Shown: piece by piece, positions 1 to 64,000 of the stretch | Numbering within the stretch: the first letter of the stretch is position 1 | Layout: each line of letters starts with the position of its first letter | Source of the DNA: an uncultured Clostridia bacterium | Lineage (GTDB): Bacteria > Bacillota > Clostridia > TANB77 > CAG-508 | DNA: 64,000 nucleotides | Direction: 5' to 3' | NCBI GenBank assembly: GCA_947630065.1 | Contig: CANRGE010000001.1 | Location: 88,281-152,280 of the forward strand | Notes under the pieces: model-generated | What the model was told of the DNA's origin: nothing | Database searches by the model: none | The model's input: the letters and a program-made list of their open reading frames with translations, nothing else | Made by a program: the position numbers and the translations under genes

Positions 1-486
1 GATAAAACATCATCAACGATTTTCAAACAAGTTAAATATTATAATAAATTAGATGATGAAAAAAACATTCCACCGCAAAATCGTAAACCAATAAAAATTT
101 TTATAGATACTGATGGTGGAGATTTAAATGCAGCCTTTAGCATAATTTCAACAATTGAGACTTCTACTACACCTATATATACTTATAATATAGGTAAAGC
201 ATGGAGCGCGGGATTTTTTATTTTAGTTGCAGGACATAAACGATATGGTATGCCTTATTCAAGCTACTTATTCCATAATGGTTCTTGTAGTAATGAGGCA
301 GATGCGCATAATTTTATAAATTATAGTAATTTCTATAGTATGTAGCTAAAACAGTTGAGAACTATAATTTTAACAAATACAAACTTGACAGCAGAATTAT
401 ATGATTAGCACTATGCAAGTGATTGGTGGTTTGATAATACTGATGCTCTTTCAAATCATATAATAGATGAAATAGCAAAAATATGA
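1..486 (+). CDS. clpP: ClpP-like protease (5'-truncated; two in-frame TAG read as Gln)
   Basis: Frame 1 reads KPIKIFIDTDGGDL...IYTYNIGKAWSAG...YLFHNG...SDWWFDNTDALSNHIIDEI, giving ClpP Ser/His/Asp motif context. TAG at 343 and 406; ends TGA at 484-486. Confidence 0.85.
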
Positions 487-507
487 TAACATGGAGGATA
501 CTTAATA

Positions 508-1332
508 ATGGAAAATAAAGAAATAAAGGAAATGGAAGAGGTAACTGATATTATAAGACAAGCCCAAATGAGTAACACTCTTCAAAGTCAAGTAGACTTA
601 ATGATGAAAATAATAGAATTACCTGATGAAACTTTTGATATGCTATATCAAATAGTAATGAATAATTTTGAAAAAGCTTTTAATAATCCTAATTTTGAAA
701 AACAAGTACTTAAAAGCTTAAACGAAGAAATGTACAGAAATCCTAATTTTGATATTGAAAAAGAAGCTGAATCAATTCAAAAATTTATTGATTCACTTAA
801 AGAAGAAGAAAATATTAGTGATAATAAAAAGAAATTTTTAGAAAAAGTTCTAAGTTCTACCATAGTAAAATTTGTAAACTTATATCAAAATCCTCGTGAA
901 AAAGTTAAAGTTAAAATAGAAAAATTAGATGAAAATGCTTATATACCTGAATATGCTCATCAGCTTGATGCTGGCGCAGACATAAAAGCATTAGAAGATA
1001 CTGAAATTCAACCTAATGAAACAGTGCTTGTTAGAACAGGATTAAAAATTGCTATTCCAAAAGGTTATGAAATTCAAATACGTCCTCGTTCTGGCATGAG
1101 TCTTAAAACTGGTTTAAGAATAGCTAATGCGCCTGGTACAATAGATTCTTCTTATCGCGGTGAGGTTGGAATAATTGTTACTAATACAAGTTCCGAAACT
1201 TACACAATAAAACAAGGTGAAAAAATTGCACAATTTGTAATTGCTCATACGCCTATGATAATTTGGGAAGAATGTAAAATTGATGATGAAACAGATAGAG
1301 GAGAAAAAGGCTTCGGCTCTACTGATGCCTAA
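508..1332 (+). CDS. dut: Trimeric dUTPase with ~130-aa N-terminal helical extension
   Basis: Motifs AGADI, RPRSG, GTIDSSYRGE, IAQ and RGEKGFGST; GGAGG RBS at ~494. Confidence 0.95.
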   Translation: MENKEIKEMEEVTDIIRQAQMSNTLQSQVDLMMKIIELPDETFDMLYQIVMNNFEKAFNNPNFEKQVLKSLNEEMYRNPNFDIEKEAESIQKFIDSLKEEENISDNKKKFLEKVLSSTIVKFVNLYQNPREKVKVKIEKLDENAYIPEYAHQLDAGADIKALEDTEIQPNETVLVRTGLKIAIPKGYEIQIRPRSGMSLKTGLRIANAPGTIDSSYRGEVGIIVTNTSSETYTIKQGEKIAQFVIAHTPMIIWEECKIDDETDRGEKGFGSTDA

Positions 1333-2051
1333 TGAGCAAATTTAAGTTTGAAGATGTAAAAAAGTCTGTTGAGGATTAGGGTTGGCAACTCATATCTGAT
1401 TCCTACTCTAATCTAAATTCAGATTTATTAGCTCTCTGCCCCAATGGTCATGAAGTTCATTTTATTTATGATGATTGGCGCAACAATTCAGTAGAATGTG
1501 GAATATGCAATCATCTTAATCTTAAAAAAATCAATGAAAAGCCTAAAAAGAAAAAAGGTTATAGAATATTAGCTTTTGATTAGGCATCTATTACATCAGG
1601 TTGGTCTGTTTTTGAAAATAATAATTTAATAAATTATGGCTGCTGGACAAGTCACGGCAATAAATCCACAGAACGAATATCTCAAACAAAAGCATGGATT
1701 GCAAGTATGATAGAACAATGGAAACCAGATTAGGTAGTTTTTGAAGATATATAGCTTCAAAAATTTGAAAATGGTGATGCCGTTCTTGTATATAAAAAGT
1801 TAGCACATCTTTAGGGTGTTCTAAAAAATTATTGCTATGAAAACGGTATTCCGTATTTAATTGTACCACCTTCTACTTGGCGCAACTTTAATAATGTAAA
1901 GGGGCGCACAAGAACAGACCAAAAGAAAAATGCACAAATAAAAGTTTAGGCTTTATATGGTGTATAGGCAACAGAAGATGAGAGTGATAGCATTTTAATA
2001 GGTCGCTACGCCGCAGCCCAATATGAACTTATAAAAATTATTCCTTTTTAA
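1332..2051 (+). CDS. RuvC-like Holliday junction resolvase with N-terminal Zn-ribbon (seven in-frame TAG)
   Basis: With TAG=Q it reads CPNGH...CGIC, then RILAFDQASITSGWSVF...VVFEDIQ...KLAHLQGVL...VPPSTWR...EDESDSILIG. ATG overlaps the dut stop. Confidence 0.85.
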
Positions 2052-2132
2052 AAAAGGAACGACAATAGCCGTTCCTTTTAAACACCTTTATAATATTGGG
2101 AGTAGATGTTAGGGTCATCTACTCCCCTTTAT
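2051..2132. terminator. Pair of intrinsic terminators between convergent transcription units
   Basis: Hairpins aaaaggaacg-acaatagc-cgttcctttt and gggagtagatg-ttagggt-catctactccc. Confidence 0.8.
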
Positions 2133-2133
2133 T

Positions 2134-2508
2134 TTAGTCAGAAACGTAGTAAGCACACCACATATATCTATCAGATGGGTCAAATATGTCGTAAATAACT
2201 CCGTCAATTACACAAGTAATGTGTCCACCCATTGTTACTAACCATCTACCAGGCAGTTTTAGATTAGCAAAATCACCTACTGTTTCAGTTTTATTTTTAG
2301 GGTCTTGACAAAATCTTTCATAACGTTTACTTAAATAATCGTTAATAAATTCGACCTCTGAAAAAGTAATGCCCTCCTCTCTTGCATAATTAGAAAGTTC
2401 ATCAAAAATAACCTCCCACGGGCGATTTGTAGCAAGTGATATAGCACGAATTGTACAATCACTCACGTGTCGCCCGTAAGGGTTATTGTTGTAATACTTA
2501 AAATGCAT
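2134..2508 (-). CDS. Conserved phage protein with Cys/His motifs (papain-like peptidase fold possible)
   Basis: NNNP.GR..SDCTIRAIS ... GHITCVIDGVIYD; last gene of the six-gene cassette. Confidence 0.7.
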   Translation of the reverse strand: MHFKYYNNNPYGRHVSDCTIRAISLATNRPWEVIFDELSNYAREEGITFSEVEFINDYLSKRYERFCQDPKNKTETVGDFANLKLPGRWLVTMGGHITCVIDGVIYDIFDPSDRYMWCAYYVSD

Positions 2509-3017
2509 TACATTTTCTTTAATTTTTCAATATGCTTCCTAATTACTTCTTTTTCATGAGAGGTTTCTACATTATCTAACATATATTCAACAAAATTTAC
2601 AAGCGCACCCATTGCCATGTCTACGCCATCTATCATTTTATCTTTAGAATCACCATCTCTATAACGTGAGCGACCATCTCTATAATTATACATTCCTTCT
2701 CTCATTCGAGTAAAGTATCTTTCATCTCTTTCATCTAAGGGATAATATCTATCATAGTTGTTTTCATTATAGCCGCTGCGATTATATCGAGAGCCTCTAT
2801 CATAATCTTCATCATCACCGCGATAACGACCTCTACCACTTCTACCTCTTGCGCCAAAATCGCTATCACAATTTAATTGTTCTTCATAGTAACAAGCCTC
2901 TTTTATATCCTTATAAATATCTATTAGTTTATAAGTGGTATCTAAATTAGAAGAACTTAAACCTTTATCAGCAATATTGGTTAATTCCTTTTTAACTTTT
3001 CTCGCTAATTCTTCCAC
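2508..3017 (-). CDS. Hypothetical protein, Arg/Gly/Tyr/Asp-rich middle
   Basis: Intact ORF with GGAGG RBS; coupled to the next gene. Confidence 0.75.
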   Translation of the reverse strand: MEELARKVKKELTNIADKGLSSSNLDTTYKLIDIYKDIKEACYYEEQLNCDSDFGARGRSGRGRYRGDDEDYDRGSRYNRSGYNENNYDRYYPLDERDERYFTRMREGMYNYRDGRSRYRDGDSKDKMIDGVDMAMGALVNFVEYMLDNVETSHEKEVIRKHIEKLKKM

Positions 3018-3037
3018 TAATCTTCACCTCCTTAAAA

Positions 3038-3424
3038 TTATGCTTCTGCTGGAATTGGAATAGACGGAGCGGCGTTAGAATTACAATTGCAACAACTAAT
3101 GTTATTTACAAGCTTAAATACACCGCTTTGTATGTTAGTTCTTACTACACAAGGATAAATGCCTCTCGGCGAAATATCACAAGCACTTGCATTTGTACAG
3201 TTACAATTCAATAGAGGATAAATGGTTGTTGTATCTCCACCTATTGTTATACCTACCTGTGCGGCAATTGTAGTATCTGTAGGAATACTTTGTCCTATTA
3301 CTAAACAATAACACTGTCCATTATTATAAGAACCAGCAGGAATGTCAATTAGTAAATTGGGTGAGGTAAATGTAACACTTTCCGAAAAAATAAATTTATT
3401 GCAAAGTTTATTGGGGCAACTCAT
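3038..3424 (-). CDS. Cys-rich hypothetical protein
   Basis: Intact ORF with GAGGTG RBS; many Cys residues. Confidence 0.75.
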   Translation of the reverse strand: MSCPNKLCNKFIFSESVTFTSPNLLIDIPAGSYNNGQCYCLVIGQSIPTDTTIAAQVGITIGGDTTTIYPLLNCNCTNASACDISPRGIYPCVVRTNIQSGVFKLVNNISCCNCNSNAAPSIPIPAEA

Positions 3425-3435
3425 TAGTTACCACC

Positions 3436-4446
3436 TCAAAAATTACCGTAACCGCAGCAATTTACACCATTATAATTTAAGGATTGATAAGGTGAGTTTA
3501 CCACATATGCAGGACGTGCAATGGGCTGTAAAGAGCTAAGAAGCTGTTCAGTCTGTGCAGATTGAGAAATCTAAAAACGAGCGTTCTAAAGTTCATTTCT
3601 AAGAGTATCCATCTTTTCTTGATTCATGAAGTCAATTAATCTATCACCAAGACGGTCAATGCCTATCATTGTCTAATTCTAATTTTGCGCCATTAAATAT
3701 CTAATGTCATCTTGTCCACGTTCAATGTTACAAGCATTTGTATTTATAGCATTTACAACGCTATTAAAGCCATTTTGGTTATTGAAGTTAGACTGCATTA
3801 TTGACTCTCTGGTTTCGCAGCAACAATCTTTTACATTGCAGTTGGTAGTTGCTATTGCGCTCTGTAAACCGTTGAATCCATTACAAAGTGTTGCTTGAAC
3901 GTTGTTAAATCCGCTATTCATAGCAGACTATGTTTCAAATCCAGTATTGGTGATAGCATTATTTATACCACCAAATCCCTGACAAAGAGTACTTTGTAGA
4001 GCTGCCGTATTCTGTAAACCAGTTTTTTCTATAGTACAGAAATTATTAGCAAGATTTGTGCCAAGACTGGTGATTGCAAGATTATTCTGGTAAGCACCTT
4101 CTGTTGCGGCGTTCTGTGCAATTCTAACAGCATTATCTAAGTTGTTAAAATTGAAAGCGTCAGCCATGCCTTGTGTAGTAGCAGGTGAGCAGCAAGGATT
4201 ATAACCACTATTAAAACCAAAGTTGCCTGCGGGAATCACGACTGTACCACCACCGTTTCCACTATTGCCGTTATTACGACCGTTATTGCCCCAGCCATTA
4301 CCATAGCTGAAAAACAATACTATTATAATAATCCACCACAGACCCATCTCTCCGCCTAATAATCCGTTATTGTTTCCATTACCGTCATTAGTACCACGAG
4401 CGATAGCAAGTGCATCAGCAATGCTTAATCCACTTTTATCTTCCAT
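3436..4446 (-). CDS. Gly/Asn-rich membrane-anchored protein with CCCET motif (spore-coat-like cassette protein)
   Basis: ORF fragments 3928-4446 and 3679-3921 share a frame and join through TAG; ends TGA at 3436. Contains the hydrophobic segment WWIIIIVLFFSYG. Confidence 0.8.
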
Positions 4447-4485
4447 TTATTAAACACCTCTATAATATATATTTCACGCTTTCAA

Positions 4486-4719
4486 TTATTTAAGCAATGA
4501 CATTAAATCTTGAAGTTCGGTATTAAGATTTAAACCATTGTTTTCAAACATTTGAGAAGCGAGATTAACTAAAGCATCAGTTTGGTTGCCTTCTGCCATT
4601 TGTACAAGCGACTTGATGTTAGGGTCATCAATTTTGCCACTTTTAATCATGTCTAAGGCAACGTCTTTAGGATTTCGCCCTTTCATAATTTGGGCTATTA
4701 TTTTTATTCTCTAATCCAT
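4486..4719 (-). CDS. Small hypothetical protein (MDQRIKIIAQIMKGRNP...)
   Basis: ATG at 4719 overlaps the upstream stop; TAG at codon 3. Confidence 0.75.
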
Positions 4720-5162
4720 TATATATCAAACTCCTTTTTTCTTTGATTAGTATTAGAAAATCTTTCTTCTAAATCTGAAATTCTATTATTACAATTTTTA
4801 ACTTGTTCTATTAACTAATCCATTGAGATTGTTGTAGAATTAACTTTTTCATTTACAGGTTTTTCTTCTGTAGGTATATCTGTATTTTGGTTAAAGGGAA
4901 CAATTTTATAAGGGTAAAGTAGTGGATTCCCATTTTGCATAGTCTTTATATACATTACTTTTTCAGGTAAACAAAGAGCTATAGAAATCCCCGCGCCGAT
5001 TGGTACACTTGCTACTTCCAGTGTAGAATTTATATTATAAACATTACCTTGCGGCTAAGGAAATAAAAACTACATATTTGATTGTCCAGTTGTCCCCTAA
5101 CCAGACATTGTTGGTAAGGGAGGCTATACAGTTGAGTTCATACCATATCCGCTATATGACAT
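4719..5162 (-). CDS. Pro/Gln-rich hypothetical protein, first gene of the cassette
   Basis: GAGGTG RBS; MSYSGYGMNSTVQPPLP...QPQGNVYNINSTLEVASVP is open only with TAG=Q. Confidence 0.75.
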
Positions 5163-5292
5163 ATCATCACCTCTGTGATTTAATCTTTGCATTAAAAAGG
5201 TGAAATATAAAAATCTCAATTTTTCTGTGGCATTTTAATGCTATGAAAAATTCTATGTTTTTAACAAAAATTTTTGTAAGAATTTTTATATA

Positions 5293-5330
5293 AAAAACAA
5301 AAAAGCACCTAAAAAGGTGCTTTTGTTTTT
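5293..5330 (-). terminator. Intrinsic terminator after the tail genes
   Basis: aaaagcacct-aaaa-aggtgctttt hairpin flanked by A/T tracts. Confidence 0.75.
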
Positions 5331-5703
5331 ATTTTATAAATGATTCTAATAATTCTAATTCTCCCATTGTTAAGCCCAAGGGTTCTAATTCTTGTAGTGA
5401 AAAATATATGTCGGGGAGCTAAATTTCTAATTCATTTAATTGCTAAATAGTTTCTTGTGCCTACTAAAGAAATTCTTCTTTTATTTTTAAGCTGCCATCA
5501 GGTAACTATATGAAATTATTATTTTCATCTACTTCACAATATTTTGTTAAAGATTGAAACTATTCTTGCCGAATTTCATATTCAGATTTTAATGTTTTTT
5601 TAATTTTTAGAAATTTATATTGAGTTTCAATTGAAAAAACTTTTGTAGAAATTTTATTTAATAAAATTAGTAAAGGTTCTAATTGTTGTTGTTTAATTAT
5701 CAT
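5329..5703 (-). CDS. Small helical phage protein downstream of the tail tip (DUF1617-like by position and composition)
   Basis: 124 aa with TAG=Q: MIIKQQQLEPLL...CEVDENNNFIQLPDGSLKIKEE...LTMGELELLESFIK. Confidence 0.7.
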
Positions 5704-5713
5704 TTAATCACCT

Positions 5714-8700
5714 TCAAAAATCAAGAGTTACATTGGGGGAAGTTAAGACATATTTATTATTTAGGTCATTTTTTATTTCTCTAACTGCATAAAATAATTT
5801 TATCACGGCAGCAGACATATTAACTAAATTATTTACCGCTGAATCATTAAGAATATAACCACCACTATTTGATATAAAAGAACCAGCAATTAACTATTCG
5901 CTATATTCGTTTATTGATTCATCTAAGTCAATTTTTTCAGTTGATAATTTTATTCCTTTTATTTCTGATGAAGCTACTTTATCGGCAACATATTGACCTA
6001 AAGCTGTGCCGTTTTGAGATTGCATTATTTCATAATTCATTTTTACATTGCCACCACTATCCATTTGTATTGGTGCATTTTCTATGCTTAGTTCATCATT
6101 TAATAAGCCATTAGTATAAGCATTACTAATTCTTCCACCTATATATAAAGTTCCATTACTATCAACTGTAAATAAGTTAATAGCATTATTTCCATTACCT
6201 TTTACTATTGAAAGCAACCTATAACCATCACTGTTTATGCCACTTTTATTGTTAATATAAATACCAGTGCTTTTTGTTTCATCATCAATATTATTAGATG
6301 CATACATTTCACCTAAGAGACTAATTCTTGCACTTGTAGATTCACCATTAGAAGTAGAGAAAATCGTCCTACCATTATTATCATAAAGATAAAAACCAAT
6401 ACTTTGATTATCAGTTATTGATTCATTATTTATGAAATCTCCATTAACTCCATTATATTCATATCCTGCTCTTAATCTTACTTTGTTTCCCTAAACTAAA
6501 GATAAACCAGCTCTATTAAAAGTAATTCTATCGCTTAAATAATTTGTGTTGTTAGTTGATAATGGGTCACGATAAGCATTTATACCTGATTTATCCCAAG
6601 AGAAGTATAAATATCCAGAATCTGTAATTCTAATTTTCCCCGCATCTAAAGTTCCTGTTTTTATACAATCTGCATTTATGCCTTGCGGCGTAACTCCCAC
6701 TGTCCAATCAGTGCCACCTGTGTTAGAAAAGAAAATTCCCTAACCATTTATTTTATATTTATTATTGTGATTATTTAAGTCACTACCGCTTTGTCCTTGA
6801 TTATCAATAGTTATATTATTTTCTTTTGTATTAACTAATGTTAGATTATTGCTATCTAAAGCTCCTTGCAGACTTTGTTCACTAATATTCTGTAAAGCAG
6901 TAAAATTAGAAGAACGTCTATAAATATTTTCATTATAACTTAAAGACTAAACAGTTGCTGTGACTTGCTAAAATAAATCCTCAAATTGAGTTGTAAAATC
7001 CTAAATTTTTATAGAGTTTTTACTATTATCATCTAAATCATCTGTGGTTTCTGATACTAAAACTTTAAGATGATTTGGTAGTCCTGTTGATGGATTGACA
7101 CCAAACATACCTATATCTTCTACAAAAGTAGAATCAGCTATATCTAATTCATAATACTTATATTCAGGCTTGGAACTTAAATCATTAACACTGATAGTAT
7201 AGCTGACTTTAGGTATTGCACCTTGTGCCGCGACCTCTAAAGCTCCATGATAATAAGCATTATCAGATATATAATTCGAATCAGACCAAGTACCTTCTTT
7301 CAAAAAAGGTTCATATTTTTTGAAAAAATCAGTAGAAAGTTTATTTATTAGTTTTAAGAATTTTGACCTTTGTTTTTTCCATTCCTAAATTTGTAAATAT
7401 TCTTTATTAAATTGTCCTAATATTCCTGCGCTATAAGTATGTTCATTACGCCATTCATCAATATGATTCATATAACTGTCATACCACTTCAAAGGTGTTA
7501 AACCATTAACATAAAGAGTCTGTTCACCATTTGTATTATTAGTAAAAAAAGTATCTGAAACTAATTGATTAAAAATTGCCAATTGTTCATCTATTTTAAT
7601 CTAATAATTTAGTAAATTATCATTAGCTGCATTTGTTGTTGTTGCAGTTGGTTTTTGCAATGAACTATATTTATCAATCTATACCTAATATTTTCGTAGT
7701 TGTTTTTTTGCTGTTTCTATCCCCTCTAAATTTACTATTAGTTTAGATTCTAATTCTGTATAAGATTCAGATTCTAAATTTATAATTTTATTAGATAATT
7801 TATCATACTCATTATTATAATAGCCCAACGTTTTTAAATAGCCTGAATTAGAACCATTACCATATAAATCAGATTCAACTTGCTACTAATTTAATAGTCC
7901 TTTAGCAGTATAATAAGAAAAATCTAAAATAAAACTATCTTTTGATGGATTATCTAATGCCGTTTTAATTGAACATAAGCCAGTACTTGATATATCAGAA
8001 TCAACATCATCTACATATAGCTTTGTAACAATTTTATCACTCTAAATTGTTCTACTGATATTGGAAAGATTTTTTTCATATCTAAAGCCATAAGGATTAT
8101 TTTTTCCTTTTTCTGTAATATAGTACAAATTTTTAATCATAGAGCCGTCTGCATTTGTTTCAGCTTTTCCTATACTATTATGCTTAATACTATAAACAGG
8201 ATAACATTCAAAAACTTTACTAATTTCCTATGTTAAATTGAACCTATTTGATTTTTCACCTTTGAGAGTCCTAATTTTGCGGCAATGCTGCATAGCATGG
8301 AATCTATAAGGACAATAACCAAATTTTTGATAATAACAAGTATGATTGCCATTACCATAAGAACAGTCAGTATTTGTTACTGATGTATTACTTTTATAAT
8401 ACTCACAAGTACCTAAATCAATATAATTTGTTATAATTTCATAATCATCTTCTGTAATTTTAGAGCTGTCTAAAGGCAAATGTTCAAGTGTGCCATTATC
8501 TGATAAAAATTCTTTTTGATTAAATGTATCATAATGTGCAAGGAAAAACTTTATTATAATTGCTATAATTCTTTTTCTTAAATCATTTTGACTCATATTA
8601 GCTGCAACGAAATTCTAAATTTTTACAGTAGAACTTTCATTATAATATTTTTGAAGATGTATAAGAATTTTTGATATTGCTCCGTCATTTATATAATCTG

Positions 8701-11488
8701 ACATAATGTTATATTCTTGTACATATTTCTCTTTTATTTTATCGTTATATCTACAAATTTTATCTAATTCTTCTAAATTATTTAATATTGCAGAATCTTT
8801 TAACACTAATTGCTAAATAAAATAATTCTAAATTTCAAACGTGCCGCCTGGCATTATATCATCATCAAAAATTACTAAATTTCTCATACTTTTTTCTGTT
8901 ATAAAACTGCTATAATCATAATTTTCATTATTATACCAATAAAGATTTTCAGATGGTATATCTTTTGTAAAAAGATTCCTACCACTATATTTGAAAATAA
9001 TATTATTATTAGTAAACTAATCCGCACCTTTAGTATAAGCTTCAAAAAGTCTAACTTTATTGATTAGCATTAAATTAGGATTTTCTATAGCAAAAAATGG
9101 ATTTTCAATATCTTTTTTAGTTTTAAAAAGAAATGTTCTTGAACTAAGTGTATCATTATTGACTTTAAAGGGATAATTAGCATCTTCAATAAATTGTATG
9201 CTATCTCCATAATCCCAAATATTATCTACATTATTTGAATTAGCAAATTGTCTACCAGTAAATTCAATTCTTTCTCGTTCTGATATTGTATATTTTCCTT
9301 CACCTAATGAAATTCCTTTACCTATTATAATTTTTAAGTTATCAATTGATTTAGTAAAGCAGCTAATATTTAAACAATAAATTTTATCTTTTTCTATTTT
9401 TTTTTCTTGTCCTATTATACCAAAATTAACTATAGTGCCAGTTTCTAAATCCATATTTTTATCTATAGTTAATTCATTATTTTGAGTACCATTTCTATAT
9501 TTTACCACTAAAGAAAAATTAAGTTGAGGTACTCCACTATTATTAGTTTTCTTTGTTGGATATAAATATCTAATCTATTGCTTATTACCTGAAGTAAAAT
9601 ATTTTACAGGTTCAAAACATCTTTTTATTTTATTATAATTTTTTTTATTTATTTGACCCGTACTACTAATATCATTTTCATTATATAACTCATCTAAATA
9701 AAAAATTATCTAATAAGATTCCTCATTATTATTTTTTTTTGTCATAAAATAAGTTCCGTTGCTAAAAAAATAACCTTGTCGTTGAGCATCTGTAAGTATT
9801 GAAAAAACTGTTTTTAATTGAGAATCTAATTGATTATATTTCTAAGAATTAAGTTTCCAAACATAACCAATTGGATAACGAGGTGGAGTATAATAAAGGA
9901 AAGATAATTCAGTTTGTGAAGAAAAGTTATTACTATCTGACCGAGAACTTCTTAACTAAACTTTAGCAGAATCAAATTTCATTGATTCTGATTCACTTAC
10001 TAAATTCTATACTTCCCAACCATCTGTTGACTATATGTTTACGCCGTTTTGTATATAATTTCTTGCTAATTGTGGCACTATTTGTCGTGTATCTATCTTG
10101 GAGCAAACCTAATAATTTTCTGTCGTTCCCCACCAATCAGGGTTGGAAAAATTATCATTAAAATTAGAAGAGTTTTCAGAATAAACAGTAGTAAACTAAT
10201 CTATTTCTTCTGTTATATTTAATTCAGAACGATTAGCTATTGAAATACTTTTTCCTTTTATTTCAGCTAAATCATTAAGATTACTTAAATATCCATCATA
10301 ATATACACATTTATTTCCTAAACATTCTTTATAGGTATCAATTACATTAAAATCTTCTGCAATATATTTAAAAGTATGACTAACGTAAGCCAAACTATCT
10401 GTACCGCTTGCTAAACCTTTAGTCAGCTAAGTATCTTCAAAAATATACCAATAATCAGATTTAATATTTTCATTCCATTGCCGCGTTGTCATAAAATAAT
10501 GATAAGTCTTATCTAAAATCAATCCAGTTTCATCAATTTTTAATTTCTAATTTTTAGGGAAATAAATAAACTAAATATAATTATTTGGGTCAACGTTTCT
10601 CGGCGCAAGGGCATAGTAATTAGTATTAGGATAATACTAAGCTTCTTCTGTAGCCTATAAATCATATTTATCTTTAATTTCACTAATATTTTTATAATCA
10701 CAATCAGAATAACAAAAATCAAGCTAAGTATAAGGTACAAAAATATAATCATTAAGATTAGTACTTAAAGAAACTTCTTCATAATTATTTTTCCAAAATA
10801 TGCCTTTTTCCCTTGCTAAATCATCGCCCATTTCAGCTTTACGAATTTCTCCCGTTTCGGCATTAGTAATAGTTAAATTATCTAACTAAAAATTTATTTT
10901 ATAGGCACTTAATTTTTTGAACTAACTAATAGGAATCTTAAAAAGTTTTGTAGGAGTAAATTCTGTAAAATCACCCCAGTTATATTGAGGGGTATAAGTC
11001 CAAAGAGAACCATCTAAAACAGTTTCAGAAAAAGTGCCTATTTCTTCAACATTATTATATAATTCTTCATCAAAAGTTATGCCATATCCATTTCTTGACA
11101 ATTCGTCTATAAAAGAATCTGAACAAGTATATGTTTTCATATAACTTTTAAATTTCTTATCTTCTTTTATTGTCTTAATATAAAGTTCATACCATTTTTC
11201 TTTATAAAATAATTTTATTTTTCTTTCTGAAAATAATTCATCTATAAATTTATTTCTTACATATTTTCCTTCTCTACTATCAAAATATTTGTCAGGCATT
11301 TGAAAAGTTAAACTATTTGTACCATTAAGTTTTCGAGTGAATTTAACAGAAGTCGCCCGCCCCTCATAAGTCATATCATGTGCGCCAATAATAAAAAGCT
11401 TAGTTTCTTTCTTTTTACCATTATCTAACACTTCTTCTTTCCAAACGCTTATTTCATAAGGAAGTTTTTTTATATCTTCTAATGCCAT
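5714..11488 (-). CDS. Large tail tip / baseplate hub-spike protein (~1924 aa)
   Basis: Nine ORF-track fragments (10922, 10196, 9017, 8615, 8228, 7385, 7001, 6491, 5894) share one frame and each ends at TAG; true stop is TGA at 5714. N-terminal RKLNGTNSLTF and C-terminal GVTPQGINADCIKTGTLDAGKI are typical of tail proteins; follows Dit. Confidence 0.85.
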
Positions 11489-11508
11489 TAGAATTTTTCA
11501 CCTCTTTA

Positions 11509-13869
11509 TTAGTAAAATTCAGGAATAAATTCTATGTTCATTTTATTTAATACATCTACATAAGTCCAATACACGGGAGGAAAATTAACCCAAATATAAT
11601 TACTTGCGTTCCACCACCAATCAGAAGCGTCACTTGTAGGATAACCATTAGAATCTAAATGGTAAATGCGCCAATAATCATTTAATAATTTAAGAAAATT
11701 GATTTCTAATCTATACATTCTTGTTCCCCAAACACTTTTCCTTATTCCATTAGGATTAACGACATATTTATTATAGCTGCTATCTGTTTCAAACCAACGT
11801 CTAAACTATAGTAGTTCTTCAATCTAATAGGTTTCTAACTTTTCTAATGATTCAGTTATCTTCGCTGCTGAGGGTAGTGAAGTTGTATCATTAAAGGGAT
11901 TCGTTGTATCTTCCAATTGCCTTTTTAGATTTGATAAAGGAGAATTTTCAGACAAGTATTTTATTGCAGCAAAACGTAAGCACTTTTCATAGATATTTCT
12001 ACTTGATTCTGACATATTGCCCCAATAAAAAGGTCTTGCATCTTTCCAACGTTTACCATCAAAAGTTCCCTCTTTTAATACTGGAGTGATTTCAATTAAC
12101 GACCAGCCAGGAGGAATTAAAAACCAATGACCTTGGACTATATTGTCATTATAGTAGTTAATTTTTTCCTAACTCTGATAAATATTTGTCTAATCCTCTA
12201 TTATATTATACACCATTCTTGTTTCAAAGTCAATATTCAGACTTTGCGGCAAATTTGTAGTATCTAATTCTATGTAATCACTGGTTATATAATTCATATT
12301 ACTTACAAAATTACATTCTACCTAATCATAATTTTTATAGTTAGATGTTAAAATAAATTCAAGAGGATTGTAAATTAAATCATAAATAAAATCATTGTAA
12401 GAATAATTAGAAGTAAAAATCTAACCGCCGCCATATTGATTCATTAACTAATCAAAATAGCTGCAAAATTTTTCTAATGTTTGAATTAAAACTTCCCAAT
12501 AAATTTGATTTTTTTCATTTATTGTAATTGCAGATTCAAATTCTTTTTCTTTTTCGTCTATAAAAGCATTTAAAGTTTTCTGATAGCTTATTATGCGTGA
12601 TGAAATATCTGCGGCATTTGTTAAGTCACTTAAATTTAATGACTAAATTCTTTTGCCTGTTTGATAGGCGTAATTTCTTAATACATTAAAAATTTCTTTC
12701 CTTTCTATAGGTTCAGTAACATACATATGATTTGGGTGAGAATCTTTTAATACTCTATTATAAGGAATTATTTCGCCATTCTCATTTTTTTGTTCTAATA
12801 TATTAACATATCGTGTACCATATTTAAAAGTTTCATTATCATCTCGACTATAAGTTTTTAGCCCAGTCCAATCTACAGCCTATTCTAATGTTAGTCTTTG
12901 AACATTATATCTGCTAATTCTAAAATGAAAAGTTCCTAAATCTCTAAGACTTGTTTTTAAATTATCAATATGTAACTTAAAATCAACTGGAACATCACCA
13001 GGATTATAGACTAACATTCTTGAACCAATTAAAGCATTTTGCTTATTTAATCCTGTTTCCATGTTATAATAATTCACTCTACTATATTGTGGCATATAAA
13101 TAAGTTCCTATTCATAATCTAAAGTAGGAGTAGTTAATAAATTTGCGCCAACTTGCCATTTTGGAATATTATCCCAGTAATGATGTACGTCAGAAAGTAA
13201 TTCTTTTTTGCCATTTTTGTTATAATATAATTCTCCCCATTGAACTTGCTCAATTGTAGGATAACCACCTTCCCATTTTGTAGCCATATTAGGTTTAATA
13301 TTATAGTGGTCTTTTATTAAGCCATTAAGTCTTTTAGGATTTTTATACTCATAACGATTAGTATGTATAGAATTGGGGTTAATTATGTTTTCTGGCATTT
13401 CACACTTATAGTAATCCGCCGCAGTTACAACATATTTATTAAAACAATAGGCTAATGGGTGATAACAAATAAAACTTAATGTTCCCTCTCCTTTATAAAT
13501 TCGCTGTCCTGTTTCGGGATTTTTGAAACAAACATACTGAAAATCTGGAGCAGATTTACATTTTGCTTTATATGTTTTATAAGGTTCTTCATCAAAAACT
13601 AAATCCATTAGTTTATCAGTTGAAAAGATTTGTGCAATATGACGAAAAGTCTCTTCGTCCATATCATCATAAGCAACTTTCACAGTAATATTTTTTTCTT
13701 TAAAAACTGAACCAAAATAATATTTACCATTAGCACCTGGAATATCCACAGAAGTATCATTAGGAGCGGGTAATAGGTTCTTATCGAACCTATTACTCAA
13801 ACTAACGACAATTAAGTGGAGATTTGAACTATGGTAATTACCGAATCTAAATCCCTAAAAATCAGCCAT
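11509..13869 (-). CDS. Distal tail protein (Dit), extended (~786 aa)
   Basis: MADFQGFRFGNYHSSNLHLIVV...DIPGANGKYYFGS...LVFDEEPYKTY...FICYHPLAY; fragments share a frame; immediately after the tape measure gene. Confidence 0.85.
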
Positions 13870-13886
13870 TAGTCATTCCTCCATTT

Positions 13887-16800
13887 TTATTTATAAAGTA
13901 TTACATTTGAACCTACTTGATTAGCTGCGTCTACTATGTCCTATTTTACTCTTTCTACTGCCTAATCTACATCATAATCACTTGAAACATTTTCTACATT
14001 TATGTGTATTTCTATATGAGTATCTCCAACCGTAGAATTGGTTACATTAGATGGTCTTTGTAATGCTGGAATTGTAGCAAGTAGTTCTGCTGCTCTGCCA
14101 ATGCGAAGTGTATCATCGGAATTTAAGAAAGCTTCTGGTTTTGCAGGCGTTCCATCAACCCAAGCTGTACCTGTGTAATTTACTAAACCACCTGTTTTGA
14201 AAGCTTTAACAGTACTATCTTGTTGCTATATTCGTTCTGCTGCACGTAATCCTGAATTACCAGCACCTGTAATATGAATCATATTTTTTTCATCTACATA
14301 ACCATGCATATTTTTAGACACAAGTTCCTCAATTTCTTTATTGATGTCAGATAATGTATCAATTCCAATCAATGTTTGGGCAGCCTTTTTAGCTTCCTCT
14401 AATGCAGTAGCTAAATTATTAGCAGAAGTAGTAGCTTCAAGATTTGCAGCATTAACAGCTGCAATAGCATCTCTAACGTCCTACTACTTTTGTGCAAGAT
14501 TACTTTCAGCAGTAGAAACACCATCAATAGCAGTCTAAACACCAGCTAAAGCCTCAGCGACACTATTAGTAGCCTCAATAACCTTATCTTTTGCATCTTC
14601 AACAGCCTATAAAGCATCTTCTAAATCTTGTCTTGCTTCTTCCTATGCTTCATCTACCTAATCCATAATGTCATTTAATGATTCTTCGGCTGACGAAGTT
14701 AAAGTTTCACTTGTTTCTTCTACTACTCTGTTTATTTCGTCCTATTCATAATTTAGACAGTCAACAAAATCTTCCATAGAGGTTTCCATGTAAATTCCAC
14801 GTGCGGTATACATTTCTTCTAATTCTTCTGTATATTCTTCTAATTGTGCTTGTGTCATATCTTGAACTTCTAAATTATTATTATAGAACCATTCAATCAT
14901 ATCATCGGCAGTAGCCCAACTTGTTATAATAGCATTGGCTTCTTCTATATAATTAGAGTTTTCTAATAAATATTCCTAATATTGTATTTCTAAATCTCTA
15001 TTTTCTTTTTGCTAATCATAAAGCTCTTTTAGACTATTAACAATATTATCAACTGAATTATCAAGTAATTCATTTCTTGTTTTTTCTATTTCATCACGTT
15101 GTTTTTGAATATTTTTTTGTTGAGTACCTGATGTATCTCTTGAAATTAAGCTTAATTTCTTTTCTTGTTGTCCTAAATTCTACCATTTTTCTTCTTGTTC
15201 TCTTAATTGTCTTTGTTTATTTATAGCTTCTTCTAAAGCAGATAAGTAATCACTGTCAGCTTGTGCCATCTAATCATACTTATTTTTAGTATTTTCAACC
15301 TCTTGCTCTGATTGTTGTTTTAATATATCAATTACTGATTGTTCAAGAGAAATCTGCTAAGACCTTGCATTTTTTCTAAATTCGTTAAAATCTTTTTCAA
15401 CATTTTCTAATTCTTTTAAGTTAGATTCTACATTTTTCCTATAAGTGTTAATAGTATCAGCTTGTTCTTCAAACCAAGTTTTTAAATCATCAGGCAAATT
15501 TGCTTTATTTATTGCATCAAAATTTACTACAATTCTATTATTTATATCCTAAATAAAATCAGAAACATCAAGTGTAGTATTTATTGCACCTTTATTTCTT
15601 AAATCTTGAAGTCTTTGAGTTGCGCCGCCGCGGAACATTTCCAAACTATTTTGAGCTGCTTGATTATATCTGTTGTTTTCTGCTGCTAACCATACAACCT
15701 AATCATGAATAGCCTTTTTATAATCTTCAACGGAACTACCAATATCATCATTTATAGTTAAGTTATCTAAACTTTCTTTTGCTTTATCAGCTGTTTCTTT
15801 TAATTGTTCTAATCTTGTTATGTAATTATAAAGTCCGTCTAAGCTACTTTTCCTGCGATTGCCTGTTCCATAGTAAGCTTCATTTAATGCTTTTTCTTTA
15901 TCTATGACTTCTTGTTCTTTTTCAGTAAGTTCCTCATAAGCTTCATCTAATTTTTTATTTTCATCAGCAAGTTTTTCTTCTGCCTCTGTTACTTTTTTGT
16001 GAGCTTCTTCTAAATCTTTTTCAGCATCTGCAACTTCTTTTTGTGCCGATTCTAAATCTTTTTGGGCATCTTCTAATTCTTTAAGACTTTCTTCCTATTT
16101 TTGCTATGCTTCTACAACATCTTTTGACTAAGTATCAGAAATTTCTTTATATGAATCATTTAATTCATTTATTAAACTCTAATATCTTAATATTCCTTCG
16201 GTATTATTTGCGGCTTTTGCTTCTGCTAATTTATTATCTAAATAGTTGGATAAATCTTTATTTAAATTCTCATAATCAAAATGTAAATCTTCATTTACAT
16301 AATCGGACATTTGATGCTAAAAATCTGAAAATTCTTCAAAAAGAGATGTTAAAGAATCAATTGAGCTATAGCTTAATATATTATCTTCTTTATATTGTAC
16401 TCCAATTGTTTTGAATGAACTTATAGTAGATTGTAATAAAGCTGCCATTTCTCTTAATTGTTCATTCTAACTTTTTAGAGAATTAAGAGTATTACTATTT
16501 ATGCGGTCTATGTCACCAAGTGAATCTAATATTCCACTATATGTTTGTTCTTCTACTTCTAATGTATTTAATTCTTCTTCTTCTTCTTCTGTTCTATTTT
16601 CAATACTTCTTAACTCATCTAATCTTTGCTAAGTTGAAGCCTATGCTGCTTCAAACTACTCTTTTAATTGTGTTGTATTCTATACAAAAAGACTGTTTAA
16701 TTTTTGAGTATCAGCTAATATGTGTCCAGATTCATCTACACTAAAATAATCATCAATATTATATTTTGTACCAGTTTCTTCAAAAATATTATCAAATAAA

Positions 16801-19800
16801 TCCTATACTTTATCTTTTAATTCTGTTTGTTTTGATTCTGTAATATCGAGCAAACCTTCATCTGATGTTAGAATATCAGATAAATCAGGTATTGCATCAG
16901 AAAAGAGTTCAGCTGTCTTTTTTAATTTATCACCATATTGTTGTATATCTATTGCATTTAAATATGTATTAAAACCAGCAGTTTCAGCAGCGTCTTGCAT
17001 AGCGTCCATATAAGTGTTAATAGTATCGTCTGCTAATTGTATTCCCCATTCTTCTAATAATTGTTTTAATGTATCAGTATAAGTTGCTTTACTTACTTCT
17101 GTAAGCTATGTAAAATCTACAGTTTCTATCAATTGGTTAATTTGGTCTGCACTTAAACCTAAATCTTGTGTTTTAGATAATAATGCACTATTAAATTCAC
17201 GACCTTTTTGTGTACCATTATCTGTGTCAATAATTTCTGCTGCGGATATATTTTCTGCTGCTTTTGCCGCAAAAGAGCTTTTTTGTTTTGTAGTCCAATT
17301 ATAAAAGATACCACTATAACCACCAATTACTGAACCTACCTAATCATCTACTTTTTTTATTTGTTCTTTAGCTTCTTCTGCCATCTATTGTGCAGCTGCT
17401 TTTTCCTTATTAGTATCAAAATTTTCTGAAAAACTTTCTATATAATCATATAAATTGTCACCAGTTAATTCATCAATTTTTACATAAAAATCATCTATAG
17501 CTTTTTCTTCATCTGTACTTATTTCAATCTAATTAGCGGTTTGTTCATACAATAGTTCTTCCATGCCAGCTGCATACATTTCATAGATTTTACCTATATC
17601 TGCACCTTTATGGCGATTATCTTCAAGAAACTAATCTACATTATCTATTTCTTCTTTACTAAATGTTTCTAAAGCTTGCTTTAATGTATTCCTATAAGAT
17701 TCGTTAACACCAGTAATATCTAAATTATTACCTGTAAAAGTTTTTGTTTCAATGTCATATTTACCTTTAAAAATGGCTGCAAATTGTCGTTCTGACCAAA
17801 TACCAGAAGGTTTACCTTGTTGAGTACTTGCTTTTGCTATAAAATTAGCCACTGATTCACTCATATCAGTATTTTTTGTTAATAAATAAGATGACAAATT
17901 AGATTCTTTTTGTGCTTGTATATTTTTTCTATTTAATGCTACGTCTATTACTTCATAAATATTGCTACTATTTACACCAGTACCCTCATCTAAGATTTTC
18001 TAAAATGGTGACTCATCTAAAGCTTTTTCTTGTAAATCAATATTCTTCTCTTGTTCATTTAATACTAATAAATCACTTGCATTTGCACTGGTTACATCTT
18101 TTGTGGCTAAAACATTTGCTTTTTTAATTATATTATCCCATAAATCATTCTAAACTTTCAATTCGCCAGTTATTTCATTATAACTTGTTACAATTTCTGG
18201 AAAATCTGTTTTTATTTTTTCAACTAGTTCATTATACTATTCTTGTTCTTCGTTAGTTTTTATAACTTTATTAGATAATTTATCATATTGTTCTTTTAAT
18301 TCTTTAACATTCTAAGCATTATCTTTAGATTCATCTGCCTAATCCCTATACTAACTGGCTTTGGACTATAATTCCTATATTTTTTCTTCTGATTCTGCTA
18401 TCTAATCTTCTATACTCTTATTATTTTCTTTGTAATTATTATATAATGCACTAATTCCATAAGCTATACCTGCTATAGCTGTTGCTATTCCTACTATGAT
18501 TAACCCTACACCAGTTGAACTTAGTCCAGCGTTTATTCCCGAACCTAAAGATGCACCAGCAGCAGCACCAGTAGCTCCAGATTCTGCTACAATAACAGCA
18601 TTTGTTGCAGTATTTGAAGCTAAAATTTCAGCATTAGCTTCTTGTGTTGAAGTTACTCTTGTTCTTTCAGCTAATTTCCATGCTATAGCTTCTGCTGCGG
18701 CATTTAGTGCTGTCTATGCTAACTATGCACCTAATGTAATTGTTGCCGTTTTCATAGTGTCCTCGGCATCTGCTCCACCTATAAGCATAGCAGTAGCCAT
18801 ACCAGCAACAGATGTTACTTGTTCAAATGCACTTGTAGCAGCTTGTTTTACCTCTGTCCATTTTTTCTTACTTTCTTCATTTGCCTAATTATTTTCAGCT
18901 ATTTGTCCATTTAATCCGTCTATCTATTCTCTTATTTCTCCTATCTATCTTACTCTTTCCTCTTCACCGCCTGCTTCAACAGGAGTGATTTCAAGTACTT
19001 CACGTTGTTGATTTAAGTCTTTTATCTATTGTTCTAACTATGAATTATCTATTTCTGGTGTAATTCTAAATAATTCTCTTATTCTATCATCAGAATTAAA
19101 ATTTATTTTTTCAGTAATACTTTCTACTATAGAACTTCCTAATTTAGAGAAAGCGTCATGTGTACTTTTAACTCCTTTTATAAAATTAACAACAAATTGT
19201 GTACCTAACGTTGCAGCTACTGTTCCAAAGTTTATCAATTGAGCAAGATTCATGTTATTTAATGTATCAACTAATTTTGTAACCTAATCTATAATTTTTT
19301 TATATATTTCACTATTTAAAAAACCAACTCTTAATTGTTCCCATGAATTTTTTAATTTATTTAACTTATTTTCAATTGTATCTTGATATTTAGCAAATTG
19401 TTCACTACTTTTTCCAGCTGATGTCTAAGCTAAGTCAACTAATTCCATAGTTCTATCGTAGTTTTCCATCATTGCTATAAATCTACTCTATTGCCTACTT
19501 CCTGCTGCTGTTGTTGCAATCGGTTAATCTATTATCTTTCAATAATAGCCAGACTATATCATCACTTAATATTCTATCACCAAATATTAAATGCCCACCG
19601 CTTTGAGATTATTAAATCTCTACTCTACTTACTTCTTCATACAGATTTTTCTTCTATACTATGCTTTCGATAGTCGTTGAACGTTTTTCCTTAAAAAGGA
19701 AACTTCGCTGCGGATTGTCCAATATAATACGATTTTACCTTACCTTAGTCATTACCCTTGCCGCAATAATATTGCTATTATTGTTTGGTTGTATTATCTA

Positions 19801-22800
19801 TAAGGAGTTTCCCGCAATTCAATGGGTATTAAAGAGATACAATTATTTCTATCCATTTATAAATTCATCATACTATTCTTTTGTAAGTTCTTTCCAATAA
19901 TAACCGTGGCTTATATGTCCTGTTTTCATAGCTTTTGATATATTTGAAGAATTTTTTAAGTTTAATGCTCTTCCAGCTTCAGATGTACTATAATAAACGT
20001 TAATTAAATTCATATTTTTATCATATTGTCCAGTTAAACAAGTTCTTTTTGTTTTTGTTTCGTAATAACTTTTTAATACATTTTCTTGTTGAGTAACATT
20101 TTCTAAATTACTTAGTCTATTATTAGCTCTATTTCCATCTATATGATTTATAATATTTATTTTCTCTTCAGGATAAAAAGTTTCATAAACTGCTCTATGA
20201 GCCTAAATTTCATTTCTTTTACCTGATGTCATATTGTAAGTCCATCTTATATATCCACTATTTTTATTCTAACTACCAAAAGTAACATATCCAGTACTTT
20301 TATTTCTTATTCTTCCCATATTAGACACTTCATAATCACTATCTCTAAAAGGCTTCCATATTTCCATTTTTTCTTCTTCCTCGGTTAATTTTTCAGTCTT
20401 TTTATGCTCTGGTGGATTAACTATTTTTGCAATATTTTCTCCCTAAGAAGCCCATTCTAAATTACTTAAATCATTATTATACGGGCGACCATCTTTATGA
20501 TGTACTACATTTTTATATTCTGGGTTATCATTTGGTATAAATAATTCTGCCAAAAGTCTATGTTTAGCAATAGAGATTGTTCCATCTTCTAACTATAAAG
20601 TATATCTAATATAACCATTACTTTTTGCCCCAGTAGAGATTAAATGTGTTTTTTCGTTATATAAATCTCCATTACTAAATAAAAAATACTAAGTTCGTTT
20701 TCCATCAATTATAATTGGTTTAACTTCAACCATTTTATATCACTCCTTATGTTATAATTTTAGGTATTTCTACCTTTACTATATTAAATTATAACATATC
20801 TTGTGTAAAAAGTCAAATGATTGACTTTTGATACAATGGTATGGTCTTGATAAAAAAAATGGTATGGGATTCATATCTCTATGAGTTCCTATCAAGTGTG
20901 TCCCATTTCTCACTTAGCTCCAGAAAAACGTCATCTAAATCTCTAAATTGTCCTGAAGCGTCTTTGATAGAAATACCAACTGATTTCAATGCTATATCAA
21001 CTTTGTTGTAATCTAAATCATCAAATTCGGATTCTGATGTTCCTGCTACGTTTTCTTTTAACTCTGTAAAACGAGCTATGATAGTTTTCATAGCCGTACC
21101 AATATTTTCCTTGTTGTTCTCTAAGGGTCGTTACTCCTTAAACGTTCTCTTATGAACTGCTTTATATTTCTATAAAGAACAGACTATATCTTCTTCTTAG
21201 TTCTAAGAAGTGCATCACTTCGGTTTCACTTGAAACCTAACGGTGCTAATCTCCGATAGTCGTTGAGCCTTTTTCTTTTAATAAAAAGAAACTTGGTTGC
21301 GGATTGCCCAATCTTTTATTTTTTTACTATACCGAGGTAGTTAATCTCGCCGCCGTCCAATCACTTGAAACGGTTTAGTAATAAAAGCTCTAAGGGTGTT
21401 CCCGTCAGTTCAATGCAATTAGTGTAATGATTACTCATTACACTCCCCTATAAGAAATTTTATATTTCTTATTCATAACGGTTTTTTGTCCTCTTCTAAG
21501 GGCTTGTTTTAAAAGCCTTAAATTTATATCTGGATAGAGAGCGGTTAAAAGATTACACTCATCATAATTAAAATATAGTCTTTTAACTCCATCATCAAGC
21601 ATATATTCTGTATCTCGTTCTTGCTCAAATTTATTATCTTTTTCAGTATCAATTTTTAAATCATCAATTCTTTCTTCTTCTTTGCTTGCTTCGCCATCTC
21701 TTAACGTTAATTTTTGGTAATTGGACTCTAATTCGTCCCAATCTATGGTTAGTTCCTTATTATCTTCTATATAATAACCATTAAATTTAAAATCACCGCC
21801 CTTATTATTAGCTGTATCATAACATTTTTTAAGTTCAGCCTTAACTTCATCTATTCTAAAATATTTTGTTTTGTAATTAGTTTTATTTTTATAATTTATA
21901 ATCCAATTTATAGCGTCAGAAGAAGGCGGGCAATCTTTATACCAAAAAATACAATTCTTATGAGATACTCTCTGTCCACTCATTACGTTAAAAACACAAC
22001 CTCTTGAAAAACCATGGTCTTTACAAAACTATGTTATATTATTAAAAACAATTTGAGAATTGTCTTTATAATTGTAACATATTATATCCTTTAAATTTAC
22101 ACCAAGAGTATTATTTTTATTGTAATAGTTTGACTGTTCACTACTACTTGTTGCTAAGCTTTTATTATAAAATTTTTCATTAGGAATTTTATAATAAATT
22201 AAATAATACTTTTCCAAAAAAGTCAACTCTTCACTACTTTGCGCCGCCGCCAAGAAGTGAATTGAAAAACTCCTTGTGTCATATTCTTCAAAAGCTTTTT
22301 GCAAATCCACGCCGCTGCCTTTGTAATTCTTGTTAGTGGTTAATGTCTATGATGTTATTTTTCCTATATACATCATACCATTGACTTCATTTTTAACGTA
22401 ATAAATATAACCATAATCCATTTCAGATTCCTCCCAAAAAATATTATTAGGTTTCAACCTAATATAATTATAACATTTTTTGGATAAAAAATCAAATATT
22501 TTAAGAAGCTCTTTGGGAGAATCTATGAAACATTTGAAGAGAAAAACACGCTTTGTGATTACGAGGCGCTTCTTGTGTCGTTTCTATCATCTAAGTTAGA
22601 AACGCAGAGGTTGTTTCAAAATCCATACCCGCTGAATTGGCAATTGTATAAAATTCCATTAGATTCGCTACATCTAATGTGTTCTCTTATGAACTGCTTT
22701 ATTTTTCAATAAAGATTAGACTATATTTTTTTCAATATCACTTCGATTCGCTTGAATCTACTCTCATTACGAGATAGTCTTTGAACTTTAATTGGAGGAT

Positions 22801-25656
22801 TTTCTCTACATCTTTAATTTTCCAATATGGAATTTCTATTAAAGGAATGTTGTTGACTAAACAATAATCCTTTTTTATTTTATCTCTTTTCTATTGCTAT
22901 TTTAATGAATCAAAAAATTCTATATCATGTAATGTTGCTATCCCTAAACTTCTATTAAAATTTCTTTATTATCAATTATAACACTAAAATCATAGCTAAA
23001 TTTAGGTAAATCTTCAAATCTTTTCTATTTTGTAAAATAAAAATTATTTTTTTTAAACATCTACAACAACTTATTCTCCTTTAGAAAAATATTTATAACA
23101 TTTAGGGCAACCTTTTGTTTTTGAAAAATCTGCTAATCGTACAGAGTAACAAAAACCACATTTATGTTTAACTAAACTTCTTTTATCATTACCTTTATAC
23201 TAAAGCAACACATATTCTCCATTTCCTTTTTCGTTTAACCATTTCTAAGCATCTTCAAAAGAAAATTTATTATGAATTTTAAAGCAGTTAGGACATATTT
23301 TTCCATTAAATTTTAAGGTAACATTTTTTTCAAAAATATATCCACATCTATTACACTAAAATTTTGTTTTAGAATTTACGCCATGCCACTCTAATAATTT
23401 TATATATCCACTATCTAATTCTTTAATCATGTGATTATATATTGTATTATATTCTTTTTCACAATTTTTACAAAAATAATCTTTTCTTCCACACATTAGT
23501 GCTTCTAAATTTTGAATCTTTTCAATTTCTCCACACTTATTACATTTTATTCGCGCAGATGCGCGTAATCCTTTATAATCAATAATAGCTAAATCAGATT
23601 TAGGATATAATCTTTTTAACTTAAAAATTTCTAATCTTTGCTAATTCCATCTTGAAAAAGGGTTATAACAATTTTTACATAAAGTAATTCTACTTAATAA
23701 ATTTCTTGCACATTTATATGAATAAATTTTTCCACAATTTAAACATTTATATTTAATTTTTCCTTTTTCTTCTTCAAAATCAATAATTTCAATCTAATTT
23801 TCTTTAAAAACTTGTTTTAATTTTTCTTGAAAATCCATTTAATTCCTCCAATTCTTAGCTGCTGATTACCCATTATTTAGTACTTAGGATAGTCATTCCA
23901 TATACCATATTACTATTTTTTTCTGCTTTCGCCGCATTAACCTTTTGGAGAAAAGTTTTTAGCATAGTAATCTTTAGGGAGTCCCAGCAATTTCAATATT
24001 TTAAGCACCAATTGATGCCGTTTTACTCATAGCATAAGCTATTCCGTTAACATCTGCCGCGGCGTGAGCAGCTAACTCTGAATAAACATCAGTTACTTGC
24101 TCACCCTAACTCATTTCCATATGGAAACCACGTAAAGCTGCTGTCATTTGTGAAGTTGCAGTAGAGAAGTCTGTTCCTGCTAATGTTGCTAACTTCATCG
24201 TAGAACGAGTTAGTTCAAGTGATTCGGCAGTATCAAGCCCCTACTAATAAAATAATGCCGAAGATTGTATAACATTTTCGGTTGTTTGTCCTAACTCATT
24301 AGCCATTGCGGCGTATTCACCGTAACTACTCCACATATCTTGTACGCTATAAGTTGTAACCATTGCTATTGAAGCAAATGCTTTATCTAATCTTTGTACG
24401 TCCTAAAACGTCTCTTGTATTATATGTCTAATAGTATTCCATATTGTACCAATTGAGAATAATGATTTAACAGTATTTTGCATTTGCTCAAATGTGTCAT
24501 TTAAGTTACTTTGTGCCTATTCTTCTTGATATATTTCTCCTATAGTTTCATTAGTAGTTGAATTTAGTTGACTTTGTTGTCTATTTATTTCTGATAATGC
24601 ATTAGTTTGATTTTGAACAGATGCAGCTACCGCATTATTTATATTATTTAATTCTGTTGTTCTTTGCTATTCAAGTGTTCTTGTTTGTTCTAGTACATTA
24701 TTATAAGTAATAACTGCTTGTGTAGCTGCACTTGCCTAAAAATTACCCGATGTATCATAACCACCTAATGAAGTAGCACGTCTAATATTTTTTGAAACAG
24801 TTCCTTCATTAACACTATTAGGGTCAACCTCATTCGCTGCTTGAACCGCAGCTTTAGACATTTTTTGTAAGTCTTGTGTATAGTCTCTAACAAACTAAGC
24901 TGACTACAAATATGCCTAATCTTCTTCTGAGAGCTCTTTACCTAATCCATCAAATACTTCCTATGTGCTTTTTCCTTCCATTATTATATCAGCTAATGCT
25001 TTTTTATATTGTTCCATAAAAGCAGTATTAGATGAAAGGTCTGAACTTATAGCAGTATCTGAATAACCTAAAATCGCGGAGGTAGCTGCACTTTGCCCTT
25101 GGGCGTTTGCATTTTTCATCTAATTTGATACAGTCTTAAATCCACTTGACTATTGTGAATAAATGTTAGATAATACGGCAGCTAAATCCTTACCATCTTC
25201 TATTGCATTTCTTAATTCTTTTCTATTACTTTTTAATGTAATTACTTGTTTATTATTTTCACTGGTAACTTCTAATGCTGCATTTTTTAATTCCTAATTT
25301 CTTTCAATTATCGCCTGCATCTAACCGTCAATTTTCTACAGTTCCTAAGAAGTTTGAGAATAATTCTCAGCAATATTAAGCTAATTTAATCCAGTATTTA
25401 TTTTTGCAAAAGATGATTGAAGTTTATTAAACTAATTAGAAAAATTCTAAATATCTTTAGAATTAGAGAAACCACGAGATATTTGAGCTAATAAATCAAC
25501 AACTTCTTTTTCTGCTTTCTATAAATCTTTATCGACTTCAGAAAACATTGAATTTTTAACACCTTTTGATTCCATCTAAGTACGAATCTGTTTTAAAGAC
25601 TATAAAATTTGACTTGCATCAAATTCGCCTTTAAATCGTATTGTTTTATCTGCCAT
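13887..25656 (-). CDS. Tape measure protein (~2531 aa), four exons: 25656-24015, 22646-22564, 21109-20873, 19520-13887
   Basis: Exon lengths 1642+83+237+5634 = 7596 nt, in frame. The spliced core reads SKTASIANSAGMDFETTSAFLTQMIETTQEAPENIGTAMKTIIARF...RNSQRYIATTAAGSRQQSRFIAMM. C-terminal AFKTGGLVNYTGTAWVDGTPAKPE; long coiled-coil-like body. Confidence 0.9.
19843..20733 (-). CDS. Intron-encoded homing endonuclease with two tandem HNH modules and C-terminal NUMOD1-like HTH
   Basis: HRLLAELF...VHHKDGRPYNNDLSNLEW and EIWKPF..YEVSNMGRIR...HRAVYETF...INHIDGNRANNRLSNLE; several in-frame TAG; AAGGAG RBS. Confidence 0.88.
20788..20816 (-). promoter_or_regulatory. sigmaA-type promoter for the intron 3 endonuclease
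   Basis: TTGACT-17 nt-TATAAT with TG extension on the minus strand. Confidence 0.75.
21438..22421 (-). CDS. Intron-encoded GIY-YIG homing endonuclease
   Basis: MDYGYIYYVKNEVNGMMYIGK...YKGSG...LEKYYL...FYN; joins ORF fragments 22029-22310 and 21438-21983 through TAG; GGGAGG RBS. Confidence 0.88.
22468..22496 (-). promoter_or_regulatory. sigmaA-type promoter for the intron 2 endonuclease
   Basis: TTGATT-17 nt-TATAAT with TG extension on the minus strand (coordinates +/-2). Confidence 0.65.
22647..24014 (-). mobile_element. Group I intron 1 in tape measure gene; ORF in P6 region
   Basis: P1 GGCAU/GUGCU with a U.G pair fixes the 5' splice site. Core motifs P gaaattgctgggac, Q gtaatcagcagc, R ttcaaagactat, S aaaatatagtct. 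3' end is 22647 (A) or 22641 (G). Confidence 0.88.
22738..23838 (-). pseudogene. Degenerate intron endonuclease: repeated CxxC Zn-ribbons plus DUF559/Vsr-like nuclease domain, two frameshifts
   Basis: Open for 255 codons to TAA at 23071, right after SKGE. A shifted frame gives FSYDF...LIEVQGQQHY; a second shift near 22930 gives RDKIKKDYC..NNIPLIEIPYW...KFKDYL, overlapping P7. Confidence 0.75.
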
Positions 25657-25670
25657 TTTAATCACCTCTC

Positions 25671-27713
25671 TTAAAATTTTCTATTAGGAGAAATCTTAAA
25701 TGCAAAACTTAAATTATCTTTAAAATGTATATCAATACCTGTAAAGTTTATATATAAATTGTTTATTAAAAATGAAACTATATTTTTCGTATTTTCTTTT
25801 GATAACATCTATTCTCTTATTGGTATCCAAGAAGATAGTAAATTAACTCCAGTAGTAACTTTTTTTTCTTGTTTTTCAGATGTAAAGAAAAAAAGGTCTT
25901 GCTAATTTTTTTGTAATTCATACCTTAATGCAAGCTCCATTGCTATAAAAATTGTTGACGCAGGAATAAAATTAAAATTTATTATATAAAAATTACTCTA
26001 AGCTTTTTCGTCCATCTGCTTTTGTTCTGTAGCTTCATCAAAACGCAAATAATTAGGTATAGACTATATTAAAATATTATTAGTTTTAGATATTTTTTCT
26101 TCTTCATCTACTGTTTCAATTGTTTCTTTATTATCTTTTATTTTTTTTCTAAAAATAAAGAATTTATTTTCATCATCATTCTGTTTTAAAAAATAATTCT
26201 ATAATATACTATACATAGATTTTTCTATATATCTTAGCATATGTCGCTCATCACTTAATTTATTACTTTGACTATATATAAAAAGAGTATCTTGTATGGA
26301 AGTATAATTTTTTACCTAAAAGCCCATGCTTTGAAATTTTCCCATAGTTGTTTTTGTATCTATTTTTACATCTACAGCTGCTTGTCCAGTACCATAATTA
26401 GTCTAACCTAAAACTTTTACAGTATCATTATCTCTTTTTATAGTCTGGAGAAACAAACTAAAAAAAATCTCTCCTATTTCACCAGCAATCTAAGATGAAT
26501 AATCATTTTTTTTCAATTCATCTAAAATATTTGGATTTTCTTTCATCAATTCTGCTAATTTAGTAGATATATTTTTTTCAGTAACCCAATCCTAAAACTA
26601 TTTTGCTACATTATTATTATTTTCAGTAGCTTCCTATAAAGTAGTTTTTTGTAAAATAGTTTTTTCTAAAGTCTCTTCTATAACCTCTAAAAAAGCATTA
26701 CTATATGCTTTAAAATCTTTTTCTCCCGTTGTATTTTTTTCATCAAGTTCCGCAAACTTCAATGCAAATGCATTGTTTTTTTTACCTAATTCAATTACTC
26801 CTATATGTTCTTGAAATAATTCTTCTGTCATTTTTTTTCCAATTTCATATAATAATTCATATGTTTGTTTAGAATCAAGAAAAAAATTAAAATCACGGTT
26901 TTTATACATCTCTGTAAAAGTTTTTGCTTGTTCCCAAGTCATATATAAGAATGTTGTTTCTCCATCTTTAGTTGTTCTTTTATTTAATCTTATTGACATA
27001 TCTCCTATTTTATATGATTTTGTTTCATATCCTCTTAAATTTTTCTCTAATACACTAAGCTCTATATCATTATTATCAGTTTTTTTCCCACTTATACCAA
27101 AATTAAAAGGATATGCTTTAAAAATTTTTTGAATAGAATCCTGAATTTTTTCTCGTATTACATCATCTACATTACCCTTTTTATTCTTTTTATCAACAAT
27201 TATGTCAAGTAGCAACTCCTCTATATCTACTAATATCTTTTCTATTTCCTAAGTTTTTATAAAATTTTTACCTTTAATAGTACTTCGTATATTTGTAAAT
27301 TTAGTATATTTATTATTATCATCATTTTGCTCACTAATACTATTATTTGACTCTTGATTACTTGTTTTTTTAAATTTATCTTCCTCTATTGCTCGTCTTA
27401 TAATATCTACGCCACCAGTTAAATTTTGTACGAATTGTCTGTCATAAAAATATTTAATAAAATCATAATTTGAATAGTTTTCTCCATAAACTACTTTTTT
27501 TATATTTTCCTAAAATGCCTAAAAATTTGCAGGTGTTTGAAGATAATCATATAATGTCCATGCATCGTTCCAATTTCCAATATTTCCTATAAATTTATTG
27601 TAAAGAATTTGTTCCTTTTGAAAACTTTGATATGCCTATTTTCTTAATTGAGTAATTGCATAATTTTTATTGTTAATTATGTCATTAGATGCATAATTCT
27701 AATTACTCACCAC
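25671..27713 (-). CDS. ~680-aa hypothetical protein with candidate PD-(D/E)XK-type nuclease motif
   Basis: GTG start after GGAGGTG; frame of fragment 26634-27215 extended through TAG; contains AGEIGE...AAVDVKI...GFQVKNY. Confidence 0.7.
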
Positions 27714-27760
27714 TATCCACTTTCACCTCCCAACAAAAAAACGACATTATAATAATGCCG

Positions 27761-28657
27761 TTAAATATAATCTCCTGTTAATTCCTTATCTAAGAAAAAA
27801 ATTTTTGCTACAGTATTAGTTTTATCTCCTTCTTCGGGATAGCCAATAAAATAAAAATCACTAACCGTAGAACTCTCATAATTTTTCCCTAATCTCATTG
27901 ATAAATTAGAAGATAATTTAATTTTCGGCAACTCCAATATCACAGTAGAAACTTCTCCACTAACTTCGTCCTTATAACTCGCTTTTGCGTCTAAACGCAA
28001 AAAACCATTGAAAAGTCGATTCCCGACTTCAATAACCTTAATTTTATCTTCGTAATTAAAGGTATAATCTATCATTATTTTTCTATATGATTCCTTAAAA
28101 AAGATTTTATTTCCATATATTTCAAAATCTTTTATAGGTAAACCATTGTCATAATTGTAACAAAAAATCCATTTAGTTTTACTTGGCGACAAAGGCTTTA
28201 ATAATAATTCTTCTCGCCGTCCCATTGGTAAAGCTTCAAAATCAGGATTAGGCTATGCACCAATTATTGCACTACACGCATTTGGGCAATATTTTAAATC
28301 TATATAACAATATTGTTCGTTTTCTATAGTATGTAATGTTTCAATATAATTAACAGATTTACTATTTAACTTATCATTCTTTGAATTACTTAATAAAGCC
28401 CAACTTGTTGGTGATAATACACCATGAGTTATCATAAAATCCATCTACTTATCTATATCCCAAATAACTAATGGATTATTATTATATCCGCCACGAGCCT
28501 AATGCTCATTTTTTCTTTCATTTATCTAAGCTATTTCCGCAGTACGAAAACTTAAAATAGACTCGTTGATGTCATATTTTCTTCCATTAAATTCAACTGG
28601 TCTATTTAATCTTAATGATACATCATACAATTCTTTAATTCCTCCAAAATGTTCCAA
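27761..28657 (-). CDS. Divergent tail-tube family paralog 5
   Basis: TTG start after AGGAGG; FGGIKELYDVSL...ARGGYNNNPLVIWD echoes the family motif; three fragments join via TAG. Confidence 0.7.
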
Positions 28658-28746
28658 AAATACACCTCCTAAAATACATATTCTAATTAAGAAGTATAAG
28701 ATTACTTTAATATCTCTAAAAAAATAAGATGGCATTATGTGCCATC

Positions 28747-30165
28747 TTAAAAAATTTCTTTATTATCAAAATCTATTTTTGCCGTTTCTTGCTTTATAAC
28801 AGGCGTATTAGTATAATGAGAACGTTGAGGAATTATTCTTGTACCACCATAGACATTGTCTTCTATAACTTCATAGTGTTTTAATTCCATTAAAACATCA
28901 TTAGGCGGCGAAAGAACATCTATACTCATTGAAAAAACTGTAGGTTCACCTTCTGCCTCTAATGTAATATTAGTATCACTCGAAACCTAAGCCCTATGAA
29001 TTGTAAACTAAAATCTTTCATCTTGCTATGTTTTCTAATTTCTTATATATGTTTCACCTGTTATTTTATAAATATCGGGAAAAGTGTCAGAATTTATAAC
29101 TAAAGTTTTTCCTAATATTCCATCTTTTTCTCCCTCTCTATGTTTTACTGTTCTACTCCATTTTATAAATGGTGTGCCAATTCTTAACTTAAAAGACCTT
29201 TTATCATTGGTATGAAAATATTTGTTTTCATCTTGTGTAAAATCTTCATTATCTATATCCCAATCTTGAATATTGCCCTCACTATCTATATTTAATAAAG
29301 GCAACATTGTTTTGGGGTCATAATAAATAACATAAGAACCGCTTTCATCATTAGAATAATACCTTAATAAATTTTTCTTCTATTCATAAGTATTGATAAG
29401 GAGTCCTTCTTTTTTACGAACAATATCACGCTCTGTTCTATCAATAACCTCAATATCATATTGCTTTGTTTCAATCTAACCAATTTTATTTATATTAGTC
29501 AACTAATTTATTATTTCCTTAACAACAGTTGAGGGGATAGCTAAATTGGGAACATCTTCCGCCTTCCATTGAGTAGCTAAATCATTTCCTTTTGACTGCT
29601 CTGCTAAAATCTCGTTAAAATTTCTCTAATAATAAGCCTTTCTCAATAATGTTCTATTTTCTTCAATATATTCATTATTCTTCACGTAATTAGGATATGT
29701 GAAAGTTGCTTTTTCAGTTTTTCTAACAAGAGAAGCCTAAATAGAATCACAAGCGGCATAAATAACTTCCCATTCATCTTCCGTTAAAGCGGGAGAAGGA
29801 TAGGCTTTTATTGAATAATGTAAACTGCCATATTTATTTGCCATATTGATTTTAACAATAGCAGATGAATATTTTGTAAATTTTGCATTTAATCTACCAC
29901 CCCAAACTAAACTCATTGAAGCAGGACTAAATAAGGCATCTTCTAAATTTAATGTAATTTCTTTGCCAAAATTCCAAGAAACTAATTTTTTATTTCCATA
30001 GCCGCCAGTTGCATTAACTTTTTCAGCTTTCTTTTCAATTGTAGAAACTTTTAAAGTATCAAGGTGGAGAACTGGAGTATAATATTCTTCATCGCCAACA
30101 GTATTTATGCTAAAAAATGTTACATTGGCTACTTCTTTTATGCCATATTTCTAAAAAAGATTCAC
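28747..30165 (-). CDS. Tail-tube family paralog 4
   Basis: MNLFQKYGIKEVANVTF...LHLDTLKVSTIE...TGGYGNKKLVSWNFGKEITLNLEDALFSPAS...ITLEAEGEPTVFSM. Confidence 0.78.
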
Positions 30166-30180
30166 TTAGTTCTCACCTCT

Positions 30181-32310
30181 TTATATAGAAACTGTAAATG
30201 TTAAAGAATCCACATCTTTATCATTTTTTGTTAAAAAAGTAATATTGCCATCAGTGTTTACATTAACATCAGAAGTCCAATAAACCTCTCCATTAACTAA
30301 TATTGCCGCCGCGCCCTCTTCTTGTGTAGCAATAAGTAAAATATTTCTATATTTTTCCTTAGCCTCTTTATTAGTAATAGTAATAACATTATCATCAGAA
30401 ACTTCTAAACCTAAATCCTTAATCATCTTATTAACACTTTCATTATCTTTTGGTAGCATTAAATAAGCTTCAGAATTATTAAAAGGTTCTAAAACATCAA
30501 CAGGACAACAATAATAATTATTCTTTTCTGGTAAAACAATTTTATAATTTCTTTCACCTAATATAACACTTATTTCAGGCTCGCCACATCTCATACAATC
30601 ATCATCATCATAATTAGCAGAATGAGGAATTATTGAAGTACTTCCACTACAACAATCATTTTTATAATCATATTGGGTAAGTTTCATCATCACTCCATCA
30701 TCTCTCCGCATAACTGACATATTCATAGTAAATGTAGTAGGTTCGCCATCTGCCTAAAACATGAGATTAGTTTCTGCTGACATTTTGCATAAGGGAATTT
30801 CAAACTAAAATTTAGAATCTTTTCCGTCTTTTCTACTACGACTATAAGTAGTACCTATAAGCCTGTAAGTGCCTGGAAAATGATTAGCGTCTACAATTAT
30901 TTGATGACCCAATGTTGTGTATTGCGGTGCAATAGAACGTTGCCATTTATGATATATTTCATTCTATTTAATAATTCTAAGATTGCCATTGATTATTGCG
31001 CCAGTTTGACTATGAAATTCATTTGAATTTGGTTCATATGGTCTTTCCGTTTTAGGGTCAATAAAAACAGTTAAACTTGACTACTAATATTCAGGTAAAT
31101 CTTTAAGAAATGACATTTTAGTATTAGCATCTGTGTTAATACAAAAAGTTTTATTTGCTATATGTTTTTCCATTGTATCTAAATAAGGAACATTTTCTAT
31201 TCCATCTTCAATTGGGTGAATAAATTCCTAAGTTGAAATACCATTAGCATTAAAGGTGTCATTTATATAGAACGTTCCTATTTTAAATTGTTTTGTGAAA
31301 ACAGCTTCACCACCAATCATATAAGATACTTCTTTATAAAAATCAAGAGATGAATTATAACAATTTTTAGAGTGTTCTTTTATTAAAATCTTTTTATTGA
31401 TTCCCTCACTATTAACTCTTATACGAATGTCTGAATGTTCCTAATAATATATTTCTTGTTCGCCTTGTAAAGAAATCATCTAAACATCACAATCTATCCA
31501 GTCATAATCAAAAAATGTATCTTTTGAATTTATAAAACTATTAGGACTAAGCCATGATTCACAATTTTGAGTATCAATTGTTTTTAATAAAAATCTTTCT
31601 AATTTATCTGATGAATCAGTGTCAGATTCTGCGGATTTTTCTTTTTCTGAAAAATTAAAAGTACTAAAATTATTCATTATTAAGACTGCTTTTTCAGCGG
31701 GCTAACCTTTAGAAAATAATTCACAATTATATTGATAAGTATTATCTGTACTTTTTTCTTTATATAAATACTTTACATTTTCTTTTAATTCTTTTTTTCC
31801 ATATCCCAAAAAATCATCAGTATATTTATATGTTCCTGTTAAAGCAGTTATAAGACCTTTTTTCTTCTCACCTGTGCATGGACATATATACTCTATTATA
31901 GTCTAATTTTCTGATACAGAGGGATTAGTTCCCGTAACATCATTATAAGCAAAATAAATAGTTCGTCCTTTTTCATCTTTCTTATATTGATAAGGATTCC
32001 AAAAACCTTTTATTACAGTTTTATCTAAACCAAATTTTCCGCCCCACATTAAACTCTGACTTGCAGGTGTAAATAAAGCGTCCTCTAATTTAACACTAAT
32101 TTCCTTACCATAATCCCAAGTAATTAAGTTCGGATTACCTATTCCACCTTTAGCAGACGACTAAGAAGCCGTCTGCTCTATAGTGGATATTTTAAGTGTG
32201 TCAAAATACATTAGAGGAACATAAATTTCATTATCATATCTATCAAGTGTTATGCCGAAAAGAACGCAATCAGCGACTTCTTTTATGCCATATTGTTCAA
32301 AAATACTCAC
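30181..32310 (-). CDS. Tail-tube family paralog 3
   Basis: MSIFEQYGIKEVADCV...FDTLKISTIEQTA...KGGIGNPNLITWDYGKEI...EDALFTPAS...FPGTYRLIG...ADGEPTTFTM. Confidence 0.78.
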
Positions 32311-32325
32311 TTGACCGCCTCCTTA

Positions 32326-34320
32326 TTACTCGACTATCACTTCTGATGAGCCATCAACGGCATAGAAACAGCCGTTTTCTCCTTCTACCATTTTGGTACG
32401 TGATTCATATACGTTAATTTCCATCATATTACCAGCGGGCGGACTTGCTACTTCTAAGTCAAGATTAAATACTGTCGGGTCTCCATCTGCGGCTAATGTT
32501 AATGTATGGTCTGACTTAACTTTGCAGAAAGGAATTTTAATCTGCATATCCTAATCCTCACCAGTATCACGGCTTCTTATATGAGTTTCGCCAATCATCA
32601 TATACATTCCAGGGAACTAATCAGCTCTTACAACAATCTTATGACCTTTTATCTTTTTGCTTTCAGGAGCTAAAGTCAAAGATTGAATATAATATGGCTC
32701 ACCTTGGTGAAACCAATAATCATCATCATAAGGCTACATTGTACGAGGATTTATGTAAGACCATAGTTTACCACGAACTTTTTCACTTTCCAATCCAGAA
32801 TTTGGTACAACATCAGTCTATTTTTTATCAACAGCCCAATCTGGTTCTGTTCTTATTGTGGCAGCTTTTATATCAACTATATTATCTTTATATTTAGTAA
32901 TCATAAAATAAATCATTTCATTTATACTCTAAAATCTTATCCACATATCTATACCCTTAAATTGTGAAACGTCTACATCAGGACAGGGGTCAAACCAAAC
33001 GACTTTTTTAGCAGCTGGTTCACTACTTACAGCGTTTTCCTCTGATGTATAGCCTAAACTTGCATCATCTATACTAACAGCAACGCCAACTAATGGAATG
33101 TAATTATTATTATTATCAACTATTATAGCTAAATAATCAGCATCTTTTATTTTATATGTGGCATCTGCTTTATTAACTATTTCTGTACCGCTATCATTTT
33201 TAAGAACATCAACCTTATGATTCCATAAATAATTTCTTAAAGTAGTACCAACATCTTCTTCCAATTCTATTAAAGAAATGTTTTTAAGTTTCTTTTCTAA
33301 TTCACTATCAGATTTTATTTTATAGAGAATTTCAGTAGTTTCATATTTATAAGAAATTTTATCACTTGAATCTGTACGAGTTGCCTAAATCTAAGTATCA
33401 AGATTTCTTAATGGAACATAATAGGTATCATCTTTCAAAATAACGCCATTTTCATAAACTGTATAGTCCAAATCTTTTAATAATTTTGCTAATGTTATAA
33501 TAGGTGCTTGTGCTACTTCTACAGTTTTTTCTAATTTCTATTCTACTAAAGTTCCCTAATCTTCCATAGCCGCGTCATAAATGATTTTTGCTAAAGGCGG
33601 CACTTGAAATTTACCTCTATTATTGATTCTGTAAATAACGGCATCTCTATAATTCTCATAATCAGGCAACGAATGAACGCTAACTTTTCTATCCCAATCA
33701 ATAGTATAAGCATTTCCTTTCACGTCAAAAAATCTATCAGGAACAACAGCTATTGATTTTACAGCAGATTCTACTGCCATTTTCCATTTATATGTTTTAT
33801 TTCTAACAGAGCCAAAACCTCTTATATCAGTTCCGTCAACAACAGATGAAATTTTTAATAAATCAAACTAATCATCTACTACATCTGCTTTTATTTTAGG
33901 TAGCAATTTACTAACAGGTGTTCTATTAGAACGAGGATAGAAAGCTTTTTCGGTTCTTTGCAAAACTGTAAAAGGATTACAACATTCACAGACTCCTGTC
34001 TAATAATCTATTTTTCCGTCTTTCCAATCGGCACTTAATATGCCGTTCCAACACATACCTAAAGACGCGGGTGAGCATAAGGCATCTTCTATACTTATGT
34101 TAATCGTTTTACCATAATCCCAACTAACTAATCTTAAATTACCTTTTCCACCTTGCGCCCAAGTATTCTCTGCCGTTTTCTCGGTTGTTGAAATTTTTAG
34201 AGTATCTAAATGAAGTGCTGGCACATAATAAAGTTCACCACTGCCATCAGACTTTTTATGAATACTATAAAATGTAGCGTCAACTACATCATGTATTCCA
34301 TACTAATCAAATAAAGTCAT
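32326..34320 (-). CDS. Tail-tube family paralog 2
   Basis: MTLFDQYGIHDVVDATF...LHLDTLKISTTE...QGGKGNLRLVSWDYGKTI...EDALCSPAS...LAADGDPTVFNL. Confidence 0.78.
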
Positions 34321-34351
34321 TCTTTAACTCACCTCGACTAAAACTTTATAG

Positions 34352-34390
34352 AAAAAATGGCTATTGAACTAATTGATTCAATAGCCAATT
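34352..34390 (-). terminator. Intrinsic terminator after the major tail protein
   Basis: Minus strand reads tggctattgaa-tcaattag-ttcaatagcca-tttttt. Confidence 0.8.
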
Positions 34391-34403
34391 ATTCAATTAT
34401 TTA

Positions 34404-37280
34404 TCAATATTCAGTTGCACCTATATAACTTTCATTATCATCAGGAACTGTGTCAACTTTATAAAGTTCAGCATCTTCTACAAGGTTAAGATTCTCTGTT
34501 CCTTTAACCATCTTAGAGCCGTCATTTTCTTCTGTATTTTCTATAACATCATATTGAACAAAACGTATCATTACACCATCTTCAGGGCGAAGTACAGTCA
34601 TGTTCATATCGAAAACAGACGGGTCGCCATCAGCTTCTAATGTAATAGTCTGTTCAGTAGACATTTTAGCCATAGGTATAATAAACTGGAATTTCTGTTC
34701 TTCGCCTGTGTCTTTCATGCGAATTACAGTATCACCAACTACCTTATAAGTGCCGGGGAATTTGTCAGCAGAAATCTCAATAGTCTTTCCAAGAGATTGA
34801 CCTTCATATCCAACAGAACGAGTGAATTTTAAGTAAGATTCACCCTCTGCAATAGGTGTTCCATCAGGATAAGGCTACATAGTATTTCTATCTATATAAA
34901 CGGCACAAGGAGTCTTATCAGCTTCTGTGGGAGTTCCATTCTGGTTGCCAGCAGGAACTATAAAGCTTCTTGGCGCAATACAAGGTTCAGTTCTATCAAT
35001 TATTTTAGTTTCCTTGATTCCACTTCTAAAGTCTTTGCCATCATAACCACCGAATGCCGCGCTCATTGATGCAGGAGTGAATAAAGCATCTTGCATTGTT
35101 AAGGTAATTTCTCTACCATAGTCCCAACCAATTAAATTGGAGTTACCATGTCCACCAGTAGCATAAACTTCTTCGGCAGTTTGTTCAAGAGTAGAAATCT
35201 TTAATGTATCAAGGAACAATACGGGAGTATAACGATTGGTGGTTTTCATAATTTTACGAACTTTTAAGGATTTAACTACACAAGTAGCTTCAAAAGTTTC
35301 ATCATTAACAGTTACATCTGTAGTATGAATTAAACCTTTTTTAGTAATTATATCAGCTTCTTTATCATTTATAAAGCCTGAATTACTTACTAACCAACCA
35401 ATTCTTGAACCAGCATTTTCGCCATGACGATTTACAACAAACATTAAGCCTTTATTACCAATTATAACAAGTCCAAGCCATTCTACGCCTGCAAAAATCT
35501 TGTCTTGATAATAAACCTTATTTCCTTTCTTATCAGAGAAAGTAAAAATTCCGTCTGTATCAGTGCTTAATTTACGATAATTTCTGTTATGAAGTAGATA
35601 TAAGTGAGAACTTGCTGCCGCGGCGGCGTTAACAGTATCTACATAGATTGCTCTATTAGATGCTTTTCCGCTTGTTTCAACACTATCATCAGATTTTACA
35701 CCATAATCAACTTCTACTTCTTTACCAAGATAATCGTCAACAAGAGCTAAATTAGTTAAAGCTTCTAATACACTATCAAGGTTATATTTAGAAGTTATAT
35801 CAGTAGATGTTTCGCCGACTGTGTAAATGTAATCTGAACCAGTATCTTCCTCACCAACATTGGGAAGCTCTTGTCCAGTTACTTTATAACCACCATAAAG
35901 TTTTGAAATGCCGCTGTCTTTTGAAGTATCATCAGCATCAATTATTTTCTATTGCTGTCTAAGTGCATCAATAGCGTCATTGATTGAGTAATGCTCACCC
36001 TCGCCCCACATAGTAGCTCTTACAAGTGCCATATCAATTCCTTTACGTTCTTTGGCGAATTTTTCATATTCGTCTTTGCCAGTATTAGCAATAACCTTTT
36101 TAGCCTTATCATATTTAGTACCCAAGAATTTAGGATTATAGTAACCCATCTCATCTTCTACAACAAGTTCTGCATAAGTACCATAATCTATATCATAAGC
36201 TTTTGCTGTAAATGTTTCCTTTAGGTTTGCTATTTCTTCATTTATTAAGCTAATATCATAGTCTTGTTCAAACCAAGATGATGTACCTGTCATTGAGGCA
36301 TTTTCATCAGCATTTTCTGCAAGACCTAATACTACAACTCTTTCATTTGAATTTGCCGAAGTAGCATAAGTATCTTCAAATACTAAATTACCCATTAACT
36401 CATCAACATTATCAAAATGATAACGTGTACCAGTTTTTGAAAGTAGATTCTATCTCTTAGCAAATAACATGAAAGCCTATTCAGCATAGCTATATTCATG
36501 AGTTCCAATTTCTTTATCGGAATCAGCTTTACCATAATGACCAGGCTTATACACACCAGATACAAGCTCATCTTCATCAATGGACTTGTAAATTACATTA
36601 TTAAAGTGTGCAACAAATTTTACAGTGAAGTGCAAATTATAACCATTACTATTATCTTCACCTTCACCAGCCTTTTCAATGGTGTAAGTAATTTTTAATT
36701 CAGGTTTTGATTTAACTTCAAATTCACTATCAAGTTCATAATCTTCTAAATTACCAATGTCAAGTAATCTTTTTGTTACTATATCTCTTACAGTAAGTTG
36801 TTCAGAATATTCATCTACCGTGGCAGTCGGGTCAAGACTATCTCCGATTTTAAGTTCTTTTTCTAATTGCTCTTTTAATTTATTTTCACCATCATCAAAA
36901 GTGAGTTCAAAATCAATATTTTCTATACCACTTTCAATCGTTCCCTTAAAGGCTTCTTCTTCCTAACCTTTTCCAACTCCTTCAAAGGTAAACTTTTCAA
37001 CACCTGAATAAACAGCATTAGCTGTCAATTTATCATCACAATCATAATTTGTATGAGTAAGTATATCAGCATCTGTAAATACATAAGCTTCAAATCCTTC
37101 ATCTATACTTAAACCATCTTCCATAGGATAAACAGTTCTTAGCTCAACTGCGCCTCTTAAAACAGAGGAAACATTTATATGTCTCTATGATTCGTAAGCT
37201 TCTTCTTTCTTTTCAATTCGGTATATAGTAACATCTGCTACGTCTTTAATACCGAATTTTTCAAAGTAATTCTGATTCAT
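34404..37280 (-). CDS. Major tail (tube) protein, paralog 1, with large insertion (~958 aa)
   Basis: FGIKDVADVTIY...(long insert)...LFLDTLKISTLEQTAEEVYATGGHGNSNLIGWDYGREI...FPGTYKVVG...LEADGDPSVFDM. Very few TAG and followed by a terminator, consistent with high expression. Confidence 0.8.
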
Positions 37281-37292
37281 TTGTCAACCTCC

Positions 37293-38042
37293 TTATTCAT
37301 CATCGAGATTTTCACCCCAATATTTTGTCTTTATTTTCTTAGAATCCGCGCCCGCACATAACATAGCCATATCCATATCCCATTTTTCTTTAGCCTAATG
37401 CCTACGAATTAACTAATTCATACCATAAAAAGTTTCATTTCTATAATCAATTCCATAAACTGCGGCAATTTCTAAACGCTCTAATAATGTCTATGTTTTT
37501 CCATTTTTATTAGCCTATCTTCTTTTTGCCTGTGCAACTTTTTCTCGGTTAATACGCATCTTTCTCTCCCACGGCGTTTCGTCTTTAGGAATTTCAGAAG
37601 TAACCTCTTTGCAATTCTATATTTTTAATATATTTTGGAAGTCCTAAAAATTATCTACAGTTATAAGTCTGCGCTCTTCTGGTGCGCCCACTAAAATAGA
37701 GTTAATTTTTGGTAAAAACAATACTTCTTCTTTAATAAAAGTGTAAAAGGCTTTCTATAGGTCTAACAAAAAACCATCATTATACTCGGTACTTGCTAAT
37801 AAATAAAGAAGAGGATTTACTTGGTCTACTGACAATTCCTCGCCAGTTTTTTCTTTTATAATATCAATTATCTAAGTTTCATTAAGAAGTAATAAGCCAA
37901 GTTTAGAGTTATATGTTAATTCGCCCATTTCTATAATTTCTTTCATTTTTAATGGATAAATTTTACAAACATCTGACAACTAACTCGGCACACCTACAAA
38001 AGCCTAAGCTTTGATTTCTTTAATTCTATCAGCTGAAAGCAT
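37293..38042 (-). CDS. Putative tail assembly protein/chaperone
   Basis: 249 aa with TAG=Q: CKIYPLKMKEI...NFQDFQNILKIQN...CAGADSKKIKTKYW; lies next to the tail tube gene. Confidence 0.6.
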
Positions 38043-38535
38043 TGATTCTAAACCTCATGGAATAAGCTCCTATTTCTTCCGTTAAAGTTGATAAATCAAA
38101 ACCTAAATAATTGATTTCCCCTAAACCATTTATTCTCTTATCCTATAAACTTTTTCTTATTTCACTCATTATAGCAAAAGGTCTAATTGTGTCACCAGTT
38201 ATTAACCATTCCTTAAATGGGCAATAAACAACAATATTAAGGACAATATTTTCATTATCACTATTTGATGTAATATCACTACCAGAAAAAATGATAACAA
38301 TTTTAGATTTAGTATTTTGTTCTTCTGCTGTTACAAGTGGCACAATACGAATCAATTTATTTAATAGAGAAATTCCATTTATTTGTTCAGGGTGTTTTTC
38401 TTTGTTAAGGGGGTCTAAATCTGTATTATCTAAAAGCATAACTAAATTTTCATTCTAAGTTAATCTTTTTGCAATTTTTAATAGATTAGTACCTAATTCC
38501 TATCCATATTTAACTTTAGAACAATCTAAATCCAT
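38029..38535 (-). CDS. Putative tail completion/terminator protein
   Basis: Extends fragment 38143-38439 through TAG in both directions; head-tail block position. Confidence 0.55.
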
Positions 38536-38546
38536 AGCTTCACCCC

Positions 38547-39275
38547 TTAACGATTGTTAAGGAAAAAGTTTATATCTTCCCCAACTAATATATCTTCAGA
38601 AGAACGCGGCTCTTCTTCGGTTAATAATTTATTACCAATATAACAATATGCAACATTTGGAATAGAAATTCCATTATCAGAACCCATAATTTCCCAACCT
38701 TTATTCATATATTCAAAATAAATGCCTTTAGTTAAAAAGTCAAAATTCTATGTAATAAAAGAACGATTACCAGAAGGTTCTCGATAACCTAAACCAGTCG
38801 TAATAATACTATCTACAGTAAAAGTTCCAGTTGCATTAACAAATTTAACAGGAATAGAATATAAAGTGTCGCCATATTCATTTGTGATGTTAATTTTAGA
38901 GTCTAAACAAATTAACTTAAATAACTAATAACCTTTTGTTAAATTTTCTTCTTTGAAAATTACAAGATAAATTTTTTCTATTTCTTTATCTTTAATTTTC
39001 TAATCTATAGTTAAAATGTCACCAGTATTCAAAGCCGCAGAGCTGGTTGACATCAGTAAATTACTTATAATCTAACTTTCAGACCATTTATTAGGCTGAA
39101 GCGAACAAATATCGTTTCTTGCTTCATTATTAACAGAAGTTAATTTAACCTAATACATACTTCTTTTAAGAAAAATTTCATTAAATTCTCTTTCTTTCTT
39201 GGTCTTAATTCTATCCTGTCTTGTTGTACCATCTTTATTTATTCTTTTCAAATACACATCTGAATAATAACTCAT
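38547..39275 (-). CDS. Putative head closure/connector protein
   Basis: MSYYSDVYLKRINKDGTTRQDRIKTKKEREF...; open with TAG=Q; ATG overlaps the upstream TGA. Confidence 0.6.
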
Positions 39276-39550
39276 ATTACATCTATCCTAAGTGTATCAA
39301 AAAGATTCATACATTCAAAAATTGTTTTCCTATAGTATTTAAAGGATAAATAGCGGCAAGCAGATAATTTTGAATAAAGAGTGTAATATTCTATTGTTTT
39401 ACTATTATCTGAATAACCACTTAATTCTATCAAAATTGTATCTAAAAATTTTTCCCATTCACCATCTTTTTCTCTCTCTCTAAGAAGTCCATAAAGTTTC
39501 TTTTTCATTTTATCCTTATAGGCTTCTTTTACAATTTCTTGCTAATTCAT
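39272..39550 (-). CDS. Small hypothetical protein of the head-tail block
   Basis: MNQQEIVKEAYKDKMKKKLYGLL...YYRKTIFECM; ATGA overlaps at both ends. Confidence 0.7.
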
Positions 39551-40014
39551 GTAATTTTTCTACCCGTTCTGCCGCCTGCTAAATTACCATAGTTAAATGG
39601 CTATCTATTAACAGACCTATAATATAATCTCTCTAAAGTTTTTGCTTCATTAACAACTTGGTCTTTGAGAGAAATAAAACTTTTTAATAAATTAGCTTGG
39701 GAAAAATCTTTTTCATCATACTACGTTTTAATGTTCTCCCATGAATCTATAGTACGTTTAATCCATTCAGCTTTCATAAATGTGGCTAAAACCTAAATTT
39801 CTGCTTGACCCATGGAATTATCTACAAAACATTCTTTTTCTTCATCTATATCAAGACTACATCTTGGAAATTTGAACTACGAAAGAGCTATGTTTAGAAT
39901 CGCCCGCCAATCTTTAAGAAACCATTCTAAATCTTCTTCATTATAACCAGTAGACCACTCATCTTCGTTAATTCTACTTAAAAAAGCGTCATAAACATCT
40001 AATAAAGTAGTCAT
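39547..40014 (-). CDS. Putative head-to-tail adaptor
   Basis: MTTLLDVYDAFLSRI...FKFPR...EIQVLATFMKAEW...DFSQANLL; position after MCP. Confidence 0.65.
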
Positions 40015-40018
40015 TAAA

Positions 40019-40546
40019 TCACCTTATATCAATCTGGTTTCTTTTTTCCTGTTCTTTTCTTTTTTTATCAGCTTCTTCCATTTCTGCTCTTTGTGAAATA
40101 GATTTCAATATATCTTTCCCCGTTAATTCTTTAAGCCACTCGCATTTTTCCATGTCTACTATTTTATTAGTAATTGCATAACTAATAAGACTATCAACCT
40201 AAACTTTTGTAAGATTACTTACTTCTTTCTTAAAAACAGGAAAAGGAATATTTTTCCAATAATTTTCCATTTTTGTAACATCAAGTTGTATTATATTAAC
40301 AGGCTCAACAGCATCAGCTGGTTCAAGTCCTAAATCAATTTTATCCTATAAATTATCAATATAAAGAATACCAGATTCAAACATATTACGGATTCCTGCG
40401 TCCCAAATAGCCTATTCAAGCAAAGAAAAAGGTATTTTTCTTGGTTGATTAAAAGTACTCCATTTAAGATTTATACCATATTCAGGTTTTTTAATACTGA
40501 TGTTACCTCTAACCATATTCCTTATTTCAACCATTCTATCTGTCAT
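40019..40546 (-). CDS. Hypothetical structural-block protein
   Basis: 175 aa open with TAG=Q; strong AGGAGGAG RBS. Confidence 0.7.
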
Positions 40547-40591
40547 TAAAAACTCCTCCTTTTAACTCACAATATTTATTATTGCCGAAAT

Positions 40592-40636
40592 AGAAAAATG
40601 GTAAGTGAGTTTTACTCACTCACCACTTCTTTTTAT
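40592..40636 (-). terminator. Probable terminator after MCP
   Basis: Imperfect hairpin tggt-g-agtgagt-aaa-actcact-t-acca followed by TTTTT on the minus strand. Confidence 0.65.
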
Positions 40637-40641
40637 ATATA

Positions 40642-41772
40642 TTAAGTAGCTTCGTATTCTGTAGGATATTTAGTAGGATATTTGTCAGCGTCTTGTAAAT
40701 CAGTATTTACATATACACACCAATCATAGTTAGTAAGTATAGCAACGCCAACTTTTTGCTGAACTTCTACTTCAAAACTTCTATCTCTGTGCTGCCAATC
40801 ATCAACTTGAACGCCACCCTCAAATACTATCTTAACAGGCTTATTACCATTGTTGGGGAATATATAAGCAACAGCAGGATTAGTTACAGTAGTTTCATTT
40901 GTTTCATCAGTATAAGATTGCGGAATCTCTACTATAGGACTGCCACGGAATGTTCTTATACGTCCATAAGCAGCAATTTCCTCTATATTACGAGGGTTAT
41001 AAACAGGAGTTGCATAGCCAGGTGCAGAACCAGCAGTAGGACTATTAGTTAGTGCATAAGTACCATAAATAGGTGCGCCAATAGCATCTGCACCCATTGC
41101 GGCAACAAATTCAGGAGCGGCAAAAATGGTAACACCATTGCCATAAGAGCCTGCAACACGACAAGCCTGTGCCATTAAATCTGCGTCAAAACCAGCAGAA
41201 ATATAACGGTTGTTTTCAGGTCTATCTTCTGCATTTACAGAAGCAAGTAAAGCTTTCTGAATTTCGCCGTAGAGTGCTTCTTGCAAGCCCTCTAAAAGAA
41301 TTTCAGTAGATTCAGCTATATCTTCTTCACCACGAATATAACGGTCATAATCTATATAAGCTGCACCGCCAATTGCATGACCACCAACTTCAAAGGTGTT
41401 GACATCAAGTCTAAAAGATTCATAAGCACCATTTAGACCAATTTCAGTTATAAATTGTTTAGCACGTCTACGACCTGTTTTTACTACAAATTGTGCTTTC
41501 TAACCATCAGGAACTGTTTTTATTTCTGCAAAAGTTCCCATAAAGGCTTCTACCTATTTAGGAAGAATTTCAGTATAAGCTTCTTGCATTATTTCAAAAA
41601 GGTCGTACTTATTTCTACGATAAGATGCATAGTCACTTGCTATTTTATGAATTTCTTCACTAAGTGCATTTTTTATGTCCGTATTACTGTATTTAGTCGG
41701 GTCTGGATTACGACCATAGAAAGAACATACAACTAAATCTTTTACTGCTTTTATATCTATATTATCGTTCAT
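40642..41772 (-). CDS. Major capsid protein (376 aa)
   Basis: Fragments 41554-41772 and 40642-41286 share a frame, with only two TAG seen. LFEIMQE...FAEIKTV..G.KAQF...YESFRLD...KPVKIVFEG; follows scaffold and decoration genes; downstream terminator. Confidence 0.85.
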
Positions 41773-41796
41773 TGTGTCTACCTCCTTTCCCTAAAA

Positions 41797-42459
41797 TTAA
41801 GCCACAGGCTTTTCAATAAACATTATTTTGAATGAAAGGGTTGTATCTGCGTTTGTATATACCTAAGTTACTACTCCATATACATTGCCGATTGCCTCTG
41901 ACGGGTCTCCACCAATAACAAGCTTGCCCTTAGAATCATTAGTTACTACTGCATATATAGGCGTATCAGAATTTTCTTTTAACTTTTTCTTTACATTCTG
42001 CCATACTTCAACAGAGGGCGAAACTTTTCCACTACTTGTAGGCTTTAAATCACCAGCATCGTCATACATAACAGTATTAGTACAAATTCTCATACCAGGC
42101 TCAACAAAACCTATACGGGGTAGATATTCACCACAAATCATGCAGAAGTTTCTACGTCCAGGTGTAAATTGATTATAAATTTTTTCAGTTGAGTAGTTAA
42201 TACCCATTTTATAACCTTTATCACATAATTCTTTAGTAGGAATAGTAACAATTCCCTAATCTTTTACAACTACTAAAAATGCACCATTTTCAGCATAAAT
42301 TTTTTCTGCTTCTGCTTCTGCGGAAGTCATAGGAAAATTAGCAGCGAACTTAGTGGGGTCAAGGCGGCATTGTGCCTCAATCATACCCGCTCTATTAAAC
42401 CATACCTGACTGGGTTCAATCTAACCAAAGCCTTTGCAATCAAATTCTTTAAGTGCCAT
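41797..42459 (-). CDS. Putative capsid decoration/cement protein
   Basis: MALKEFDCKGFGQIEPSQVWFNRAGMIEAQC...AENGAFL...YSTEKIY...PRIG; directly upstream of MCP. Confidence 0.65.
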
Positions 42460-44096
42460 TAATAATTACCTCCTTGTCTCTTTTTGTAATTATATAATAT
42501 CTTCTCTGCACCATTCATCGGCTCATTTTTATCAGAACCTAAATCAGTGCTAATCTTGTGGTAGAAATTAGTTTCAGTATCTTTTCTACTAAAGATAGAA
42601 GGACTATTATCATATGCAGCTGTACAAACTTCTTTCCTAAAATCTTCTACACTATATTTATCTATATCGGATTTAAAAGTTTCGATACTATTATCACTTA
42701 AAAACTATGAAAATTCATTAAGAATAGAAGTTTTTTGTTCAGTTTCAATATTTTTCTTGAAACCATTAAGTTTTTCGTTCTCTATATTAAGGTGTTGTAT
42801 TTGAGCCTCTAATACAGTTTTTTCCTACTTTAATTGTTCAATTTCGTTAGCAAATGATTCTTTTTCAGCCTCTGTTTCAGATTCAGCACCTTCCGCCACA
42901 GCCGTATCTTCTACAGATTCAACTGTTTCAACATCAGTCGCAGTGCCATTATCTGCCACTACGTCACTATTTTCTTCAATGACAGTTTCTTGTTCTTCCA
43001 CTTCGGCACAATCATTTTCTACATTTTCAAAACTATCTAATTGCTCTTTTATTTTATTAAAAGATTCAACTATAGATTCATAAGTAATACCAATGTTACT
43101 ATTTAAAAATTCATATTCACTTTCAGTAACATCAATCAATTTTACTTTTTCCGTTTTATCAACTTTTACTTCATCGTTATCCTTAGAATAATATACTCTA
43201 TAATATTCATTATCCTTAACGTTATAGCAAAGAGCATAATTATCATATATTTTGTCTAACTGATAATTGTAATTCCAGTTTTCAATACCATCATATTCAG
43301 GATTTAAAATTCTAAAAATTTTATATTCTATTTCACCAAAAGAAAGTTTAAATAAATCCTTTTCCATTGATATATCCTCCTCCTTTTTGCTAAAATTCTT
43401 TACATTATCTATTAAAAATTGCAAATCTTTTTTCAAACTATAAAAAGCTGCACCTTCAAAACAAGGTTCTGTTTCCATTCCAAGAACCTATAATCCAATA
43501 AGGCAGCCATTTAAAAAATGGTAATAAGGTTTGCCATCTTCCCAAATACGCCATTCGCCAACTAAAGAATCTCTATAAATTTCCATTGATTGAGGTTGTC
43601 CAGGAATTAACTTTGCCTCTGGATATAAACCAGTATAGTATAAAACGTCTGCACAAGCATAAGTTCTAACCACACCATCAGTATCAAGATAATCCTCCCA
43701 AGCAAAATTAGGTTCAGCCATTACTAAACCATAAATACGCCCGTCTGTATTATCTTCGCCGTGGTCTGAATAATCTGTTTCTTCTTCATTAAAAATTCCT
43801 TTAACAGGAGTATAAGGTAAAGATGCAATAAGCTAATTAGCAAAATCATCTGATATATAAGTACGATTTCTATTAAAACCAGTATAGAAAATTCTTACTC
43901 TACCTTTAGACATAACCTCATTTATAGGCTCTAATTCGCTACAAAGCGTTACTTCTAATTCAACAGGCGGCGTTTTTTCATCATCAGAATCCTCAATTTG
44001 CTAAGAAAATAATTCAGATATTTTAGCAAAGGATTTTGCAGCTTCTTCAATAATTTTTTCTGAAGCTTCCTAAAAAATTTTTGTTGAAGAGGTCAC
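42459..44096 (-). CDS. Prohead protease / scaffold fusion (putative)
   Basis: RVRIFYTGFNRNRTYIS...SLPYTPVKG...QSMEI...LGMETEPCFEGA, then an acidic coiled C-terminus; lies between portal and MCP. Confidence 0.72.
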
Positions 44097-45598
44097 TCAT
44101 TTTTCACCTCTGTTTCATCAGTATTTTCAGATTCCTAAGCTGATTCTTGGGAATCCTGTTCAGTCTATCTATCCTATCCATCAGAACTCTATCCTTTAGT
44201 TTCACCCATTGGCTCACCTGATTTTTTACCTGACTATGTATAAGAAGATTGTAGAGGTTTAAGAATTTCATCAAGTTCAAGTAAATCATTTTCTAACATT
44301 TTGAGATTAGAAAGATTTGTCTGGTCTAAACCAGTTGATAGAATAGGAGTCAAGAAACTATAGCCTAATGTAGCTAAATCTCTTGCACGAGTAGTATAAT
44401 CTGAACTATTATAATAACTAAGTGGTAAAATTATAAGTTTAAATCTAACTTTTTTATTTTCAAACTTATAATTTAATAAAGTAGTAAAGAAATGTGCAAA
44501 TCTAAGTCCAAGAATCATTGTTAAGGCAATATCATTATTAGTAGAATAAGCAAGTCCAGCTTCTGTTGTTGAAAAGAAAAATTCTTTTGACATGCCCGCA
44601 GATTCATAAATCAAATTCTGAACATCAGTAACCTCTGTCTTTTCATCATCTGAACTACTTAGGTCTAATAGGTCAATATTACAATAAGTAGTTAATACAT
44701 CAATGTCAGGATTATCAACAAGCATTTCTAATGCGCCGTTATGCATTAGTTCAGCCTCATCTGGTTCAAAAACCAAATCCAGTCCTTCTGTGCCGACTTT
44801 CTAAACTAAAATTCGTTTTAATGCTTGTAAATTTCTTTGTTTATCAATGTCCTTATAATCATCAAGGTCATCTAATAGTGGAATCAAATCTAAGAAAAAC
44901 GGCTTTTCTTCAAAATATGAAAAATAAATTCCTTGCTCCGCTGGCAAAAAAATCCATTTCTTACCTTTGTCACTTATATAAGACTTATATGCTTTCTAAA
45001 TAAATTTAGGATATGTTTTAAGAATTTCTTCTCTAATATCATCATCTCTAATTTTTTTGAAGAAGTCTAAATTAAATTCTACAATATCAACATCTTGCGC
45101 GTTCTTAAAACGGCTGCGGCAATAATCAAAAGGTAAATCCTAAATTACTACATTATCACCATCTTCAATTATTAGACCATAATATGCTCCTTTTGTAAAA
45201 ACTTCTTTGGCAAAAAGCGCACATTTTCTCTCTATCTAAAAAGTAGTACAAAAGTCAGAGGCATTATAATATGTTTGCGCTATCTTTTTATCTGAAATAA
45301 CATCTTTTCTATTTTTAAGATAAGGTACAAGAATCCAAGAGTAAGTTAAAAAAGTTGAATAATGTAATATAATTCTCTTATATAAACCATTAGTTTGAAA
45401 GAAGAACTCACTTAATGCCGCTCTCTCTATTGGATTTCCTTGTGACACTATCTAAACTATTTCATCTTTACTGTAAACTTTTTGTTTAGAGGAGAAAAAC
45501 TTACCATCAGTTTTTCTATAAGCATCTTCTGATGTTGCTATCATTTTTTGTAAAGCCGATTTGAATTTACTAATTCTTTCCAAATCTTTATTATCCAA
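44093..45598 (-). CDS. Portal protein (~501 aa)
   Basis: TTG start; SEFFFQTNGLYKRII...LPFDYCRSRF...PLQSSYTQSG; directly after TerL and of typical size. Confidence 0.78.
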
Positions 45599-47404
45599 TT
45601 ATTGTCCACCTCCCGTTCTATAAAAAGTAAGCTAACGTCTTTCTAAACCTCTATTGCGGCGGCGGCTTGTTTGTTCTTGTTCCATTAAAGAGATAACATA
45701 AACACCCATTTCAAGTGACGAAAACTTATCCTTTGTCATTCTCTTATTTATAGGTTCTACTGCTATTAAATTATTAGCTCCCGCTGGTTTAGTTCTTAAA
45801 TTCATAAGCTCATCAATTAAGTAACTTGTAAGTTGATGAGGTACAAGTCTTTGACTTCTATCTTCTATTTTCATTCGCTATCCTGTTTTTGTTGCCATTA
45901 TTTTTTCATAAGCACTTTTTTCGGTTATTAAAAAATCCATTCTTCCTGTGTCAATTTTTGCATATAATTTTGAGTGCATTTCACTGTTAATTTGCACCGT
46001 TGCTTTAATACCAAAAAGAATTTTTGGCGCATCTTTAGGCTAAATTTTTAAATATTCATCTCTATTTATAAAGCCATAAGCAGGATAAGTAATACCTGTG
46101 GCATAATCATAAGTAGGCTTAATCATTTCATCAGCCATAAAAATTCCAAGACCATTTATATCAAGGGCAACTTGACGAGGATTAAACTATTTTATTAATT
46201 TTTTGAGTTCTATGACTTGTTTGCCAAGGACTTTTTCATTTTCTGTTTTTCCTAAAACATATAAGTTGACTAATTTAATTTTAAAATTGCCATCATCTTT
46301 TGGATAAACTTTTAGGGCAGTACATACGGTCTAACAACCTCGCCGCGCTACGTCAACTGAAAGTACATAAAAATAATCTGCATTTTCACTAAAACGTGCC
46401 TAATTTTCAGGATTTACAATTTTTCTATGTGCCATTATTCTTTCATAGTTAAACCAAGAATCTGATGACATTCCTACGAAACGGCTCATATATTCACGTG
46501 CAAAATCTGCCTCATTAAAAGTCTATGAAGCTTTTAACTCATTTATAAAATCAGGCGGCAAAAGCCCACATTCAACAGGCAATCTATAATCACAACCCAT
46601 TATGAAAAATTTATTGGGATTTATTATTGCCATTTCCAATAATTCAATAGTTTTGTCATAAGCATAACTGTTTTTATCAGAAGCTGACGTAATCCAAATC
46701 TAAACCTGATGTGGTTCATTTTCATTAAGAAGTCCATTTGCCATTTTACGAGAAACATTCAACAGCGGCAAAACAATAGAGTTTATATCATCAGGCACAT
46801 GGTCACGGAACTCATCTATTATGCCGCCTCCGCGTCTACCACCACGCTAAGAACCTAAAGGACTTACGACATCAAATTTACTACCATTTCTAAAAGATAA
46901 ACTAACATAATCAACGCCATATGCACCATCGCCTATAAGTTCTTTTTTAAGTAAGGGAAAAATATCATAAATTTCAAATAATTTTTCTTTTGCTATTTTT
47001 GCTGATTGTGCTTTACCAGGCGCACAAATAAACACTTTAATGCCAGGTCTAAAAATGCACATTAAAAACATTCCTAAGATTGAAATAAAAGATTTAGAAA
47101 AAGCACGGGGCGCAATAGTACAAATACGACCATGGCGCAATATGGCTCTTAAAAAAATTCTCTAATAAAAAAATAGTTTGAAATGGGAATAACTGGGAGT
47201 AATTAGGTCAATAAAGCAATCAGGATAACAAATCCAATAGTTACATATCTATTCATACAATTCTCTATTGTCTTTAATACGTTGTTCTGTGATTAGTGCG
47301 CCTTTTTCAAGTTCAATACCATCTTTATAATATTTTTTTGTAGCTTGTTTAACAACATAATGAAGAGAATTAAGAATTGAGTTAGGCATATTTATTTTTT
47401 CCAT
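45599..47404 (-). CDS. terL: Terminase large subunit (601 aa)
   Basis: Q-motif LFFYQRIFLR (Q encoded by TAG), Walker A APRAFSKS, Walker B GIIDEFRD, nuclease SVDVAR...KDKFSS. Confidence 0.92.
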
Positions 47405-47413
47405 TGTTACACC

Positions 47414-48352
47414 TTAATCTATGTTAAGCCTAAATTCTTCTTTCTCTTCATCATCTTGCTCAACTTCCTAATATCTTCTAAATTCCTACTCATCAAAATT
47501 TTCTCCCTCTATTTGTGCCGCGATGGATAAATTCTTAATTCTTTGTTCTATTTCTTCGGCTACTCCAGATTCATTTACATATAAATAGCGCAACCAATTT
47601 TTTATATTTTTAATAGTAAAATCAACTTCATCTCTATTAACATCATCATAATATTTAAATTTTGTTCCTATTTTTTCCAAATAAGCTATAACCTCTCCTG
47701 CTGAATCAAATTCCTAAGCGTCTTTAATATTTTTAGAGGTTAAATTAGAAAGCTTAGCTAAACTATCATAGGATTGTAAATCTCTTGAAAAGTCTGTACC
47801 TGTTCTAATTTTATTTTCAATTATAAGAGAAATCTTACAAAGTTTAAGAGCCTAATCTTCATTTAATGCTCCGACTATATTTTGAGATTCAACTAAGCCT
47901 TTATGCAAATTTTCTAAATATTCTAATTCACTATCATCATATGATTCTCCCCATTTTCTAATTAAAAATCTATGTTGTCTTTCTTTTTCTGCTGGCAAAG
48001 CATCTTCAACTCTATTTTCTTCATCTAATGTTAAATAAACATCATTATATTGTTGCCAATCCAATGTTTCATATGATTTTTCTCTAAAAATTGCGGCGTA
48101 AACACCAAAAGCATCTTTACCATTTCCTTTATAAATTTTATGCCATTCCTCTGGAACAAAAGGAATGTCAGCCCATTGACAAATCTTATTAACTGTATTC
48201 CATTTTTCATTTTCAGGAGTCTATGAAATAATACTTGCAATACACTCACGGCATATTGGCAATGCGCCGCGATGTATTATTGACTATTTACAAGCTATGT
48301 AATGCGCCGCAGTTTTATCTTGTCCACACCTTTCACAACGTCTAAGAGCCAT
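47414..48352 (-). CDS. Putative terminase small subunit with N-terminal Zn-finger
   Basis: CERC...PICREC...CQWADIPF...KWGESY..ELEYLE; immediately upstream of TerL. Confidence 0.6.
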
Positions 48353-48387
48353 TTAATCACCTCACATCTTTGGCGGCGAAGGTAATA

Positions 48388-48585
48388 TTAACCTACGACT
48401 TGTTTTGCCAATTTTAAAATTTTTCTTCTTCTTTTTCTTGGTAACTAACTAAAAGCATACAAAATATTAGTAACATAATCATCAAATTCTTCTTCTTCCT
48501 AAACTCCCATCAAATTTCCAAAGCCCATAATTTCAACAAAATTCATTTTCTTAAAACATTCTAAAAGCTTTTCTAATTCTTTCAC
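48388..48585 (-). CDS. Small hypothetical protein (65 aa)
   Basis: GTG overlaps the upstream TGA; open only with two TAG=Q. Confidence 0.55.
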
Positions 48586-49808
48586 AACATTTTCACCCCT
48601 TGCGGCGCAACATCATCATAAACAATAATTGGAAGTTTTAATCTTTTTCTTCTATCACATTCTTTACATCTATTGGTTAGTCCATCAACTGATTTATTCT
48701 TTTTAATAAAATTTCTGGAATCACGCAACTTTATGCTTTTACAACAAACACATTGTTTCCAAGCCTTTTCATAATCTTTTGCCAACCATTCATCATAATT
48801 AAGTTCTACAGCCTAAATTATTTTGTCCAAGGTCTTAACATAAATAGTGCTAATATAATTAGTCTGATGAAAAATTCCCAATTGTTTTACTAACTAATCC
48901 TAAATGTCTTTATTGCATTTTTGCTGTTTTTTTAGTTCTAAAATAAATTCTTGTTGAGGAGAAAGATTCGCCATTTTTTGATAAATTTCAAAAGTCCAGA
49001 TTAACTCCCACAACGGTGCAGCTTTTTCATCTTCTACAAAAGAAACTATATTAGCCCAGTTATTTATTAAGTAATATAAATGGGTTCTGTTTCTAAAATT
49101 AAAATAAATTTTGCCCTTACTATTCCATTCTTCTATTTCTTCATCAGTTACTGCAATAGCAGGTTCAGACTTATCATAAAAAGGTTTAATAAAATTGATG
49201 TCATTAGAACTTTTTGCTGTGCCGCGGGGCAAAACTGGATAAGTTAATTGAGAATTTAATGGGTCGCCATAGTACTTTAAGTAATTTTTTTCAGTACCTA
49301 TGACTGGATAAAACGAGTCCATTAAATAGTACTACTAAGTTCTAAGCTAAATAAGAAAATGTTTTAACAAATAAGCTTTTTTCTAATCAGTAAATTGTTT
49401 ATTTTTTTTCCTATTATTGCTGTTTAAAGCTGCTTGCCATTTATCAATTTCTTCCCAAAGCTCTTCCATTCCTGGAATTTGTTTAGCTTTTTCTTTATCA
49501 ATAGTTGGCTTAACTCTTTTATAGACAACATCATCATTCTAAAGCTAACATTCATCAAAACTTGGTGATTCCATTAGTTCATCTAAAGAAAGAAATTTTT
49601 GTTTTTGATAGGAATTAAATTTAGTTTTAATTTGAATTTCTTTGCGGTCTACTGATGATGTGCCATTATTATCTTTTCCATAAAGAATGTAATTGCTAAG
49701 AGTTTCAATTTCAAGAGGTGTTAAATTTGAATTACAATCTATAATATTTTTGACTTCTTTTAATCTATCTTTTGCAGAATAGATATTGAAGTCTAAATTA
49801 AATTTCAT
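48582..49808 (-). CDS. Putative DNA-binding regulator: sigma region-4-like HTH plus C-terminal Zn ribbon (408 aa)
   Basis: Three fragments in one frame; LSPQQEFILELK...NKDIQ...NYISTI, then KQCVCC...NRCKEC; first gene of the late block. Confidence 0.65.
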
Positions 49809-50095
49809 TTAATCACTCCTTTTGTTATTAAGGATTTATAAGAGAAAGAATGTTAATAAAAATATCAAAGAGAGAAATGTTATTAAAATTATAAAGAGAA
49901 AAAGAAGTTAATAAGAAAGAAATAATATTAAAAATAAGAATTAAGAGAAGAGAATTAAAAAACTAATATGAAATAGAAGAAAGAAAAGAGAATTTTAAAC
50001 TAATAAAGCTAATATTTAATAAAAAGAAAACTAATATGAAAATAACTTTATAACTTCTAAAATAACTTTATAATTTCTAAAATAACTTCTTTTAG

Positions 50096-50178
50096 TTCTT
50101 ATATTAACACTCGTAATTACTACGTAATTACTCATGTTAATATAAGAATGTTTAATAATGCTGACGCATTATTAAACA
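50096..50178. other. Two adjacent long perfect inverted repeats
   Basis: ttcttatattaaca...tgttaatataagaa (14-bp arms around gtaattac-tac-gtaattac) and tgtttaataatgc-tgac-gcattattaaaca (13-bp arms). Confidence 0.8.
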
Positions 50179-50264
50179 ACTATCTTATATTTTTAAATAT
50201 AATAATAATAATATATTAAAAATAATAAGAGTAATTTGTTGTTCCGAATTATTCTTCTAATAAT

Positions 50265-50293
50265 ATTATAACATGAAAAAGGTAATATGTCAA
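50265..50293 (-). promoter_or_regulatory. Consensus sigmaA promoter facing the late block
   Basis: TTGACA-17 nt-TATAAT with TG extension. Confidence 0.8.
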
Positions 50294-50317
50294 ATATTCA
50301 ATTTTATAAGTAAATAT

Positions 50318-50346
50318 TTGATTTTTTACAGAAAAAATGATATAAT
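50318..50346 (+). promoter_or_regulatory. Divergent sigmaA-type promoter with no adjacent ORF
   Basis: TTGATT-17 nt-TATAAT with TG extension. Confidence 0.6.
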
Positions 50347-50599
50347 ATTAAGAGAGAGAGAGAAAAAGAAGAAAAAGAGAGAAAAATAGAACTAAAATTT
50401 GAAAAAAAGGTTCAAGAATTTTTTGCCAGGATAACACGTGTTATATAACGAAAATTATTTGTTAAAAATTTTAACCCCCCGTAACATTTTGTTAATAAGC
50501 TGGAAATAGCCTGTTAATAAGCTGTTCATATCCCATTCATATTTTGTTTATAAGCTATATACAACCTGTTAATAGATTATTCATAAATCTTATAGTTAA

Positions 50600-51050
50600 A
50601 AAATTTTACTAATTAACAATTTGTTTACTTTTCATTCATTTTAACTTAATAATTAAAATATTTTATTAATTAACAGTTCAGTTACTTGTTGTTCATTTTA
50701 ATTTAATAATTAAAAGATTTTACTAATTAACAATTTGTTTACTTTTCATTCATTTTAACTTAATAATTAAAATATTTTACCAATCAATGATTTGTTAATA
50801 ATTAAAATATTTGACTAATTAATGGCTTATTATTTATTTGTTAATAATTAAAAGATTGTACTAATTAAAGATTTTATGCTTGTTTGTTAATGTTTATTTC
50901 ATATTTTACGTTTAGAAAAAAATTACTAATTGTTAATATTTATTTCATATTTCACATTCACAAAAAATTACTGATTGTTAATACTTACTTAATATTTTCT
51001 GTTCAGATAAAAGTTACTAATTGTTAATACTTATTTAATATTTCACACAA
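50600..51050. repeat. AT-rich direct repeats (possible origin/iteron region)
   Basis: ~60-bp unit ttttactaattaacaatttgtttacttttcattcattttaacttaataattaaaatatttta at ~50605 and ~50718; ~45-bp-period ttgttaata(t/c)ttat units at ~50885-51045. Confidence 0.7.
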
Positions 51051-51271
51051 ATGCTTTATAGTATATATTATTTATGTAATAAAACATTTTAAGTATGATT
51101 AGATTTTTAGTGTATATTCTTTAATAATAAATATTGATAAATACTTAAACACTAAAAATATATTTTTATTAGCAATGATATTTATAAATATACTGTTAGT
51201 CTTTGTGCAATATCACCAAAAAACACTTTGAAAATAAATGATTTTTCGTCACATTTTTTTTTCAAAAACTA

Positions 51272-51300
51272 TTGACATAAAGACGCTTTTGTGGTATAAT
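51272..51300 (+). promoter_or_regulatory. sigmaA promoter
   Basis: TTGACA-17-TATAAT with TG extension. Confidence 0.85.
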
Positions 51301-51355
51301 ATATATAGTGAAAAGAACAATCACTATAAAATCGATTAGAGAGGATTTGAACGGT

Positions 51356-51862
51356 ATGCGACAAATTAAACCACCAACACAAGAGGAAACGGCAGCTTTT
51401 AACAAGTATCACCACTACTCAAAGGCTCACACTTATTGCATCGGTTATGTAATGGACGGTTACGTTCGTTATATAATGGCGAAGAAAGAGGATTTGGCTT
51501 TGTGCATAGGCTTTGACACGCAAAGTCAGACCAATAAGACATTGCGTTTTCAACCTGCAAAACAGACTTTGCAGGAGCTGGAAAAGAAAAAAGGCTTTGA
51601 AAATTTGTGCACAACAGACGAATTCAGAGTAGCTTTGGATAAGCTGAGAGAAAGCACAGGAAAAAGCTACAATAGAGGACAATTATTTGAAAAGCTGATA
51701 TATAACAGATATAATCAGCTTTGGCAGCATAATTCAACACCATTCTTTGAAAAAGGTGACATCACAATAAATGGTGTAGAAATACAGATTAAGTACAACA
51801 AAGCCACGTTTTGCAGCTTGAAAACGCTTGAAGAGCTTGAAAAGCTTGAAAAAGCTGAATAA
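51356..51862 (+). CDS. Hypothetical protein, possible restriction-endonuclease-like fold
   Basis: ATG at 51356 after GAGGA; YNRGQLFEK...KGDITINGVEIQIK; no in-frame TAG. Confidence 0.7.
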   Translation: MRQIKPPTQEETAAFNKYHHYSKAHTYCIGYVMDGYVRYIMAKKEDLALCIGFDTQSQTNKTLRFQPAKQTLQELEKKKGFENLCTTDEFRVALDKLRESTGKSYNRGQLFEKLIYNRYNQLWQHNSTPFFEKGDITINGVEIQIKYNKATFCSLKTLEELEKLEKAE

Positions 51863-51941
51863 AAAACGGACAAAAAATCGGTATAGGTCGCCTGCGGTAT
51901 GGGCGGGCTGACCCCGATATAATAAGAAAGGTTGATAAAAT

Positions 51942-52190
51942 ATGGAATACGTTGAGAAAATCAATAGCCTGCTGGATAGCCTGTACAATGAGGTTTCAAC
52001 CCAAGAGGACATAAGAGAATCGGAAATTAAGTGTCTTGAATGGGAGCTGGACAATGTTAAAAAGCAGAAAGTACGTGCAGTTGACCGATTGACCCAAACA
52101 ATCTGGGAACTTGATGATAAGAATGACCTCTTAGAAAAAAGAGTACAAGAGCTGAAAAAAGAAAACGAGGAACTGAAAACGTGGATTTAA
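51942..52190 (+). CDS. Small coiled-coil protein
   Basis: AAAGG RBS; heptad-rich sequence. Confidence 0.75.
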   Translation: MEYVEKINSLLDSLYNEVSTQEDIRESEIKCLEWELDNVKKQKVRAVDRLTQTIWELDDKNDLLEKRVQELKKENEELKTWI

Positions 52191-52376
52191 ACCCTGCGTG
52201 AAGTGGTTTACAAGCTGACCCAAATCTAACCCCTGTTAAACGTCAGCTAACAAAAGTTCATTAACCGCCGCCGCAAGGCGGACGGGGAAAATGAACAAAG
52301 ACATTTTTTGTAAAAAGTGGTATAATATTATTAGTGAGGGGGAAAAGAACCCCGAAAATAGAAAGAGGTTGATGTC

Positions 52377-52877
52377 ATGAGAGTTTCAGAGATTGAGGAA
52401 AGAATCCGCAACGCGGAAGAATTATTAACCAGCTTACGCAATGAATTGCAGCAGGCAAAAGCAGCGGAAATTTTCAACCGCGTTCCTGAGGGGGAATCTT
52501 ACTACACCGTTTTTCTTAATATCTATGGTGCAGTAACAGAAAATAACATAGACGATTACGACCCATGGGACGATACTGCTGTTGAAAACAACAATTATTT
52601 CCGTTCAGAGGAGAGAGCGTGTCAAGTAGCGGACAAAATCAGTTATTTGCTTTTAATAGAGAGGGTGCATGATATTTTTTGTCCCGATTATACCCCAAAT
52701 TGGGATACTAACGAAAATAAATACTTCGTTATGTATAACCATACGGATAGGAAATATACAGAAACAATGACAAGACAGAACCAGAATTTAACACAAACTT
52801 ATTTTCCAGATAGAGCGACCGCACAGAGGGCGTGTGACTATCTAAATACACACTATAATTTTTGGGAAGAGGAATAA
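52377..52877 (+). CDS. Hypothetical phage protein
   Basis: GAGG RBS; extended -10 TGGTATAAT at 52318; terminator hairpin at 52894-52916. Confidence 0.8.
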   Translation: MRVSEIEERIRNAEELLTSLRNELQQAKAAEIFNRVPEGESYYTVFLNIYGAVTENNIDDYDPWDDTAVENNNYFRSEERACQVADKISYLLLIERVHDIFCPDYTPNWDTNENKYFVMYNHTDRKYTETMTRQNQNLTQTYFPDRATAQRACDYLNTHYNFWEEE

Positions 52878-53908
52878 GACTGTAATATAACAAAGGTGAG
52901 GAGTAAAATCCTCACCGAATTATTATATAAATATAACATACTATAAGATAACGACAGGTTATAACAGTTATTATATAACTATTGTAACTCCCTGTGTGAT
53001 GTTATAACATAAGGTGTTATAAAAAAAATATGCCGTTTGCCACTTTGTTAATTCTTTATTTATGCTTGTATGGAACGTTAATTGTGCTAATACATTATTA
53101 TATTTAAAATTGATTTTATTTTTCTTATAAATTCTTAATAAAAATTTTATAATTTTCAAAAGTTTGATACCCCTTTTGAAAAATTTACCATCTTTTATTT
53201 ATCCCGATTAAAAAATTACTGCCCCTATTATATAATATAAATTTTTCTATTTGTTATAACATTTATTATTATATAACCCCTCTTATATAAACATAAATGA
53301 CTTACTGTTAATATAACAGTTGGTATTACATTGCCAGTTATATAATATAAGTTACTCCCTACAATATATAACATAGTAAAATATATAAAACCTCTTATAT
53401 AACATTTGTTTCTTTATTTAATTATAATACTTACTGTTATACTACCCCGTTATATAACATAAATTATTTTTATAAAATATAACATTTATTATTATATCAC
53501 TGTTATATAACAATTTTTATATTTTATATTATAACATAATAAAATATATGACCCGTTATATAACATAAGTAATTACCTGTTTGTTATAACAGTTGTTGTT
53601 ACATTATTGTTATTATATAATGTTAGTTACATTTTTCTTGTTATATAACACCCTTGTTATATAACCTCTGTTATATAATGAGCTATAAATAATATATATT
53701 ATATAATTCTTGTTATATTATTTATGTTGTATACCACTGATATAATTATTATATTATATAACTACTAATATATTTTCCTTGTTATATAACATAGTACCGC
53801 CGCACTTTAGCAATTTAGTATATTAAAATGTATTACAATATATTATACTTCAAGCCTGCTTACCGATATTTTAATAAAAAAGTTCATAAACCTTTTAAGA
53901 AATTTTCA

Positions 53909-53937
53909 TTGACATTTACCGTAAAAAATGATATAAT
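53909..53937 (+). promoter_or_regulatory. sigmaA promoter
   Basis: TTGACA-17-TATAAT with TG extension. Confidence 0.85.
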
Positions 53938-53984
53938 ATTATTAGTAAAGGGGAAGAACCCCGAAATAGAAAGGATTTGGTGTT

Positions 53985-54164
53985 ATGAGAAAGAATTTCA
54001 CAAATGAAATAATGGGTGAAGCAATAAAAATTTTAAAGGCTAATCCCGATGCATGGGATAATCCCAGCTTTGTACGCCTTGTGAGGAAAATTCAAGAGGT
54101 GTTTGATGAAGAAACTGATTATATTTTACAACAAATGTCACAAGAATGTGATGATAATTTTTAA
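53985..54164 (+). CDS. Small hypothetical protein (59 aa; below ORF-track cutoff)
   Basis: Own promoter, AAAGGA RBS, MRKNFTNEIMGEAIKIL..., terminator agataagga-ttcg-tccttatct-tttt at 54173. Confidence 0.75.
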   Translation: MRKNFTNEIMGEAIKILKANPDAWDNPSFVRLVRKIQEVFDEETDYILQQMSQECDDNF

Positions 54165-54530
54165 TTGATGAAAGATAAGGATTCGTCCTTATCTTTTTTG
54201 TTATATAAATATATTATTCCCTATATGAAAAATAACACGTGTTATTTATTCTCCGTATTCTTAACAAAAAGTTCATAAACCTTTTAAGAAATTTTCATTG
54301 ACATTTACCGTAAAAATGATATTATAACATAGTAAATTATATAACCCCTATTATATAATATAAGTAATTACCTACTTGTTATAACAGTTGGTATTATATA
54401 AAATCTATTATATAATAGTCGTTACATTTCCTTTGTTATAATATTTATTGTTATATTACTTCATTATATAATAAATAATATGTAATGTATTTTATATAAC
54501 GGGTGATATATAAATTATATTATATAACTA

Positions 54531-54645
54531 CTGATATAATTTTTTATGTTATATATCTTCTGATATAATTTTTTATGTTATATATCTTCTGATATAATTT
54601 TTTATGTTATATATCTTCTGATATAATTTTTTATGTTATATAACT
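54531..54645. repeat. 29-bp tandem repeat x4
   Basis: ctgatataattttttatgttatatatctt repeated. Confidence 0.85.
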
Positions 54646-54789
54646 ACTAAAATATTTCTTCTATTATATAATTTATGTTTCGCTCACTTTAACATATTAA
54701 ATTATTAAAATATGACGACATATGTTATACTTAAAATTTGCTCACCGATATTTTAATAAAAAATTCATAAACCTTTTAAGAAAATTTCA

Positions 54790-54818
54790 TTGACTTTGGC
54801 GGCGAAAAGTAGTATAAT
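54790..54818 (+). promoter_or_regulatory. sigmaA promoter
   Basis: TTGACT-17-TATAAT. Confidence 0.8.
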
Positions 54819-54847
54819 ATATAATGTAAGGAGGAGAGGTGATAAAA

Positions 54848-54961
54848 ATGAGATATTGGTATCATCTGGATAGCGGACTTGTCCGCGAAACAGAGGTGAA
54901 CGTGATGCCCCTCGCGTGGATTGAAATAACACGTGAGATGTACGAAGATTTGATAAAATAG
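54848..54961 (+). CDS. 37-aa hypothetical protein apparently ending in TAG
   Basis: GAGGTGAT RBS; MRYWYHLDSGLVRETEVNVMPLAWIEITREMYEDLIK; the TAG is followed directly by the GGAGGT RBS of the next gene. Confidence 0.65.
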   Translation: MRYWYHLDSGLVRETEVNVMPLAWIEITREMYEDLIK

Positions 54962-54974
54962 GGAGGTATTATTT

Positions 54975-55172
54975 ATGTACGGGGTTTTTTATAGGACGGG
55001 CTACTTTTCTGCTGATTTAGAGGAGATTTATTCCACTAAAGAAGAGGCAGAAAAAGCCATCAAAAACATCAATTATTTGCTGGAAGAGTTTTGTGGCTAT
55101 TACATTATGAGATATTTTGTTGAAAAGTTGAGTGACAAAATCACAACAACAATAATAGATTGGGAGGAGTGA
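54975..55172 (+). CDS. Small hypothetical protein (YSTKEEAEKA motif)
   Basis: GGAGGT RBS; terminator aaagtggaat-tta-attccacttt-tttt at 55179. Confidence 0.75.
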   Translation: MYGVFYRTGYFSADLEEIYSTKEEAEKAIKNINYLLEEFCGYYIMRYFVEKLSDKITTTIIDWEE

Positions 55173-55207
55173 TAGCATAAAGTGGAATTTAATTCCACTT
55201 TTTTTAA

Positions 55208-55339
55208 TGTGTTATATAACAGTTGTTATTCAAAATAATAATACGTGTTATATAACAGTTGTTATCCAAAATAATAATACGTGTTATATAACAGTTGTTA
55301 TCCAAAATAATAATACGTGTTATATAACAGTTGTTATCC
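55208..55339. repeat. 36-bp tandem repeat x3.5 containing GTTATATAAC
   Basis: gtgttatataacagttgttatccaaaataataatac repeated. Confidence 0.88.
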
Positions 55340-55510
55340 CACACAGGTTATAACATCTGTTATGTAACATAAGTATCTCCCTGTGTGATTTTATAACAGA
55401 TGTTATATAACATCAGTATTTTACAATGATATAATATAACATAGTGTATAATATTATACTGTAAAAAAATAGTATGTAAGTTATATATCAACCTACATAC
55501 TATAATTATG

Positions 55511-55630
55511 TTATATAACTAACAATAATACAATAAACCAAAATACCAAAATTATTGTTATATCAACCCAGAAATAAAAGTCCTCTAATTTTCCCCTTTT
55601 TTGAAAATATCTTTTTATTTTATAATACAT
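55511..55630 (-). CDS. 39-aa single-pass membrane peptide
   Basis: GGAGAGGT RBS; MYYKIKRYFQKRGKLEDFYFWVDITIILVFWFIVLLLVI; the TAA lies within a GTTATATAAC copy. Confidence 0.6.
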   Translation of the reverse strand: MYYKIKRYFQKRGKLEDFYFWVDITIILVFWFIVLLLVI

Positions 55631-55645
55631 GATATATACCTCTCC

Positions 55646-56122
55646 TTATAAATCTTTGCTTTCTGTTACGAAATATTTAACATCATATTTCTTTATAATC
55701 TCTCGAATTGCGGAACTTTCTTTCTGATTTTTAGTGTAAATATTAAACAAGCAGATATTTGTAGTACAATTGATTTTTGTGAAAGGTATACTAACGTTAG
55801 TTAGAACATTTGACAATTGTTCAGCAAATTCATTTTTCACTGTACATTCAATTTTCCATAACTTTTCTTTTTTCAATCTTTCCTCAATAGACTTTACAAT
55901 GTAAACGCCTATCAAATTACAGCCGCCGACTATCACAGCTTTTAATATTAGAGATAATTCACACGTCATATAAACCAATACCACCGTATAAAGTCCATAT
56001 GCTATGGCATTACTCCATGCCGCCACCCATTTGTTACCCTTAATTGTCAAAAGGGACTTAATTGTCTGAATGATAACATTCAAGACATTTAGTATTACGA
56101 ATGTGATAAATAATTTACTCAT
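55646..56122 (-). CDS. Membrane protein, DUF5698/UPF0316-like
   Basis: Hydrophobic N-terminus LNVLNVIIQTIKSLLTIKGNKWVAA...AYGLYTVVL...NLIGVY plus a small soluble domain; own promoter TTGACT-17-TATAAT at 56162-56190. Confidence 0.75.
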   Translation of the reverse strand: MSKLFITFVILNVLNVIIQTIKSLLTIKGNKWVAAWSNAIAYGLYTVVLVYMTCELSLILKAVIVGGCNLIGVYIVKSIEERLKKEKLWKIECTVKNEFAEQLSNVLTNVSIPFTKINCTTNICLFNIYTKNQKESSAIREIIKKYDVKYFVTESKDL

Positions 56123-56666
56123 TCTATCAATCCTTTCTTTTATTTTCCCTCTCTATTATATATTATATCATAAATTCACGGATAAGTCAATAGTTTTGAG
56201 TGTAAAATTTTTAGAAAAATAACACATATTTTTTGTGCAATATTACAATTGACTTTCATGAAATATAATAGATGTTATTCTTACATAAATCTTATTTAAT
56301 ATAAATATAACATACTATAAGATAACGGTAGGTTATAACAGTTATTATATAACTCTTATAATTCCCTGTGTGATGTTATAACATAAGGTGTTATAATATT
56401 ATTCCCTAAAAATTTTAAGAATAATGAATAATGTAATAATAAAGCAAGGACTAAAATCCTTGCTGAATTACTATAATAATATAACATACTATAAGATATA
56501 ATTATATTGCTTATTATAATTTTATATGTTGTATAATATTTGTTACTTCTAAAGTTATAATATATGTTTTATAACATTTGTTTCTCTCTGCTATATATAA
56601 CATAAATTGTTCTATAACAATTGTTATATAACAAAAGAAAAGAAAAGGGCTTTACAGCCCTTTATA

Positions 56667-56819
56667 TTATGGTAACATCTCATACACCTCCAAATCACAT
56701 TTTCCAGAACAATTACGTACGTAATCAATTATGATTGTTATTGCTTCATCTTTTGTGACGTTTTTTGCCACCGTAACAACATTGCTTCCGTACAAGTCAA
56801 TAATAAAATATTGTTTCAT
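56667..56819 (-). CDS. 50-aa hypothetical protein
   Basis: AAGGTGGT RBS; own promoter TTGACA-17-TATAAT at 56869-56897 (the ORF-track start overlaps the -35); terminator at 56644-56663. Confidence 0.7.
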   Translation of the reverse strand: MKQYFIIDLYGSNVVTVAKNVTKDEAITIIIDYVRNCSGKCDLEVYEMLP

Positions 56820-57223
56820 ATTAGTAACCACCTTTTTATTTTTTAGAGATTCCCTCTCTCTATTATATATTATATCACTTTTAATCGTGTTTGTCAATAG
56901 TTTTGAATGTAAAAATTTTAGAAAAATAACATATGTTTTTTATGCAATATTACTAATTGATTTTTATAAAGTATAATAAAGATTATTTTATACAAAATTT
57001 TGAGTATAATATAACATACTATAAGATAACGACAGGTTATAACAGTTATTATATAACTATTGTAACTCCCTGTGTGATGTTATAACATATTATGTTATAT
57101 AACATTAGTTTCTCTCTATGATTATAACATAATATGTTATATAACATTAGTAATAACCTACGTTATAACACATTGTGTTATATAATGTTTATTATATAAC
57201 ATAGACTAATATATTAAGTAGAT

Positions 57224-57486
57224 AACGCTTGTTATATAACAACGTGAGCTGCAATACATTTGTTATATAACTAAAATTATGTGAGCTGCAACACGCTTGT
57301 TATATAACAACGTGAGCTGCAATACATTTGTTATATAACTAAAATTATGTGAGCTGCAACACGCTTGTTATATAACAACGTGAGCTGCGAGCTGTTATAT
57401 AACAAATAGAATAATATGAGCTGTTATATAACAATAAATATGATGTGAGCTGTTATATAACAAATAGAATAATATGAGCTGTTATT
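57224..57486. repeat. Tandem array alternating GTTATATAAC and GTGAGCTG(CA)
   Basis: 67-bp unit present about 2.5 times, followed by ~29-bp gagctgttatataacaa units. Confidence 0.9.
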
Positions 57487-58014
57487 TATCATAAACATTA
57501 TATAACAATAATAATATATAAAAAGTTATACAACTACAAACATATAATCAATATTATATTATAACAGTAATATTAAAAATGTTATGTAACAAAAATAATA
57601 TTAAAGACATTATATAACGGCAATAATAGATTAAAAGAATTAACTAATTAAAAAATATTTTGCAAAAAATTAAGAAAATATCTATTGACTACTTATTGAC
57701 ATAATAACAAGAAAAAATTATACTTTTTAATTTAATTTTTTAATAACACCAATAATCATTAACAATAGTCAAAAAACAAACAAAAACAAATATTATACAT
57801 AATTTTTTTTATTTAGAAAAATTAACTAATTTAAAAAACTTTATAAAAAACTTAACAGAAATTCCATTGCTTTTATTTTCTGAATGTGGTATAATAATAA
57901 TGTAAGGAGGGAACAGTACAAAAGAATAAAGAGCGTGAGTGCTAAAAACAGTGTACTATGGGCTTCTTTACAAAACATTCACATTTCTTTAACATTAAGG
58001 AAAGAGGTATTTCT

Positions 58015-58365
58015 ATGACAAAGGTTGAATTTTTTGAAATGGTAATAAACGGCGACGAAATCACCGAGGTTATGAAACAGTACGCCCAATCGGAACTTGA
58101 AAAAATTGAAATAGGCAAACAGAAACGCCGCGAACGTACGACCGAAAAACAAAAAACAAACACTGTTATAAAAGAACGTATACTGAAACTGCTGAAAGAG
58201 GACGGCAAACAGTCTGTAAGAACTATAGCAGATGTTATGGAACTTTCGACCCAAAAAATTTCTGCCCTTATGGGTCAGTTGGTAAAAGACGGTTATGTAA
58301 CAACGCAAAAAGAAAAATTTAAGGAATCGTCAACAAAAGTTTACACTTACGAAATAAAGCAGTAA
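58015..58365 (+). CDS. Winged-HTH DNA-binding protein, paralog A
   Basis: RILKLLKEDGKQSVRTIADVMELSTQKISALMGQLVKDGYV; ATG at 58015 after GAGGT; promoter TTGCTT-17-TATAAT at 57867-57895. Confidence 0.82.
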   Translation: MTKVEFFEMVINGDEITEVMKQYAQSELEKIEIGKQKRRERTTEKQKTNTVIKERILKLLKEDGKQSVRTIADVMELSTQKISALMGQLVKDGYVTTQKEKFKESSTKVYTYEIKQ

Positions 58366-59053
58366 CAAAAATGATATATAAAGGTGGTGATACATTATGA
58401 TTGTAATATAATTAGGAAATGATATAACAAAAATAATAAGAAAGGGGTTGATACCCTTTTCTTATTATTGTTATATAACATAATGTGTTACATCGTAGAT
58501 AATAATATATATTATATAACATAGTGTATTATAATATAAATAGCAAATGTTATATAACATACTGTGTTACATTCATAGGGAGATACAAAAGTTATATAAC
58601 ATTCATATCATAAAATAAAAAATAACAATTATTATATAACATAATATATTATAAAATGCACTGCCACTCATTATATAACAAAAATTTGATACCCCTATTA
58701 TATAATAAAATTATAGAAACCCTATTATGTAACAGAAATTTTAATACCCCATTATATAATAAAAATTATAGAACCCCTATTATGTAATAGAAAATTTTAA
58801 TACCCCGTTATATAATAAATATTATAAATTATTTTTGTTAAAAATTCTAATTTTATATTTACTCCCGCTAAAATTAGGCAGCCCCTTTATATAACAATAA
58901 TTTTCTATTGTTAATATAATAATTAAATCTTTTTATTTATTAGAAGAAAGTTATTAAAGAATTAAAAAATAATTCATTGACTTTGGCTCTAAAAAATGTT
59001 ATAATAATATTGTAAGCAAAGGACATAAACCAAAAGAAAGTGAGTGTTATATA

Positions 59054-59398
59054 ATGAGATATAATGACTTAATGATATGCGCCGACAGTGACAATAAACG
59101 GAAAGATATTATCCGACAAAGAATAATGAAAACTCTAATAAATTGCTTGAATCAGGAATTTAATGATGAATATGTCCGTTGTATAACAAAGGATATATAT
59201 TTAGGAGAAAGTGCCAGCAAGATTCCAAAGAATACAATTGTTATTGATGTCGGTGATGTTTTGGACAAAGATAAAATGACAATGGGCGCGTTGGTAGAAA
59301 TTAGCATAAAAGTCAAAAATTGGAATGGTACGAAAACGGCAAAGACAAATCGAGAAGCATTTAGTCTTATTGATATTGATGAAGCATTAAAAGAATAA
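59054..59398 (+). CDS. Hypothetical protein
   Basis: Own promoter TTGACT-17-TATAAT at 58977-59005; terminator aagagga-gcaa-tcctctt-ttt at 59397. Confidence 0.75.
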   Translation: MRYNDLMICADSDNKRKDIIRQRIMKTLINCLNQEFNDEYVRCITKDIYLGESASKIPKNTIVIDVGDVLDKDKMTMGALVEISIKVKNWNGTKTAKTNREAFSLIDIDEALKE

Positions 59399-59671
59399 GA
59401 GGAGCAATCCTCTTTTTTTTCTCTGTTATATAACAAGTGTTATACCACTACACAGATAATAATATAAGTTATATAACATCTGTTATATAATTTATGTTAC
59501 TCCCTGTGTAATGTTATAACATAATATATTATAATAAAATTAAAGTTAAATCTTTTTACTATTTAATAAAAGATTATTTTAAGTTTAATAAATAATTCAT
59601 TGACTTTTTCTTTGGAAAATGTTATAATATTATTGTAAGAAAAACGTATAGCTTAAAATTGAAAGGAACAG

Positions 59672-60316
59672 ATGTTATTTATGGAGATTGTAAATACAAT
59701 AGTATTAGAAAACGGTGGTTATTATGATACGGACGTTGAAATTGAAGATATAACAATTGACAAACTTCCCGATAACATGAGTTTTTGTAGAAACTTGACA
59801 ATTTCTAACGTAATTATAACAAATGGTATGCTACCTAAAGAGTTACGTGTTGCTGGAGATTTACGGTTAATAGGTCTAAATTTAGAAGCACTCCCCACTG
59901 ATTTACAAGTTTATGGTAATATTTACATTACTAATTGTAATATAAAATATTTGCCCGACCCATTTTTAGTAAATAAGAGTTTAGAAATAGAAAATTCAAA
60001 GATAAATAAAATAAATAACATTGTAGTAGGTGGGAATTTAACTTTAGATAGTTTACAAAATATTATAAAAAATGATTTTAATATCAATCTAACTATATTA
60101 GGAGATTGTAACCTTTATTATTATGGAGATTCATGGAACAAAATAACGGGCAATATAATAGTAAAAGGGTTTTTATATATTAGAGGTTGTAATATAATTG
60201 GAGATAATATATATCACCTTAGTAATATAACAGCATTTCAAGGTTTTTTAAATGATATTACTGATTATGATTATGATGATTATGATGTTTTTTATGATGA
60301 TTCTTATGATGATTAA
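59672..60316 (+). CDS. Leucine-rich-repeat / beta-solenoid-like protein
   Basis: Repeating LP..L.V.G.L.I units; promoter TTGACT-17-TATAAT at 59600-59628; terminator at 60333-60356. Confidence 0.72.
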   Translation: MLFMEIVNTIVLENGGYYDTDVEIEDITIDKLPDNMSFCRNLTISNVIITNGMLPKELRVAGDLRLIGLNLEALPTDLQVYGNIYITNCNIKYLPDPFLVNKSLEIENSKINKINNIVVGGNLTLDSLQNIIKNDFNINLTILGDCNLYYYGDSWNKITGNIIVKGFLYIRGCNIIGDNIYHLSNITAFQGFLNDITDYDYDDYDVFYDDSYDD

Positions 60317-61147
60317 CATTATATAACATTATGAGGACTTAATGTCCTCTTTTTTTATAGTATTATATAACATATATTGTTCTATTAAATAAATAATATT
60401 TATTATATAACACTTGTAATTCACTGTGTTATAACATATTATGTTCTATAAAGAATGTTATATAACTTATGTTTCTCCCTGCGTTATAACATATTGTGTT
60501 ATATAATAATAAGAATGTATAACAAATGTTATATTACGCCGCCCATTATATAATAAATATTATTGATAAGAAATGTTATATAACAATCATTATCAATAAC
60601 AGCGGCGGCATAACAAATATTATAATAAAAACTGTTGTATAACATATTTTATAGATAACAATTTTTATGCAACATTTATTATATAATAACTAATATATTA
60701 AATAAGTTATAGAACTCTTATTATAGAGCAATAGTTATAAAATTCTTATAATATAACATTGATAACATTGCGTCCGTTGTAATACATAGACTATATAACA
60801 TTGTTTATCAATTCACTGTTATATAACACTGTTTATCAATTCACTGTTATATAACATTTATTATAATTCTATCATTATATAACATTGATTATATTTTTAT
60901 TGTTGTATAATATTAGTTATAATTCTGTTGTTATATAGTATTAGTCACAATTCAGATGTCATACAACATTAGTTATCGATTCGTCATTACACAACAAGCA
61001 TTGTGTAACACGGGCGGCGGCAAACATAGCATCTATTATATTACATCTAAAATATTATTTCTATTATAAAATAAATGTTATATAACAAAGAACATAGGGA
61101 GCAACACTTGTTATATAACATCATTTACAATAATAAAAAGAGAGGTG

Positions 61148-61816
61148 TTATGTAACACCTCTTTCTGCTTTATATAACACCTTTTTCATTTTCATTTTTA
61201 AGTTGATACATTTAACAAAAATTTGATATTCTATTAGGCAATCTGATAACCCCATGTGTTCTTCTTTAAATTCTACGTCATTTGTTATATAACGGTAAAG
61301 AATTTCTGCTGTGAATCTTGGTGTTCCGCGACTTGTTATATAACCATTCTTTAAACAAAACTTGTAATACTTCTTTTGCTGTCCGATTGTATTTTTTGCC
61401 ATTAACAAAGTATCCCAAACCTCTACCTCATATGGCAGAAAATATCTAACTTTATCATTTGTTATATAACGCATTGTGTTATTCAATGCTTTGATGTCAA
61501 ATTTTGCATTGTGGGCGATAAAAGCACGTATGTTATATTTTTCTACTAACTGTTTTAATATTGTTTTTGCTTCAAACAGGTTTGTCACATGGCTTTTTTG
61601 CTCTGAAATATTTATTAAATATTTTGGAATTTTTTCTTTGTAGTAGGCGGTATTCATTAAATCAGGATTCCCGAAAATGTCTGTTATTATGAGTGATTGC
61701 CGCTCATAAATATTCCCCTTTCTATCTATGACTATAAATCCCAAATCATAGACTAACGGACTTTGTAAATTTCCCGCTGTTTCCGTGTCAAGTAAAATAT
61801 AATAGTGCTTATTCAT
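61148..61816 (-). CDS. DEDDh (DnaQ-like) 3'-5' exonuclease
   Basis: ExoI LDTET, ExoII AHNAKFD, ExoIII EHMGLSD; ATG at 61816 after AAAGGA; promoter TTGAAA-17-TATAAT at 61860-61888. Confidence 0.88.
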   Translation of the reverse strand: MNKHYYILLDTETAGNLQSPLVYDLGFIVIDRKGNIYERQSLIITDIFGNPDLMNTAYYKEKIPKYLINISEQKSHVTNLFEAKTILKQLVEKYNIRAFIAHNAKFDIKALNNTMRYITNDKVRYFLPYEVEVWDTLLMAKNTIGQQKKYYKFCLKNGYITSRGTPRFTAEILYRYITNDVEFKEEHMGLSDCLIEYQIFVKCINLKMKMKKVLYKAERGVT

Positions 61817-62158
61817 AACTATCGTTTCCTTTCTGTACCTCTTTTTTAAGTACAATATAATTATACCATAGAATTTAATGAATTTCAATAGGCAGATTCA
61901 CCAAACTTTTTTTATTTTTTTGTGTATTTTGTCTAAGAATTACAGTGTTTAGTTAATAATTCTAACTAATTAAAAAAACTTTATAGAAAACTTAATAGAA
62001 ATTCTATTGCACAAATCTCTTAAAAGTGGTATAATATATAATGTAAGGAGGACAGAGTAAAAAAAACAAAAGAACCGCAAAAGACGGTAAAAAATGGTAC
62101 TCAATGGAACTCTTTACAGTACGTATGTTATTTCAATTGAAAAGAAAAGGGGTATTTT

Positions 62159-62509
62159 ATGACAACGAGAGAATTTTTTGAAATGATAGTAACTGGTGAC
62201 GAAGTTACAGAAGTTATGAAACAGTACGCAACAAAGCAGATTCAGAAGATAGACAACCGAAACGAAAAGAAGAGAACCACATTGACCGAAAACCAGACCC
62301 AGAATAATAAAATCAGAGACGCCATTATTGAGGTACTGAAAACAGACGGCGAACAGTCAGCCAAAACACTGTCAGATAACTTAGGTTATTCAACACAGAA
62401 AATATCAGCACTTATTACACCACTGATAGATAACGGGCGTGTTAAAATAGAGCGCAAGAAATTTGCAGGCTCAACAACGAAAGTCAATGTTTACAGTATT
62501 GTTATATAA
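62159..62509 (+). CDS. Winged-HTH DNA-binding protein, paralog B
   Basis: Clear paralog of 58015-58365 (EFFEM...GDE.TEVMKQYA; STQKISAL); promoter TTGCAC-17-TATAAT at 62007-62035; terminator at 62517-62538. Confidence 0.82.
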   Translation: MTTREFFEMIVTGDEVTEVMKQYATKQIQKIDNRNEKKRTTLTENQTQNNKIRDAIIEVLKTDGEQSAKTLSDNLGYSTQKISALITPLIDNGRVKIERKKFAGSTTKVNVYSIVI

Positions 62510-63523
62510 CAGCATGAGGGGTTCGCCCCTCTTTTTTTATTTTGTTATATAACAGTGAGTGTTATTTTCACAGGGCATAACTTTTGTTATATAACACAAT
62601 TAACAAGATTTAGAACATTTGTTATATAACAGATATTTTATTAAGAATAGATAACAAATGTTATACAACAAGAGATAGAAATTAAAAGACAAATATTATA
62701 TAACTAATGTTACGCGGCTGCACGTAACAGACATTATATAACTAATGTTATGCCGCTAATCATAACTAATGTTATATAATAGGTGTGCCGAACATTTGTT
62801 TTGCGATGGAATAATATCTGTTATATAACACCCGTTGCTCCCTATATGTTATAACACATTGTGTTACATAACATCTATTATTATGATATAACACATTGTG
62901 TTATATAACACTTGTTGTTCTCTGTAGTGATATAACATACTATGTTATAAAGCTATGTTATAACACATTGTGTTACATAACATCTATTATTTTATGAGTT
63001 ATAACATATTATATTATATAACTAATGTAATTTCCTATGCGTTATAACATAAACTGTTCTAAAACAAAATAACAAATGTTATTTGTCTATTATGACGAAA
63101 ATCAATTCACAAAAATTTTACATTTTATTGATTAAATTTTCACTATTCTTAATAATTTTTACAAAAAATTCATTAAATTTTCACTGTTCTTAATAAAATT
63201 TTAACAATTTTTCATAGAAAATTTACAAAAGTTTATAAAAATTTTACATTTCTTAATAGAAAATTCATATTTAAAAATCAAATTTTTTAATGAAATGTTA
63301 AAATTCTATTCCTAAATTATGAAAAAATTATGAATTGCGCCGAAAAACATTCGTTATTCATAATACTTATAATATAATATATGTTATATAACATTTGTAA
63401 TATAATGCGCGTTATATAACATCTGAAATACAACGTCTGTTATATAACATAACTACCATAGTTGTGAGATGGGGTTAATTAAGTATTGGTAGGTATAGTG
63501 ACGTCTGTCATAGGTGTTTCTTG

Positions 63524-63845
63524 TGTGAGCTGCATCATGTGAGCTGCAACTTTGGTTGGTTAATGGGCTAACTTAGGCATAATGTGAGCTGCAACTTGCA
63601 AGTTCAAGGGCTAACTTATGTATCGTGTGAGCTGTAATTTGAAGATTACAGGGTTAGCTTAGTACTATGTGAGCTGCATTTAGTAAAATAGTAAGCTAAT
63701 TAGGTTTTGTGTGAGCTGCATTTAATGGAGTAGGGAATTAGTTAGGTTTATACGAGCTGGATTCCATGAATTAAATAACTAACTTAGGTGTTAATGTGAG
63801 CTACATTTTGTGGGGTAGCAAGTTAATTGAGTTTTTTGAGAGAGT
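63524..63845. repeat. Regularly spaced dual-motif array (TGTGAGCTGCA / GCTAACTTAG-like) with variable interspaces
   Basis: Motif starts at 63524, 63538, 63583, 63626, 63668, 63710, 63751 and 63795; period 41-45 bp. Confidence 0.85.
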
Positions 63846-64000
63846 TAGCTTCTATGAAGTAGTAAATTAGTTAAAAAGTCACATGAATTAACCACCATGA
63901 AACAATAAGCCAGTTAAGAACAGAACATATTGCGCCGTGGCTACTATGTGCTGTCATGAATTAGTTAGATGAATGTTCCAAGCTAATATTATAAGTTAAG

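Follow-up and report, generated by a model that had tools for sequence, protein, structure and literature searches.

A siphovirus-like phage contig from a Clostridia bin that very probably decodes UAG as glutamine with its own suppressor tRNA

Recoding of TAG in gut phages is already well documented, and the phage described here adds another case. Code 15 in crAss-like gut phages has metaproteomic confirmation (Peters et al. 2022, PMC9523058), and Phass-1, ~136 kb long, is described as a gut phage with TAG recoding that has tRNA-CUA genes and lacks an aminoacyl-tRNA synthetase of its own (Babkin et al. 2023, PMC10607447). The recoded gut clades described by Borges et al. carry a suppressor tRNA, with recoding found mainly in structural genes and variably in replication genes; their close standard-code relatives seldom use the recoded stop, and a recoded homing endonuclease lies within a group I intron.

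The stretch analysed here (the window) comprises 64,000 nucleotides, positions 88,281 to 152,280 of the 153-kb contig CANRGE010000001.1 (C1), binned with an uncultured Clostridia bacterium. We regard it as very likely that the window is the late half (packaging, head and tail) of a ~153-kb siphovirus-like phage genome in which UAG is decoded as glutamine, and that the phage has its own suppressor tRNA-CUA derived from a tRNA-Gln. As described for the crAss-like phages (PMC9523058), TAG would stand for glutamine in a phage whose host uses the standard code; the C1 phage differs from them in belonging to another, siphovirus-like lineage with Dit and tape-measure genes, in being known from sequence alone, and in its bin, where GlnRS is lacking and charging would be by GluRS and GatCAB. 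As reported for Phass-1 (PMC10607447), table 11 leaves the genes for the terminase large subunit (TerL), portal and tape measure interrupted by TAG; Phass-1 has three suppressor genes and 36 tRNAs, and the C1 phage one and ~11. Membership of the Phassvirus-like group as described there was considered and rejected, TerL identity to Phass-1 (33.4%) being below that to Geobacillus virus E3 (39.5%); the nearest cultured TerL relatives infect Bacillota. All of the features listed above for the clades of Borges et al. recur in the C1 phage, and its genome size is near that given for their Agate clade (154 ± 27 kb), but unlike what is described there, no 'code change module' with an aminoacyl-tRNA synthetase or release factor was found on C1.

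The data show TAG to be used by this phage as a sense codon, at glutamine-like positions. Read with table 11 the window contains 19 open reading frames of at least 150 amino acids; with TAG read as glutamine the number is 36, and these lie close together and terminate at TAA or TGA. The long minus-strand frames, which include products of 1924 residues (34 TAG), 1861 residues (51 TAG), 958 residues and 786 residues, are arranged head to tail from 3436 to 49808, and in this late block 289 in-frame TAGs occur in 14,920 codons with no TAA or TGA inside the frames. A Shine-Dalgarno motif with a start codon nearby accompanies 18 of the 289 internal TAGs and 19 of 361 CAA controls, compared with 17 of the 35 TAA or TGA ends; internal TAGs therefore do not look like gene ends, the start signals seen at TAA/TGA ends being missing there. 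The original prediction, that gene fragments rejoin across TAG and that the joined genes end only at TAA or TGA, is borne out by these counts, and the TAGs it singled out at 34303, 30805, 29008 and 47162 are all present on the minus strand in the peptide contexts it gave. Comparison of coding density, which it had also proposed, gives the same picture for the whole of C1: open frames of 150 codons or more cover 0.37 of the contig under table 11, a fraction that rises to 0.75 when TAG is read as sense and to 0.41 when TGA is. On the 24 other contigs of the bin coverage under table 11 is 0.69–0.97 and the gain from reading TAG as sense is 0 to 0.04. The restoration of reading frames is thus specific both to TAG and to C1, which supports TAG as a sense codon. 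The corresponding control with TAA as sense is uninformative, since in this AT-rich bin it raises coverage for all contigs. Phage reading frames on C1 end in UAA (103 of 127) or TGA (24 of 127), TAG and CAA codons show no significant difference in the +4 base (chi-square p=0.06), and TAGs are placed nearly uniformly along the genes (KS p=0.035), being slightly enriched over the first tenth and underrepresented in the last.

The late block (3436..49808, minus strand) contains 35 reading frames, with gene names taken from PHROG matches; it begins with a sigma-like gene and continues through packaging and head functions to the tail. Its first gene (48582..49808; 408 residues, 9 TAG) is weakly sigma-factor-like, matching phrog_5767 'sigma factor' (E 6.2e-13), with no Pfam match at 0.01. 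The terminase large subunit (45599..47404; 601 residues, 11 TAG; phrog_2, phrog_9, phrog_15503) is followed by the portal protein (44093..45598; 501 residues, 10 TAG; phrog_2739, E 6.8e-64). The gene at 40642..41772 (376 residues, just 2 TAG) is the probable major capsid protein from gene order only, since its match, phrog_4088 (E 4.5e-48), is a family of unknown function. Five tandem virion structural paralogues, all phrog_2729 (27761..37280; 324–958 residues, 4–12 TAG each), include the TAGs at 34303, 30805 and 29008. The tape-measure gene is interrupted. Its first exon (24001..25665, 23 TAG) matches tape-measure PHROGs and positions 3–107 of the 201 in PF10145, stopping at the end of the reading frame, and its last and largest exon (13887..19523, 51–52 TAG; phrog_4211) remains open to 19523. 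The intervening stretch (19530..24000) contains two group I intron cores (19530-19884 and 21160-21465; Rfam RF00028, 68.3 and 79.6 bits), three homing-endonuclease reading frames with HNH/homing-endonuclease PHROG matches (19843-20733, 21438-22457 and 23071-23838, with 7, 2 and 5 TAG), and a small exon piece (20816-21130) matching PF10145 positions 131–192, all on the minus strand. To the left are a Dit-like distal tail protein (11509..13869; 786 residues, 11 TAG; PF05709 Sipho_tail, phrog_33, phrog_202) and a 1924-residue product (5714..11488, 34 TAG) with no PHROG or Pfam match at 1e-5, a presumed tail protein from its position after Dit.

The flanks of the late block are different in character. 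At the left end three plus-strand genes, assigned from reading frames and family matches, encode a ClpP-like protein (1-486, 2 TAG), a dUTPase (508-1332, no TAG) and a RuvC-like protein (1332-2051, 7 TAG). The right end (49809..64000) has low coding density, is almost TAG-free, has dense palindromic repeats and probably contains early genes; TAG occurs in one of its 13 reading frames, which lies inside a tandem repeat. The element GTTATATAAC is present in 48 copies on the contig, all of them at 130-153 kb. A terminal repeat was looked for on C1 and not found, the sole end-to-end match being 76 nucleotides, inverted and 81.6% identical.

The identity of the residue at TAG was approached by tblastn, with TAG positions masked as X, against 17 IMG/VR relatives, which are related to one another and so are not independent samples. 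Among the 817 subject codons opposite TAG, 288 are CAA (187) or CAG (101), 48 are TAG, 80 encode lysine and 62 glutamate. The pattern is the same for true CAA/CAG query codons, 508 of 1364 having CAA or CAG opposite. Per TAG-aligned residue, the log-likelihood averages −2.345 for a glutamine profile and −3.263 for lysine, the runner-up (n=769). The glutamine profile is far ahead of the others. Glutamine is the majority residue in just 21 of 56 well-covered TAG columns. Many TAGs occupy variable positions. The TAG in the TerL Q-motif (47162-47164, residue 81), which the original prediction had recognised, is matched by glutamine codons in all five cultured standard-code phages aligned (CAA in four, CAG in one). 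The prediction had also drawn on paralogue alignment, and its two quoted columns in the phrog_2729 array are as it described; alone, however, the array does not identify glutamine, which makes up 6 of the 112 residues opposite TAG columns among the five paralogues. From the homology, taken with the likeness of the tRNA, we infer that the residue is very probably glutamine, as had been proposed.

A single tRNA-CUA was found by ARAGORN among the 45 tRNAs of the bin, at 43941-44015 on the complement strand of C1, 44 kb before the window (Infernal, 62 bits), in a cluster of ~11 tRNA genes amid replication genes. It is most like tRNA-Gln, its closest matches being tRNA-Gln-UUG of the phage (75%) and tRNA-Gln-CUG of the host (72%). 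It folds as an ordinary cloverleaf with U1-A72 paired, and its anticodon loop is identical to that of the host tRNA-Gln-CUG but for a G36 to A change. The same change, CUG to CUA, produces the E. coli amber suppressor supE (glnV), a tRNA-Gln that is charged by GlnRS and gives partial suppression; the C1 tRNA is instead phage-borne, must efficiently decode hundreds of codons, and is paired with a host lacking GlnRS. A suppressor tRNA or release-factor modulator had been expected elsewhere in the genome; the tRNA expectation held, but no release-factor gene was found on C1, and the suggested searches for GlnRS and RF2 returned no GlnRS on C1, none above cut-off in the bin, and no RF2 in the bin, despite the phage reading frames that terminate at TGA. 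Because the bin has GatB and lacks GlnRS, the tRNA-CUA would be charged through the host's indirect route, with glutamate attached by a non-discriminating GluRS and then amidated by GatCAB. No HDV-like or other ribozyme was found in the 16-kb tRNA region (Rfam, E up to 0.1), and by eye the 3′ flank of the tRNA-CUA has no obvious P1 pairing of the Theta-ribozyme kind (PMC10879173). The TAG-free 'methyltransferases' in the tRNA cluster were considered as release-factor methylases and rejected, as they are ordinary N6_N4 DNA methylases.

The relatives identified through TerL split cleanly into a recoded, tRNA-rich group and a standard-code group whose members carry a single tRNA, and ten related lineages share TAG recoding. 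With tRNAs located by the Rfam tRNA model and ARAGORN, three of the four near-complete recoded relatives have an ARAGORN tRNA-CUA and 6–14 tRNAs, the fourth having an orthologous gene whose anticodon loop contains an insert; none of the three near-complete standard-code relatives has a tRNA-CUA, and each has a single tRNA-Lys. The 75-nucleotide tRNA-CUA, used as a BLAST query on the complete records of nine relatives, gave no match. When four late proteins are concatenated, the resulting tree has the recoded members on one side of a branch (SH-aLRT 99). Among the standard-code relatives 3 of 101 reading frames end in TAG.

Several other readings of the TAGs can be weighed against these observations. 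That they are true stops, in a decayed prophage, in short genes, or through an assembly or base-calling artefact (CAG to TAG), might be suggested by the fragments that table 11 yields and by the missing terminal repeat, but it is already contradicted by the data and its probability is negligible. The frames are broken by TAG alone, the joined frames match full-length phage families, start signals do not occur at the TAGs, and the trait recurs in the ten lineages; as to artefact, Logan contigs from two runs are letter-identical over 22687-26000, although they likely come from the same source sample and so are not independent. Readthrough of TAG by a near-cognate host tRNA-Gln or a host-encoded suppressor, with the phage tRNA-CUA incidental, is extremely unlikely. 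The tRNA-Gln-CUG of the bin could misread UAG at a low rate, but frames with 34 and 51 TAGs could not be completed by low-level readthrough, the bin has no second tRNA-CUA, and among the relatives tRNA-CUA follows recoding.

It is also very unlikely that TAG is sense but specifies another residue, such as glutamate (from a GluRS-charged, unamidated tRNA-CUA), lysine, tyrosine or pyrrolysine. Without a GlnRS in the bin charging would begin with glutamate, and lysine and glutamate are the next commonest residues at TAG columns; nevertheless the glutamine profile leads those for both by ~0.9 nats per residue over 769 residues, the invariant Q-motif column is glutamine in all five cultured phages, and the GatB of the bin speaks against glutamate. 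ARAGORN does label the tRNA-CUA 'Pyl', but owing to its anticodon alone. The shape of tRNA-Pyl is unlike an ordinary cloverleaf with U1-A72, which is what the C1 tRNA has. Decoding of UAG as glutamine by the phage's own tRNA-CUA is thus the reading we retain.

Recoding is genome-wide yet graded along C1. The number of TAGs per 1000 codons is highest in the late block, at 19.4; the replication region has 7.8, and the presumed early region after 49808 has 1.2. All 35 late-block genes contain TAG, which makes up 41% of TAG, CAA and CAG together. Late-gene enrichment, as the original prediction had it, is therefore evident (19.4 versus 1.2), and so is recoding across the structural and packaging genes; it is not confined to them, however, as TAG also occurs in replication and lysis genes. 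Outside the structural and packaging functions the TAG-bearing genes include those for the RuvC-like, ClpP-like and homing-endonuclease proteins, RecJ (6 TAG), DnaB (6), primase (4) and endolysin (3), and large TAG-free genes include the N-terminal part of the DNA polymerase, both topoisomerase II subunits, ligase, ThyA, two methyltransferases, an RNA ligase and the dUTPase. A timing model in which late genes await the suppressor was proposed earlier for recoded gut phages. Here the tRNA-CUA would out-compete RF1 once it had accumulated, and the gradient would make late-protein synthesis wait for it, although with TAGs in RecJ, DnaB and primase the early/late switch would not be clean.

The other bin contigs use the standard code (code 11), with 160 of 834 long reading frames terminating at TAG, and encode RF1. 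The pairing of phage and host comes from binning only. No CRISPR spacer match was found between C1 and the bin contigs; a single 26-nucleotide exact match to another contig was rejected as a spacer, being an AT-rich coding stretch with no repeat array. Of the class-I release factors, RF1 alone was found in the bin, and it is still needed at the UAA stops of the phage. With TAG at 41% of the late block's glutamine-type codons and ~75 TAGs in the tape-measure gene, virion assembly would by our own arithmetic require roughly 95–97% suppression at each UAG, and no gene weakening RF1 was recognised. This requirement, with RF1 the sole class-I factor found, raises the rather unlikely prospect of an unrecognised phage function that blocks RF1 at UAG but not at UAA, or that pushes the tRNA-CUA to extreme abundance; if it were so, a selective anti-RF1 mechanism would lie among the many TAG-free genes without assigned function.

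In practice, correct annotation of the window requires table 15, as table 11 fragments nearly every late gene. With the C1 phage, the known TAG-recoded phages gain a large siphovirus-like lineage that apparently belongs to rabbit-gut Clostridia, and code 15 is represented in a host that apparently makes Gln-tRNA solely via GluRS and GatCAB. The TAG load of one essential gene sharpens the question of how such phages overcome RF1, and the cleanly separate standard-code sister group, with one tRNA as opposed to 6–14, offers a tidy natural comparison for the origin of recoding.

Contig C1 (CANRGE010000001.1), on which the window occupies bases 88281–152280, is 153,374 bp long with a GC content of 28.7%, and is a member of a 92-contig, 2.15-Mb bin of ~27% GC. 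The window contains 36 ORFs of at least 150 aa when TAG is read as a sense codon and 19 under the standard code (table 11), and the TAG-sense ORFs on the minus strand run head to tail from 49808 to 3436, with gaps that are mostly 0–50 nt and at most 221 nt; they include genes of 1924 aa (34 TAGs) and 1861 aa (51 TAGs). The fraction of C1 inside open frames of at least 150 codons rises from 0.37 under table 11 to 0.75 with TAG as sense, but only to 0.41 with TGA as sense, and 24 other contigs of the bin have table-11 coverages of 0.69–0.97 and gain no more than 0.04 from a TAG-sense reading. The restoration of ORFs is limited to TAG, as opposed to TGA, and to C1. Late-block frames lacking any TAA or TGA span 14,920 codons and contain 289 in-frame TAGs, which are not marked by start signals: a Shine-Dalgarno sequence and start codon are nearby at 18 of the 289, at 19 of 361 CAA controls, and at 17 of 35 TAA/TGA ends. 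No ORF on C1 requires TAG as a stop. All four TAGs cited in the original prediction (34303, 30805, 29008 and 47162) are present in the peptide contexts described; the reading of TAG as reassigned is correct, and annotation of the window needs it.

The residue inserted at TAG was addressed using 17 related IMG/VR loci retrieved by a TerL search (52–64% identity, contigs up to 170 kb), by tblastn with an X at each TAG of the query and reading of the aligned subject codons. The 817 aligned codons include 187 CAA, 101 CAG, 48 TAG, 80 Lys and 62 Glu codons, and the pattern is the same at true CAA/CAG codons of the query, with 508 of 1364 aligned to CAA/CAG. When the TAG columns were scored against substitution profiles of the 20 residues, Gln fits best (−2.345 nats per residue, n=769), followed by Lys (−3.263), and Gln is the majority residue at 21 of the 56 columns where five or more residues align, against six or fewer columns for every other residue. 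Eleven TAG columns in TerL were compared with five cultured standard-code phages, and Gln occurs in all five at residue 81 (the Q-motif, 47162), in 3/5 at residue 235, 2/3 at residue 509, 2/5 at residue 358 and 1/5 at residue 406, and in none at the remaining six columns. The proposed glutamine assignment had been argued from paralogues within the window; the two quoted columns are as described, but across the paralogues Gln accounts for just 6 of the 112 residues aligned to TAG columns, and it is the codon-level comparison with relatives, the profile scores and the TerL Q-motif column that uphold it. Judged from these alignments, TAG is predicted to be decoded as glutamine.

There are no tRNA genes inside the window, but ARAGORN places ten at 43.5–52.4 kb of C1 and Infernal finds an eleventh. 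One of these, at C1 complement 43941–44015, has the anticodon CUA (Infernal agrees, at 62 bits) and is the only such tRNA among the 45 in the bin; among these it most resembles the tRNA-Gln-UUG of the phage (75%) and the tRNA-Gln-CUG of the host (72%). A U1-A72 pair is present, and the anticodon loop is identical to that of host tRNA-Gln-CUG except at position 36, a change it shares with E. coli supE. A suppressor tRNA or release-factor modulator had been expected elsewhere in the genome, and the former is provided by this gene, although no release-factor gene was found on C1. The suggested search for GlnRS gave no gene on C1 and none above cut-off in the bin; because the bin does encode GatB, the tRNA-CUA would be charged by GluRS, with GatCAB then acting on it.

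The suggested search for RF2 likewise found none on C1 or in the bin, which is 96% complete and in which only RF1 was found. Among 13 genomes of the host genus RF2 is intact in four, frameshifted or decayed in six (a frameshift near residue 238, or many stops) and undetected in three. TGA is the end codon of 71 of 834 long ORFs of the bin, and bin ORFs do not continue past it; in the four genomes (of five searched) that gave an rpoB match, the gene is free of in-frame stops. By our arithmetic the tape-measure gene, with ~75 TAGs, implies a need for about 95–97% suppression per codon, and no C1 gene is recognizably aimed at RF1. The phage is linked to this host by binning only.

With TAG read as Gln, the late block has the gene content of a late region of a phage, in the order sigma-like protein, a protein of unknown function that is a candidate small terminase subunit, TerL, portal, head and connector proteins, five tandem virion structural paralogues, the tape-measure gene, Dit, and the 1924-aa tail protein. 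The five paralogues (27761–37280, minus strand; phrog_2729; 324–958 aa) are highly diverged and occupy the expected place of the tail tube gene. Among cultured phages, TerL is closest to those of large siphoviruses infecting Bacillota, namely Geobacillus virus E3 (39.5% identity), Alicyclobacillus phage KKP_3916 (39.1%) and Enterococcus phage H1 (38.8%).

TAG usage varies considerably along C1. It is highest in the late block (3436–49808), with 19.4 TAGs per 1000 codons and TAG in 35/35 ORFs, followed by a tail-fibre-like region at C1 70–82 kb (11.4; 7/8 ORFs), the replication, nucleotide-metabolism, tRNA and lysis region (7.8; 39/75), the left end of C1 (3.7; 7/22), and window 49809–64000 (1.2; 1/13). 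Recoding had been placed in the structural and packaging genes, and it is indeed universal there, but TAG is also present in RecJ, DnaB, primase, PhoH and endolysin. Large genes without TAG include the N-terminal part of DNA polymerase, both topoisomerase II subunits, ligase, ThyA, two DNA methylases, RNA ligase and dUTPase. Within the late block, TAG makes up the smallest share of Gln-type codons (2 of 14) in the gene of the probable major capsid protein (40642–41772), compared to 39–48% in portal, TerL and tape measure, which fits with TAG being costly and avoided in the most abundant protein. In 8 of 163 C1 ORFs (including C1 23382–25064, 1232–2017 and 45487–46056) the first in-frame TAG is no more than 25 codons before the TAA/TGA end; such a TAG could act as a stop before suppressor accumulates, with later readthrough adding a short C-terminal tail. 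The nearly TAG-free segment at 49809–64000 is sparsely coding and densely packed with repeats around the palindrome GTTATATAAC, of which there are 48 copies on the contig, all at C1 130–153 kb, and five in the bin's other 2.0 Mb; it may be an early promoter/operator region or an origin region.

The tape-measure gene is split, in the stretch 19530–24000 (minus strand), into at least three or four exons, with group I intron cores recognized by Rfam at 19530–19884 and 21160–21465 and three homing-endonuclease ORFs, themselves with 7, 2 and 5 TAGs, between exons. The piece at 20816–21130 carries on the PhageMin_Tail domain (positions 131–192). Among sequences matched at 85% likeness, and hence from relatives, one contig of a different study has 22638 joined directly to 24016, skipping 1377 nt, and a same-sample variant has 158 nt in place of 19827–20950. 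Before the window, DNA polymerase is in two ORFs (5886–8411 and 9437–10954 of L025, a piece of C1; C1 81886–86954), an 841-aa N-terminal part with no TAG and a 505-aa C-terminal part with two, with a small ORF and ~1 kb between them, possibly a further intron or a split gene.

Nine of the 17 IMG/VR loci have 16–49 in-frame stops in the matched genes, of which 231 of 236 are TAG, and the other eight have 0–1. When four late proteins were concatenated and a tree was built with TAG columns set to gaps, the recoded rows fell together on one side of a branch (SH-aLRT 99), and the window's phage branches deep among them. TAG ends only 3 of 101 ORFs in the standard-code relatives. The whole records of four recoded relatives contain 6, 14, 9 and 9 tRNAs, whereas three standard-code relatives (at least 90% complete) have one each, a tRNA-Lys-UUU. 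ARAGORN finds a tRNA-CUA in three of the four recoded records. In the remaining record, the gene orthologous to its neighbour's tRNA-CUA has 45 nt inserted into the anticodon loop, and shifting the insert borders by two bases gives a CUA anticodon. Anticodon-loop inserts of 45–50 nt are seen in several tRNA genes of the recoded relatives (L033:3340–3461 and 4158–4291, L030:2811–2936, L032:782–915 and L035:3929–4062), one of these genes being that phage's probable tRNA-CUA; they have a common hairpin whose outer stem appears by eye to covary, and at this length are too short to be group I introns. Lak phages are reported to have 'enigmatic' tRNA introns (PMC6784885).

TAG-recoded phages are described by Borges et al. 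and in PMC9523058 and PMC10607447, so the TAG-to-Gln recoding of the window is a further example of an already known phenomenon. Borges et al. report such recoding together with suppressor tRNAs carried by the phages, a bias towards late genes, sister lineages that use the standard code, and recoded intron endonucleases; a suppressor tRNA, late-gene bias, standard-code relatives and recoded intron endonucleases are features of the window's phage as well. Code 15 has been proven by metaproteomics in crAss-like phages (PMC9523058), and the 136-kb Phass-1 phage group (PMC10607447) is, like the window's phage, TAG-recoded, with 33.4% TerL identity between the two.

Follow-up and report, generated by a model that had tools for sequence, protein, structure and literature searches.

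A tape-measure gene in four collinear pieces

We analyzed a stretch of 64,000 nt (the window) that forms part of a 153-kb contig. On its minus strand, the region described here is fragmented under translation table 11 and opens into long ORFs when TAG is read as glutamine; the frames stay closed under codes in which TGA encodes tryptophan or TAA encodes glutamine. Of 545 TAG positions that could be aligned, 118 face a glutamine in the homologues (background 6.8%), and a tRNA with the anticodon CTA is present on the contig.

Exon boundaries were located by tblastn under code 15 with four uninterrupted homologues as queries (P0002, P0003, P0004, and P0007), which aligned with four collinear pieces of the minus strand. 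Exon 1 (25656-24015) begins with an ATG at 25656 and has U24015 as its last base. Exon 2 (22646-22564; 83 nt) matches residues 548-577 or 557-586 of the homologues at 80-83% identity, and exon 3 (21109-20873; 237 nt; 82-89% identity) was delimited exactly at both ends. Exon 4 (19520-13887), of 1877 codons plus a stop, starts exactly at 19520, the position aligned with residue 654 of P0002, the sole query of the four that matches at that junction. The homologues are continuous over every junction (...KTASIANNAGMSF...TTQEAPENIGTAMK...NSQRYIATIAAG). Joined computationally, the exons form an ORF of 7596 nt (2531 codons plus a stop) with no internal stop and 77 TAG codons, separated in the DNA by insertions of 1368 (intron 1), 1454 (intron 2), and 1352 nt (intron 3). 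The peptides predicted to span the three junctions are ...KTASIANSAGM..., ...QEAPENIGTAMK..., and ...SQRYIATTAAG....

An initial annotation of this DNA had placed three introns within ~320 nt of a tape-measure gene, with internal exons of 83 and 237 nt, and had proposed that their removal restores a continuous conserved segment. The uninterrupted reading frame and the exon sizes agree with this description, and the comparison with intron-less homologues that it had suggested supports the predicted restoration, as all four homologues align collinearly over the junctions. An arrangement of four exons and three putative group I introns at these coordinates is confirmed at the level of sequence.

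The PhageMin_Tail domain (PF10145) matches the C-terminal end of exon 1 with 47.1 bits (cutoff 33.2; profile positions 3-107 of 201) and continues in exon 3 (positions 133-191 of 201; E 2.1e-7). Ten tape-measure PHROGs match exon 1, and exon 4 matches phrog_4211, a tape-measure protein (E 9e-17). Five virion-protein paralogues lie upstream, and the next gene downstream of exon 4 matches the distal tail protein Dit. The PF10145 match, the length of 2531 amino acids, and Dit directly downstream identify the predicted product as a phage tape-measure protein. Its intron-bearing part is also its most conserved, with 75-89% identity to P0004 vs ~30% elsewhere. A megablast search of the region against isolated phages gave no match, and a protein search with exon 3 recovered only Psychrobacillus phage Perkons (41% identity).

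Ribozyme cores and nuclease genes of introns 2 and 3

Each intron contains one copy of the pattern R...S (CAANGACYA ... ATAKAGTC), and these three copies are the only ones in the 153-kb contig; elements P and Q can also be seen in intron 1, in agreement with the P/Q/R/S cores that the initial annotation had assigned to all three. In each case the preceding exon base is a U (U24015, U22564, and U20873). The gathering score of the Rfam group I model RF00028 (50 bits) was reached by two of the three introns, namely intron 2 (79.6 bits at 21465-21160) and intron 3 (68.3 bits at 19884-19530), which are the only RF00028 matches in the 2.15-Mb assembly. The proposed check against group I models therefore favors these two, but not intron 1, for which RF00028 gave no match even at E<=10. 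Inteins were considered and rejected, as the insertions are out of frame and contain stops and ribozyme cores.

Intron 2 (22563-21110, minus strand) ends in G21110. Its site is filled in eight other related loci, with a terminal G in 9/9 introns and a preceding exon U in 8/9. Intron 3 (20872-19521, minus strand) ends in G19521, and its site is filled in L030, L031, and L035/L036, where the U and the terminal G are conserved (terminal G in 4/4). P8 is present in the Rfam alignment of both. For P1 we propose short helices, of ~4 pairs in intron 2 and ~7 in intron 3, assigned by inspection and limited covariation, that of intron 2 covarying at position +1.

Intron 2 harbors an intact gene (21438..22421, minus strand) for a putative nuclease of 327 amino acids with two TAG codons and a GIY-YIG-like N-terminus (phrog_314, E 6.9e-11), in which a GYIYY...YIGK motif is visible by eye. 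Five orthologues share 61-67% identity with it. PF19835 (SegE_GIY-YIG) scores 21.6 bits, below its cutoff of 25, and TIGR01453 ("group I intron endonuclease"), whose cutoff is 56, gives 27.9 bits with the L016 orthologue. The predicted structure has too low a mean pLDDT (51.7) to judge the fold, and the middle region has a weak PDB sequence match to the C-terminal region of I-HmuI (E 0.074-0.25).

The gene in intron 3 (19843..20733, minus strand) is likewise intact and encodes 296 amino acids, with seven TAG codons, two HNH motifs, NUMOD4, and NUMOD1. PF13392 (HNH_3) matches two stretches with 67.6 bits (cutoff 24.8), NUMOD4 scores 30.8 bits (cutoff 23.4), and phrog_59 matches with E 1.3e-55.

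A promoter-like site precedes each of these genes on the minus strand: TTGATT-17-TATAAT at 22467..22495 in intron 2 (10/12 matches) and TTGACT-17-TATAAT at 20788..20816 in intron 3 (11/12, the best of the region), both with a TG before the -10 element. Counted over the whole region, such sites are no more frequent than expected from shuffling; L030, L031, and L035 have TTGACT followed by TATAAT at the place equivalent to the site in intron 3.

Intron 1 and its nuclease pseudogene

Intron 1 (24014-22647, minus strand) is group I-like, with P, Q, R, and S present and a core interrupted by a nuclease gene in P6. The P4 strands (P and Q) read UGCUGG/UCAGCA. The 5' half of the ribozyme (23839..24014, minus strand), delineated by eye, comprises the 3' strand of P1, P3, P4, an extended P5, and the 5' strand of P6, which carries a GGAGG ribosome-binding site; it shares 84% identity with L032 and 74% with L029/L035. 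The 3' half (22647..22790, minus strand) comprises the 5' strand of P7 (GUUCAAAGACUA), P7.1, P7.2, the 3' strand of P3, J8/7, the 3' strand of P7, and P9, P9.1, and P9.2.

Orthologous introns occupy the identical site in five loci (L029, L031, L032, L035, and L036), and compensatory changes among them affect P1 (GCAUC/GGUGC vs GCGUC/GGCGU), P3 (AAUAUUG/UGAUAUU vs AAUGUUC/GAACAUU), and P10 (CAAUUG/CAAUUG vs CGAUUG/CAAUCG). The 5' exon ends in U24015, and the U-G pair of P1 is kept through compensatory changes among the orthologues; a 5' splice site after G24009 was rejected, since it would lie on the guide-sequence strand of P1. RNAalifold, applied to seven related 3' halves, found P7, P7.1, P7.2, and P9, of which P7.1, P7.2, and P9 covary and P7 is invariant across the seven aligned sequences. 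The 22 columns that separate P7.2 from the 3' strand of P7 in the same alignment contain no P8 helix. A short P8 (AUAUU/AAUAU) was rejected, being absent from L032 and from the copies at site 546; it would also use up J8/7. Intron 1 retains the G-C pair of P7 that binds G, but the junction that is consistent with the homologues, in which Ile-Ala is kept, makes A22647, and not a G, the last intron base. The missing P8, this last base, and a nuclease gene spread over three frames go beyond what the initial annotation had recorded.

That gene (22741..23838, minus strand) is a pseudogene of a predicted nuclease with zinc ribbons and a VSR/PD-(D/E)XK-like domain. Two frameshifts divide it into pieces at 23838-23074, 23234-22905, and 22965-22741, which cover phrog_559 contiguously (profile positions 131-310, 310-365, and 362-416; E 3.4e-22, 4e-07, and 7.3e-12) and contain 5-7 TAG codons each. 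Intact versions of 360 and 363 amino acids are present in L029 and L031, respectively. The L029 orthologue scores 25.7 bits with DUF723, above the cutoff, and 21 bits with DUF2726, below the cutoff of 24.7. Its predicted structure is of low confidence (pLDDT 62.8), and a Foldseek search of the PDB with this model returned nothing at E<=0.001; nor did a PDB sequence search with this type of nuclease give a match. The best explanation is that the nuclease gene of intron 1 has decayed, as expected at a late stage of the homing cycle, while the ribozyme persists.

The initial annotation had assigned a different nuclease family to each intron, and the PHROG matches (phrog_559, phrog_314, and phrog_59) support this at unequal strength: the predicted HNH nuclease is well supported, the GIY-YIG-like one less so, and the VSR-like one with zinc ribbons is broken, the latter two assignments lying below the Pfam and NCBIfam cutoffs.

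Interrupted tape-measure genes in related loci

Among 80 related viral loci, the conserved segment of ~200 codons is interrupted in 22 and uninterrupted in 58. A fast Rfam scan gave 29 RF00028 matches in the 22 interrupted loci and none in 12 uninterrupted control loci, a count obtained with a "gathering" scan that overlooked two introns of L010 scoring 66.1 and 54.2 bits. A spliced-alignment map of 21 loci with about 90 insertions resolved ~13 distinct positions at which insertions bear R/S core motifs. One gene has as many as nine insertions, seven or more introns occur in one gene, and exons may be as short as about 9-20 nt. Interruption of the same segment in 22 of 80 loci, at ~13 sites, and the presence of at least seven introns in one gene uphold the earlier suggestion of a homing hotspot.

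The architecture without P8 recurs in 14 copies, which are distributed over 10 of 81 scanned sequences and three sites of the tape-measure gene. In all 14, the 3' strand of P3 adjoins GAAAAARAUAUAGUC. Some copies are compact and lack an ORF (L032:1679-1973 and L022:5666-5885), and the compact ORF-less copies include ones in which the U-G pair is canonical, the last base is G, and P10 has 7 bp. At site 516 of L106, a P8-less intron has A as its last base, with no G in frame close by. For two P8-less relatives, the Rfam alignment forced mismatched "P3" and "P8" pairs; we preferred the P3 with compensatory changes. To our knowledge, the P8 helix is universally conserved in group I introns. Nothing relevant on group I introns lacking P8 emerged from our literature searches, although published cases may exist. 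We tentatively suggest, as a possibility somewhat short of even, that the window belongs to a clade of large TAG-recoded phages with a swarm of tape-measure introns, at ~13 sites in about 190 codons, and that one ribozyme lineage, including intron 1, works without P8 and sometimes without a terminal G.

Proposed mechanism and alternative explanations

Taken together, it is very probable that an uncultured phage that reads TAG as glutamine, represented by a ~153-kb contig, has its tape-measure gene split by three mobile introns that belong to the phage IA type of group I, with P7.1 and P7.2 as two additional hairpins located after P7 and before the 3' strand of P3. The three introns would lie within 320 nt of the most conserved segment, in the PhageMin_Tail domain. 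We infer splicing, nuclease activity, and homing from the sequence. A single pre-mRNA would be transcribed from the gene, and each ribozyme would excise itself, cutting at its 5' end after the U of the wobble pair in P1 and at its 3' end under the guidance of P10 and the last intron nucleotide. Full-length protein would come only from triply spliced mRNA read by the phage's own UAG-reading tRNA. This predicted dependence on splicing and recoding, already proposed in the initial annotation, follows from the stop met after 551 codons in the unspliced frame and from the 77 TAG codons of the spliced ORF. Each nuclease gene is predicted to have its own Shine-Dalgarno sequence, and two also a sigma-70-like promoter; the nucleases would cut intron-less alleles during co-infection, so that the intron is copied in.

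The 3' end of intron 1 allows another reading, which we consider unlikely, namely that splicing takes place at the canonical G22641, six bases farther on, and not after A22647. As a rule, exon ligation by a group I intron requires its terminal G to be bound by the G-C pair of P7, a pair that is intact in intron 1. Joining 24015 to 22640 would preserve the frame with no stops and yield a predicted product of 2529 residues without Ile-Ala (...KTASNSAGM...), and the orthologous intron of L032 is alike in having an A before CAATTG. Against this, Ile-Ala is kept in both homologues that could be compared over the junction (SIANN in P0004 and SIASS in P0002), and its codons in the window and in L032 differ only at a synonymous third position. 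The covariation of P10 sets the 3' splice site directly before C(A/G)AUUG, and the three orthologues whose last base is a G carry it directly in front of the same hexamer. In addition, the P8-less intron at site 516 of L106, the third one considered here, offers no in-frame G in place of its final A. The predicted cDNA over junction 1 is ...TCAATTGCCAAT... if Ile-Ala is kept and the intron ends in A, and ...TCCAATTC... if G22641 is used.

The missing Rfam match and P8, the final A, and the nuclease pseudogene could also mean that intron 1 is itself decaying and that its splicing is lost or rare, in which case little or no full-length tape-measure protein would be made and this copy of the genome may be defective. 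We regard this as improbable, because the P8-less form is found 14 times in 10 of 81 sequences, at three sites of an essential gene, and includes compact ORF-less copies with the U-G pair and a terminal G; the recurring architecture and the helices kept by compensatory changes argue for selection for function and not for recent decay. Far less probable still is that there is no splicing, and that the exon 1 product and an ORF of 1861 amino acids in exon 4 act as separate polypeptides, with the nuclease genes as free-standing insertions. Exon 1 does meet a stop just past its junction, the 1861-residue ORF has an in-frame ATG and is reported as a protein by gene callers (P0001), and a split ribonucleotide reductase that is functional in pieces is cited in PMC10448857. 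But exons 2 and 3, which have no start codon or ribosome-binding site, retain 80-89% identity and are exactly in phase, every exon is flanked by ribozyme cores, and the PhageMin_Tail domain would fall into three pieces. Self-splicing of all three introns, with intron 1 ending in A22647, is the reading we prefer.

Comparison with known systems and implications

Several self-splicing introns in one phage gene, with nuclease ORFs that lie in peripheral loops and have their own expression signals, are known from other phages: orf142 of Staphylococcus phage Twort contains three group I introns, and phage T4 has introns in td, nrdB, and sunY, all host genes other than the tape-measure gene. A close architectural likeness is with Vibrio phage ICP1, whose tape-measure transcript, according to its report, is split into four exons by three introns, as verified with RNA-seq and RT-PCR, with a content of HNH-type nucleases that varies among isolates but leaves the splice junctions intact (Barth, Dunham & Seed, 2023; PMC10448857). 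The likeness concerns architecture, which in our case is predicted from the DNA. As described there, ICP1 has one or two HNH genes, whereas here each of the three introns has a nuclease gene, each of another family, and TAG serves as a sense codon in the host phage as well as in the nuclease genes (PMC10448857).

In prophages of the Bacillus cereus group, three tape-measure sites are occupied by introns TMP-IVS1, -IVS2, and -IVS3, of subclasses IA1 and IA2, among which related introns are adapted to different sites via P1/P10 and some have lost the nuclease gene (Tourasse & Kolsto, 2008; PMC2504315). These prophages are of a phage group other than the host described here. No gene described there has more than two introns, compared with three here, and the introns have P8, unlike intron 1 (PMC2504315). 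Bastillevirinae introns are likewise of IA type, with <=3 per gene, and their nuclease loop often splits the ribozyme so that one half is missed by models; frameshifted nucleases are reported as well (Weglewska et al., 2025; PMC11878797). Their nucleases belong to the same three PHROGs as those found here, 59 (HNH+NUMOD4), 314 (GIY-YIG/I-TevI-like), and 559 (VSR fold), while the host genes listed are those for DNA polymerase, terminase, thymidylate synthase, and ribonucleotide reductase, and not the tape-measure gene (PMC11878797). The premise that a tape-measure gene is a novel intron target does not stand, as such genes are already documented as targets (PMC10448857; PMC2504315) and are often interrupted according to the ICP1 authors (PMC10448857). 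The arrangement is striking but not new in kind, having already been shown experimentally in another phage.

With its three introns and three predicted nuclease families, this fully loaded case joins a small set of multi-intron phage structural genes, and its nuclease genes use the TAG=Gln code of their host phage. There are also consequences for annotation, since with table 11, or without splicing, the tape-measure gene is called as unrelated fragments. Many database homologues of ~1850-2085 residues lack PF10145 (e.g., P0005, P0009, P0012, P0013, P0015, and P0019), apparently as a result of the same mis-call in relatives.

Beyond the window, our results point to a many-site hotspot in the tape-measure domain and to one ribozyme lineage without P8. 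If the P8-less introns that end in A do splice, two textbook rules of group I catalysis would be relaxed. If the swarm exists as suggested, its concentration in a protein present in few copies per virion would suggest that a low dosage demand lets many imperfect introns persist.

Identification of the interrupted gene

Translated with the standard bacterial code, the region appears as debris. Long ORFs open on the minus strand once TAG is read as glutamine; they stay closed with TGA as tryptophan, and likewise with TAA as glutamine. Support for TAG as a glutamine codon comes from alignment with eight homologues, where TAG in the window faces glutamine at 118 of 545 aligned positions (background 6.8%), and from the 153,374-bp contig to which the window belongs (G000:C1), since one of its ten tRNA genes has the anticodon CTA. 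The tRNA cluster (G000:C1:43580-52436) lies outside the window, and the CTA-anticodon tRNA, which would read TAG, is labelled Pyl by ARAGORN.

Several matches identify the interrupted gene as a tape-measure gene. Pfam PhageMin_Tail aligns over its first half with the end of exon 1 (positions 3-107 of the 201-position profile, 47.1 bits), and exon 3 by itself covers profile positions 133-191; among PHROGs, exon 1 is matched by ten tape-measure families and exon 4 by phrog_4211. The gene is preceded by five paralogous virion-protein genes and followed by a distal tail protein (Dit) gene. The five consecutive paralogues (window 27764-37280, minus strand; 324-958 aa) all match phrog_2729, "virion structural protein". 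Neither the 680-aa ORF directly before the tape-measure gene (window 25674-27713, minus strand) nor the 1924-aa ORF after Dit (5717-11488, minus strand) matched a PHROG at E<=1e-5.

Exon structure and conservation

Many homologues without interruption, 2400-2680 residues long, were retrieved by protein search. With four of them as queries (tblastn, code 15), four collinear pieces were recovered on the window; the bounds of exon 3 fell exactly at 21109-20873, and exon 4 began exactly at 19520 with the homologue P0002. The initial annotation had placed three introns (24014-22647, 22563-21110 and 20872-19521, minus strand) around internal exons of 83 and 237 nt, and its coordinates, sizes and junctions were correct, since homologue sequence runs unbroken across the joins and the computed join (25656-24015, 22646-22564, 21109-20873 and 19520-13887) gives 2531 codons with 0 internal stops and 77 TAG codons. 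Without splicing, translation ends after 551 codons.

The introns fall where the protein is most conserved: identity to the uninterrupted homologue P0004 is 29% over residues 1-440, 75% over 441-547, 89% in exon 2 and again in exon 3, 62% over 655-760, and 32% in the remainder. In the protein search, many database homologues of ~1850-2085 aa were without PF10145; these look like exon-4-only calls of interrupted tape-measure genes, so such mis-annotation is probably common.

Ribozyme structure of the three introns

All three insertions had been proposed to be group I introns. Rfam RF00028 matched introns 2 and 3 end to end (79.6 and 68.3 bits), its only matches in the whole 2.15-Mb assembly; intron 1 had no Rfam match because a ~1.1-kb nuclease gene sits in P6. 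Despite this, the core strands claimed for intron 1 are present in its sequence. In introns 2 and 3, the nuclease ORF is placed between P1 and P2/P3, with its final codons entering the structured RNA, and insertions past the P7 5' strand fit P7.1/P7.2 hairpins, which are typical of subgroup IA, the putative subgroup of both introns. In both, the preceding exon ends in U and the intron in G. At the intron 2 site the terminal G is kept in 9/9 loci and the exon-end U in 8/9, and the pair between position +1 and the base before the GGG guide varies across loci (C-G, A-U, G-C); at the intron 3 site, U and G are conserved in 4/4 loci. For these two introns, we infer the P1 drawings.

Orthologues of intron 1 occupy the same site in the related viral loci L029, L031, L032 and L035/L036. 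Among them, compensatory changes are found in P1 (GCAUC/GGUGC vs GCGUC/GGCGU, in which the U-G pair persists), P3 (AAUAUUG/UGAUAUU vs AAUGUUC/GAACAUU) and P10 (CAAUUG/CAAUUG vs CGAUUG/CAAUCG). The six-base CAATTG "repeat" at both intron 1 ends reflects a palindrome that pairs to form P10; a target-site duplication is rejected as its origin. If the junction keeps the conserved Ile-Ala, A22647 is the last base of intron 1; the L032 copy is likewise A-terminated, and the L029, L031 and L035 copies are G-terminated. Splicing to G22641 instead would also be in frame, giving a tape-measure product minus two residues.

Nuclease cargo

The intron 3 nuclease (296 aa; phrog_59) carries two HNH_3 motifs with NUMOD4 and NUMOD1. 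The intron 2 nuclease (327 aa) matches phrog_314, has a GYIYY...YIGK motif and five orthologues at 61-67% identity, and matches SegE_GIY-YIG and, via an orthologue, TIGR01453, both sub-threshold. The intron 1 nuclease is broken into three pieces, each in a different frame, whose matches to phrog_559 adjoin one another along the profile; intact counterparts occur in L029 and L031 (360 and 363 aa), while L032 and L035 have ORFs of this type (263 and 256 aa) that lack the nuclease domain. The proposal of three different nuclease families stands, since a study of Bastillevirinae describes the same three PHROGs as intron nucleases (HNH/NUMOD4, GIY-YIG I-TevI-like and VSR fold for phrog_59, 314 and 559; PMC11878797), with the amendment that the intron 1 copy here is a pseudogene. 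All three genes have in-frame TAG codons and GGAGG-type ribosome-binding sites. Two are preceded by the two best promoter-like sites of their strand, which match at 11/12 and 10/12 positions and both have TG; in total, such sites were no more frequent than expected by chance.

A ribozyme lineage without P8

In 14 copies, from 10 of 81 scanned sequences, the P3 3' strand is directly followed by GAAAAARAUAUAGUC, at sites 516, 546 and 558 (P0004 numbering). These P8-less introns include window 22647-22790, L032:1679-1973, L022:5666-5885 and L029:1303-1721; looser variants occur in L106 and L115/L141/L154. RNAalifold on seven 3' halves recovered P7, P7.1, P7.2 and P9, with compensatory changes in the last three, and no helix at the P8 position. 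Compact ORF-less members, such as that at site 516 of L032, keep the canonical U-G pair, the terminal G and a 7-bp P10, which leads us to argue from sequence that the design would be functional. With the 3' junction fixed by conserved protein sequence, the final base would be A, not G, in three of the P8-less introns (window 22647; L032 ~3206; L106 ~355, minus strand, at a different site from intron 1); their P7 G-binding pair is unaltered.

An interruption hotspot in related viruses

The conserved tape-measure segment is interrupted in 22 of 80 related viral loci. A fast Rfam scan gave 29 RF00028 matches, from 11 of the 22 interrupted loci, and 0 in 12 uninterrupted loci; these intron counts are lower bounds, because the scan, run with default filters over many loci, missed two introns of L010 (6257-6518 and 7344-7573) that reach 66.1 and 54.2 bits when their region is searched alone under less strict filtering. 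Spliced alignment, using a home-made aligner whose micro-exon boundaries are approximate, mapped insertions of 150 nt or more in 21 loci, 90 in all; the R..S pattern is present in 55, and these lie at ~13 positions within residues 482-673. L035/L036 (~2246-9204), L032 and L052 hold up to nine insertions within one shared stretch of 280 codons, and some of the exons predicted between them are only ~9-20 nt (approximate boundaries). Seven of the nine in L035 have R..S cores, and five of the seven reach the Rfam gathering score. A further intron, in L030 (~2100-2900), has an ORF with LAGLIDADG-looking motifs by eye (LGFLYADGYV, GLFDGDGSI); this candidate would represent a fourth nuclease family in the hotspot.

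Tape-measure introns are already in print: published accounts describe them at three sites in prophages of the Bacillus cereus group (PMC2504315) and, in Vibrio phage ICP1, a transcript made up of four exons plus three introns, verified by RNA-seq and RT-PCR, whose authors note that the tape-measure gene is often interrupted (PMC10448857). The window therefore adds a well-loaded case to a known arrangement. Possible novelties are how densely the introns swarm in its relatives and a P8-less ribozyme lineage whose members are sometimes A-ended.

What the first reader, a model, noticed from the sequence alone, without database searches (positions are those of the whole stretch)
50440..63450. A 13-kb domain saturated with the palindrome GTTATATAAC, next to two winged-HTH paralogs
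Seen: roughly half of this region is non-coding, and nearly all spacer DNA is built from GTTATATAAC/GTTATAAC copies at ~20-40 bp intervals. The motif switches on sharply near 50.4-52.9 kb and was not noticed in the first 50 kb. Inference: a dedicated nucleoprotein domain. Options are a centromere/parS-like field, a coating or shielding platform for first-injected DNA, a sponge for a host regulator (GT..TA..AC palindromes resemble GntR/HutC-type operators), or recombination sites. The duplicated wHTH genes (58015, 62159) are the obvious cognate binders. This is the best candidate for an undescribed system in this window.
Basis: partly seen in the sequence, partly recalled or inferred. Interest (0 to 1): 0.85.

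Follow-up and report, generated by a model that had tools for sequence, protein, structure and literature searches.

The report
Palindrome arrays between phage early genes
The early-gene block of a 153-kb gut phage that reads TAG as an amino acid has about 120 copies of one 12-base palindrome packed into the untranscribed gaps between its genes; related phages carry perfect binding sites for host master regulators at the same spots, so these are probably protein-docking sites, though the protein that reads them here is unknown.

Summary
All 48 exact GTTATATAAC copies in the window lie at 50440-63448 (0.28 expected). With near-variants there are 123 sites in the block against 5 in the other 51 kb, and no exact copy elsewhere on the 153-kb contig.

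The block is the standard-code early region of a TAG-recoded siphovirus-like phage. It holds 11 small units with near-consensus sigma-70 promoters; terminators were called for 9. The arrays start 2-12 bp after the terminator in 7 of 9 cases. They never overlap a promoter (0 of 123) and stop at least 79 bp before the next -35.

Relatives have the same block but other motifs at the same position. Several equal host operators: the SOS box, cre and a CodY-like box. No LexA or LacI gene above cut-off was found in the records searched.

The wHTH recognition helix is nearly the same across at least 7 motif classes. The "obvious cognate binder" inference is therefore not supported.

Best reading (0.4): amplified docking sites for a dimeric regulator, probably host-encoded, acting as insulator or decoy.

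The parts
50440..63450 (.). Standard-code early-gene block carrying all copies of the palindrome (C1 138720-151730)
   Evidence: for motif confinement. TAG recoding opens ORFs in window 1-50000 (coding density 0.23 to 0.93) but changes nothing at 50-64 kb.
48582..49808 (-). Sigma-factor-like gene (408 aa, 9 in-frame TAG), first gene of the leftward late/structural operon; marks the left edge of the block. A 12/12 sigma-70-like promoter lies at 50293-50265 (-).
   Evidence: phrog_5767, 6e-13; promoter scan; 51%-identical homologs flank the equivalent blocks of relatives.
50592..51043 (.). Other tandem repeats (57-bp and 46-bp units) in the almost motif-free left spacer
   Evidence: TRF; 1 site in 50440-51271.
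51272..52190 (+). Unit 1: 12/12 promoter at 51272-51300; ORF 51308-51862 (184 aa, or 168 aa from an inner ATG; conserved early-block family with no known fold); ORF 51942-52190 (82 aa, coiled-coil-like)
52298..52916 (+). Unit 2: promoter at 52298-52326, ORF 52377-52877 (166 aa, no family), terminator 52895-52916
52917..53908 (.). Palindrome array, 16 sites
53909..54197 (+). Unit 3: 12/12 promoter, ORF 53985-54164 (59 aa), terminator 54170-54197; first site 2 bp after the stem
54198..54789 (.). Palindrome array, 10 sites (includes a 29-bp x 5.4 tandem array)
54790..55201 (+). Unit 4: 11/12 promoter, ORFs 54839-54961 (40 aa) and 54975-55172 (65 aa), terminator 55179-55201; first site 9 bp after the stem
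55202..55645 (.). Palindrome array, 9 sites (36-bp x 3.6 tandem array at 98% match)
55646..56190 (-). Unit 5: 11/12 promoter at 56190-56162 (-), ORF 55646-56122 (158 aa, hydrophobic N-terminal half, no family)
56191..56643 (.). Palindrome array, 6 sites
56644..56897 (-). Unit 6: 12/12 promoter at 56897-56869 (-), small ORF 56667-56822, terminator 56663-56644; first site 11 bp after the stem
56898..57865 (.). Largest array, 20 sites. At 57225-57485 the palindrome alternates with the directional word GTGAGCTGCA (68-bp unit, 100% match).
58015..58365 (+). wHTH paralog 1 (116 aa); terminator 58440-58460, first site 9 bp after the stem
   Evidence: HTH_24, 31.6 bits.
58461..58976 (.). Palindrome array, 8 sites
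58977..59414 (+). Unit 8: 11/12 promoter, ORF 59054-59398 (114 aa; a homolog in relative L011 seen by eye), terminator 59397-59414; first site 10 bp after the stem
59415..59599 (.). Palindrome array, 4 sites
59600..60349 (+). Unit 9: 11/12 promoter, ORF 59672-60316 (214 aa, no family), terminator 60333-60349; first site 12 bp after the stem
60350..61140 (.). Palindrome array, 15 sites (28-bp units)
61148..61816 (-). DEDD-type exonuclease-like gene (222 aa) with promoter at 61888-61860 (-); three exact palindrome copies lie inside the ORF (61284, 61335, 61461)
   Evidence: phrog_20187, 5e-37, and RNase_T, 1e-4; homolog in L092 at 43% identity.
62159..62509 (+). wHTH paralog 2 (116 aa). Its stop codon lies inside a palindrome copy (62501-62510). 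Terminator 62516-62531, first downstream site 12 bp after the stem.
62532..63450 (.). Right-hand array, 20 sites
63525..64000 (+). Different, directional repeat (TGTGAGCTGCA...GCTAACTTAGG, about 42-bp units). It continues past the window to C1 152300 and is followed by TTAGACG units near the contig end.

Best explanation
WHAT IT IS. The 13-kb region is the early, host-RNA-polymerase-transcribed block of a large phage that recodes TAG. It uses the standard code. It is cut into 11 small transcription units, each with a near-consensus sigma-70 promoter and ribosome-binding site; intrinsic terminators were called for 9 of them.

THE ARRAYS. The DNA left untranscribed, from each terminator to about 80-250 bp before the next promoter, is filled with about 120 copies of the 12-bp palindrome TGTTATATAACA. 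I read these as high-affinity docking sites for a dimeric, sequence-specific DNA-binding protein.

RELATION TO RELATIVES. This is the lineage-specific and roughly ten-fold amplified form of an element that all examined relatives carry at the same place. Several relatives use the perfect consensus operator of a host global regulator there (LexA SOS box, CcpA cre, a CodY-like box). No LexA or LacI gene above cut-off was found in the relatives' records searched.

INFERRED READER AND FUNCTION. The bound arrays would sit behind every terminator as insulators or roadblocks. At 123 sites per genome they would also have the capacity to sequester the regulator as a decoy, or to couple the early block to the host's state.

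SHOWN VERSUS INFERRED. Shown: motif confinement, geometry, conservation, the comparative pattern, and the lack of helix co-variation. Inferred: that a protein binds, which protein it is, and what binding does.
For: 1. CONFINEMENT AND EXCESS. 48 of 48 exact copies lie in the block against 0.28 expected. There are 123 sites in the block against 5 elsewhere in the window. The half-site TATAACA occurs 177 times against 6.5-8.5 expected. The spacing GTTA-N2-TAAC occurs 54 times and N0 18 times, while other spacings occur 0-3 times.

2. SELECTION ON THE CORE, NOT ON A REPEAT UNIT. More than 20 tandem arrays have different unit sequences and periods, while information content is limited to the 12-bp core. 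Sites are depleted in ORFs: 11 of 123 in 37% of the DNA.

3. GEOMETRY. The first site lies 2-12 bp after the terminator stem in 7 of 9 terminators. None of the 123 sites overlaps any of the 11 promoters, and the nearest site is at least 79 bp upstream of a -35. Terminator-like sites number 26 against 2.7 expected.

4. CONSERVATION OF THE SAME PALINDROME. L092 (GC 0.40) has five copies at a 33-bp period directly after a terminator.

5. CONSERVED ARCHITECTURE WITH LINEAGE-SPECIFIC MOTIFS. TGTAAWCGWTTACA occurs 11, 13 and 13 times, all inside the equivalent block of three 155-164 kb relatives, with a reversed control of 0. GAACATATGTTC occurs 6 and 5 times, all inside the blocks of two complete genomes. 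In all 4 relatives' loci inspected by eye (L011, L041, L008, L092) sites lie just after terminators; this holds for most, not all, sites in L011 and L041.

6. THESE MOTIFS EQUAL HOST OPERATORS. CGAACATATGTTCG is the B. subtilis SOS-box consensus (PMC8270828, passages and Table 1 read). The cre and CodY consensus strings were confirmed as used in print from search listings only.

7. NO PHAGE-ENCODED READER IN THOSE RELATIVES. No LacI-family hit is above cut-off in 3 of 3 cre-type phages. No LexA DNA-binding domain is above cut-off in 5 of 5 SOS-type records, 2 of which are complete.

8. THE wHTH HELIX DOES NOT CO-VARY. It is nearly the same across at least 7 motif classes.
Against: No protein binding was measured.

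TGTTATATAACA matches no operator I could name. A full-text search for the 10-mer found 19 papers, and none of the 15 listed concerned a bacterial or phage operator.

No host regulon is detectable if the co-binned genome is the host. It has 5 copies of the 10-mer, which is chance level, and none of the 12-mer. Four of those 5 lie in ORFs. The upstream regions of its lexA and recA genes show no such box. In 40 related genomes I tallied 34 copies from the table against 39 for a reversed control. The host link itself is unproven.

The helix argument is weakened because the helix served as one of two search seeds. Both phages that carry this palindrome have I or L at helix position 5, where most others have A. 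That leaves room for the wHTH proteins as readers.

One or two sites per spacer suffice in relatives, so amplification alone does not prove a decoy role.
Confidence: 0.4

Rival explanations
1. The two wHTH paralogs encoded in the block (58015, 62159) are the readers. They coat the arrays and shut off, insulate or organise the early block.
For: Both proteins are confident winged-helix proteins (HTH_24, 31.6 bits; model pLDDT 90.1). They are encoded inside the block and conserved as a pair in relatives. The only other phage found with the same palindrome, L092, also encodes a family member. Both palindrome-bearing phages have I or L at helix position 5, where most others have A. A palindrome suits a dimer.
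Against: The recognition helix STQK[A/I]SAL is nearly the same in loci whose local motifs are the SOS box, cre, TAAGTATACTTA, TTTAGACG, TACGTACGAAA, GCCCGGGC or GTTATATAAC. Helix position 5 is also I in L051 and L061, whose repeated word is TTTAGACG. A protein this conserved more likely reads something shared by all lineages. The fold is generic, with the best PDB match at E 2.5e-3.
Confidence: 0.2
2. Another lineage-specific, phage-encoded repressor reads the sites and switches off or gates the whole early block. This would resemble SPbeta's SPBRE-MrpR pair or the mycobacteriophage stoperators.
For: SPbeta-type phages have a 15-bp element in about 10 early promoter regions bound by MrpR (PMC10516654, passages read). 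Repressors that stop elongation at many sites are known (PMC9283540, abstract). Several block ORFs have no known family. In relatives L060 and L059 the lineage motif abuts or lies about 20 bp from the -35.
Against: None of the 123 sites overlaps a promoter. No tyrosine-recombinase-like or resolvase gene is on C1: 0 of 8 and 0 of 4 hits in the assembly. The largest orphan protein (51308-51862) occurs in relatives of several motif classes, so it is not lineage-specific. At E <= 1e-6 only the exonuclease is shared between C1 and L092, which carries the same palindrome.
Confidence: 0.2
3. The palindromes are DNA-level recombination or shuffling signals at the borders of gene cassettes. This would resemble integron attC sites or the promoter-stem-loop cassettes of T4-type phages (both recalled, not checked).
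For: The sites flank every small, self-contained promoter-ORF-terminator unit. Gene content of the block differs between relatives while the architecture is kept.
Against: No recombinase was found on C1. Relatives' motifs coincide exactly with host transcription-factor operators, which a recombination role does not predict. Arrays of 5-20 sites per border are not needed for exchange.
Confidence: 0.07
4. The block is a replication-origin, packaging or injection-control region, and the palindromes are iterons or pause sites.
For: The block ends about 1.6 kb from the contig end. Assemblies from four runs of the same sample stop at the same place. Other directional repeats lie at both edges of the block.
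Against: 123 sites spread over 13 kb and interleaved with 11 expressed units is unlike known origins. The physical ends are unknown. The 'terminal repeat' of relative G001 is only a 27-bp assembly overlap. The runs come from one sample and are not independent.
Confidence: 0.05
5. The arrays are a plasmid-type centromere for a phage that can persist as an episome.
For: Clustered repeats together with small winged-helix proteins recall TubR/tubC-type systems (recalled, not checked).
Against: None of the 5 ParA-type AAA_31 hits in the assembly is on C1. There is no integrase or other lysogeny marker. The sites are spread over the whole early block instead of lying next to a partition operon. TubZ and ParM were not searched.
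Confidence: 0.03
6. The arrays are functionless AT-rich tandem-repeat expansions.
For: Many arrays are simple tandem duplications. Tandem repeats that happen to contain this 10-mer occur in unrelated metagenome contigs.
Against: The same 12-bp core is kept in more than 20 arrays with different units. It is also kept in a GC 0.40 relative. It is strictly excluded from promoters and starts at a fixed distance from terminators.
Confidence: 0.03

Closest known systems
SPbeta repeated element (SPBRE) bound by the master repressor MrpR/YopR of Bacillus phage SPbeta
   Same: Both are large Firmicutes siphoviruses; the TerL search returned hits to Bacillus phages and one hit annotated YonF. In both, one short conserved element is repeated in the intergenic regions of the early genes and read by one protein (PMC10516654, passages read).
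   Different: SPBRE occurs at about 10 sites, in promoter regions, and maintains lysogeny. Here there are 123 palindromic sites in tandem arrays, none at a promoter, and no integrase or recombinase-fold gene was found on the contig.
SOS boxes (LexA sites) in the SPbeta genome
   Same: A phage of this broad group carries multiple host-regulator operators, and LexA binding was shown in vitro for some of them (PMC8270828, passages and Table 1 read). Relatives of this phage carry the perfect SOS-box consensus in their early blocks.
   Different: The SPbeta boxes are degenerate (3-5 mismatches) and lie near promoters. Relatives here have perfect or near-perfect boxes just after terminators. This window's motif is not an SOS box.
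Stoperators of cluster A mycobacteriophages (L5, Bxb1 and others)
   Same: They are many copies of one repressor site in short intergenic regions, where the bound protein stops transcription elongation (PMC9283540, abstract). That is functionally close to a roadblock sitting behind each terminator.
   Different: By recall, stoperators are asymmetric, orientation-dependent and spread over the whole genome of temperate phages at about 20-35 copies. Here the sites are palindromic, confined to one 13-kb block, and about four times more numerous.
Host-takeover or pre-early blocks of SPO1 (terminal redundancy) and T5 (first-step-transfer DNA); recalled, not checked here
   Same: A block of about 10-13 kb near a genome end holds many small genes, each driven by a strong host-type promoter, together with unusually repeat-rich non-coding DNA.
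   Different: I know of no single palindrome reported to saturate those blocks. The terminal position and first injection are unproven here.
Code-15 (TAG-recoded) gut phages such as Phass-1
   Same: TAG is read through in structural and late genes, and a suppressor tRNA is present (PMC10607447 abstract). TerL is 33% identical to that of Phass-1.
   Different: The first 25 kb of Phass-1 and the first 14 kb of Geobacillus virus E3 show no saturating motif.

Membership tests
Winged-helix DNA-binding proteins (Pfam HTH_24 / MarR-like clan), for the two paralogs | Sequence match above the curated cut-off and a three-helix plus beta-wing fold | tested here: met
   HTH_24 at 31.6 bits against a cut-off of 21.9 for the protein at 58015. 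The paralog is 48% identical. The model has pLDDT 90.1 with H-H-H-E-E in the C-terminal half. The best structural neighbours are winged-helix proteins at E 2.5e-3 or weaker, so no specific subfamily can be assigned.
SPBRE/MrpR-type master-repressor operator system | One conserved element repeated in intergenic regions of the early genes | tested here: met
   123 sites confined to the early block.
SPBRE/MrpR-type master-repressor operator system | The element lies in promoter regions and represses them | tested here: not met
   None of the 123 sites overlaps any of the 11 promoters; the nearest is at least 79 bp upstream of a -35.
SPBRE/MrpR-type master-repressor operator system | A tyrosine-recombinase-fold repressor is encoded by the phage | tested here: inconclusive
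   PF00589 gives 8 hits in the assembly, none on C1. However, MrpR is a divergent member, and this model was not shown to detect it.
Mycobacteriophage stoperators | Asymmetric, orientation-dependent sites spread across the genome (features recalled) | tested here: not met
   The sites are perfect palindromes and all lie in one 13-kb block of a 153-kb contig.
Plasmid or phage centromere (parS / tubC type) | A partition NTPase gene accompanies the site cluster | tested here: inconclusive
   AAA_31 (ParA type) gives 5 hits in the assembly, none on C1. TubZ and ParM were not searched, and the contig may be incomplete.
cre (CcpA operator) | Match to TGWAANCGNTNWCA with a central CG | tested here: not met
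   TGTTATATAACA has no central CG and is 12 bp long, by direct reading. The co-binned genome has no ccpA or LacI-family hit. By contrast, relatives G001-G003 match the consensus perfectly.
Firmicutes SOS box (LexA operator) | CGAAC-N4-GTTCG | tested here: not met
   The motif lacks GAAC/GTTC arms. The upstream regions of lexA and recA in the co-binned genome show no GTTATATAAC-like box.
   The 8-mer form GTTATAAC has AT where the consensus has TA. The 10-mer form has six bases between GT and AC. Both are direct readings.
Code-15-type recoded phage | TAG read through in most genes, with a suppressor tRNA | tested here: met
   Coding density in window 1-50000 rises from 0.23 to 0.93 when TAG is read through. 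The same holds along C1 1-138 kb. A tRNA with anticodon CTA lies at C1 43941-44015. The amino acid inserted was assumed to be Q and was not tested.

The most novel reading that the evidence does not exclude
A widespread clade of large Firmicutes siphophages decorates the untranscribed spacers of its first-expressed gene block with perfect-consensus operators of host master regulators: LexA in some lineages, CcpA or CodY in others, and an unidentified regulator here. In this phage the sites have been amplified to about 120 copies per genome, so that incoming and replicating phage DNA itself acts as a decoy. The decoy would strip the regulator from the host chromosome, or report the host's physiological state to the phage. 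That would be host takeover by DNA sequence instead of by a protein.
Probability: 0.25. Interest if true: 0.85.

Novelty: new variant of a known kind. Interest (0 to 1): 0.66.

Why it matters
Repeated operator elements in phage early regions are known, for example SPBRE and stoperators. I found no description of three features seen here:
- a block-confined palindrome amplified to about 120 copies and excluded from promoters;
- a fixed placement just behind intrinsic terminators;
- replacement of the motif, in sister lineages, by the exact consensus sites of LexA, CcpA and possibly CodY.

They did not cover subscription journals.

If host regulators do bind, this is a new and directly testable way for phages to sense or rewire host physiology. 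It would also make arrays of perfect host operators a usable host-prediction signal for uncultured phages. If the wHTH proteins bind instead, it defines a new phage chromatin-like system.

The finding also bears on how recoded phages organise the standard-code genes they must express before the code switch.

Tried and rejected
SEARCHES FOR CLOSE RELATIVES OR THE SAME ARRAY
- Megablast of the block against GenBank phages found nothing.
- The pattern of three palindromes gave 0 hits in IMG/VR.
These looked at first like a widespread system. Most are plain tandem repeats or a GC-rich, eukaryote-like transposon family with transposase-like ORFs. Only 2 of 124 loci share a protein with C1. I therefore dropped the idea of a universal reader.

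HOST-SIDE TESTS
- The motif in the co-binned genome is at chance level.
- There is no excess in 40 related genomes.
- No box was seen upstream of lexA or recA.
- The sigma-like protein was not found in the 40 related genomes.

LIFESTYLE MARKERS
- No integrase, resolvase or ParA hit lies on C1.

THE 184-aa FIRST-UNIT PROTEIN AS A CANDIDATE READER
- The Atlas search gave only weak restriction-endonuclease-like leads, with scores of 0.82 or less.
- The word-index search found only the protein itself, and there was no IMG/VR relative.
- The exhaustive search found 278 representatives. The family occurs in relatives of several motif classes, so I rejected it as a lineage-specific reader.
- Its confident model (pLDDT 96.5) matched no solved fold: Foldseek best E 0.046, VIA-align best Z 2.8, and no PDB sequence match.

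GENOME ENDS
- C1 has no terminal repeat.
- The 'DTR' of relative G001 is a 27-bp overlap.
- Contigs of four runs from one sample stop just before the poly-T at the C1 end. They come from the same sample, so they are not independent.

EXPRESSION
- No RNA holder was listed.

OTHER NEGATIVE OR LOST STEPS
- Phass-1 and Geobacillus E3 have no comparable motif field in the parts read.
- The paper search for 'SPBRE' with match=anywhere returned crispbread papers and was wasted.
I could therefore not inspect the contigs of the wHTH homologs P0002-P0017.
- Supplementary files of papers were not consulted. The SPBRE site lists in the supplements of PMC10516654 might refine that comparison.

Full report
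OBSERVATION. GTTATATAAC occurs 48 times in the window, and every copy lies between 50440 and 63448. Dinucleotide-preserving shuffles give 0.28 on average, and 0 of 100 reach 48. The shorter form GTTATAAC occurs 19 times, 18 of them in the block. The window is bases 88281-152280 of a 153,374-bp contig, C1, in a 92-contig assembly. On all of C1, 48 of 48 exact and 57 of 67 one-mismatch copies lie in the block. The other 2.0 Mb hold 5 exact copies, which matches Markov expectation of 3.8-6.9. Counting one-mismatch 10-mers and exact 8-mers gives 123 sites in the block and 5 in the other 51 kb. The conserved core is the 12-mer TGTTATATAACA, and flanks beyond it carry almost no information. The half-site TATAACA occurs 177 times against 6.5-8.5 expected. 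Only two half-site spacings are used: N2 (54 times) and N0 (18 times).

WHAT THE REGION IS. Under the standard code the first 50 kb of the window has almost no long ORFs. Reading TAG through raises coding density from 0.23 to 0.93, with ORFs up to 1,927 aa, while the 50-64 kb block is unchanged. The same holds along C1 1-138 kb. C1 carries 10 tRNAs, including one with anticodon CTA. The recoded genes include a tape measure, Dit, portal, large terminase and a sigma-like protein. The nearest cultured terminases, at 39% identity or less, come from large Firmicutes siphoviruses: Geobacillus E3, Enterococcus H1/EF1 and Phass-1.

The block is therefore the standard-code part of a TAG-recoded phage. 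It contains 11 small units with near-perfect sigma-70 promoters. In the scanned stretch, four promoters score 12 of 12 (three drive block units; the fourth, at 50293, faces the sigma-like gene) and eight score 11 of 12. Units also have Shine-Dalgarno sequences, and terminators were called for 9 of them. Terminator-like sites number 26 against 2.7 expected. Its products are:
- two winged-helix paralogs, 48% identical;
- a DEDD-type exonuclease-like protein;
- several small proteins without a family.
ORFs cover 37% of the block.

GEOMETRY OF THE ARRAYS. In 7 of 9 called terminators the first site begins 2-12 bp after the stem; in the other two it begins at 21 and 41 bp. None of the 123 sites overlaps any of the 11 promoters, and the nearest site is at least 79 bp upstream of a -35. 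Nine spacers carry 1.3-2.2 sites per 100 bp, while the left spacer 50440-51271 has one site. Only 11 of 123 sites lie in ORFs. Tandem Repeats Finder reports more than 20 arrays with different unit sequences and periods, mostly 27-29, 36-37, 42, 55 and 68 bp. What is kept is the core, not a repeat unit. The arrays thus fill exactly the DNA that is not transcribed. They are not classical promoter-overlapping operators.

RELATIVES. The sigma-like protein finds 154-170 kb IMG/VR contigs at 51% identity. These lack GTTATATAAC, but the equivalent region is enriched for TGTAAWCGWTTACA. In three near-complete records, all 11, 13 and 13 copies lie in the roughly 10-kb block next to the sigma-like gene, with a reversed-pattern control of 0. 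That block is syntenic with ours: two wHTH paralogs, the exonuclease, consensus promoters, and (by eye) the 114-aa protein. Its motif often sits right after terminators.

A profile of the wHTH family found 57 loci in large phage contigs. Most loci have their own high-copy word (counts of perfect palindromes there are doubled). The classes include:
- GAACATATGTTC and variants: 13 loci carry at least 5 copies of the exact word, and 4 more carry only the variant;
- the cre-like word, in 5 loci;
- AATTTTCWGAA, in 3 loci;
- TAAGTATACTTA, TACGTATACGTA, TACGTACGAAA, GCCCGGGC and TTTAGACG.
In L041, 7 of the 11 SOS-type sites lie about 10 nt behind a terminator T-tract. In two complete genomes all 6 and 5 exact copies are confined to the block. 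A third lineage, L008, has TGTCGCATTGTT after its terminators.

THE SAME PALINDROME IN ANOTHER PHAGE. Among 124 loci from metagenome and genome scans for three spaced copies, most are unrelated tandem repeats or a eukaryote-like transposon family. L092 is a true relative. It has GC 0.40, an exonuclease 43% identical to ours, and a wHTH-family protein with helix KTQKLSAII. It carries five copies at a 33-bp period, four exact TGTTATATAACA and one with a single change, directly after a terminator. The motif is therefore conserved across substantial divergence and a change in base composition.

WHO READS THE SITES.

(a) The wHTH proteins. Their predicted recognition helix is nearly the same in loci with at least 7 motif classes, so it does not track the motif. 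There are two caveats. The helix was one of the two search seeds. Both palindrome-bearing phages have I or L at helix position 5 where most others have A, although two TTTAGACG-class loci also have I. The model is a confident but generic winged helix.

(b) Host regulators. CGAACATATGTTCG is the B. subtilis SOS-box consensus, and SPbeta itself has about 10 degenerate SOS boxes, some shown to bind LexA (PMC8270828, passages and Table 1 read). The cre and CodY consensus strings I recalled are used in print (search listings only). The cre-type phages encode no LacI-family protein above cut-off (0 of 3), and the SOS-type records encode no LexA DNA-binding domain above cut-off (0 of 5, 2 of them complete). 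Two or three lineages matching the exact consensus of unrelated host regulators is hard to ascribe to chance. It also means one conserved phage protein cannot read them all.

- the motif matches no operator I could name;
- the 10-mer appears in 19 papers, and none of the 15 listed concerned a prokaryotic operator;
- the co-binned genome has no ccpA;
- that genome has a lexA, but neither lexA nor recA has a similar box upstream;
- the 12-mer is not enriched there or in 40 related genomes, at 34 copies against 39 for the control by my tally.
The host link of C1 is only co-binning.

(d) Another phage protein. The largest orphan protein (51308-51862) belongs to a family present in relatives of several motif classes, so it is not a lineage-specific reader.

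MECHANISM. The best-supported reading is that the palindromes are high-affinity sites for a dimeric regulator, placed where transcription will not sweep the protein off. One or two sites behind each terminator, as in relatives, would serve as an insulator or roadblock, or as a sensor of host state. Amplification to 5-20 sites per spacer here suggests selection for capacity, meaning a decoy or a coating. I put 0.4 on the host-regulator version, 0.2 on the wHTH pair and 0.2 on another phage repressor. The remainder goes to recombination, origin or packaging, centromere, or neutral repeats.

The centromere and lysogeny-repressor readings lack their expected partners: none of the 5 ParA-type, 8 integrase and 4 resolvase hits in the assembly falls on C1. 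A terminal, first-injected position cannot be judged. C1 has no terminal repeat. Contigs from four runs of the same sample stop at the same point before a poly-T. The 'DTR' of relative G001 is a 27-bp overlap.

COMPARISON WITH KNOWN SYSTEMS. The closest described cases are SPbeta's SPBRE-MrpR pair (PMC10516654, passages read), the SPbeta SOS boxes and mycobacteriophage stoperators (PMC9283540, abstract). This region shares with them a single repeated site in early intergenic DNA. It differs in five ways: it is palindromic, confined to one block, excluded from promoters, anchored behind terminators, and amplified roughly ten-fold. It fails tested defining features of each (see the membership table), so I file it as a new variant of a known kind.

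VERDICT. Interest 0.66.

Noticed in passing
window 1-50000 (C1 1-138000); tRNAs at C1 43580-52436, outside the window: Nearly all genes outside the block need TAG read-through: coding density rises from 0.23 to 0.93. C1 carries 10 tRNAs, including one with anticodon CTA. The sigma-like first gene of the late operon has 9 in-frame TAGs yet sits behind a perfect host-type promoter (50293-50265, minus strand).
   Followed up: partly
Relatives' loci L041, L046-L048, L050, L053, L054, L058, L065 (SOS-type); L011, L032, L040, L045, L067 (cre-type); L018, L059, L069 (CodY-like): The early blocks of related large phages carry block-confined, perfect or near-perfect consensus operators of host global regulators, and no LexA or LacI gene above cut-off was found in the records searched. 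This may be a finding in its own right and a possible host-prediction signal.
   Followed up: partly
window 57244-57445 and 63525-64000 (continuing to C1 152300): The directional word GTGAGCTG(CA) has 13 of its 14 C1 copies here, all on the + strand. In one array it alternates with the palindrome. Similar words recur in relatives: GTGAGCTGG in L019 (21 counts of the GTGAGCTG word) and GGAGCTGCA near the end of the block in G001. It is a candidate for a cross-lineage site, perhaps the real target of the conserved wHTH proteins or a packaging or origin signal.
   Followed up: partly
L001 700-1140 (C1 152701-153140) and L002 2-79: Units containing TTAGACG repeat five times near the contig's right end, and one inverted, 81%-identical copy lies at the left end. 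TTTAGACG is also the dominant repeated word in about 10 relatives' loci, with four half-sites per spacer in L022.
   Followed up: partly
window 51308-51862: The first early protein belongs to a family with 278 cluster representatives at E <= 1e-3. The alignment has invariant Y18, G108, E112, D135 and K146. The model is very confident (pLDDT 96.5) but matches no solved fold (best Foldseek E 0.046, best VIA-align Z 2.8). It is a conserved early-block protein of unknown function and possibly a new fold.
   Followed up: yes
window 61284, 61335, 61461 and 62501: Three exact palindrome copies lie inside the exonuclease ORF, in frames that encode Y-I-T. The stop codon of wHTH paralog 2 is part of a palindrome copy. 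Sites therefore intrude into coding DNA in a few places.
   Followed up: no
window 50592-51043: The almost palindrome-free left spacer has its own tandem repeats (57-bp x 3.6 and 46-bp x 3.5), lying between the divergent late-operon promoter and the first early unit.
   Followed up: no
L001 1290-1375 (C1 end): The contig ends in a poly-T run of about 70 bases. Independent per-run assemblies of the same sample stop just before it. This is either a real DNA end with a library artefact or an assembly break.
   Followed up: partly
Metagenome loci such as L078, L103, L108, L128, L133, L140, L141, L162: Lake-metagenome contigs with GC 0.34-0.48 in those listed carry up to 39 copies of the same 10-mer in 2 kb, next to transposase-like ORFs. 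This looks like subterminal binding-site arrays of a eukaryotic transposon and is unrelated to the phage.
   Followed up: partly
L195 (1,121-bp contig, GC 0.23, filed under an Actinomycetota MAG): This contig has 36 exact copies of the palindrome at a spacing of about 24 bp. Its composition does not fit the bin, so it may be a fragment of a phage block like this one.
   Followed up: no
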